From positions 13,577,133 through 13,641,132 of the forward strand of contig OZ037771.1 in the NCBI GenBank assembly GCA_964035545.1: a stretch of 64,000 nucleotides of DNA, in the 5' to 3' direction. The translations under genes were made by a program, and so were the position numbers. This document shows positions 1-64,000 of this stretch, in pieces (positions within the stretch are counted from its first letter, which is position 1; each line of letters opens with the position of its first letter). Under the pieces are notes generated by a model. That model ran no database searches, was not told where the DNA came from, and worked only from the letters and a program-made list of their open reading frames with translations. Source of the DNA: Bugula neritina (taxonomy: Eukaryota; Animalia; Bryozoa).

Positions 1-719
1 TCTTTCAAAGTAATATCCACATGTATCTTTGGAGCTTAGTTCTTGCATTTTCTTGTTTCATTTTATCATTTCAGCAAGTCTGTACTTTTGACAATATTTT
101 ATTTATTATGCATTTAATGCCACATTATATATACCTAAATTCAGTTACAAAATTTAGAAAGCTGTCTTAATTTTAAAGAGTTATTTATAATATATATATA
201 ATTGTAGCTATTATAGCAATTTTATCTCAATCATGTGTCCATGCATTTATTAGTGCGGGTAAAATATATTGTGTGTTATGCAAACATATTATTCACTTCA
301 ATATTAATCTGAACTTTAATTTAACAGATATTTATGCTTAAAGTTGATATTGAAACATGTTCCTGACAGAATTAAGTAACATGTTGAAGCAGATCTAAAC
401 AGTGCATGCATGTGAAGATGCATTAAGCTATAATGTTCTTATGTTATAGCTATATTATATGAACCACACAGACTGTTTTGAAGCATTCTAAGATGAATAA
501 TATTTATTTGCTGGGGAGGGGGGAAGTTTAATAATTTCAAGTTAGATTATAATCAAAATTTTCATTAAATAACCGGTGTGTTTTAAGTTACTTGAGCTTT
601 ACATTACACTAATTATTCCTACAATGTTAATTTACTCAAAGAGCATAACATACACTACAGTATTCATATATATAATAATTTACCTATACAAAGAGTATAC
701 AAAGCATGATATATTACGT

Positions 720-944
720 GGTGTCTGGCGAAATTGGCATTAGTAAAATAGCACAGGTAAAAATGGCACAATAAGTAATAATAATGGTACAAATGACAAA
801 GTATGGGTAAAAGTGGCACACTTTCAATATTAGGGTTTGAGTTGCGGTTTGGGAAATTTTAACATCAGTTTATCATTTTTTTTCTATTTTGGCATTTGTG
901 CCCAATTATTACCAGTGTCATTTTCACTGTGCCATTTCTACCTG
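720..944 (+). mobile_element. Dispersed ~225-bp MITE-like repeat (GGTAAAAATGGCACA family)
   Basis: Repeated GGTAAAAATGGCACA motifs at the left and inverted TGTGCCATTT..ACC at the right. Other copies at 13386..13610 (+), 29806..30025 (-), 57730..57906 (-) and partial 58930..59046. Confidence 0.75.
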
Positions 945-2045
945 AAATGAAGCTAAATATATGTGAAGTTGACACACTGTTATATTATTGTTGTTATCAT
1001 GCATATCGGTATAAACATCCTATTTCATTGAGCAAAGTTTTACCTTTTGTTTCATTATAATTTACATTACATGTTGATTTTCAGATATTGTTATATATAG
1101 CCTTACTCCAGGCAGAATGAGATCAGACTGGCAGGATATTATAGTTATGAAGCTCCAGGGTACAATGTAGATGCTGCACTGAGTTCTAGAAACTTCAGTG
1201 AAGCTGTCTATTGCTGCTGCTGCTGACACACTATAAAGCTACTATTCTTGTTGTTGAAATGCAAGCAGAAGTCACTACATCTTGTGTTGGCTATAATTTA
1301 GTTTCAATAAGAAAAGTTTTAATTTCTTTGAAATGAGAAAAAAATTATTTCAGTGACTTGAAGATCAAAATAGTATATCTCACTGCAGTAAATTGCGAAA
1401 CAAATGCATTCAATCTTCATGTATAAGTATAACAAGAAATTTTCCAGTTGAGGATTCTGATGTAATTTATATATGCAGATATATATAACAAACTGTATTA
1501 CGGTGCTCTCTCTGTAGCTCACGGGTTCTCTTCTCACCAAATTCTATAGATTACAAAAAAGTTTGGACTCTAGCAGTTTCTGACTAATGATGAAAAGCCG
1601 TGACTTAGATTTTTTGAGTCAAATTTGACTTTCAAAGAAGGAGAAACTATGTCTTGTATCAAAGATGGGAAAACATAAGAATAGTGTTGCTAATTGACAG
1701 TCATCTGATTAAAATTCAAATCCAGTTGTATATTATATATTGACAATAATTTAGCATAAATAGCCAGAGGTTATTTAATATAGCTGCTGTATGTATCTTA
1801 TGTATATGCATTATTATATAAAGGACATTAAGTGGCCAAGTTTAAATTTAGATCAATTAAATATGCTTAGCATATAACACATGCAGAAATATTATGCATG
1901 CTTTGTTTATAAAAATAACATATTACTTTGATTGACTTTACAAAAGAAAACTGTCAAAGATAATAACTATATGACGTTCTGGAACTGCAACTCAATTATA
2001 TATTAGGTATGAAGTTTTCACTTCACCTTCTGAAAACTTATGACC

Positions 2046-2585
2046 GGTGTCATCCAAATAGACCATTGGCTAAACTTTCCACTTAGACGCTTCCCAGTTA
2101 GATGCCATTTATTTATATTGGTACAATATATATTTTAAGTGCAATTTATTTGAATATCATTTAATTATATATGTATGTTTAAATAAAGGACATATTAAGC
2201 ACATAAATAAATTGCTTTGATCTGCATTAAAATATCACTTCCCTTTTTTTTGCTTTCTTGAACAGGTATTTTGTTAATGAGTATTCAGTAATTGAAGATT
2301 ATGTTTATTACTAAAATATTACTGCTTTTTTCCTACACAAATCTAAAAAAATAGAACATTATTCCAGATAATTCATGTTAGATATTTTATAGCTATTAGC
2401 ATTGTAGCTATGTGGCAATGAATGCAACAGTTATATACATATATAGATACATTGCTATAGGGGTATAATTATATGACACCAAAATAAAAAATAGCGTGTA
2501 ACTGGGAATCGTCTAAGTGGGAAATTTAGCCTTTAGCTATCATCTATAACTGCATAAGAATTAAGAGTCTATCTAAGATGAAGCC
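2046..2585. mobile_element. ~540-bp MITE with long terminal inverted repeats
   Basis: GGCTAAACTTTCCACTTAGACGCTTCCCAGTTA (2068) is the near-perfect reverse complement of TAACTGGGAATCGTCTAAGTGGGAAATTTAGCC (ends 2531). AT-rich non-coding interior; further copies at ~14702..15239 and ~16771..17237. Confidence 0.85.
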
Positions 2586-3580
2586 TTCTGACCATAAGTG
2601 GAGTAAACTGAGTAAACTACTAGGCTAGGCACTGGTTATAATAATTCATCTTTATTTTTAATGTAAAACCATTAATAACCTTTCTTATATAACAGACCAA
2701 CCATTAACCTATTAAACAGCAATGTTAATTTTATAATACATGAGCAACTGACAGTTATACAAAAACATAAATACAATAAATATCATTATTCATGCACATT
2801 GAAGTTACAACACTATAAATTGTCAAAACTTTAAACAAAACTTGAATATATATAATGATATAATGCAATATAAAATTATAGCTGCCTTGTAGGCCTATGC
2901 CTCTTAGAATACTGATTACTAATTGTATTTGTCATCTGTTGTTTGCTATAAATAGCTTAAGATACAGGCTATTCTCTAATGTGAATGTTTGTGCAAAACC
3001 ATGTAATTGCAAAGTTCTTGATTATACCAGACCCATAAGACTTTTGCTCCAGCTATAACAATTCAAGCCTGAAATCTCTAGATTGCAGGCAGCTATTTCA
3101 TTCACTACACCACAGGGGTTACTAGGTGTACTCAACAATACAACGTTATTATAATAGTAGTTAAAGTTTTGGGTGTTTGAAATGACAGTGGCCTTTGTCT
3201 CTTGCATTAGAATACAATTATAATAATTGTTATAAGCTTTGTAATATATTCAGTCTGACAAAGCTGCATGTGTCATACAAAGTACACGGTGAAAATTAAC
3301 TACGTTAACCCACAAACTAGTCGTTATAATAAAATGTCTAATAGCAAGATAACATATAATTATATTCTTACTTATTCTAAACTCTTATATTATGTGTAAT
3401 TTTATTACTGTGTAAATACTGTTTATATCTTTAATTCTATGTATATATTATAATTGATTGCTGTTTACAAGAAAGGAAAGATGGTGATTTTCTCTCCACG
3501 TTTGGACTGTAGTTTGAATATTACAGGTAAAGCAGCTTCTCAGTTGATTGCAGCTAATTGTCTGTTGAAAGAGAACCAAA

Positions 3581-3604
3581 ATGCGTAGCTGGAGCTTTTT
3601 ATTT
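3581..3604 (+). pseudogene. Orphan duplicate of exon 1 of propeller gene 1 (MRSWSFLF)
   Basis: AACCAAA-ATGCGTAGCTGGAGCTTTTTATTT|GTAAGT is identical to 16221..16244. The duplication ends ~160 bp later, before exon 2. Confidence 0.7.
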
Positions 3605-4056
3605 GTAAGTAGTTTATAAATATTTTATGGGTAACTTAAAAAACCTTTTATATGAAACACAATTAGCACATGCAGGGCTACTCTGTTTATATCAGACAAT
3701 GGCACAAATAATTCAGTACGAAGTGCAAATGCAAGTAGAATCTAAAGACATAATGGCCCACTTTGCGCTTCAGTGAACCCGTAGAGACGAGAAGATATAA
3801 GTGTTTGTATAACATTACTAATTACAGGCTTACTAGCTGACAGGCTAATAATGACTAGCTTTCTGTGTACTTTATTTATAGAGCATACACAATGGAATGT
3901 TGATACAGCCCTAATTGAGGTAGCTGCCTAATCTCTACATTTCCATTATCCCGCTATGCAAATGGGTTTTTTCATTCAGCCTATGGAAATAGTTTCATGG
4001 AAGCAAAACCCCAGCCGGCTCCTTCCATATGAAAAGTTTTACTTCGAATTATGACA

Positions 4057-4265
4057 ACTCACGCAAGTTTATAGTCGATATCCTTGTGAGAAACCTCCGA
4101 TAGTAAGGACTTTTTGTTAAAACGGGCCAAGGACTTATTAAGATGAGGCACAAAAGCAATTATGACTGAAAGCTCTTCCTAACATCACCAATGGTCTTTG
4201 TCTGGGCTCGAACCCATAACCTCGTGTTTACTAGGCAAACGGTCTGACCCCTAGACCACGGCTGC
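4057..4265 (-). mobile_element. tRNA-derived SINE, family 1 (tRNA-Thr(AGT)-like head)
   Basis: Minus strand reads GCAGCCGTGGTCTAGGGGTCAGACCGTTTGCCTAGTAAACACGAGGTTATGGGTTCGAGCCC (A and B boxes), then core CCATTGGTGATGTTAGGAAGAGC..CAGTCATAATTGCT. Seven copies in the window. Confidence 0.9.
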
Positions 4266-4697
4266 TTCTTTACTTTGCATTATGAATTATTGATTAAATC
4301 AAATGAAACATTTTGTGACAGGCAGAGATCAGCGATTGTGGCAGCTTGTTAGTAGTTACATTATATGAATGTAAGCATGCAACTTACACTATCAAGTAAT
4401 TTTATAGAAAAGATACCATATAGATCTGCCCATATATAACTATACCAGTATATACAACTTTCAACCAATCTTATTATAGATGAATAGAAATAAAATAAGC
4501 TATCAAGTGTAAAGGGATTATGGGCGCTTTCGGATTCCCCACGAGTAGCCTATAGGGGGGGGGGGGGGTAACAAAATGAGCAGCTATTCATGAGGCAATA
4601 GAATGAGTCACCAGATTCTCCTCATATAGACTTGTCTTCTCGTGTATCACATGTAGACTAGAGAAAATAGAGTATATACATAATATATAATATGTTA

Positions 4698-4821
4698 ATC
4701 ATGTGGCACCAACAGTGCACCCACTTGTTATTCAGTGTCACAGCTGTAGACAGATGAGTAGAGTATAGCCCGCTAGTCATGTGACACCAGCAGTGCAACC
4801 ACTTGTTATTCAGTGTCACAG
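4698..4821 (+). repeat. Two ~46-bp direct repeats, 78-bp period
   Basis: TCATGTG(G/A)CACCA(A/G)CAGTGCA(C/A)CCACTTGTTATTCAGTGTCACAG occurs twice. Confidence 0.85.
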
Positions 4822-6249
4822 TATTATAACTATATTTATACATGCAATGGAATAATACTATCTACTATTATTTCATTATTCATTTACACTCACTGAATTG
4901 AGTATATATGGGTTATTGATAAGCTAAATATAATGTGTATAAATAAACAAAAAGTACATGAATATTTAAAACTAGACAATTCTCTCAGAAAGAGATATGA
5001 GAGAGATATAGAGATATGCTTGTTAGACTATATACAAGATGCATGGATCAGCTATATAACTGATAGCAGACAACTCTGTACAATCATGGGTTATGCTGCT
5101 AGGAATCTGAGGCTTCGTTATGGAACTAATGCTATAGCATAAACGTATTTACGCCTAATATGAAGAAAGAGTTTCAATAGGTTCCTGCTGTTTATTATGA
5201 ACACCTGCGAAGAGTTGTATTTATGTAATACTTTCTAGGTGGGCTTTAAACAAACAGTCATATTGATTATATTATGTATTAGCCTTATTCTTATTTTGTA
5301 TTGTATAGATTTTTTATAACTGCTTGAAAAATAATAAACAAGTATTGATTTCTAAGCTGTACATTCATGCAGCTTAGAAAAGGTTCATATAGATTCCAGC
5401 AAATAACAACGAGGGTTGCTATTTGCTTACGTGTTGTTCATTTATTAGCTCAACACTCTCTATAATTTGACATCCATTGTATGTTAAACTCTGGTATTTA
5501 ACTCATTAACATGTATGTTATTCCCATAGATTGTTGAATTCATTACAAAGACGGTTGTTATAGATTACAGAGACAGCAGAGTTCTAAAGAGTTATATTAA
5601 TATATTAAACTAGCAATCTATATCTGGACATATATAACTATATACATTGTAATCTATTGAATGGTGAGTTACTGCTATTATATGATATGGAGGTGTCTTT
5701 ATCTTGTATGTGTATATGTAAGTTGTATACTTATTCTTAATTATTTGCAGATCAACCTGTAACCATGGTAACCTAGTGCGATTTGCAATAAAGAAAAGAA
5801 AGCTGCTTCTGAAACAAAGAATAAATAACATGGCGTAAATTTGCCAAAGGTAAAAATATATATATTTTAATATACAGCTAATAGTAGGAAACTTATAGTC
5901 TAGAAGTATATATAGATCACATCTAATATATATGTAATACATACATACAACGCTCCATGCTACCATGAAAACACTCTTCTCTAAAATGAATGTTGCGCTT
6001 TGATTCCTACAAAATTGTATGTTAATTGTGAATATGTTGTCGGTTTTTTATTATCAAATTACAGTTTGATCCTATAAATATTATATGTTAAATATGCAAT
6101 GCTATCAGATAATGTATTCTATTGAATTGATGTATTGGGAAAAGTGCTACAATATATTCTATATTTATTGTACTGTATAACTAATGACAAGTGAATAGGT
6201 ACTCACGTTCACTGTTCCAATACTCAGGTACAACATAACATGGTGAATC

Positions 6250-12221
<5,972 letters not shown>

Positions 12222-13385
12222 CAGACATATTTATCACACACCTGGTTGCCTGCAAAATATTCAGGCTATGTTTTTCACTCTTGTCAAGCCTGTGAGTTGT
12301 GCTGTTTCCAGCATGTATATAGCATTGCTAATAATTGTTGAGTTTTTCATTCTATAAGCCAGTTTCACGGAACACATATTTTAGCTTTATGGTACTTTCA
12401 TTGAGGTATTTTATGGCTCTGCTTTTATAATACATACAAATATAATAATTTTTACAATACCTACTACCCTAAAGGATCAGTTGAGTTTAGTCTTCAGTAA
12501 CATCCATTTTTGATATTTTTGTATAGAATATTTTTGGGAAGGTGTGATTTATATTATATATAACTTTATTATTGTATGCTTAATTATATGTTGCTTATTT
12601 TACCTATACAATGCAAATTTCAAATTGTAATCAACTTTTCGGCTCTAGTAAGAATTCAAAGATATTTCTTTCAAAGTAATATTCACATGTATCTTTGGAG
12701 CTTAGTTCTTGCATTTTCTTCTTTCATTTTATCATTTCAGCAAGTCTGTACTTTTGACAATATTTTATTTATTATGCATTTAATGCCACATTATATATGC
12801 CTAAATTCAGTTACAAAATTTAGAAAGCTGTCTTAATTTTAAAGAGTTATTTATAATATATATATAATTGTAGCTATTATAGCAATTTTATCTCAATCAT
12901 GTGTCCATGCATTTATTAGTGCGGGTAAAATATATTGTGTGTTATGCAAACATATTATTCACTTCAATATTAATCTGAACTTTAATTTAACAGATATTTA
13001 TGCTTAAAGGTGATATTGAAACATGTTCCTGACAGAATTAAGTAACATGTTGAAGCAGATCTAAACAGTGCATGCATGTGAAGATGCATTAAGCTATAAT
13101 GTTCTTATGTTATAGCTATATTATATGAACCACACAGACTGTTTTGAAGCATTCTAAGATGAATAATATTTATTTGCTGGGGAGGGGGGAAGTTTAATAA
13201 TTTCAAGTTAGATTATAATCAAAATTTTCACTAAATAACCGGTGTGTTTTAAGTTACTTGAGCTTTACATTACACTAATTATTCCTACAATGTTAATTTA
13301 CTCAAAGAGCATAACATACACTACAGTATTCATATATATAATAATTTACCTATACAAAGAGTATACAAAGCATGATATATTACGT

Positions 13386-13610
13386 GGTGTCTGGCGAAAT
13401 TGGCATTAGTAAAATAGCACAGGTAAAAATGGCACAATAAGTAATAATAATGGTACAAATGACAAAGTATGGGTAAAAGTGGCACACTTTCAATATTAGG
13501 GTTTGAGTTACGGTTTGGGAAATTTTAACATCAGTTTATCATTTTTTTTCTATTTTGGCATTTGTGCCCAATTATTACCAGTGTCATTTTCACTGTGCCA
13601 TTTCTACCTG
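13386..13610 (+). mobile_element. GGTAAAAATGGCACA-family MITE-like repeat, copy inside the duplication
   Basis: Near-identical to 720..944. Confidence 0.75.
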
Positions 13611-14701
13611 AAATGAAGCTAAATATATGTGAAGTTGACACACTGTTATATTATTGTTGTTATCATGCATATCGGTATAAACATCCTATTTCATTGAGCA
13701 AAGTTTTACCTTTTGTTTCATTATAATTTACATTACATGTTGATTTTCAGATATTGTTATATATAGCCTTACTCCAGGCAGAATGAGATCAGACTGGCAG
13801 GTTGTTATAGTTATGAAGCTCCAGGGTACAATGTAAATGCTGCACTGAGTTCTAGAAACTTCAGTGAAGCTGTCTATTGCTGCTGCTGCTGCACTATATA
13901 GAGCTACTATTTTTGTTGTTGAAACGCAAGCAGAAGTCACTATATCTTGTGTTAACTATTTAATTTCAATAAAAAAAGTTTTAATTTCTTTACTGAAATG
14001 AGAAAAAAATATCTCAGGGACTTGAAGATCAAAATAGTATCTCACTGCAGTAAATTGTGAAACAAATGCATTTAATCTTCATGTATAAGTATAACAAAAA
14101 ATTTTCCAGTTGAGGATTATGATGGAATTTATATATGCAGATATATATAACAAACTGTATTACGGTGCTCTCTCTGTAGCTCACAGGTTCTCTTCTCACC
14201 AAATTCTATAGATTACAAAAAGAAAGTTTGGACTCTAGCAGTTTCTGACTAATGATGAAAAGCCGTGACTTAGATTTTTTGAGTCAAATTTAACTTTCAA
14301 AGAAGGAGAAACTATGTCTTGTATCAAAGATGGGAAAACATAAGAATAGTGTTGCTAATTGACAGTCATCTGATTAAAATTCAAATCCAGTTGTATATTA
14401 TATATTGACAAGAATTTAGCATAAATAGCTAGAGGTCATTTAATACAGCTGCTGTATGTATCTTGTGTATATGCATTATTATATAAAGGACATAAGTGGC
14501 CAAATATAAATTTAGATCAATTAAATATGCTTAGCATATTACTTGCAGAAATATTATGTATTCTTTGTTTATAAAACAAACATATTACTTTGATTGACTC
14601 TACAAAAGAAAACTATCAAAGATAATAACTATATGGCGTTTTGGAACTGCAACACAATTATATTGGGTATGAAGTTTTCACTTCACCTTCTTTATATGAC
14701 C

Positions 14702-15239
14702 GGTGTCATCCAGATAGAGGATATAGGCTAAATTTCCCACTTGAACGTTTTTCAGTTAGATGCTATTTATTTATATTAGAACAATATATATTTTATGTGC
14801 AATTTATTTGAATATTATTTAAATATATGTATATTTAAATAAAGGACATATTGGACGCATAAATACATTTCTTTGATCTGCATTAAAGTATTTTTTCTAC
14901 ATGTTTTTTGCTTTTTTTGAACAAATTTTTTGTTAATGAGTATTCATTAATTAAAGATAATGTTTATTATTTATATATTACTGCTTTTTGTCCCACACAA
15001 ATGTATGAAAATTAGAACATTATATTCCAGATAATTCATGCTAGGTATTTAGCTATTAGCATTTTAGCTATGTGGCAATGAATGGAACAGTTATACATAT
15101 ATAGATATATTACTATCGGTATATAATTATATGGAACCAAAATAACAAATAGCGTGTAACTGGGAATCGTCTAAGTGGGAAACTTAGCCTAGCTATCGTC
15201 TAACTGCATGGAAATTAAGAGTCTATCTGGCACGAAACC
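14702..15239. mobile_element. MITE, same family as 2046..2585 (homologous position in the duplication)
   Basis: GGCTAAATTTCCCACTTG... at the left and ...GTCTAAGTGGGAAACTTAGCC at the right. Confidence 0.8.
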
Positions 15240-16220
15240 TTCTGTCCATAAGTAAAGTAAACTGAGTAAACCACTAGGCCAGGCACTGGTTACATTAATT
15301 CATCTTTATTTTTATTGTAAAACCATTACCAACCTTTCTTATATAACAGACCAACCATTACCCGTTTAAAAAATGTTAATTTGATAATATATGAGCAACT
15401 GACAATAATACAAAAATATAAATACAAGAAATATCAATATTCATGCACATTGAAGTTACAACACTATAAATTATCAAAAAAACAAAACTTGAATATAGAA
15501 TGATATAATGTAATATAAAATTATAGCTGCCTTGTGGGTCTATGCCTATTAGAATACTGATTACTAATTGTATTTGTCATCTGTTGTTTGCTATAAATAG
15601 CTTAAAATACAGGCTATTCTCTAATGTGAATGTTTGTGCAAAACCATGTAATTGCAAAGTTCTTGATCATACCAGGCTCATAAGACTTTTGCTCCAACTA
15701 AAATTTGAACCTGAAACCTCTAGATTGCAGGCAGCTATTTCATTCACTACACCACAGGGGTTACTGGGTATACTCAACACTACAATATTATTATAATAGT
15801 AGTTAAAGGTTTGGGTGTTTGAAATGACAGTGGCCTTTGTCTCTTGCATTAGAATACAATTATAATAATTGTTATAAGCTTTGTAATATAATCAGTCTGA
15901 TGAAGCTCCATGTCATACAAAGTACATGGTGAAAATTAACCAACCTAACCCACAAACTAGTCGTTATAATAAAATGTATAATAGCAAGATAACATATAAT
16001 TATATTGTTACTTTTTCTAAACCCTTATATTATGTGTAATTTTATTGCCAAGTAAATACTGTTTATATCTTTAATTCTATGTATATATTATAATTGATTG
16101 CTGTTTACAAGGAAGGAAAGATGGTAATTTTCTCTCCAGGCATGGACTGTAGTTTGAATATTACAGGTAAAGCAGCTTCTCAGTTGATTGCAGGTAATTG
16201 TCTGCTGAAAAAGAACCAAA

Positions 16221-19200
16221 ATGCGTAGCTGGAGCTTTTTATTTGTAAGTATTGTATAAATATTTTACGGGTAACTTGAAATTTTTATATGAAATACAAT
16301 TAGCACATGCAGGGTTATTCTGTTTATATTAAACAATGGCACAAATAATTCATTTAATAATGTAGTGCAAGTAAAATTTAAATACATAATAACGCACTTT
16401 GTAGGAATTGTATTCATTTAAAATAATATTATTATTTGCTTGTTATACATATTTAGATTGTGATATCCTTAACAGAATCGGTGCACTTTGTGCAAGCTGT
16501 GAAACCAAGGTAAATTATTAGTTATATTTATTTCTACATTATATTTCTATTTAGTATTGTAGTACCTAAACAACTACTATATTATATTATATTATATTAT
16601 ATTCAATTATTTAATTAATCAATTTATTGATCATATATAGATGTTATCATATAGTCAAACATTAGGATATGTATTATATAGTGCTGAAATTTAAAATGGA
16701 TTTTTAAAGTTCAAAAGTAAATAAGCTTTAAAAAGGATTAAAATGGAGAAAATGTTTTGGTTCATTGCAGATATAGACGCTTTCTAGTTAAACGCTATTC
16801 ATTTATTTTGGTACAATATATATTTTACGTGCAATCCATTTGAATATTATGTAATTAAATGTATGTTTAAATAAACTTAGATAAATTGTTTTCTATCAAG
16901 CACATAAATAAATTCCTTTGATCTGCATTAACTTATTAATATTGCAGATTCTTTATTTCCCATTGTTTGAAAAGAGTCTTTTGGTATTAAGTATTCATTA
17001 ATGTCTATTATCAATGTATTACTGCATGCTTGCTTGCTTAGCAAAAATTCACGAAAAGCAAGCTATTATTTCAGATAACTTATATTAGCTATTATAGCTA
17101 TTATAAGCATATTAGCTATTTAGCAATCAATACAACAGTTATATACATTATTATGGCTAAAAATAAAAAATAACGCGTATATAAGTTGGAAGCGTCCAAG
17201 TGGGAAATTAACCCTAGCGTCTATCTGGGATAAAACCAATTTTTTAGCTTATTTAGCAAAAATCCTTTCTATGTGGAGTAGGGAGGGCGTGAGGCATCTA
17301 ATAGACGTGGAGTCTATATACTTTAGTGAGTTTTTTTCTTTGCTAGAAGCTCCATACGTAACGACTTAATAATGCAATTAAATAGATCCCTAATTAACTA
17401 AAACCCTTCAGCTAATTATGTTATATTTCTAAGGTTGGGAATAAAAGCTGATAGTTTACCATGTTTATGTTTTCAGCATTTTATACAACGAGGAAGAGAG
17501 CTTTCTCAACACTAATGGTCCAGTTTTCCACATCGAACTCGATTACTATAAACGTGACGGCAGCCTTCTAATAGGAACCAACAAGCACCTCATAAGCACC
17601 GACGGTCTACAGAAAGCTAAACTAGCATCCTTCCTGGTGACAAGTTTCACGCAGAAGAACGCAACTCACGTGTTTGTAGTTGATCACTACAGACATTGCC
17701 TTAAAGTTCTCAACCGCGAGACAGATCAACTGAAGACCTTTGCGGGAACCTGCGTTACCAGTGGCTATGCTGAAGGGGGCGTAGGGAAGGGCAGACTTAA
17801 CAGACCGTGGGGTGTAGTGGTTGATGCTAGGAACCCAAACAGGCTTTTGGTAACTGATGAACTTAATCGTGCATTGAGATTTATTGACCTGAACAATGGA
17901 CACCTGGGAACCGAAAGTAGAGACGGCTTCTTTCATCCGAAAAGTTTGTTGTTTGCAGGAAATGATCTACTAGTGACCAACTATAATAGCGTTCTGAAAG
18001 TGAGCTGGTCCAATGGTAAAGTCAACAACATTCATCTGGCAGGAACTGAAAAGCAAGGCGATAGGCTTGGATCCTTTAATCAGGCTGCGTTTGGAGCCAT
18101 TATGAAGTTGGAAAAATTTAGCGACAATAAATATCTTATAGCTGATTACGGGAACAGAAAACTGAAGTTGCTGGACATGGAGAAGAAAACTGTGGGTGCG
18201 GTGTGCTTTAAAGATCAAACTATTGAGTGTAATTTTCCAGATAACCCATTGTCTATACTAAGTACTGGCGAAATACTGTATGTGGGCACCAAGACAGAAA
18301 TTCATAAGTTGACAGGTTAGTTGAAGTTACAAAATAGTTAAAAATATATACATTGTTCCATATTCTAATTCACTCAATAAATAAGTGAAATAAAAGATTA
18401 CTTTTGTGTGTATTTGTAGAAAAGTATTGAAAGTAGATGAAATTGCTGGTTTCTACTAAGTTTAAAAGTAAAATGAAAAGTTAGGAGTAAAAACTTTTAC
18501 TATAGTTTTAAATGCAAAAGTATAATAACCTATATTAATATTATATTTATATCGATCTGTAATACATCTTTAGATTTGTATTTAAATATAATATGCAAGC
18601 CTGAACAAAAATTCTAGTGTTTACAGTAGAGAACTAAACACAATAAATTAATTATAGTAGAAAATCTTAGATGCTGTGTTATTATCAGATACTTTTTTTC
18701 TGAAGATTGCTTAAAATTAATTAATTTGTAATTTATCACAAATTGATTAAATTATACTTATAGCTGTAAGGCATTGTTCTTTCACTTTGCAAACTGAAGG
18801 GATTTGTTAGTTGTAACAGAGTATTAGCAAATTAACAATGCCTAGGTATGGATCCCTTTGTTTGTTTGTTTCTGTGAACATGGCATGTTACATAATATGC
18901 TAACTTTTTTCAGAGTCTAAGGAAAATAAAAGACTTGTGTTTAAAGGAAAGTACGATGTTAGATGCCACATGATAGACTACACTAATTATAGAAGAGTAG
19001 CAATAGATAGCACTCTGGCAATGAGACGAGCACAACTTCAAGCAATCTGTGAAAAGCGTATGTATATCTGGGCTCATTGTAAGATCTTAAAATCATTGCT
19101 CGTAGCCACAATAGATACAATAGTGCCATGTTAGGTTTATCTACAACAGTTGGAGTCTGAGTGGAAGCAAACGTTTTATAGATTCTTCATTCAACTATCT

Positions 19201-19685
19201 ATCAAACATTTATTGGAGGCAAACATGCAGTTTAATTGTAACCAAGAGTTCTTTTAAAAAAGCTTTTTTGGAAACTTGCTTTAGCTAATTTAAATTTTTG
19301 AGCTTATAGGGCTGCAAGCAACAAAAATGCAGCTATTTTTTATATTGCCCTTTTCTTGTCAAATTCTATATTTACGTTAACAAATAAATTTTGTGAAACC
19401 GTGTACTTGAGACATCAAAGTATGTTAGCATATAGTTGGTCAACTTCTTTGTACGTGTATATATGTATGCGTATTGTGTTGTATTGTGTAGAATGCACTT
19501 TGTCTTTGATGATTCAACCGTACTACACATGTCGTGATGATCAGCTGACTATTTACTGGCCAACTGATCAGTTCTATCCTCCCAACACCCAAGAAGTGCC
19601 AAAGGAAATGGCAGAGAGATTAAAGATGAGATTGAGATTTTCAGAGCCTTTGAAGACCTTCAAGTTTTCCCTGGTGTTGTTATAG
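16221..19685 (+). CDS. Secreted NHL beta-propeller protein, paralog 1 (~417 aa, no HYR-like module)
   Basis: Exons 16221..16244, 16457..16509, 17477..18315, 18914..19057, 19492..19685; all GT-AG; total 1254 nt in frame. Hydrophobic start MRSWSFLFIVISLTESVHFVQA; NHL-like motifs AGTC..SGYAEG..G.GRL..PWG and LIADYGNRKLK. Confidence 0.85.
16771..17237. mobile_element. MITE, same family, left end truncated (intron 2 of propeller gene 1)
   Basis: TAGACGCTTTCTAGTTA..TTTATTTTGGTACAATATATATTTTA matches 2085-2137. Right end AAGCGTCCAAGTGGGAAATTAACCC..GTCTATCTGG. Confidence 0.75.
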
Positions 19686-21382
19686 AATTCGTATCCATAT
19701 TAGGCTTTTTTGCAATTAAGGAAAAATAAATTTGAAAAACAACACACTTTTTTTGCATAGGATTAAAAATTTATTAATTGGGAAATATTAAAATATGCAT
19801 ATCTATATTCTAGATTATAGTAAGGTCAAAAATGTTTCAAAAAGTAATTCTAGTTACTTGAATTTAAGGCAAACATAACATGTTTAGTTAAGCATTCATG
19901 CTTATTAAATTTATTTACCGTTTTTGCTATTATTTAAATTGATTAGCTATTAATATGGATACATTTGTGCTGTTTTTAATACTTGCCAATACAGCTGAAT
20001 GTTGCGGTTTTGGTTTATTTTATATTTATTATTTAATAAAATATATATTAATGAAATTATTTGTCCCTGGACTTTCCTTTTACTGTTTTTATATAGATTA
20101 TTAGCATTATAAGATAATTTAATAAAATTATAGAATGCAGTATTATGAAATATACATTAATACTATAAAATATATTGGGCATCTTATATAATTGTAGTAT
20201 AGTATATAATATGATATAATGAAATGTGATAAAATATAATGTAATTATATAAAACATGATGTATAACGGAATATATGATAAATATAATGTAACATAATAT
20301 TATATACAATACTGTAATAAAAGAAAATATATAAATATATTATAAACATGCATTATACTGCAACATAATATTCTGATGTATTAATATATAATCCAACATA
20401 TACTACAATATAATATATTGAAATATAATAATATAATAAAATGTAGTATATTATAATATTATAATACTAGGTTATAACATAAAATTACCTATACAACATA
20501 ATATACAATCTAATATGTAATATATTATACTAATATGCAGTATATTCTAAAAATATATGATGTAATATATTACATCATATATGTTCTAATATAGGTATTA
20601 TATTGTCACAAAACATTAAACTAAATAATACCATGCATATTAATTTGATATTAAATGTTACAAAATAATATACCATGATGATAAATAATTTAAAATAACA
20701 TGATCAAATATAATATATAATACAGTTATTGATATATTATAAAATTTTCTTTATACTCAATATAGTTATAAGCAAAATATACATATTTAAATTAATCAGA
20801 AAGTAATGTGAGTTGTCATAGTATATAGAACTAGTATTATTCTGATTAAGTATAGGTAAAAGGTAACTTTGTTATAATAGGCTATAATATACTATATTTT
20901 CTTCTCTATATAATGTATCTTTTGCTTTGTCCTGTTGGGGTAGCGAGAGGCTACAATATACTATATAATACTATATACTTGATAAGGATCTCCAAAAATT
21001 GCAGGAGAAAAATTTTATAAAAACTTATAATGCATATGTCATTTCAATATAATATGTATTTACAGCTTCTTCAGTTCTAAATTCTATAATAGAAAATGCC
21101 AAAAGCTGTTAAAATTTTGCTGCATGCGTTATTGGCAGCTCAAATATAAATATAGGTGAAAAATAGTAAAAGTGCATGAAAGCATTGGGACTTATAGTTC
21201 AATATGATGCTATATACAACATGCAAACTTTTTATCCCCAAATTATAAATTCTTGTTTTTCTGTCTACAGAAGCTATGGCAATTAGGTTTTTGAACTTTA
21301 ATTTTAATGGAAATCCGTTATCAAAATATAATGCTATATACAAATATGTATGCTTAGGTTTTCTTTTCTAAACATATAAAAG

Positions 21383-21578
21383 CTCACGCAAGTTTATAGT
21401 CCATATCCTCTTGAGAAAAATGCGCTGAAAAAAGTTTTTGAATAATGCAGGCTAAGTACTTGTTTAAATGAGGCACAGGGGCAATTATAACTGCAATTAA
21501 CTTTTTCTAACATCACCAATGGCCCTGGTCTGGCTCGAACAAATGACTTTATGTTTACTAAGCAAACACTCTAACCCC
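21383..21578 (-). mobile_element. SINE family 1 copy
   Basis: CTCACGCAAGTTTATAGT...AATGAGGCACAGG.GCAATTAT...TAACATCACCAATGGCC...GGCTCGAAC. Confidence 0.85.
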
Positions 21579-21912
21579 TCTTTTGTAAACATATATTAAA
21601 CAATAACGTGATTTGCCAGCGACCTTACATTACTTAGTTGATTAACTTATAAGATTTGTATGCAAAACTAACTAAATATTTGATATAATGCAAGAATTTT
21701 CTTTTATTGCAATAATAACAAACGCTACGAAATTGATACTTCAAACGTGCAAAACTTGAAAATAATAGCCTTTACCTCAACTTTATCATCTGAACTGATG
21801 CTTAGCAAGCCTTGTAATTATAGTAATTTATATATTTACAAGTTATCTCAACATAGAAGAAGAATATGGTGTTAGACTGAATTAGCTACTGCAGTCACTA
21901 TAAACTGTGGAT

Positions 21913-24418
21913 ATGATGGCTTGGTGTTATTTTGTGATTGTGAGTAAAATAATCTTTTCATTTGTATACAAATTGGTATATATTAAATAACAGTTAATTA
22001 TATTTGTAAATATACTTAATAGTATAAATAAATATACATTTCATATAATAATTTGGAAAAAGTGAAGTAAAATTAAGTATTTATAATATTTTAGATTTTA
22101 TCAGCTTTTATCAAAGGACTAGAAGCTGGTTCAAACATCAAACCTGGGTATGATATTTAGTATCTCCTTCTAAACAATATATCGCATTCTATAATTTATT
22201 ATAATATTACATAATTAAAATGTTCTTTTCAGGCTGTTATATGTTATCTAAAACAATTTTAGTTGTTATAAAATTACAATACTTTAAATCATAATATAAT
22301 ATATATATATTTCGACCTAGCAATTTGAACATTATCTTCTTTTCATTTATTCGTTCATGCAATTTCTAAAACTTTATTTTGATTGTCATCTAATTTGCAC
22401 TGTTTTTAATAATATTTGTGTTTGTAGTATCTTATACAACCATGCTGAACTGTTCATCAAGACAAATGCCCCTGTTTTCCACATAGAGTTTGACCAGTAT
22501 AAAAGTGATGGCAGCCTTTTAATTGGCACCAACAATCATCTTCAAACTGCTAACATTAGACAAATTGAAGACCTGGCATCACTATTGGTAACAGGGTTTG
22601 CACAAGCGAATACAACACATGCCTTTATAGTAGACAACCAGAAGCACTGCATCAAAGTGATAAATAGGGAGAATAATCAATTGAGAGACTTTGCAGGAAC
22701 TTGTGGCACTAGTGGCTATGCAGAAGGTCGACTGGGTGTAGGCAGGTTCCATAAACCGTGGGGTATCACAGCTGATGTTAGAGACCCAGACAGACTTCTG
22801 GTAGCCGATAAGAGTAACCACGCTATAAGGTCGGTTAATCTGAGAACAGGAGAAGTGGGTACGCTGAGAAATAACGGATTTTACTTTCCTAAAAGTATGC
22901 AATGGGAAGGTCCAATCCTCATGGTGACTAACTATAACTTTATCACAATGGTTGCCTGGTGGACAAATGGAGAAGTTACCAACACTCACATGGCTGGAAC
23001 AAGAAAGAAAGGAGACACTTTTGGCCATTTTGATGTAGCTCAATTCGGAACTCTTACGGATGCAGAAAGAGTGAGAGAAAACCAATATCTTGTTGCTGAT
23101 TTTGAAAACAGAAAATTGAAAATTCTTGATATGATCAATGGAGTTGTCAGTCCGGTCTGCTTTAGAGGACCCACTACAGAATGTACCTTTCCTCACCAGC
23201 CGATTTCTATGTTGAATCTTGGCAATACTCTGTATGTTGGGACACAGAAATGCATCCACAAACTAACTGGTGAGTTAGACTAATTGTATAAAGTACATGA
23301 TAATAAGTTCTACATTTAGTCTCGTAAGTTTTATAAGCTAACGTGAAACAGTATATAATATTTTGAAATGCAGAAATAAGTTATAGATTTAAACATGAAT
23401 TGAATAATAAAAAAGAATTTTAGTTTTTTTGCAGTTTTATTTTAAACCCCAACTTTGTAAATTCAACTTTAACTATTGATAACCGTATTTAATAATCTTT
23501 TTTAATAATAATATATATTTTTATGCTTATTATTAGAGTTTCGAGAGGCGAGAAGGCTTTTATTCACTGGGAAGTATGATGTAGACTGTCATGAAATAAA
23601 TAGTGATAGTAACAGAAGACTCGGAATGGAAAATACACTGGGTAGAAGAAGAGCGGAACTCCAAACTGTCTGCGGATTTGGTACGTGTGAATAGAATTAT
23701 TACTAGTCATGTGTACACAACTCTTAACTAGTAAAACATAAATTTCCACAAGCTTGCGGAAGTTTTCAAGGAGTTCAAAGTATATCTGAATATAGGTTTG
23801 CAAAACTCTAATATATATAAAGAGGTCTCACTGTTGTGAATTGGGTTAAAACAATGATTCATAATTTGAGGGAAATGGTGAAAATCTAGTCTATAAAACT
23901 TCCTTATAGAAAATGCTTGAAAACACACATTATATGTCAGTAAATCAAACAGAAATATTAAAACGGTGATTCTAGGGATGAGTAACCATAAAATTATATA
24001 TCACTGCGCTCCCATATGGCTTCAAATAAAATTTCGTCGCTTAATTCAATTTGCATCAAATTTGCAGTGTATGAGTGGTAAGTTTAAATAGTGATAATGA
24101 ACTTTGAGCTGTTGATTCATGCTTCTACTTTCTAAGTCTTGCTTTGGTAGAGCTTTGAGTTTTAGTACCTAATAAGCTGTTTAACCAATGACAGTCTTTC
24201 TTTATTTAGACTGCATAATGTCGCTCACATTGCAACCTTCATACAAGTGCTATGAGGACCAACTGACTGTGTATTGGCCTACAGATAAGATTTTTCATCC
24301 AGAGACTAAAGAGTTACCAAAGCCATTGGCAGACAAGTTACAACATGGAATTTATCAATCAGAAACTCTAACGAATGTTGGTATTTCCTTTGAGCTGTCT
24401 GAAATCTTTGTTTTGTAA
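21913..24418 (+). CDS. Secreted NHL beta-propeller protein, paralog 2 (~424 aa, no HYR-like module)
   Basis: Exons 21913..21939, 22095..22147, 22428..23269, 23537..23680, 24210..24418; 1275 nt in frame; same intron phases as paralog 1. Confidence 0.87.
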
Positions 24419-25842
24419 AAATATGCAAAATAATTAAATTTTGTTACAATTATAATAAGCATATGGAAGAAAATTATACATGTTGAGGGTTGACAATAAT
24501 AATATAAGCAATGGACTTTGTTGTTTGTTTGCTAATAATTATGATTTTGCTTAGCTATATTTACATAAATAGGCCACTATATAATCATATAAGATATTAA
24601 GGTATTGGTACTGTTGGTGTTTCTAATAAAATTGTAAAATATATGAAAAATATATCTGCATTAACAAATATATAATTCAAATCATAAAAAGAAGATCTTA
24701 TATAATGTTTTGCAAGGTTACATTATATATATACATAGCTCTTAAGTTAAAGTTAACAAAGTTAACATTTGATTTATAATGTTTTTGGGACATTTTGGGA
24801 GTAATTGAATGATTGAAGTTCAAACACATTTCTCAACAGCTTTGAAGTCAAGAGAACACAATCCCATACTGTAATGATGGCCATGATGGGGAGATGTGTG
24901 AGTTATTACACACAGCCAGTTGCAAAAAGGAAATTATTATATAATTATTGTTACTTACAATAACACCCCTGATGCACTCTACCATAATTTGAATCTATAT
25001 AATAAATATGTCATAAATTACCCACAACTGGGTGGGTCTGAGTCTTTAAGCAAACTGCGTGGTGCTGCACACACTAATAACATGTTATGTACTTCTTACA
25101 TAATAAAAATGAATGTTAAGTATATAAATGTACTGTTTAAGATATTGCATAAACAACCTACCTGCTGTATAGTGGCTTAACTCTTATCATTATGGTTGTT
25201 TCTAAACTACTAATTATATACGAATCCACCCAACTGTAATTGTTTGTTATTAGTGTGTCAAATGCTGGCTCAAATCAGTACACCACAAAAACGTACATAG
25301 CTAGAAAACTGGTTGACACTGGAAAACTGGCATAATGCTTATTGTTTAGTCTCATATTTTTTATCTTAGATTTAGGTAAATAAATTGCATGTCAATTTTA
25401 AGTTATGTTTCATATAAATAATGATACAGTAATATGGTTTAATATTATATTGATGGCAATATATATTCAGTTTTGGTATAGGTTAAAACATTTTCAGTAG
25501 CATTAGGATAGATAACTCCAGCTTTTCAGCACAAAATAAAATGCATGCAGTTTCACATTGAAATAAATATTGTAATTGATATTAAGTCAACATTACCATT
25601 TAATACCTGTGTACTATATAGTATTATTATAAAATTATAGCTGGAAACATTTAAATTATATCGTGTGGATTACAGTAAGAATAGGTATTAGTTTTACACA
25701 GATTATAGCTGTATGCACAGAACTCATACAGAGGTTTACACATTAGTTACTGCATGTAGAGTGTATTGGACATTAATACCATATACATGCTACTGTGCAT
25801 CAAAGAATAAAGGTGCTTTTACTTAGCTGTGTATATTATACA

Positions 25843-26270
25843 CAGGGTTAGGGTAATTGTATTTGGTTAAAATTAATTACATTTTTTTTCAAGTAATTGA
25901 CGTATAGAAATGTGATTTTAATTAATTGCATAGCTAATTAAATTGATTTTTACAACTACGTTATAATATTACTTAACAAGTTTTTCAAACTTTTAAATCT
26001 TATAGAATTCATACTTTTTCTATCATGCCTACTGGTTAATAAAAAATTTAGATTAACTAAATGTGATTTTGAATCACCCTATTATTGGCTGTTGCGAACA
26101 AAATAGTTGAACCCCAAGAGTCAGATTATGCAACTTCTATTTACCCCTTGTGAGAACAAAAGTAATTGTAATAAATTGCAATAATTTTAGATTTAATTAT
26201 GATCATAATTGACAAATTTTCATGCTATTGTAATTACAATTGCATTCATATGTAATTGACCCCAACCCTG
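25843..26270. mobile_element. Non-autonomous DNA element with CAGGGTT(A/G)GGGT termini
   Basis: CAGGGTTAGGGTAATT at 25843 and AATTGACCCCAACCCTG at 26270 are inverted; repeated GTAATTG/AATTAC subterminal motifs; no clean TSD. Confidence 0.7.
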
Positions 26271-26531
26271 AATTACTACAATAGTAGGTTTTTCTGTTTG
26301 ATTATGCAGACTAAGGTACTTTAATTGTACACTTTTATTAATATTTGAAAAGGACACAGAGTTATAAACGTATTTCGAGTCTTTTAGGTAATCAATTTAT
26401 TGATAGAACAATTATTAATTAAATTACAGCTGCATTTCCTATCCAAAAAAATTGAGCATTATATAAGGTGAAGAATTACTTAAATGAAGATATCCCTTGC
26501 GACATCATTGTGCATATAGTAAAAGAGTTTC

Positions 26532-29500
26532 TTAAACACAGACATCCCTTGCGACATCATACGACTTTCTGTTATTAGCACAGGCTGAGTAAAGAGTAAC
26601 TTGAACAGCTTTGTTGTTTGCACCCTTTGCAGCAGCAATCACCCTGGTAAAAGCAGCTTATACTAAAGCAACAAAAACTAGTTCTATTTAAAACATTAGC
26701 AGGACATACAAAAACTCACTCAAGCAAGTTTATTGTAGTTGCTATCCCTGTGAGAAACCCCTGATGAAAAAGGTTTTTGTTAGAACAGGCTATAAGAACT
26801 TTTTAAATGAGACACAGGAACAATTATGACTAGATGCTCTTTTTAACATCACCAATGACCTTTACTAGCACTTGAACCCATGACTTTGTGTTCAATAGGC
26901 AAACGATTTGACCCCTAGGGCCTAGACCATGCTTAGCATAATATACAAGTCAACCTTTAATTAATGCTGAACACATTAAAGAACTTACGGAGGGCTATGA
27001 TACAGAATAAAGATCTCCATGTTTATCATGGAGTCAATTGCTTCAATTCGCTGTTCCAGTTGGTTAACCAGTTCCGTAGGTGGCTGATGGACATCTATAG
27101 GGAACATGACGTCTGTAGGCCAGTACACAGTCAGCTGACCGTCTGTGCACTCAGAGAAAGGCATCATGTTGTCTGACATAGTACAATCTATAGAATAAGA
27201 CAAATAATTATTACTCTCTTTGCACTACCTTTCTATATATAATAAAAGACACATTCATAGCTTAGCTTTAGAAGTTACCTTCTCCACACACGGTCAGGAG
27301 TTGAGCTCTTCTATGGAGCAAGGTGTTTCTGAGCACAATTCTGGTGTCTGAATCGTATTCTAGCAGATTGCATCTTACTTCATATACAGACTTAAATGAC
27401 AGCCTTCTTACAATGGGTGATTCTACAACATGCAGTAACCCTAGTATCAACAGTAATACATATATAGCTGTATACAGCATCATACATAATCATGACACAT
27501 AGCTTTATATTATATATAACACCACACATAGCTTTATATTATATATAACACCACACATAGCTTTATATTATATATAAAACCACACATAGCTTTATATTAT
27601 ATATAACACCACACATAGCTTTATATTATATATAACACCACACATAGCTTTACATTATATATAAAACCACACATAGCTTTATATTATATATAACACCACA
27701 CATAACATCAGTAGTATGATACAAAAAATGGATAAAATTTAGTTGGAAATGTTTGATACAAGAAAAAAATTCTTTGTTAAAACAGTTGTCTAAGTTTGGT
27801 ATATTTGTATAAAATGTAAATTTGGAAAATAAAGGAATTGTATTTATTTTGATAACTTACTCATTACATTAAAGTGTTCTTTACAAAGCAGAGAGCCATG
27901 ATCTTTTGGCAGAGTGTATTGACCTTCTGAAAGGTCAATAGTGAGTCCATTATCTAGACTGAAGGTCAACTTGCGACGACCAGGGATAATGTAGACGGTT
28001 GCATTTCCACTGTCAGGGCACTCCACGGGAAAACCAATCTCTGAACTCACACCTGGATAAAATGAAAAATTTTCTTGATAATTTCAGACTCTTAAATTTA
28101 AACAGAATAAAGCTGATGATGAAATTTATCATTTATTTTGTACAACATAATATTTTCTTCCAGAATTGTGTTGACTTGAAGTTCATTTAATATCTAATAT
28201 ATATTACATAAATTCTACATAATGTTGCATTTATCTGCATTTCAACAGTTTAATAGATACTAGACATGCTAACCTTTCAGCTTATATAATGCTGTTGAAA
28301 GTGCAACGTAGATTGTTTCATCTCCTAATTTGAGCATTGGAGCTTTAGTGGCTGGTCTTGGGAGAGCACTGCTATTAGTTGTACAATTATCTTCCTGATA
28401 AATACAGAAGGGTTTTACACGTCCTTCATTAAAATCTACCAGCTTCAGTTTTCTACTTCCTGTATCATCAACTAGAAACATCTTTTCTCTCAATCTCACA
28501 AGATTAGAACTTCGTCTGACTTTGGATTCATCGGTTGTTCCATAGACATCACCCGGCCGTGAAAAAGCAACTTTATAGTTGGCAATGGTTCCGTTATCAA
28601 ACCATCTCACACTTGAAATGTAAACATTATTGGTTACCAGGAGATGATCGCTTGCCCACAAGAGTCCTAGAGGCATTTCAAACCCGGAATCAATCACTGT
28701 GCGTACTTCCCCTGTAGAGATACTTACAGACCTCAGAGCATTGTTTGCGCTATCTGTAACCAGAACTTGACCTGCATTCCTAGTGTCAACCACAACAGAC
28801 TTCGGATTATCAAATTTTCCAGTACCTATAAGTCCATCAGAATAACCAGAGGTACCGCATGTTCCAGCTAGAACCACTATGTGGTTGGTGACTCTGTCCA
28901 ACATTCTAAGACATTGATGCCTGCCATCTATTAACACCACATGTGTGGCGTTAATCTGTGCAAAACCGTGTATGTCCATGGAGGGTGTGAGAGCCCAAAT
29001 ATTGTTTCCGTTGGTTGTGATAAGACCGGTAGCTGTACCAATGAGAATCTGGAAGTTGTACAGATATCTGTCTACATCCATGTGATGTATAACGGAGGAA
29101 AGATTCAAAGGGTTGTTGTCTAACACATATATCATTTTGGAAGAGCTAAAATAGAATACTATCGTAAATAAAATAAGAATACAATTTTAAAGAAAGCTAA
29201 CTATATATGATGACATAACAGTTGAATAAACATGAGCTGCTAATTACTATTTGTTAGTTGTCTACTCTAGCAGCACAAGAGCTATACGCAGCAAAAATTA
29301 ACTTTTTTTATTCATAATTTAGAGAAAGAAGAAGGTTCATGAAATATTTAATGTTTTTTAAAATTATAATGAAAGTTTACAGGTAGCCTACTTTTCAAGC
29401 AAATATTTAAAAGATTGCTAAAAAAATATTTCTAATAGAATCGACATATATCAATAAATTTTGATTTTGGATTGATAAATTTTCTTCTGGCTATGATAAT

Positions 29501-30414
29501 ATTTTTAGCAATATTAAAAATAATATTTATACTATCATTTGGAATTTGTAAATTTGAAGCTTATAGACCCAGTATAAAACATTGTATAGTTGTTACTCAA
29601 TTTGTATTTTTAATAGCAAAAGGTTTCTACAAAATATGCTTTTTGATGCATGTTGCTCATTATACTAACAGCAAAACATATATATTTGCCATTTATTTGA
29701 TGTTTCTATGATTAAATTATGAATTCTTTATAATTCAACTTACTTTTCGGCACTAGATGTAAAACCTGGCAATGCAAGCAAATAGCCAACTCTTTAAATA
29801 TATTTTAGGTAAAATGGCAAGCAGGTAATAATATCACAATTAGCAATAATGTCACAAGTGAAAAAATTAAATAGAATGATGAGATACTGATGTTAAATTT
29901 GCCCAAACTCAAACCCCCATCCCAAAATCTTCAACCCCAAACCACAATCTTGAAAATGTGCCATTTTTACCTACTTATCAATTTGGGTCATTAATTATTA
30001 CCTGTGCCAGTTTTACCAAACGCCCTTTAAACAATATTGAGTGCTAATTGTTACCTTATTATAGTTGCTACTAATACTGATTAAGAAAAACCTTAACAAT
30101 TGAAGCACATATAATAAATTAAATACAAAAAATAAATAATTGCATGAATTGCACGATTATGAAATCACCTTGAGTTATTGGTTTACATATTATCTATATA
30201 ATATTAATTTCCTGAGGAAACAACAATCAAACTTACCTTGACTGAGCATTTCCAAAGCTTGTCAAAGCCAATAGCATCTAAAAAGTTAAAAATGAATTAT
30301 ATTATTATGTAAAAGTTATATATATAGCTAATTAATATTTCAACTTATTCAAAATTTAAACTATTTTTAAATAGTTTTACTACTCACTGAAATGACGTTC
30401 CACAGTTTCATCAT
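26532..30414 (-). CDS. Secreted NHL beta-propeller protein, paralog 3 (~524 aa, one HYR-like module)
   Basis: Exons 30414..30388, 30277..30237, 29145..28274, 28040..27861 (alternative acceptor 28052), 27422..27279, 27187..26989, 26643..26532; 1575 nt in frame. Signal MMKLWNVISMLLALTSFGNA. Confidence 0.85.
26713..26930 (-). mobile_element. SINE family 1 copy (last intron of propeller gene 3)
   Basis: GTGAGAAACCCCTGATGAAAA...CAATTATGACTAGATGCTCTT..TAACATCACCAATG...CCCCTAG. Confidence 0.85.
27495..27704. repeat. 29-bp minisatellite, ~7 copies
   Basis: CACACATAGCTTTATATTATATATAA(C/A)AC head-to-tail, AGCTTT every 29 bp, no spacers. Confidence 0.95.
29806..30025 (-). mobile_element. GGTAAAAATGGCACA-family MITE-like repeat (intron 2 of propeller gene 3)
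   Basis: Reverse complement of the 720..944 element, including CTGATGTTAAA..CCCAAAC and TGTGCCATTTTTACC. Confidence 0.65.
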
Positions 30415-31394
30415 TTTCCTCTCAAAGTCGTATAGTGTCTGGCAACTAACTTACAGCTGGTATACTCTAGTCCTTGTCATTACTTGAAGTGTAACTGGCA
30501 CTTACTTTAACAGTTCCTTTGACTGTAATTATATGTTAGGTATATAATTACATGCGTACTGTAGTAGACCCCAAAGTATTGTTACATCTTTATAATCCTT
30601 TAAAGGACTCTTTAGTAAACACCCTAAATAATAGTTGCAAGAACTGAAAACTTTAGAAATGGTTTTACTAACTTATTTTAAATGCACAGTACTAAATTGC
30701 TCAGGCTAAATTCAGTTAATTCATTGCAATACCAACATGCACTTTCATACATAGCTAATTTAAAAAAGAGTATACATTTTTTATTAACTGAAATTTATTA
30801 ATTTAAAAGCATGCAGTTTAAAACAAACATATTTTTTAGAAACAAGCTGCTGATTTGGCAATAATTTAGGACTGTTTTAAATTGAAGGTACAGCTGTCAT
30901 AATATTTTACTACTTTCAAGAATTAAATTAATAAAGAAGATTAATGCACAGTAAAGGAAAGATATTTATACTTGAATCAAAGTGCATAATTAAATAGTTA
31001 TTGCAGGAAAACTTCAACATTTAATTTCATTAATGTTAAAGATTTCGAGTATATAGCTAAAGTCATTTATTTTACATTATACATTGCTAGGTTTAATTGC
31101 TTTGAGTAACTAAAAATTAATTGTATGAAATTAAAAACTTTTAGAGGAAAAAACTACAGTAATTTAGGACTCATACAGTTGCATTTTTATTCAATATGGT
31201 AAGAAATAACTATAAGAAAGACTGCATAAGGTTTTTGCCAATGAATTATTAAAGAATAATTTAATTAAAGAATACAATCCATCTGTTTTAAAAGGTTTAC
31301 ATTATAACCACTGTACAATAATATGACTTAGAGCAGTGGCAAATTTATAATGAAACACATAGCAATGTTGGGATGCAATTTTCTGTTGTGTAGT

Positions 31395-31670
31395 GGTCCC
31401 TGTGGTGTAATGGTTAGCATACTTGTTTGCAAGCTGGAGGCCTCGGCTCGAATCACAGTGGGGGCAATTATTTTACATGTTGCAGTATCAAAATGTATAA
31501 TTATAAGTTATACCTGATAGATGGAACATGTAATTTATTTAGCCTTTAAGACAGCTGCGATTTTTCCAGTAACGTGTGAAAAATAATTGCCGCCACTTGG
31601 AATCGAACCCAAGTCCTCTGGCTTGCTAGCAAGTGTCCTACCATGATTACACCAATACACCACCGGAGCT
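31395..31670. mobile_element. Inverted pair of tRNA-like repeats (family 2)
   Basis: Plus copy GGTCCCTGTGGTGTAATGGTTAGCA..GGCTCGAATC..GGGGGCAATTATTTT. Minus copy ..GGTGTAATCATGGTAGGACAC..GGGTTCGATTCCAAGTGGCGGCAATTATTTT. Confidence 0.7.
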
Positions 31671-32439
31671 AGGAGGAGTTACAGCTAGAAGAGTTACAAC
31701 ATTGGATCTTATCAATCAGCTTGTGGCTTTCTAATCTAAATTTGCAAACTTTCATTAGCTTTTATATTATGCGATATTTACATTAGAAACATTTTATTGT
31801 AACAAGTATAATAGCTTATAGCTTTCTGCATGTTTGAAGGGAGGGGGGGGGGCAAGGGTGGGCCTCTCACTGCCTTATTTATAACAAGATTTAAGGGCTT
31901 TCAAAGAGACCTTCTAATCTATTATTATTGCTGGCATGCTGGGAGTGAAACCCATGACTGTGCAGTCACCAGAAAAACAATTCAATTACTAGACTCCAAC
32001 TTATTCTCATGTTTTTCAATTGCAGAAGCAAAAATATTGGCCAGAAGTTTTATAGCAATTCCAAAACAATGTGTTTTCTGTAAAATTTAAAATCAAATTA
32101 AATAAATGATTTTCAGAATGTTTGAAGAGTTTACTATAATAAAAATAACTATGTAATATAATATTATCATAAGTTTTCTATAATAATATATTACAATGAC
32201 AAAAATAGGTTATCATAATAATATTATTTTTAGTATTAAAAGATTTCATATACAAAAAACAACTGTTGTAATTTATTAATACAATAAAAAAGATAACATG
32301 CAGAAAAGCACGAAAATCAAACTAGCAATAATAACATGTATTTCATTATAAAAGAATTTGTAACATTTTGGTAAGACTCAAGCTTTAAAAATATGTACTA
32401 GTATTTTGCCTATATGACTATATAAGCTATCTGTGACCC

Positions 32440-35400
32440 TCATTCTGGGCACGACTCCACGGCATTGAATATCATCTTCCCTCCAGGACAGGTGAGAGCT
32501 ACGCCAATACTCAAATATTCCCCTTCGGAGTTCTTCTTAGCAGCAATAATACTAAAAATAACTATCATATGTACACAATACCTTTGAGAGCTCACGCAAT
32601 AAAATAAAAAATTAAATAATTTCTCAGGTTTACTGTTTAATACAAATTTCACAAGCTAATTAAACTATTTTTATGAAAACTATTTAAATTTAACTCAAAC
32701 TCATGGTTTTTGAAAGTTTATTAAACTCAATTAGTTGAAGAAAATTTCTCTGTTTAGAGTTTGATATACTCTGAACTAAAGCATGTTATATCAGTATCTC
32801 AACATAATTATATTGACGTATTAGAAAAACTATTTTTGCACATTACATAATTTGTGGAATTGCTAATCATGCTTATATTTCCTTGTTTTCAACTGTATGT
32901 TTCCAGGTATTCTAGTATCTCACAAAAAAACTTTGTTTCTTTGCAAAGTAAAAATATAAACTTAACTCTCATTTTATATGTGCACTAGTAAACTTAAATG
33001 ATTGTAATAAATTTTTTTAATTGAAATTTTATTTGCATTTTTTTATGAATTTATACATTTCAATAAACAACTCATGCATGTAATTAAATTAATGTTTTTT
33101 GGTAAATTTTAATTGATATTCTTTATTTCATATTCTAAATTATAGCACTTACTGATCGGGTTGCTGGTTGGTATAAATTTCCAAAGCTTTCAAGTCCAGT
33201 GCCAGAGGAAGTTTTGTTGTGAGCTCTGAAACCACATCTTCTGTTGATTTCTGATGATTTACTATCTGAACAGGCCAGTACAGAAAGAGAGAACTTCTAT
33301 TGCAGTAGTAGTTAGCTTCTTTGGCTGTCACACGGCAATCTAAATAAGAAAAGAAATTCATTGATGAGCCTTGGTTCATTAGACTTTATTAACTAATAGA
33401 AACACTAAAGAGACACTCACCACCAGCACAATAATGCTGAAGTTGTGCTCTCCTTGCAAGTAATGTTGCTTCAAGCATAGCCTTAGGAACTAAGTCACAC
33501 TGGGCGTCATACTCTGCTCTAAATATAACTCTTGCAATCGGCTCTGTAAGAAATGCATTTTGGTGAAACAGTATCAATCTCAAAAATGATCAAATATAAG
33601 TCCACCATTTCTTATATCTTCAATTAAGGCTATAAATTGAAACAAGTTAACAAACAATTGAAAACTACTGTTGAGTCTTTGATAATATATTAAATTTTAT
33701 TTATATAACTGCATGTTTATTTATTCATTTAATCTTTTTGTGTTTTAATATTGATTAATTGTTTAATATTGTAAAGCTGGGTAATAACTTTGCATTTACA
33801 TATGTATTATGTCTCAGCCTTTTCTGGTATTCACTAAACTAAATGTGAGGAACCCCTATAATGGAATGGCTTTTTTAAACTGGGCTAAGAACTCATTCAT
33901 GTGTGACACAGGAGCGATTATGACTGCATGTTTTTCTTAACATCACCTTAATGGCATTTATTGAGATTAGAAACCATGACTTCTGTTTTACTAAGCTAAA
34001 TTCTTTAACATCACCTAAAGAAATATGTTAATATACCGAAGTAGACTCTATATACATACAAATAAGTTCCAATGCCAACTTACCTCTTACAAAAACATAG
34101 TAAGAGCATATCTGTTCCAATTCATACTCAAATGTCATTTGGAATTCTCCTACAGGTAGCTCCTCTGTCTCTCCGCCGATTAGTGTGACTATTGTTGTAT
34201 TCCTACCAAATGGGAGAAATGCTGTAATGTTTCCTTGCTGGCACACGGTTTCTCTGTCTTGTAATAGAACAGAAATAGCACAGAATAATAAATATTCAGT
34301 TGCTGGTCATGTGACTTATACGTCTGCTACAGTTACTGGTCACGTGACTTGTAATATAAATACATATTATGTGTTTAAGTAGGCTTTGTGTAATATCATG
34401 CAGTTTTCTGTGGGTATTTCAATGCATGCATATCTCTTTGACCATATAACTGTCACACAAAATGATAAACTAGCGAACAATCAAAGCTTCCTTTTACATT
34501 TTTCAAATAGTCAATTTACAATGAGAGACATAAGTAATATGACAACAGTCAACCTAAAGCATTCACTGCAATGGATTTAAATCTTTCAATAGCCACTTTA
34601 ATTGTATGTAATTAAATGACATGGCAAGTTCATTTTGCAGCAAAGGGAAGCCTATTGAATAAATCATTACAAAAATAACAAAGCAAATATAATTTGTGTT
34701 TTATCTACACATGCAAAATCTACATGCTTGTAATTGTTAGGATCATTTATTTTCTCTCATCATACTTTAATGGAATGAAGAATATTAAATGCAAGCATCT
34801 ATTATAAATTACTATATAACGCAATATAACTACAATATTATGTTATATCTCTCTCTATATATAATAAACTATACACAGTAATACTACACGTAATATGTAT
34901 GATACTGCTTCCCTATAGTATAGGCTACTATAATACTATGATTGTATATGTTATTATTATATTACTATGTGGTAGCATATATTAAGATAATACTATAAAA
35001 TTATAATTCTGTACCTATAACACTATATGATATTACATATATTACTACATAATATGTTATAGTATTCTAATAATAATTAATATGAAGTTATAATAATAAT
35101 ATATAATATTATATATTATATAACTGCATAAATATACTTACTATAATATTACCATATTGCTATATAATACTGGTTAACACAGACCTATAATGCCTGTGTT
35201 AACCAGTATAATATCGTTACAATGCTTTAACTTGCATATAAAATATTATAATGTATATAAACTGAATATTACTAACGAAATAAAAAGACTCCATAGGAAC
35301 AATTTCTGGAGTAATGCTCTTTTTTTGTTATATATAGTCCTTGATAATGCTTCATTTGACTTCCATCCTCCAACTCAATTTCAGCCACGTGTTTGCCTGC

Positions 35401-36091
35401 AGGTAGTTGGACGTAGCTGTGGAAATATGGACATGGCAAGTGTTCACCTGCATAGTGTTTAAACAGATACAAGTTGATCAGGGTTGCATTTTATGGCATT
35501 GCTAGTATAAGATATGAATATGTTTAATTATTTCTCATTGTATAAATTAATTTAGTTTATTAAAACCTCATCCATGGGCGACTTGGAAGTTTTTTTTTAA
35601 ATTTTAAGCTTGAAATTGTTCAGAAAATTTAGAACTTTTAACTTCAACTCTGGTCATTGTAATAAAAAAGTCTTATGTAACGTGACATCTATAAATAACT
35701 ATTGCAAATGATGCTTTTTAAAATATGAATTGCAAAAACATAATTTGAAATTTAAATTGTGCATTATTGTCATTATACAAATGCCAGGAGGAGAAAACCT
35801 ATTATTACTATAATAGTAACTATATAGAATAATAATAAGACTATAGTATATTAACTGTAGTGAGTTATAGTACTAATACTATATACAGTAGGGGACTATA
35901 GTGAGTAGTACTAGTACTAGCAGTGACTATAGTAAGTAGTACTACAGTACTAGTAGTGACTAGTAAAAGCTATAAGTGTATCAACTGACAAATCACTTAC
36001 CAACTTCACAATCCTGTACAAGGGATTGATTCGTAGCTTCAGTCCAACTCGTAACACAGGTTGTTACAAAAATTATCACAGTGAGATGCAT
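32440..36091 (-). CDS. Paralog 4: secreted, propeller-less member (~285 aa, two HYR-like modules plus C-terminal domain)
   Basis: Exons 36091..36001 (MHLTVIIFVTTCVTSWTEA..., phase 1), 35447..35277, 34257..34084, 33543..33421, 33339..33153, 32551..32440; 858 nt in frame. No room or sequence for a propeller exon between 35447 and the end of paralog 5 (37119). Confidence 0.8.
33850..34010 (-). mobile_element. SINE family 1 copy, degenerate
   Basis: CACAGGAGCGATTATGACTGCATG..TAACATCACC. Confidence 0.7.
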
Positions 36092-37118
36092 TCTAGTGTA
36101 AGCTAGCAAATATACAGTATGAGTCTTTCATTTGATAGCAAAGCTGTGACTGCATATAATTTCTCATCACATGACAAACTGCATGCTATAATTTATATAA
36201 ATACCAGCTTCAGTTAAGTTGTTAAGTAGATGTTATAGCAGATCATTGTTCAGGAAAACTTGAAGGGCTACTTCTGATTGGATTAGCAAATTGTATGTTC
36301 AAGCTTAGTGACTTTAATGACTATAGGTATTATAAAAAAGAAAATTAGGTGCATTTATGAAAGTTATCATATTTCCTAAACAATAAAACAGCAAATTTAT
36401 TCTTTACTGATAACAAACTTTTCTCAGGCAACTTTCAATAAACTCCGTGAAAAGCTGTCATAACGTTTCAAGTTGAGACTTAAAACAAGCATAGAATTTG
36501 AGAGCTAGGGGATGATTTATTAATTTATCACAAACTTTGTTAAATTATATGTATTGGCACTGCAGTTTCTATTCTAGCAATATAACATCTGTTTATGGCT
36601 GTTCTTAGATTTATTATTGCTTCAACTCCCTGGCTGTACATAACATATAATTATAGCATATTATAGCTTTTTTGTGGATAAGAATTAACCACAGCTATAT
36701 CTAGTTTTAGTTTTGTCAAAAATTTTCAACCAGTTTACTATATAATCATAACTATAGACTTTCATTTCTTTTTTGCGAGAATAATTAAATATATTGATTA
36801 TTTGATACAGCCACAACTTTTGAGTTTAATAGGTTTTGTCTACATGCAGGCATTGCATGCTAGATCATACTTTAATAACAGAGCTTTCACTAAAACAGCT
36901 AGAAGCGATTCAAAAGTTTTTTTATGTTTTTATACTTCTCAAAAAGAAAAACAAATAAGATAAAAAATCTGAAACCTTCATTATGTGAAAAAATTGTTAT
37001 ATTGTAATTATTTTTTAAAATACATTATAAACTTATTGTTACACATATCAGGTAGCACCTATATGCAATGAGAAATAAATAATATTATTATATTATATAT
37101 AGTCCAGAACTCCATCCT

Positions 37119-39200
37119 CTAGACATCAATGAAATTGTAAGTTTCGTATGCCGTGCAGTCACCTGCGGCATCAACCATCACCGCCCCATCAGAACAATCA
37201 GGTGCAAGACCTACGTGCACAGCTTGCCCATTTAAGTTCTTTTTAGCAGCAACTATCCTACAAATAAAAGAATTATGAAAGCTAAGTTCCAATATATTTC
37301 AATAATATTCAAATAAATTGCATGTAGAATATATATCGTGCCAATATAAATAAATATAACATTTAACTGTGAAGTGCTCAATCTAAGGACAAAGAAAAAA
37401 AACCACAGCTTTTACAAATCTTTTATATTGTGTATAAAATATTGGGTGGCAAAATTTTGAACCACACTTTGTAATATTGTCTACTATTTTGAGGAACTAC
37501 AAATTAAAGTTGCCCTATACATAGATGTCAATAGAGAAAGAGTAGATAAATGTACACTTACGGGCTAGACTTATCGTGGATGTAAGCTTCTAAAACGTGT
37601 AAATCCTTCGTATGCTGCAACTTCTCTCTAAGTTCACCAATCAGCTCATCAGTATACTGAAGGCTGGCTTGTTTGGCTGGCCACTGAACAATTAGGGTAT
37701 CCGAGGAACAGAAGTAATTTGGTTTAACATCGTTAGCAATAACACACTCTATAAACAACATAAAATACTTTACAATTGAGATAATATACTAAAGTAATAT
37801 TGCAAGCAATAAGTCTTTTCTTAAAAACTTTATATAGTGGGAAGACCCCTGATGAAAAGAGTTTTTGTTAAAGCGGGCTAAGGACTTATTTAAATGAGGC
37901 ACAGGAGCAATTATGACTGGATGCTCTTCCTAACATCACCAATGGCCTTTGTGAGGGCTCGAACTCAGGACCTCTTGTTTACTAGGCAAATGCTTTAACC
38001 CCTAGACCACGGCTGCAAGTTTTTTTATTAATGAGTAAAAATAAAGATATTATAATATAGATGCTGTGTATTGCTGTGTGTTCTGGTTATGTTGCAGCTA
38101 TTATATAAGCTATTTAAGAAAAGCTTTAAAAAGCTTTCAGTTATATATAGCTGAATTTATAGATATATATATGTTATGTACTTGCACTTGCGTTGTACTA
38201 GTGAACAATGGTTTCAATGCCCTAAGCACAATAAAACATGTAGTGTTGTAATTACCCAGTGACTCCTGTAGTGTAATTGGTTAGCACGCTTGTTTGTAAG
38301 CCAGCAATCTGTTGTTAAAATTCTGGAGGAGCCAATTAGTTTTCAACATATATTTGTCACAAAAGAAAGAAAACTTACTATCACCGCATATAAGATGCTG
38401 AAGTTGATCTCTTCGGTAAAGAAATGTGGCGTATAGCAAAGCAGAAGCAATGCTGTTTCTGTTTACGAATTGACATTGCACATCATACTCCGCTCTAAAT
38501 AACAAGTCAGCTCTGGGTGCATCTGTAAATAGAGAAGCCCTAATTTACACATAAAATTTATAGTTATCTCTCTATAAGCTGTGTTTTGCATTTGACATTT
38601 GTTGGTTTTTAAAAAAAAAAAATATTTCTGTGGTCAATGCTGTAAAACCATTAAATCAAGGCGTTAAGAGCAATTGTTGACTTAAACTATAAGCCATTTA
38701 ATCATTGGAAGTTTTGTCTATTAATGTTAAGAAATCTTCCTGAATTGATTGAAAAAAACAATTGAAAACACAGACTGGAGTCTGTAAATAAGCACAATAT
38801 TAAATCAACATTTCACATATACTATCGCTATGGAAACTATTAGTATTTTAGTTATGATAAAAGTTCTCACACACCGATGTTGCTAATAAATTATTGGTTT
38901 ATGGTATATTCCACAACCCCCTGCAGTGTTTATGAGTAGTTTCTTGTAGACTATATTTAGGTAAAATTGAATGTTATTCACCTTTTACACTAACATTGTA
39001 TTCACATGAAAAGTTAGAGTCAGGGCTGTGTTCCCATATCATTGTAAAGTTTCCCTTTGGCACCTTGACTGTCTCTCCACCAACTAGTGTTACATCAGCT
39101 TTTGTTTGACCGTGAGGTATGAATGCAGTAATGGCTTCAGTTGGGCAAACGGAATCTCTCCCTAAACAGAAAAAATATATTTAAATGGTGACGCAGTTTG

Positions 39201-39231
<31 letters not shown>

Positions 39232-42200
39232 GAGCTATCTCAATTAAAATAAACCTAAGCATGGAAATAAGCAAAACAATTATATAATTTTAGTAAATTA
39301 ATAAAGCTTGTTAAAAATATAGTATTTCTGTAAAGTTGATGCACATGTTTCAAACAAATTGCAAAACATTATTTAGCCTAAAATGATTTTTTATACTATC
39401 ATTATAAACTTTTTCTTAGTTCTAAGAGAAGAATGAAAATATTGGCGTGGTTTGAGAATAATCTGGCTATTGTGAAACAATTATTATAAATTGCTTTCTA
39501 AGAATAAAAAAACTAGGTTGCTTTTATTCTTTTCAATTTTAAAGAAATCTGAAAATGTACTTTTTTTCAAATAAATTATTTTTTTCAAACTCTGAATTAG
39601 TAATAAAATATGTATTGGAAGTTTAGGACAGAAACAATTATATAAACTTGATATGTCTGCATGTGTCATTAATTAACAGCACAAACAAATCTTTAATTGG
39701 TAAAAAATTAGTTTGTTAAAGACTATAAATCTTTCCATTTATATATAAAAAGACATAATTTAAATTATTTTAATACCAATTGAACATATATCTGTTTACA
39801 AAAGACAGGGCTAGATGACATTAGGCAAAAATTACCCACCTGCCATGACAAAGGAATTATTATAAGAAATGTATATATATAACATACTAACGGAATACAA
39901 AGACATTAAATGAACACACTGTAGCTCCGTGTGCCTTGTTCACTTTGTGAATTCCTTCAGAAAAGTCAACTAGTGTCCCCTCTGTCAGTTTGACTTGTAC
40001 TGTTTGGCTGTATAGAGGTAACTCTGCCGAGATGTTATGGTACGGACATGGCAAGTTGTTACCTAAATAAATCGCAAGATATATATATTCGACAATGCAG
40101 AGTAATGAACCATAGATTGACAGTATAGAACTTTCTAAGCTGTTTTAGATCATGTAAAAACTTTTTTTAGGTTGTATGTAATATAACTGCATGTACGTTT
40201 ATTTATACATGTTTATATTTTAGTTGTATGGTTTATTTATATATATAATACACACAACAGCAATTATGACTGAATTCTCTTTGTAGCATCACCAATGGCC
40301 TTTACTGAGGTTTGAACCATGCATGATGTGTTTACTAGGCCAACACTCTATATAGACCGTGCATGACTGCTTTAACTGTATGATATACTATGTCTAGTTA
40401 GAATATTTTACAAAACTAAATCAGCATTCATAGCAACTCACAGTTTAACATTGTTATTTAAAATTACTTCTCCACAAATGCGAGCCTGAGTAGATTCCAC
40501 AAACATTTTTCTTTAAGAAATGAAATTGCAATAATATCAAATAATTTATGATTTAAGCAGAATATAGCAAAATATTTTGAAATTTATATTTTTAATTTCC
40601 AAGTGATAAACAGCTAAAGCCATCATACACGCATGCATACACATACATGCAGGCACATGTGCATACTACATGAAGTAAAACATATATTCAATATAGTTTT
40701 ATCTTACCAGATAGTTTATAAATGTTTTTTCTCAGTCCAACATAGATTACATCATCAATGTTTAGCAAAGCGCTCGGGTGCTCTGTGAATTCACTACTCG
40801 AAGTACAGGGGCTTTCTCCTAGAAAGCAAACAGGCCCAACTTCCTGTCTACTTTGATCTATAACTTTCAACTTGTAGTTGCTGAAATCAGCAATCAAAAG
40901 CTTGCCATGCAGTTCAACCATTTCTTTGGGAAATGCGAATGCAGCCACACTAAGGTTACCAATTGCATCCATTTCCCACATCACACCTGCCACTAAAGTG
41001 TTTGTCACAGTTCCATTATCAGACCAAGTCAGAGCTCGTACTACGTGTCTATTAAAGGTGACGAACAGTTGCTCCCCTAACCACTGCATACACATGGGGA
41101 AAGGATAGTAATACCCTGAGGCTACAGTACTCAGTTCTCCAGAAGTTAAGTCTACAGATCTTATAGCTAAGTTATATTGATCTGCAACTAGCAAATGCCC
41201 TGGGTTCCTAACATCAAGCACAACGCTATTGGGGTTGTGCATTTTCCCCTCCCCTAGTCCACCTGTGCTGTAACCGAAAGAGCCACATGTTCCAGCAAAA
41301 TCCCGCAATTCTTTGTTTGCTCTGTTAAACATCTTGATGCAATGGTGGATATAGTCAACTACAGCGACGTGAGTAAAATTTATTTGAGTGAAACCAGGAA
41401 TAGTGGGTAGCGTAACGAGTGTGGTAGCTCTGTGAGCGTCCACGGTTTTCAGTTGTCCTCCCATGCTGATCAGAATACTGTTACAACTCTTCTTATATTT
41501 ATCTGGCTCCATGTGATACACCATGTCGGTGGTTTCAAGGAATAATTCATATTTGTTGAACGATACACTAAAAAAAATTTTTGAAGCCGTAAATAAAGCA
41601 GGTCTTCAAAACTGTTTGGTAATCTGGAAAGTATACTATCTTTGAGGATAACAGGCACTGACTATATGTTTTTATAGGTGAATTTTTACATAACATTTCA
41701 ATATTAAGTCAAAAACGACATTCAATTTAGAAGATGTAAAATTCACATGTAGAAAACCTATTATAAAGTTCATGGGTGTAGTATATATGTGCAGTGTAAA
41801 ATTTGTATAGTTTATATACTACGGTGTGGTGTGTGTAGTGTATATACAGTGCAGTGTATATAATAGATATATGGTGTGTACTGCAAATATGTGTATGTTA
41901 CAGTGTTATACAGTGTATAGTGTGTGTAGTGTATATAATATAATATAGTGTGTAGTGTAGTATAGTGTGCATAGTGCAGGGAAAGTGTGTTGGGAGCAAA
42001 TGAACAATAATTAACTCTAAACGCATAAAATGTTTTTTCTAGAGAAGACAACTACTAAGAATTACAGATTTATTTTCTTAGATTATGTAAAGAATGACTG
42101 CTCTTAGAAATAAAGCCAAATCTCAGAGATACAGCTTTCAATTATCAACATAAAATGATTATCTAGCCAAACTTGCTACTGCATAGTGCATGCATACTTG

Positions 42201-43642
42201 CAGTTTACATGCAGAAATTGCATACAAGTGTATCACAAAGTTCATAGGACTACAGCTTTTATTACATTAATAATTAGTCTAATTCATAATTCACAATCAC
42301 GGGCTTTCCATGTACCAATCTCAGATCGATCTTAACGAGATCGATCTGAGAAATGTGCTCAGATCGATTGTTTTTCCATGAGAGTGTCAGATCGATCTCG
42401 CGAAGTTACCTCCTCTTTAGTGAAGGATACTTTAAAAGTATAATTTGTTCACCTATTTGAGTGATTAAAGCTACTACTGTTGAAAAGAAAATTTTCGTAG
42501 TCTAAAGTTTAATCCCAGCTATAAACTATACGGAGCAAAGCTTTCAGTGTATGGTAATTGGGCCAATTTAAAATAATTTATTTTAATTTTTTAGCTTGAC
42601 AGCTTATATAAGATTAATGGCTGTCTTGCAGATTATTAATAAACTTACAGGACTGTTAGGCTTAAAATTACAAAGAAAATAGTTAATGAAACTAAGTTTT
42701 AGTAGTCATTTAAATTCAGTTTAAATTCTCTCATTTTTTTTACCTTCTACTGCATATAATTGAAGTTTCCTAACCATTGTACTGAAAGTCAAAGTTTTGG
42801 CATCTGAAAAGGTGGCTATCATAATTATTTAATACTTTGTTTAGTAGTTATCAATAAGTTATCATTTTTATTAGCAGACAACATTGTAGCGCGCAGTCTT
42901 TTTCTACTTCTCAGGTCGATCTAGCGTCTTTCCATGGTCTTATTGACATGAGATCGATCTGAGTTCGAGCTTTACAGACCGACCAGCTCAGACCAACTGA
43001 GATCGATCTCTGGCGTCTTTCCATGGATCGATCTCACCGAGATCGATTTGAAATCGGTACATGGAAAGCCGGTGAATGTAATATAAACAGAAATCTTTTA
43101 CCTTGATAGGCTAGAGTTTGTCCAGTTTAGGAAAGACACCAGAATCTAAAAGTGGAACTCAACATGAGTTTTTGTTCATTCCTAGTTAAACTATAATCTT
43201 ATTATATAATAATGGAAATTAAAGTAAATTGTTAAAGCTAGCAAGAATTTCAAGTATATTAATGACACAACAGTATAGATATATAGTGAAGAAAAGTTAC
43301 GATATATAGCTCCATGTATTATAGCAGCAGCAAGCATACAACCAACAGCTCAAGCAAAGGGGGAGTGCATTGTTGGGACAATGTGACATGCCAGAACACA
43401 TTTAACATGATAAAACATCACTTGTGTTTACTTGTACTTATTCAAACACCTCTAAACAAAATCACTTATCCATTACTTGCTTTTCAATATATGACACTCG
43501 AACCAATAGCTTTACAATTAATGTTTAATTTTCTCTCTATTTCTAATCTAATTCTTATTGTTTTAAGTTGTCTATGTCTATCTGTAGTTAGGCTTAGGAA
43601 GATGTGAAATATACTTACGATTACCAGAAAGCAGAACTTCAT
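37119..43642 (-). CDS. Secreted NHL beta-propeller protein, paralog 5 (~582 aa, two HYR-like modules)
   Basis: Exons 43642..43619, 43145..43102, 41567..40708, 40062..39892, 39161..38982, 38522..38379, 37748..37562, 37257..37119; 1749 nt in frame. Confidence 0.87.
37832..38015 (-). mobile_element. SINE family 1 copy (best preserved)
   Basis: GCGGGCTAAGGACTTATTTAAATGAGGCACAGGAGCAATTATGACTGGATGCTCTTCCTAACATCACCAATGGCC...GGGCTCGAAC...CCCCTAGACCACGGCTGC. Confidence 0.9.
40253..40370 (-). mobile_element. SINE family 1 partial copy
   Basis: GCAATTATGACTGAA..CATCACCAATGGCC...GTTTACTAGGC. Confidence 0.75.
42298..43074. mobile_element. 777-bp non-autonomous DNA transposon with CAC...GTG TIRs, 3-bp TSD and AGATCGATCT subterminal palindromes (CACTA/CMC-like)
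   Basis: CACGGGCTTTCCATGTACCAATCTCAGATCGATCT pairs with AGATCGATTTGAAATCGGTACATGGAAAGCCGGTG; AAT on both flanks; about nine GATCGAT(C) motifs clustered at the two ends. Confidence 0.9.
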
Positions 43643-44357
43643 TGTTGTTTAAATTGCTTCTCCTATAGTGTGAAATGGTACGAGGTATAAGAAAACATCA
43701 CTTTAATGAATGGTTTATGATAGTTGATAATTATATGTTATTATATAATAGGTGTTATGTATTATTGTTTCTCAAGATTTGTAGATATGAGTGGTTGCCA
43801 CTGGCTTAATGATGGCATATGGGCATATTATTCCAGGAATCATCAAAAATATAAGTTTGAAGAACTGTTTGTATAGTACCTGATAAAGATATATGCATGA
43901 GCATGTGCTGTGCGTGTGCGTGTGTGTGTGTGTGAAGTAGACAGTTATATAGTTACATATATATTAGACTAGTGAAAAATAGTATTAGTTCAATAATTCT
44001 ATTTTAGTCCAACAGGATTCTTGTCAATACATTTTGAAACTTTTCGTTAAAATATGACTAAATAGTTTAAAGTCCAATTTAATCAAAAGTAAGGCACAGC
44101 TTTCAGTTTGTTTATTATTGTAGGTAAGTTGCGAACTTGTAGTAGGTTGCATAAATAAGCAATCCATCAATAAACAAAACTATAGGCAAAGGCTTGAGCT
44201 GAAAAAATATGGAATATAGCAAATATTTAAACATATCACCTTTTAATTCACCGCTAAATTAATTTCTATTAGTAGAATTTCTTAAATACCATAAAGATTT
44301 TGTGACTGTTTTATAAGTACATAAGGAAACTGCTTTGTTAGAGGAAACTGAACTTCT

Positions 44358-49189
<4,832 letters not shown>

Positions 49190-50048
49190 ACTTGCTTGCT
49201 ATGCTTATTACAGCCTCACAGGTGTCTGTTAAACTAGACATTATGCAACACATTGGCACGTAGACCCTACTAATTATACGTGAATACTTCACACAAGTCA
49301 TGTTCACTATATAACTGTAATTTTCTTCTCTAATAGTACACCATATAATTATCAACTCTAGTAGAAACAGGCTCAGTGCAATAACTTGCCAGTTTCAGAG
49401 AAAAGATGTTGCAACAAGTAACCTGGGAAAGCAACCAGTAATTTGTTATTATTGCTTTTATATTAGACTTTTTAGGCTTTGTGTACTTTCATTGGTGCTA
49501 TAGGTAGCATAATCTACACGCTTTTCAGCTTAATAATAAGTTAGTAAAATGCAATATTCTGTGAGATAAGTAATTGTCTTCCCTTGCTTTTCACTACTCG
49601 ACCATGACATTAGACTCTATAAAGCATGATTTGCAAAGGATTATATAAATATAAGTGTTTGTAACTATATATATATATATATATTCATGATTTACAAAAG
49701 GCAAAAATTCATTTGATGAATGTAGCTTAAAGATGTCATCAAAGTACATTCTGTTTTATTTATACTAGCACTTGGAAAGAACTGCATGATAAACTTAAAC
49801 TGCAATACAGAGATTGAGAAAAATATTTAAACTGTTTTTGAAATTATAAGTTAAAATATATTAATTAGCCTCTTTCTTCTAACCATGACATTTCTAAGTC
49901 TTTGCTATGAAAATTAAAAAAAAGATATATTTTGTGCAAATATATAATTAAGCTGGGTTACAATAATAATTCTGGTAACATAAATACTAATAAATAATGT
50001 TATAGCTAATGATGTTATGAAATGTTAAGTTAATTTTAGCCTCATATT

Positions 50049-53000
50049 CTAGTCGGCACAAGTTAGTGTTGCGTTGTATGTTGGAGTTCCATCAGCACAT
50101 AGGGCAGCCAACTCTACTGTTACAAGATCTCCATATGAATTTCTCTCTCCCTGAATCACCCTATAGAAGTAAAGGAGAATCATTTTCAAAAGTGCATCAT
50201 GAGTATAATGTAGTTTATCTAAAATTTTTACTAATTGAAAAGTGAACTATTTTTTCAATCAAAATTATCAAGTTGTTTGGGCATCTTTATTAGTTCATCT
50301 TGACTACAATATACTGTAGTTTGTATACAAATTGTTACAAATCTAGACATATGAAACACTTTTTCAGTTAAAAATTGAAAAAATGGTAATGTAGAAATAC
50401 TGATTATCTAAGGCTTGCACAGCAATATGCAATAAAACATGAACATTTTAAAAGGACGTTAGTATAGTTTCTCTTTATGAATAAACACATAAAACAACAT
50501 GCTAAAATACTCACGGGTTTTGAAGTAAATAACTATAGATATCAACATTCTGCATGAATTCTTCTTGGTGCAGTCGATGTCTTATCTCATTCACAAGGTC
50601 ACGGGATGTATCCTCAAGGTCACGGGATGTCTCCTCTTGGTATAACTCATCAGTTGTCCAATATGAAGTTAGCGTTTGGTTGTCAGCACAGCGATACTTT
50701 GGCTCATATTCCGTAGACATCTGACAGTCTGTGTGACATTCATCATGACAAGCTTCAGCATGTGCTCCATTTAAACAAAATATAGTAGTCACTATATATA
50801 GTATTGCCTTTGATACCGGAACAGCACAAAGTTGAGATAGGTGAAAAAGTGAGAATGTATTATTTTATCATTGAGCAGATAAAAATACTGATGGATTGGT
50901 TAGAGCTAGATAGTTGCTATTCTTTTACTTCTATAATAGGTGCTATAGAGCAACCGATATGTCCAATTATAATTGATATCTGTTTGAACTATGTGTATAA
51001 TAGTTATATAGTCTAAGCTAGAAGATTTAGGATATCATATTTATGGATGTGGAAGTAAATAAATTTGAACGACTGAATGATGATTACCAGATGCATGAAA
51101 AATATCATACCTCTTATAGAACTTATCAAACTGCCTTTTTTATTCACAGTCTTCACATGAAATAAATGTATAGTAATATTTCAGTTATATAAAGCTTACC
51201 GTCTCTACAAATCTGTTGAAGTTGGTATTGTCTATGAAGCAATATGGCAGACATGAATATTTTAGTAGCATTGTCATGTTCCATAAAATCACACGAGAAT
51301 CTGTGTTTCGTATAAAATATGAGTCTCTTGCCAACCGGTGATCCAACTATAACATAACATGCATGCAAGTCAATTGTTTAAACTAAATTCAAAATATTTA
51401 ATACTTTAACTATATAACAGTGAGCATTTATTTTGTAAATAGAAATTATATAAGCCAAGAAATTTCTAAATTGTTTTAAAATATTTCTGTATTTGAAACA
51501 AATCATAAATGCTTAGCATAAGCCAAATTAACCATTTAACTTTTAATAGTATTTATGCAATAGCATAAAGTGCTCTAACCTTGATTTATTAGTGGGTATA
51601 GCTAAAGCTGAATTTCTATCCAAAAAGTCAAAATCTTCTTTTGCAAAGCTGAGATGTTAATAGCAAAAGATTTTTATAACTCAAGTCTCTTTAATATACA
51701 ATTACTTACTGACTATGGAGTTTCTAATTTCAGCCAACTTTGGTTTAATTATGTTTACAAGAGACCAGATACTTAACTTGTTCACAATTTAAATTTTAGC
51801 TTCAACTAGTTAAATATTAACAATACAAAACACTGCATATTCTGAATATAATCAAAATCATAAGTTGAGCAATGCGAAGTTAGCCTTAAGTTTATATACT
51901 AACCTTTCACATGGACATAGTAAGTACAGGTTCGGGAGTTCTCCTCTATTGACATCTGATGTATTCTAACTGATAGCTCTCTCGTTGTCTTGTCTGGAAG
52001 CAGAACTTGGGTTCTGTGATCAGCAGAAGGCACATAAGCCGTGAGGTTCCTAAATGGACAAGGTGAGTCAGCACCTGCATAAACCACCGTGAGACATGGA
52101 AGAGTTATATTTTATAAACATGTAAACTAGCTGCATGTATATTGACTATACGATCACTATATAGTCGCTGTATATAACTTGCTGCATATATACTCACTAT
52201 ATACTCACTATATATAACTCACTATATATATACTTACTATAATTATATACTCACTATATAATACTCACTATATAATCACTATATTATACTTACTACATAT
52301 ACTCAGTATATTTACTCACTGGACACCCATGCACTACATACTCACTATATACTCCCATATACTCTTAGTATATAATTATGTGCTCACAGTATACTCATTA
52401 CCTATAACTCACTATATACTCACCATATACAATGACATAATAAGGGCACATCCTAAGGTCGTACTCTTCATCTACTCTGTGGACACCTTCACCATAACGT
52501 ATTGAGTGGCCACCTATAAGATCAACTTGAACTGTGTCTTTACCAGGTTCCAGAAAGGCGGTGATGTTGGTATACGGACACTCTAAACTACTACCTGTAA
52601 GTCAAAACAAGGTATAATAATGACTCTAGCAAATAGAAGTATATGCATATAGTCTGTATTAATCAAACCCAAGATGTTCGTCAGAGTGTTTGAAACACGT
52701 TTGCTTAGAGATATTAGGTCTGGTATATTTACCAAACAGCTTGTATATGTTTTTCTCCATTCCAATGTAAATTTCATCATCTACATTTAACAAAGACATT
52801 GGTGCGTCTGCAAGCTCACTGCTAGTTATGCAAGGATCTTCTCCCTTGAAGCAAACCGGTCCCACAACTCGCTTCTTCAAATCCAACACTTTCAGCTTCT
52901 TGTTCCCAGCATCGGCTACCAGATACAAATTTTCTCTCACTTTCGCCAGACCGAAAGGGTATGCAAACGCAGCTAACTCAAATGCCCCCATGACATCACT

Positions 53001-54586
53001 TGGTGTTGTTGAGCTAATGATTATAGTGTTTGTCACTGTATTATCTTCTAGCCATTCTACTAGACTTATGTAATTACCATAGTTAGTTACTATTAGCTGA
53101 TCTCCTGCCCACAAAAGGTTCCGAGGAAAGTTGAAACTCCCATTTAAAACAGTACTCAGTTCTCCTGTGCTTAAATCTAGAGATCGCAATGCATGATTGT
53201 TTTGATCTGATATCAAAACTTTGCCATGGTTTCTAACATCTAATATTACTTCAAAAGGGTGATTGAGTTTCCCCACCCCCACTCCTCCTTCTACATAGCC
53301 CTTGGATCCACAGGTTCCTGCAAGGGTCTGTATGGTTTCAAGGTTTCTATCTAACATCTTAAGACAGCTGTGGTCATAATCTATTAGAGCAACATGAGTT
53401 CGATCCACCTGAGTGAATCCTGTAGAAAGGATGTTGGACACGAGAGTTTTCCTTTCATCTCCGTCAGTAGACATCAAATGTGGCCAGGAACTTACCAGAA
53501 TGTTCTTGCAACCATGGTTGTATTTATCTAGCTCCATGTGGTCTACAGCCAGGTCTGTTTCCAGGAACAGCTCATTGTACTCATAGGAAATACTGAAAAT
53601 AAGTCAGAAATAGAAGTTAACAGATATTCTTAGCAGTTAATTTGCATTATACACATGCAGATAAAGAGTTGAAGAGCTTCCTAGCATTTTAAAAATATAA
53701 AAAAATTAGGACACTCAAAATGATAGCATAAGGTGGAATTTTCATGTTGTACTGTGCTATACATTGAATATTCATGAGTTTTGATATCACTATGACATAA
53801 ATAAGCAGTATCTTGTATCACCAAATCAAAAAATTATTGCCTTTTAAATGCAGAATGATGTTTTTTGACTGTGCAGACTTCTTGTTTTGCACATTTCATT
53901 TATGAAACATTTTGATTTAAATAATCATGGGATTCAAATTTAAAATTTAATTTAAAATATAGTCACCTTGATTGGGAAGATTTGACTCTTTTTAATAGAA
54001 CAGCTAAAATCTACAATGAAGTTATAGAAGACAGTTACAGTGTTTAAAAATTCAGAACAAAGCTAATTATTATAGTATATTTCTAGCTTGAAATATGTTA
54101 ATTAGACTTCATGCTTTAAGTATACCTTAAAATATATAATTATCACATTCTATTATAATTAAACTTTTGAAACCAATAAATTTCCTTTTGATTTTTTATT
54201 TTCTTCAATAATAAAATATAAATTACTATATATTCATATATTACATTATGTTTTATTATAAGCCTTAGGGTAACCATAATCAATTAATAAGATATATGAC
54301 CTCAGTGAATAAAAACTCAATAGCTATCTCATATATTATTAGTATTAAATATTAATGCAAGTGCAAACTAATTATTATTTTTGTATACTATAAAGCAAGT
54401 ATACATTATTTATTGGCTTTTGACGTATCAAACATAATAAATTCTTTTTTAATCAAGCATACCTCTTTTGATCTTCAAAATTTAGCAAAGCATAATTGAG
54501 GAAAGAGAAACGTATGTATAACACATCAAATAATGTACAAATATAACACTTACCGTGAGATGAAACAAATTTTTTATTATTTTCAT
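50049..54586 (-). CDS. Secreted NHL beta-propeller protein, paralog 7 (~583 aa, two HYR-like modules)
   Basis: Exons 54586..54554, 54010..53967, 53592..52733, 52594..52424, 52074..51904, 51346..51200, 50728..50515, 50160..50049; 1752 nt in frame. Confidence 0.85.
52140..52423. repeat. Degenerate TATACTCACTA tandem repeat
   Basis: Repeated (TA)TACTCACTATA units filling the intron between the two HYR-like exons of paralog 7. Confidence 0.85.
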
Positions 54587-54827
54587 TGTTGCTTTAGGTA
54601 AACCAACAGTTGGGTCTTTCAATAAATGTTAGTTTAGTTATTTGAATAAACTAAAAAATATCATGTTATTACGTGCAAAAGGTAAATATGAATTTGTCAC
54701 TATGTAATTTACCTGCGTGTTATGCTGTTATAATACAAGGCTATAATTTTACCTAGTAGCACCTACTTAGGTCAAATTGTCACTGCAAAGTGCTAATTTT
54801 GATTTATTTTTAACTTTATCAGTTCTA

Positions 54828-54930
54828 AAACTTTGGCTCCCACTGGGAATTAAACCTAACACCTTCGACTTTCAAGCTGGCGCACTAATCATTACACTAC
54901 AGGAACTACCGGGTAAACTCAACGCTACAG
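54828..54930 (-). mobile_element. tRNA-like repeat family 2 copy
   Basis: Minus strand GTAGCGTTGAGTTTACCCGGTAGTTCCTGTAGTGTAATGATTAGTGCG..AGGTTTAATTCCCAGTGGGAGCC. Related copies at 38240..38335 (+), ~3038..3140 (-) and ~15682..15785 (-). Confidence 0.65.
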
Positions 54931-56542
54931 TAACTTAATGGCAATTATGTTTCTAAACAAAGGGCAATAAACAAAAGTCGTTGTAAAAGCTTCCTTGCCA
55001 ACTGGTATACTAATTTCTTAGAAAACACTTTTGTTAAAAGCTAATGCACTTTCGCTTACTTTTATGTTAAAGTCATCCTGATTTTCACTTACACACTTCT
55101 TAATCTTGTTGGCATGACTAGCGTCAATAAGCTTTTCTTTTAAAATATGCATGTAATTGTGTAATTGAAACCCCATTCCATTACATACATGCAGTAAACG
55201 CTGTTGCATTTATGTATATCAGCTATATAGAATATGCTAAGTACTGCTGGTGTTGGTTTTGGTCTATAGAAATAATATACACATGCAGACATATTGCCTC
55301 ACTCAATGTATCAGAATGAAAAAGCTATTTAAACCTTCTAGAAATTACAGCATAAGAAATCTGTAATGTTTCTTTCTATGACTAGAGCTAAAGCTAAAGA
55401 GTGTTTCGATATAATTGTATTATTCAAAGATCAAGTAAAATATAATCATGGTAAATTCTGCAAATTCTATACATAAATGTTTTGGCTAATATGTTGCAAA
55501 TTTTTTTTAAAAACGGGTAACTTCTAGTTTTATTAATTTAAAAATTGTGTCGCAAAATATTACCAGGAAAATGACAGTGCTAGATGTAACGTGTCTTATA
55601 ATTAAAGCTCTGTAAAAAAATAAAGCTAGTGCTATTTATAGCTGGATGACCAAAATTTATGGTTGCATCATTACAGCTTAAGACTTAAGTTATACTACTT
55701 GTTCACAATGCTAATGCAATAATTGACAATAAGTGTAGTTTGTTAGTCTCAATGAAAAGACACATTATAGCCTATACCATTAGCCATATTACTGTATATG
55801 TACCACACATTGTATTATTTAGGGTTTTAGTAAACTATAATAATATTTGTCTTGCTCTTTTTTCTCTTATTATATTAATTTCATTATACACAATAACCCC
55901 TAATTAAATTGCAAGGGAATGTTATGTTATAAAAGTATGCAGTTTATAATTAGGAGTTGTCTTGCCATAATGGGATGCAGCTGAAATAATGGCTTAAGAG
56001 ATGTCAAAATAAGCAAAGCAAGCCTTTGCTGCATGGAACAATTTAAATAATAATGATATATCTTTATATTTGAGATTATGAATAGACAAGCACGTTTAAA
56101 TTTAAACTGTTAATAAAATAGTGCTTTATAGTTGAAACTTCTTCCAATCAAGCTTTAGCAATGGCTGTATTTTAAAACTGTGCTGTTGGTGTAAATGATT
56201 TGGCCTTAACTGCAAAGATGCATTTACAGAGAGCTATAGCAGTTATTATTATATTTTTATTTGCTTAGATATAATTTAATTATTTGATTGGTTATGACTG
56301 GTGCTCGCAAGTGTCACGTTTTAGCTGTCAAGTGTTCACAGCTGACACCTGCCAGCATTTGAATGTTAGCAAGTATAGCAGGTGTCAGAAACTTTCAAAT
56401 TAAATCATACAAAGAATTTCAGCTTCAGATGGTGATATTGCATATATTATTTTAAGTACATCATAACAAGTAAACAAGTTCAAGTATGTTAATATATCAT
56501 ATTTGAGCTTATATCAAAAGCAGCTATTTCCCATCTTGACAT

Positions 56543-59500
56543 CTAAGCACAGGTGTCCGTAACTGCATCATATTTCTGGGACGTGATAGTACAGCTGGAA
56601 TGAAGGAAAACTTTCACATAATCTCCCTTAGTGTCTTGCTTGGCCTTTATCATCCTGTTCATAATAATCAGCCAGTCAGTTATTGAAATAATTATAACAT
56701 ACAATTTACACTATCTGCTAAATGGATATGCTTCATTATTATAACTTATCAACTGTTTTAAATAACCATTATATATGGTTCCTGCAGAGCTTAATGCTGG
56801 TAAACCATCAATCAGGTATAACTAGTATAACTAGTAATTTACTGCTGGTTAGGAAGTTTCAATTTGACATGTCGCAATTCATGCTTGAATAACATTAGCA
56901 CAAATGAAATTTGTTTTTACACTGGATTATTGACAAAAATTTATGTAACTTCTGTTTTAACTTTAACTTGGCTTGACTTCTAAAATATAAATAGTGATGC
57001 GTTGCAAATCTCTAGATGCAGCACAAATGAGGTAATTAAGTTGTTTACAAGTAATCTATGAATAAACAATACTGGTACTTATATAACCTCATACTATGTC
57101 ATTTAATATAGGGTGTTATCTTGCAAACACTAACAAAACTTTTCAACTGGTGTAATTTCAAAGGTGTTAAAAAAAGATACTCAAGTGACAGATGTAATAA
57201 TATTGGTTTAATGCGAAATGACGTGCCACAAAGCCTAAAATTTGTGGCCTGTAAGAAAAATTATGCAATCAAAACAGGCACTTACAGTAATGTTAATTTT
57301 GGACAAAAAGCTTTGAATATTGGAATAGCATATAAATCAAACAAAGCCTAGCTTTAGAAATTTTAAATAAACTGCGTTATTATAAATAAAATCTATAGCA
57401 GTGCTTATCGAATTTAAAAAATATATATATAAATATTTTAAGCAATTAATATACACAATTGAACTTACGGTGGCTGATGAAAAGGGACAAAGAATCCAAG
57501 GGTTTTCATTATATAAGAATTATTCAGCTTTTCCTTGACTTTGCCCAAGACAACTTTGGGAGCCTCTTTGGTGTTGACGGAATAAAAGTGGTCAGCTGCC
57601 CAGTGAACTTTTAGCAAGTCGTCTTTACATTCGTAGACAGGATCTCTTGTTACGGACATGGTGCAGTCTACTCAACAGAGCAGCAGAGAAATGTGTTACT
57701 GTGTCGTATAGACTATACATGATTTTTATAGGTGAAAATATGTGCTGGTAAAAATGACACAAATAAAAATTAGGTATAAATTGCAAACTGCATGATGTCA
57801 AACTTTTCCAAACCTTAATATTGAAACCATGCCTTTTTTACCTACTTTTCCATTTGTGTTGCTTTTACCTGCACAAATGTTACCGGTGTCATTTTTACCA
57901 GACACTACTATAAACAGCTGTTTGCTAGACAGGGGAGCATTTATGGTTTAGGGCTTAGAAGTCTTAGAGCAATGGGCTAGTAAACATAGGGTCATGAGTT
58001 TGATCCTCTGTAAAGGCCATTGGTAATGTTAGGAAGAGTATCCAGTCATAATTGCTCCTGTGCCACATAGGGGTAAGTTCTGAACCCAGTTTAAAAACTT
58101 TCCCATAAGGGGTTCTCACAGGGATATAGCAGCTATAAACTTTCAAGAGTCAGTGAGTTGTTTGTTAGACACAGAAATGAATTGTAGTTTAGAGTTGAAC
58201 ACCTGTTCTACAAGCTTCCTGGATGTGATCTCTTCTGCGAACCAATGACCTCTTCAAATTGTCCAGAAAGCTAACTTTCTTAAGAAGGTCACATGTCGCG
58301 TCGTATTCGGATTTGAAGTATAGTCTCCTAACAATCGGCGATTCTAAAAATAGGCGTTGATTCTTTCGTTTTAAAATAACAAAAAACAGAATGATTTTCA
58401 TTTTATGCTTACATTAGGGAACTGGATTTGCATTTTGAATTGATACGTAATAATATGTTAGCAAGCTACAGTTTGACTATGCATGTATTGCTGTATGAAT
58501 AAAAAGAACAATATATTATTTCCCAGTCATAAATTTTTTTCTACAGGGCAGAATAAATTTACAGTAGGCTTATATAAATTTTTTTCCTGTACTAAAAAGT
58601 TAGTTTAGCTTGAGGTGAAATTTTACACAGGTAAGTTATGAATTATTGGCTGAAAAATTAATTAAAACATATAATATAGCTACACCCACTTTTCACAACG
58701 TGGTCATAGTAGCACGTCTTTGAGTTGTGCTCTGTGGTTTTTCTATGAACTCCTTCTGGCAACAACTCAGATTTGCCATTTGACCATTCTACTTTCACCA
58801 CATATTCTCCCGGCGTTAAAACTGTGGTGATGTTTTGGAATGGGCATTGTTCATGATCAGTGCCATCAATATCTGAAACACAAGAAAATGTTACTATTTT
58901 GAAATAGTGAACAATGATTTTAGATAAATATTGCACAGGTAATAATGGCACAGGTAATAATTGCACAGGTAATCATGGCACAAATAGAAATTTATCTAGG
59001 TAAAAATGGCAAACTGATGTTAAATGTTCCCAAATCCCAAACCCAATAGTACTCAATAAATGCATCATAAAAAAGATTTTTTAATTATTAAAAATAGTTT
59101 TTATGCAAAATTTTAGGATGGATTTGAAAAAGATATTTTTTAAGATACATAATTAATTATTAAACTTGGCAATCGAATGAGTTTGACGTTAAGTAATTAC
59201 CAAAACTGACTTACTTGTGACGGTAATGTAGTAAGTGCACATTCTGGAGCTGATGTTCTTTGTCATTGCAAAAACTCCCACCGGGAATTCTACTTCCTGG
59301 TCATTTGGCAGCTTAATCTTGACTGTTTGTTGTCCAGTGGGCAGGATAGCTGTTACATTATTAGGGCAGTCTGTCAGAGTTGCTTTCTCAGCAATTTTGC
59401 TGTCTTCTACACCAACAAGAGGGGATAAGTCTAATGCAATGCAACTGAAAATGAGTTCAGGAATCACTTTATTGCATTTAGCAAATAAAATTACGGTACT

Positions 59501-61716
59501 TTTATTCATTTTTTGTTATAAAACAATTATTAGATTCACTTTATTTGTTGAGCAACTGTTGATATATAAAATGTTAGTTAGTTAGTGACTAACCTTGAAC
59601 AATGACGTAGTAAGTGCATTTTCTGGGGCCGTAGTTCTTGGTCAGCGTAAAGACTCCTGCAGGATATTCTACTTCATGTCCACCTGGCAACTTTACTTTA
59701 GCAGTTGTCTGACCTTCCATAAGCGAGACGGTGATATTTTTGGGACATTCTCCGAGGAGAGCTTTCCCAACTGAACTGCTTTGAGCTAAAAATTATACCA
59801 TCTCTATAATAAAATATGCAAAACTGTGCACATTTTATATTGCCCAAGACTCTAAAATATTTTATGTATTTTTGTTGTTTTGAGCATTTTTATAGATATA
59901 ACTAATCAAGTTTGGTTTTTAAATAAAATACTGCTCTAAGTTGTCAAGCACTAATTACCATTTTACAATAACTTCTCACATATTATGTATATACTTACTT
60001 ATAAATTTATTTGTTGATCAACTGTTGATATATAAAATTGAAAGTTAGTGACTAACCTTGAACAATGACGTAGTAAGTGCATTTCCGGGGACCATAGTTC
60101 TTGGTCAGCGTAAAAACTCCTGCAGGATATTCTACTTCATGTCCACCTGGCAACTTTACTTTAGTAGTTGTCTGGCCTTCCATCAGTGAGACGGTGATAT
60201 TTTTGGGACATTCTCCAAGAAGAGCTTTTCCAACTAAACCGCTTTTAGCTAAAAATAATACCCTCTCTTTATAATAAGATATACAATCTTGTGCGCATCC
60301 CATATTGCCCAAGACTCTACAATGTTTAATGCACTTTTGTTGTTTTGAGTACTTCAGTTTTTAAATAAAATTTGTCAAGCACACCATTGGTATTTACCTT
60401 TATTTTTATGAGAATAATGTTCAATTATGTAGTATAAATATTCAACTTACCACTCATTTTGAAAATGCCGGTTTTTGATCCCAGATAGAGGCTTCGCCCA
60501 GCAAGTAAAACAGACACTGGTTCTTCTGGACTGTCACAGCTGATACTATCAGAATCACCATCTTCTTTCTTGAAACAAACTGGACCAACTGCTTTTTTAT
60601 CTAAGTCTATAAACTTCAACTTATTGTTACCATAATCTGTGACAATAAACACTCTGTCTCGAAGTTTCACAGCACCAAACAATGTTCTGAATCTGGCCGC
60701 GTTGAAATTACCAAGTATGTCACCTGGTCTACCTGCATCGCCTGTCAAGGTATGTGTTTTAGCCGCACCATCTAACCAGCTTACTCTCGAGATATGATAG
60801 TAGTAGTTAACTACCAGCAAATGATTACCATCCCAAACTGTACCCCGGGGAGTATCAATGTTTGTATGAACCACTGTGGACATCTCTCCTGTGAAAAGAT
60901 CGATATTTCTCAACGCATGATTGCCTTCATCGGTAACCAGCAGAAAGCCAGGTTTCTTAATGTTGGAGACAACTCCATAAGGGTATCTCAGCAGTCCTTC
61001 CTCTATTCCTCCATCTCTGTTACCTTGGCTACCACATGTTCCAGCAAGGGTTTCCACACTACCGGTAATTCTGCTAAGGATTTTGATGCAATGAGCTTCC
61101 CGATCGGCAAACACTACGTGATGCGCATTGATTTGTGTGAAGCTGACTACAGACATGTTGGACACGAGTGTATGGGTCGTATGGCCATCGGTTGTTTTCA
61201 GACCTTTGATTGTACTGAATAAGATACTTTCTCGTTTGGTTCTGTGGGCATCAACCTCCATGTGGAGCACCGGGTAGGTGGTGTTGACAAAAAGCTTATT
61301 ATGGTGGTAGACGACTCTATAATATTAGTCATACATAAAGACAATAAATTATTTAGTGTTCAAAGTATAAAAATTATGATTCTACACTTATCTAGTTGCA
61401 AGTTAGCAACAATGTATAATATCATCATTAGCATAGACATGATAAAATGAAAATATATAAAGAAATAAAAATAAAAATTTGTTATTGTTACCATATTTGA
61501 AAAATTCAAACAGTATATTAATTTTAAACTTGCCTTGGTGGAGCATTTTCTGCCGATGCAGTGCAACTTGCAAAAGCTACTAAAACCTAAAAGATAAAGA
61601 ATAGTATTGTAACAACATAATAATAGATTCCTTTTATTTATTAAATACAAATGTTATTCAAGTTATCATTATAAAGCTGAGAAAAAACTTACAACGAGTT
61701 GCCACAAACGCTTCAT
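56543..61716 (-). CDS. Secreted NHL beta-propeller protein, paralog 8 (~725 aa, four HYR-like modules)
   Basis: Exons 61716..61693, 61586..61534 (GC donor), 61316..60451, 60248..60057, 59785..59594, 59430..59215, 58872..58690, 58343..58203, 57667..57469, 56654..56543; 2178 nt in frame. Confidence 0.85.
57730..57906 (-). mobile_element. GGTAAAAATGGCACA-family MITE-like repeat
   Basis: Ends GTCATTTTTACCAGACAC, the reverse complement of the GTGTCTGG(C/T).AAA end at 721. Confidence 0.65.
57925..58155 (+). mobile_element. SINE family 1 copy, plus orientation
   Basis: CTAGTAAACA...AAAGGCCATTGGTAATGTTAGGAAGAGTATCCAGTCATAATTGCTCCTGTGCC...TTCTCACAGGGATA. Confidence 0.85.
59539..60380. repeat. Recent 463-bp tandem duplication containing a whole exon
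   Basis: Exons 59594..59785 and 60057..60248 and their intron flanks (TTTATTTGTTGA.CAACTGTTGATATATAAAAT; ATATTGCCCAAGACTCTA) are near-identical. Confidence 0.95.
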
Positions 61717-63208
61717 CTTTACTTCTGACAATTTCTTGCAAGATACATACATACATATCAACATCTTGTTTATCAACGTACTTAGTCTACAATTATCTCG
61801 TTGATGCTAAGTTGTGTAATAATACAGTTTAGATATTAGGTGTCTGGTTTTAATCATCAGATAACTTTAGACTACCATTATTATACCTATTTATAGACAT
61901 TTATGCATAAACTGTAATTTTAGTTATGGGAGGTAGTTTTATCAAGAAATAACATAAAATTAGAGTTAAATCTTGCAAAATACTAACAATCATATCTTAT
62001 ATTACAATTTCAAAGGTATATTCAAGCTTAATTACTGTTTTACCACAAGCTTTAACTAGCTAGCTGATTTTTTGTTTGTTATATATTGTGTATATTATGT
62101 AGTATATACTGTTACTAAAATCAAACACATATCTCAGATATTGTTTTGTACTGTAGAGGAACAGCCATATAAAACAGACATTATAATTATATAGCTAGGT
62201 CAACTATCCAGTGAATTATAATAATCACTATAAACAATAAGGATATTTATTACATATTCAAGCATTATAGGGGGCTGCTTTCAAGTTGCTACTATAGCTA
62301 ACAAACCACACCTAATTTCTGATAGAGAAGTTATTTTAATAATAGGTAGTTATTGTAACATAAGTTATTTAGCCAAATTAAATAAAAATCATCATGTTGC
62401 AAAAATGACTGTATCATTAAAACATCGCAGTTTTTTGCAATCAATGTACGTATTAGCAAAGATTTATCAATTTTTATTTAATATAAAAGAAGCTTACATT
62501 TGTTGACAGTAATTTAAACTTCTCTATCAACTATAGAACGCCCTGCTTTTTGCTATCATTTTGCTGTCATTCCATTATAACAATGCTGCCAATAAGCACA
62601 CACTCAGATGTCTTTACTGTCAGCCTAAATTCAGGTACATGTCATTTAGAAGCTCAGCTCCTGCTGTCCTTTTCTTTACACAAACCACTAATACAGGGTT
62701 GTGTTTAGTAAAATTTAAATCTAAATGATAGCACTTCCACAAGTTGACTAGGTACAGAAGTTATAATAATAAGCATAATAATCTGTATTTAATTACTTGA
62801 ATAATATGATTATCTTATATACTTTGGTATCTAGGAGCTCCTTATAGATGTTGAAAAGATTTGGTGGTTCAGGGCATTGTTTTTGCTTTTAATAACAACT
62901 TGTTGAGAATCATAAAGTTTAAGGTTCATGAAGTTAACAAATTTTTTATAACTAATACTTATAACCTCAGGTATGTTTACAACTTACCAGAAATAAATTT
63001 ATTTTAAAACTTGAGCATTCAGCTATTTATTATATTCAAGAGTAATTAGTAATTAATAATACTAATACAACAGCAAAATAGACTTGGTAGTAATAGCTAG
63101 TTTGCATAGGCAAAAACTAAGTGTTAGAATATTGAAAGCCACGAATAATGCATTTATCTACAACGACATGGAAAGCATGCAATCTTGTGGGTGAGTACAA
63201 TGTTAGCA

Positions 63209-64000
63209 CTACTGAAGAACTAAAGTTACTGCCTGTTCAAGATGGTCCATCCTTGCTTGTATTATTCTGAAAAGGAAAGTTGAAAAGGTGTTGTCAAAGG
63301 ATGAAATGTAATTGCAGACATTTAGTGCACATTATCATTAAATAAATCAGCATGATATATCAACAATTTTAACCAAACCTACTTTATACAAAATTTCAAT
63401 AGCGTGAAAAGTTCAATTCACATTGAATTAAATCATGTGCTAACAAAATTATTGTTGGAAGTTACAAGAGTTGGGAAAGCTTTTCCCTAATTCATTATAG
63501 CTTTTCATGTATCATCACAGCTATATCAGCTATAATATTATGTTTTTTTCTATACACTCATATTATAGCTAACCTTTTTGACTGCAGGTATAAAAACCCA
63601 ATATTTTCACTTATATTTACACTTGCAACTTGCAACTATGCACTTATAACTTATGATGCGTAACAGTTTTTTCACATTGCTATTTCTTTTTATTTTGGCA
63701 CAATGAATAATTCTATATGCCAAAAACACAACAATTATAATTATGTATTTATAATAATGCATTAATTAGTTGATCCTAATTAAAGTAAAATTCAAAAATA
63801 TCTTTATTTACAAAAATTTAGAAATATTTTGTGAATTAAATTACTTAACATTTGAAATGCAACTTACGGAGGTTGGTGAGAAATGACGTAAATCTCCAGA
63901 GTTTTCATTATTTCAGTCTCATTTATTTTTCTCCTCAGTTTTCGAGAAAGACGATCTGAAATTGTTTGTGTGTTGGAAGGGTATGTTATGTTGGTTGGCC
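63209..64000 (-). CDS. Paralog 9, 3' part only (continues beyond the window)
   Basis: 64000..63868 reads (W)PTNITYPSNTQTISDRLSRKLRRKINETEIMKTLEIYVISHQP(P)|GTAAGT, homologous to the YWP exon. Candidate last exon 63266..63209 IIQARMDHLEQAVTLVLQ*. Confidence 0.7.

Follow-up and report, generated by a model that had tools for sequence, protein, structure and literature searches.

A tandem cluster of predicted secreted NHL-propeller proteins in Bugula neritina and its place in a candidate bryozoan binding repertoire

Propellers of the NHL type in known systems and in the cluster

Teneurins, which are large type II membrane proteins, surround a six-bladed NHL propeller with EGF repeats, a YD shell and a toxin-like (Tox-GHH-like) C-terminus, and the propeller serves outside the cell in specific protein recognition. 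The TRIM-NHL ligases (TRIM71/LIN-41, TRIM2, Brat, Thin) carry the same fold inside the cell, downstream of RING, B-box and coiled-coil regions. Bacteroides proteins labeled "auxiliary nutrient binding" (4hw6, 3hrp, 3tc9) are lipoproteins with an N-terminal Ig-like domain and an extracytoplasmic NHL propeller that is presumed to bind ligands. Invertebrates also possess expanded repertoires of secreted recognition proteins, such as the FREPs of snails and the C1q-domain proteins of bivalves. To our knowledge, almost nothing is established about the molecular means by which bryozoans recognize microbes, symbionts, or other colonies. Bugula neritina hosts a bryostatin-producing symbiont.

We analyzed a stretch of 64,000 nucleotides from the B. 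neritina genome (contig OZ037771.1), hereafter the window, in which diverged paralogs that share an exon plan lie in a tandem cluster at positions 16221-64000. The protein architecture is a signal peptide, a six-bladed NHL propeller, zero to four small two-cysteine beta modules, and a tail domain. The original prediction described at least nine paralogs with eight complete models. Nine loci do carry family exons, but HMM and tblastn searches located the propeller exon (839-872 nt) at only seven of them within the window, so that neither nine propeller genes nor eight complete models could be retained. Those seven genes combine a propeller exon with tail-domain exons within 1-4 kb in the same phases, which is how we defined membership.

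The propeller assignment was supported by sequence and by modeled structure. Pfam NHL (PF01436) matched all seven propeller exons, three of them reaching the 20-bit cut-off, and phmmer against the PDB returned the NHL domains of SOQ1, Thin, NHLRC2, and TRIM71 (E 4e-13 to 5e-5). The AlphaFold2 model (pLDDT 95.7, pTM 0.92) contains 24 strands and matched solved six-bladed NHL propellers in Foldseek with probability 1.00 and TM 0.63-0.76. The domain is confidently predicted to be a six-bladed NHL fold with four antiparallel strands per blade. Glycines, cysteines, and hydrophobic core positions make up most of its invariant residues, and an N-x-T sequon is invariant as well.

The window proteins resemble teneurins in having a six-bladed NHL propeller that would lie outside the cell. 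However, it directly follows the signal peptide, and no teneurin was among the listed PDB sequence or fold matches. We rejected teneurin membership because the models contain nothing beyond signal, propeller, modules, and tail domain and show no stretch resembling a transmembrane (TM) segment. TRIM-NHL proteins share the fold and the NHL motifs (E 1e-5 to 1e-9, TM 0.63-0.70) and also a style of family, with tandem expansion and variable loops on one face. The window genes instead encode a signal peptide upstream and extracellular cysteine-rich domains downstream, and TRIM-NHL membership was rejected since only two short signal-peptide exons precede the propeller exon. In the spliced relatives P0027 and P0068, the propeller likewise begins at once after an N-terminal signal peptide. 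Other NHL-type propeller exons of this genome are only 22-29% identical to the family and may belong to TRIM-NHL arrays. The Bacteroides proteins were the top Foldseek matches (E 3e-11, TM 0.68-0.76) but are only 13-15% identical, and there is no sign of shared ancestry beyond the NHL superfamily.

We infer secretion from a hydrophobic N-terminal signal spread over two exons, conserved cysteines, a conserved N-x-T sequon, and the lack of any TM-like stretch. The signal exons and a Kyte-Doolittle scan, in which the maximum 19-residue mean of the window proteins was 1.27, agree with the predicted signal-peptide-bearing proteins without a TM segment. Richness in N-x-S/T sequons, also predicted, applies to genes C-G and H (4-8 each) but not to A and B (1 each).

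Exon plan, genes and domains of the cluster

Exon 1 of the cluster genes measures 24-33 nt and ends in phase 0, and exon 2 measures 41-53 nt and ends in phase 2, confirming the proposed split signal peptide. The propeller exons of A to G are 839, 842, 872, 860, 860, 860, and 866 nt long, and all seven have a phase 2 acceptor and a phase 1 donor (..G followed by GT). Module exons are in phase 1-1 and about 171-192 nt long; the exons 3' of them measure about 144, about 184-214, and 112 nt in turn. The shared intron positions and phases of the original prediction hold for the seven propeller copies, but a 112-nt terminal exon was not found for A or B, nor within the window for I. The reading frames of A and B meet a stop where the ~190-nt exon ends. 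As predicted, the copies are intact yet strongly diverged: the reading frame stays open through all seven propeller exons and every small exon, and pairwise propeller identity is 34-54%.

Genes A and B lie on the forward strand and lack modules. Gene A (16221-19685) comprises signal exons at 16221-16244 (24 nt) and 16457-16509 (53 nt), a propeller exon at 17477-18315 (839 nt), and tail exons at 18914-19057 (144 nt) and 19492-19685, the last running into the stop. Gene B (21913-24418) has the same layout, with signal exons at 21913/21916-21939 and 22095-22147 (53 nt), a propeller exon at 22428-23269 (842 nt), and tail exons at 23537-23680 (144 nt) and 24210-24418, again running into a stop. Its joins and end are matched by the NCBI B. 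neritina protein EB796_001027 (P0068, 423 aa).

The remaining genes lie on the reverse strand. Gene C (26532-30414) has signal exons at 30388-30411/30414 and 30237-30277 (41 nt), a propeller exon at 28274-29145 (872 nt), a single divergent module at 27861-28052 (192 nt), and tail exons at 27279-27422, 26989-27187, and 26532-26643 (112 nt, with stop). Its propeller-module-tail joins are borne out by B. neritina EB796_018209 (P0021). Gene H (32440-35447) has no propeller exon, and no remnant of one was found between 35448 and 37118. It consists of modules at 35277-35447 and 34084-34257 and tail exons at about 33424-33543, 33153-33339, and 32440-32551 (112 nt, with stop), with a candidate 24-nt first exon at 36068-36091. 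Other propeller-less relatives are known (P0025).

Genes D, E, and F each carry two modules. Gene D (37119-43642) has signal exons at 43619-43642 and 43102-43145 (44 nt), a propeller exon at 40708-41567 (860 nt), modules at 39892-40062 and 38982-39161, and tail exons at about 38385-38522, 37562-37748, and 37119-37257 (139 nt, with stop). Gene E (44358-49189) has signal exons at 49166-49189 and 48847-48890 (44 nt), a propeller exon at 47146-48005 (860 nt), modules at 46839-47012 and 46473-46646, and tail exons at 45592-45735, 45095-45287, and 44358-44469 (112 nt). In gene F (50049-54586), signal exons at 54554-54586 (33 nt) and 53967-54010 (44 nt) are followed by a propeller exon at 52733-53592 (860 nt), modules at 52424-52594 and 51904-52074, and tail exons at 51200-51346, 50515-50728, and 50049-50160 (112 nt). 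B. neritina EB796_018213 (P0020) confirms how F joins its signal exons and its three tail exons.

Gene G (56543-61716) has signal exons at 61693-61716 and 61587-61630 (44 nt; less certain, with a weak donor), a propeller exon at 60451-61316 (866 nt), and tail exons at 58203-58343, 57469-57667, and 56543-56654 (112 nt). Of its four modules (60057-60248, 59594-59785, 59215-59406, and 58690-58872), the first two arose by a recent 463-bp tandem duplication. Gene I (63868-64000) is cut by the window end and shows the 3' part of tail exon 2, with a phase-2 donor; no terminal exon was found within 61720-63867, and its propeller exon lies about 4 kb past the window end (G000:C7:13645026-13645862).

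The modules had been called "mini-HYR," a label that stands at the level of pattern. Like HYR, they are all-beta, begin with C-P, and end with C-x-[YF]-x-V-x-V. However, they span about 55 residues against 81 in HYR (PF02494), and they lack the D-x-x-G-N motif of genuine HYR exons in this genome. The Pfam HYR model detected 10 such exons elsewhere in the genome but none of the six modules scanned (hmmscan, E up to 10). An hhalign comparison with the genuine exons gave 50% probability (E 1.6e-4) over only 35 columns, aligning the second half of the module to HYR positions 40-79. The likeness to HYR is thus a pattern-level resemblance whose homology is unproven.

The original prediction listed the three small 3' exons correctly (~144, ~190-200, and ~112 nt) but missed that they encode one distinct ferredoxin-like domain of 150 residues that has six cysteines, or four in the case of A and B. 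This tail domain belongs to no Pfam family; in P0020, which contains it whole, no Pfam model including SEA (PF01390) matched at E up to 10. It produced only 47 matches among 1.84 billion proteins, the named ones all uncharacterized bryozoan proteins from Bugula and Watersipora, and it also occurs fused to EGF repeats. The domain is apparently restricted to bryozoans and previously undescribed, and it seems to be a phylum-level invention. Its predicted fold faintly recalls SEA and alpha-dystroglycan S6-like domains, which are extracellular ferredoxin-like alpha/beta sandwiches of about 120-150 residues. However, the six conserved cysteines are foreign to SEA domains, which moreover adjoin a membrane, whereas the tail domain sits at the C-terminus of a soluble protein. 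VIA-align gave Z 4.7-6.1 to five SEA-domain chains, against the tool's stated background of Z 7-8. The best structural neighbors were MUC16 SEA (6.1, 5.1, 4.9), dystroglycan (6.1), and TMPRSS6 (5.5), but ribosomal S6, ACT, and GGDEF domains scored the same. Foldseek returned nothing at E 1e-3 or better. Because these fold matches are at background level (Z ≤ 6.1), no function can be read from the tail domain.

Family size, splicing and loop evolution

Genome-wide searches gave 108 matches to the propeller exon. About 80 of these are close to full length, and stops are absent from almost all. The searches also gave 87 matches to the tail exon, located together with those to the propeller. The family comprises about 85-95 genes in this genome, of which the window holds nine neighbors; as a measure of the family, "at least nine" was far too low. 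The same domain order is found in proteins of B. neritina and Watersipora subatra, and in database sequences the family has so far appeared only in bryozoans. Every named relative is labeled a "hypothetical" or "uncharacterized" bryozoan protein, and our literature search found no paper on this NHL-propeller family. These results uphold the view of an unnamed, lineage-specific family.

The modeled exon joins agree with independent spliced proteins of the B. neritina annotation (P0020, P0021, P0068) and with a paralog mRNA contig. The latter, P0027, is a 1925-nt single-ORF contig from run SRR4125604, whose alignment to this genome falls into seven blocks at a paralog locus, among them blocks of 41, 860, 172, and 136 nt flanked by AG/GT. 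Transcription and splicing are thus demonstrated for a paralog rather than for a window gene. Public B. neritina gene models of the family are often truncated or mis-spliced.

Variability was shown to concentrate in the B-C and D-A loops, on one face of the modeled propeller. Entropy reached 2.65 in the B-C and 1.97 in the D-A loops, compared to 1.54-1.85 for the opposite face and 1.1-1.7 for strands, with loops assigned to faces by strand order in the predicted model rather than by coordinates. In nine independent recent duplicate pairs, all outside the window, pooled dN/dS was 1.23 in the B-C and D-A loops, 0.42 in the A-B and C-D loops, and 0.47 in strands, with equal dS. Nonsynonymous and synonymous counts differed between the B-C and D-A loops and all other codons (Fisher P = 7e-11). 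Because the test against neutrality across the nine pairs is only marginal (P = 0.07), relaxed constraint on these loops is a possible alternative to positive selection. The window copies, at 34-54% identity, are too diverged for the duplicate-pair test.

The window genes are collinear with counterparts in another Bugula lineage (a draft B. neritina assembly), with proteins 92-95% identical and dS 0.2-0.3. Ortholog dN/dS was 0.12-0.14 for propellers and 0.08-0.25 for modules and tail, with no excess change on the variable loops. All five exons of H are conserved in B. neritina (dN/dS 0.10). The window genes, H included, are old paralogs under strong purifying selection (dN/dS about 0.1-0.2). 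Such a mode of evolution, with a burst of change after duplication and then long conservation of each copy, is distinct from that of hyperpolymorphic receptors.

A candidate repertoire, its rivals and its nearest counterparts

We place roughly 55% probability on the reading that the window is a slice of a bryozoan family of secreted modular proteins forming a germline binding repertoire, diversified after duplication and then fixed. The propeller would be the binding head, contacting ligands through the B-C and D-A loops. New specificities would arise by tandem duplication and fast amino-acid change on that face, and each would afterwards be held by purifying selection. Modules would act as spacers of variable length, and the constant tail domain may provide a common docking, oligomerization, or effector function. 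The likeliest targets would be ligands outside the cell that are non-self or come from the environment, for example microbial surfaces or glycans, making this a humoral recognition repertoire.

Among the alternatives, the proteins could be structural or adhesive matrix components (of cuticle, or larval or colony adhesive), with propeller and modules as cross-linking or scaffold units instead of specific receptors. We regard this as unlikely, although the secreted, disulfide-rich, glycosylated architecture suits it, as do the HYR-like modules (hhalign 50%), HYR being present in matrix proteins, and the faint likeness of the tail fold to SEA and dystroglycan S6-like domains (Z 4.7-6.1) of matrix and mucin proteins. 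By eye, the exon translations show no low-complexity, repetitive, or biased adhesive-type composition. Some 90 strongly diverged paralogs, with change on one face and each copy separately kept under purifying selection, would be unexpected for bulk structural proteins. An adhesive role as such is neither supported nor ruled against.

That the proteins are secreted six-bladed-propeller enzymes (peptidyl-hydroxyglycine lyase-like, or lactonase/strictosidine-synthase-like) is improbable. Such enzymes exist, and Foldseek listed gluconolactonase-family structures at the low ranks of 41 and 43. By both sequence and fold, however, the propeller matches non-catalytic NHL domains best. The invariant propeller positions contain no conserved histidine or acid cluster, and the most variable positions lie where an active-site entrance would be.

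Allorecognition determinants controlling colony fusion or rejection might be sought in a large, tandemly arrayed, extracellular family with a variable surface, in a colonial animal whose allorecognition genes are not yet known. We consider this improbable because the counterparts in the second Bugula lineage keep their order at dN/dS 0.12-0.14, variable loops included, and at 92-95% protein identity (dS 0.2-0.28), the opposite of hyperpolymorphic balanced loci; the window proteins also lack a membrane anchor. Of the recognition or adhesion roles in the original prediction, recognition fits the one-face variability and the raised dN/dS of recent duplicates, while allorecognition is disfavored. 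Finally, a decaying duplicate array or gene-model artifact, suggested by the missing propeller of H, the missing last exon of A and B, and frame breaks in the orthologs of B, C, and G, is already largely refuted by the open exons, the ortholog dN/dS of 0.08-0.25 (0.10 for H), the paralog contig spliced as modeled, and the confinement of the frame breaks to the draft long-read B. neritina assembly, since they are absent in the window.

Within the preferred reading of a germline binding repertoire, a more specific proposal is tentative, and we hold it as a possibility on the doubtful side: a cheilostome-specific humoral recognition class of ~90 secreted NHL propellers, with one-face specificities minted after tandem duplication and long conserved, and a bryozoan-specific six-cysteine tail that links them all to one shared downstream partner. 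If true, the class would amount to an immune or symbiont-management system without a described counterpart in other phyla. About 90 intact genes with a confidently modeled predicted binding head, a defined variable face, and a constant tail offer a starting point for bryozoan recognition. Snail FREPs and bivalve C1q-domain proteins offer a parallel. The bryozoan proteins differ from them in having an NHL propeller as the putative binding head in place of a fibrinogen-related or C1q domain, but they would share the pattern of dozens to hundreds of tandem, secreted, germline-encoded paralogs that join a variable binding head to more constant accessory domains.

Gene structure and locus content

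Exon families were defined from stop-to-stop ORFs, a six-frame all-against-all ORF comparison, and HMMs built from the copies, which gave five families in the window. The propeller exon occurs seven times, in every case with a phase-2 acceptor and a phase-1 donor (..G/GT). The module exon (13 copies, phase 1-1) encodes ~55-60 residues with two invariant cysteines. The tail is encoded by three exons: the first of ~144 nt (eight copies, phase 1-1), the second of ~184-214 nt (nine copies), ending ..CC/GTAAGT in phase 2, and the third of 112 nt (six copies; 139 nt in gene D), which holds the stop codon. Two short exons lie 5' of each propeller, one of 24-33 nt beginning with ATG and a hydrophobic one of 41-53 nt. 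For several small exons and the propeller donor of G, splice boundaries were set by hand from polypyrimidine tracts and database proteins, and some of those of the ~144-nt and module exons are approximate.

The exon sizes of the original prediction were accurate, while its count of nine paralogs with a propeller exon was too high, as the window has only seven. Locus H (32440-35447) consists of two modules and a tail without a propeller or a remnant of one, and locus I is truncated at the window end, with its propeller ~4 kb beyond. Scans of 35400-37200 for a propeller exon of H or a trace of one, and of 61300-64000 and 1-16220, gave no match better than E 0.16. The ~112-nt last exon, which had been predicted for all copies, is missing from A and B; an HMM and a pattern scan found no such exon for A, B, or the part of I inside the window. 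Genes A and B stop inside the ~190-nt exon, and the NCBI model of the B ortholog terminates at the same site.

Module number varies from none in A and B to one in C, two in D, E, F, and H, and four in G. Two of the four in G come from a recent 463-bp tandem duplication (59580-59889 vs. 60043-60354), in which the whole module exon is 91% identical, with one amino-acid difference, and the flanking intron 77% identical. This duplication illustrates how module number shifts.

Evidence for real, maintained genes

The window exons were searched singly, and five database proteins (P0020, P0021, P0025, P0027, and P0068) served as spliced proxies. The joins are reproduced by spliced proteins of an independent Bugula neritina annotation. 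EB796_001027 (P0068) is a full B ortholog, EB796_018209 (P0021) is the C ortholog and runs from the propeller end through the module into the tail, and EB796_018213 (P0020), a mis-spliced F ortholog, retains the join between the two signal exons and the three tail joins. P0027 is a 520-aa protein encoded by a single-ORF contig of 1925 nt from run SRR4125604, and its propeller is 92% identical to that of a paralog on the window's contig (C7:14594849). Against this locus the SRR4125604 contig falls into seven blocks of ~124, 41, 860, 172, 136, 213, and 343 nt, and those boundaries that resolve cleanly show AG/GT. The predicted exon joins are matched by this spliced mRNA, which is that of a paralog 1 Mb away and comes from a related lineage.

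Compared with their B. neritina orthologs, the D, E, and F propellers have dN/dS of 0.12-0.14, and values for modules and tail exons in C, H, D, E, F, and G are 0.08-0.25 (dS 0.2-0.3). These values exclude a pseudogene array. The five exons of H have a dN/dS of 0.10, so H is a maintained propeller-less gene and not debris; other propeller-less relatives are annotated, such as P0025, which has a signal, a module, and a tail. Based on the annotated joins, the paralog mRNA, and the ortholog dN/dS, the window gene models are real genes.

Several NCBI family models in the public B. neritina assembly (GCA_010799875.2) are truncated or mis-spliced, EB796_018213 among them. In sequences L053 (9340-10207 and 15938-16779) and L054 (2519-3381) from its contig VXIV02002708.1, the C, B, and G orthologs match piecewise in differing frames, and D, E, and F match cleanly. 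The frame breaks are explained either by indels in the assembly or by pseudogenes specific to that lineage.

The window DNA is AT-rich (~30% GC) and belongs to a 216-Mb assembly; its protein matches assign it to B. neritina or a close relative. It is collinear with GCA_010799875.2 over at least 22315-37585, with only ~75-83% identity in non-coding DNA and a synonymous divergence of 0.2-0.3 between the window genes and their B. neritina orthologs. The window genome represents a lineage distinct from the public one.

Several other features lie in and around the cluster. A 3.77-kb direct repeat (1-3765 and 12667-16401, 93% identical) flanks a TPR/nucleotidyltransferase gene at 8688-12218 (+), one open frame of 1177 codons in which TPR repeats come after an N-terminal region resembling a nucleotidyltransferase. 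The repeat also copied the first exon of gene A, leaving an orphan exon and GTAAGT donor at 3581-3604. A dispersed element of ~200 bp, probably a short non-autonomous transposon, occupies introns and spacers across the cluster (4056-4255, 21376-21579, 26718-26918, 37837-38006, 40253-40318, and 57964-58150); the B. neritina contig has a copy to which these are 73-85% identical. Intronic tandem repeats occur in gene C (27495-27704, seven copies of a 29-nt unit) and gene E (a 17/38/55-nt AT-rich array at 44475-44888 and an (AG)146 microsatellite at 46046-46336).

A recognizable propeller joined to a distinctive tail

Pfam NHL matches the propeller exons weakly, yet in all seven, and phmmer against the PDB retrieved the NHL domains of SOQ1, Thin, NHLRC2, and TRIM71 with E down to 4e-13. 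An AlphaFold2 model built on a 52-sequence alignment (pLDDT 95.7, pTM 0.92) has 24 strands forming six four-stranded blades, and its best Foldseek matches are six-bladed NHL propellers (TM 0.63-0.76). Membership in the TRIM-NHL or teneurin families is ruled out by the architecture.

The module follows the consensus C-P-x-x-N-I-T ... G ... C-x-Y-Y-V-x-V and is modeled in P0025 with five strands (pLDDT ~75). Neither the modules nor the tail domain matched a family in Pfam or NCBIfam. Genuine HYR exons are present elsewhere in the genome, and profile-profile comparison with them reached 50% probability across 35 columns. The term “mini-HYR,” under which the modules were first described, fairly describes the pattern but does not reflect an established relationship.

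The three small 3' exons encode a single domain, a beta-alpha-beta-beta-alpha-beta sandwich with extra strands (model pLDDT ~90). It has six conserved cysteines, two per exon, and takes a four-cysteine form in A and B. Foldseek of the tail/module model against the PDB gave no match at E 1e-3 or better, and the ESM Atlas gave no usable match for the tail, its own model of the domain being poor. Exhaustive structural alignment of the tail reached Z ≤6.1, under the background of the tool, to a dystroglycan S6-like domain, several SEA domains, and generic ferredoxin-like folds. When a tail profile was run over 1.84 billion representatives, just 47 proteins matched, mostly exon-sized metagenome ORFs; the named ones are all uncharacterized proteins of B. 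neritina or Watersipora subatra, and we take one match, a bacterial repeat protein, as spurious. From these searches, the tail domain appears to be nearly absent outside bryozoan sequences. The Watersipora protein aligns collinearly with P0027, starting in the final propeller blades and continuing through to the tail, so the propeller and tail architecture is common to two cheilostome lineages. Another match of the profile search (P0030, 242 residues; L002, JGI 3300032616, 1214 nt) joins EGF-like repeats directly to the tail domain; the tail is thus mobile and combined with other heads as well.

Family expansion, loop diversification, and interpretation

Genome-wide, there are 108 propeller-exon matches, ~80 of them full length and nearly all without stops. 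The ~190-nt tail exon has 87 matches, and a propeller lies a few kb upstream of every one. Large clusters lie at 13.37-14.67 Mb on the window's contig and at 23.9-33.3 Mb on contig C2. A separate tandem sub-cluster of ~12 copies (C2:24670706-24853344) has propellers that match those of the window from residue 57 on only, at 28-33% identity, each with a tail exon ~2-3 kb downstream; these copies form a deeply diverged subfamily.

Median identity among 47 paralogs is 46%. We assigned loops from the strand order in the propeller model, and entropy is highest in those linking strands B-C (2.65) and D-A (1.97), which lie on one face, compared with 1.54 for A-B, 1.85 for C-D, and 1.1-1.7 for the strands. 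Pooled Nei-Gojobori estimates from nine independent pairs of recent duplicates, which share 66-86% identity and all of which lie outside the window, gave dN/dS of 1.23 for the B-C/D-A loops, 0.42 for the opposite loops, and 0.47 for the strands, with equal dS across the three classes (0.175-0.19). The B-C/D-A loops differ from the rest at P = 7e-11, but reach only borderline significance when tested for an excess above neutrality (P = 0.07). The window genes are old paralogs (34-54% identical), and a comparison of the two Bugula lineages shows their loops under the same constraint as other parts of the propeller. The pattern is one of early diversification of new duplicates, with each copy then conserved over the long term.

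The best-supported reading takes the family as a repertoire of germline-encoded, secreted binding proteins, for which we infer both secretion and binding. The B-C/D-A face of the propeller would carry specificity, the modules may act as spacing units, and the tail could be a constant domain for partner binding or assembly. Roles in structure or adhesion, or as enzymes, are minor possibilities. Allorecognition, one of the roles first proposed, is disfavored because the orthologs are collinear and strongly constrained. The family is uncharacterized, as originally suggested: its database relatives carry no functional name, a literature search found no description of it or of run SRR4125604, and NHL proteins go unmentioned in a proteomics paper on biomineralization. 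Returning to the repertoire of binding proteins, we class it among the expanded invertebrate repertoires of secreted recognition-type proteins, as a case in which the head is unusual and the tail new.
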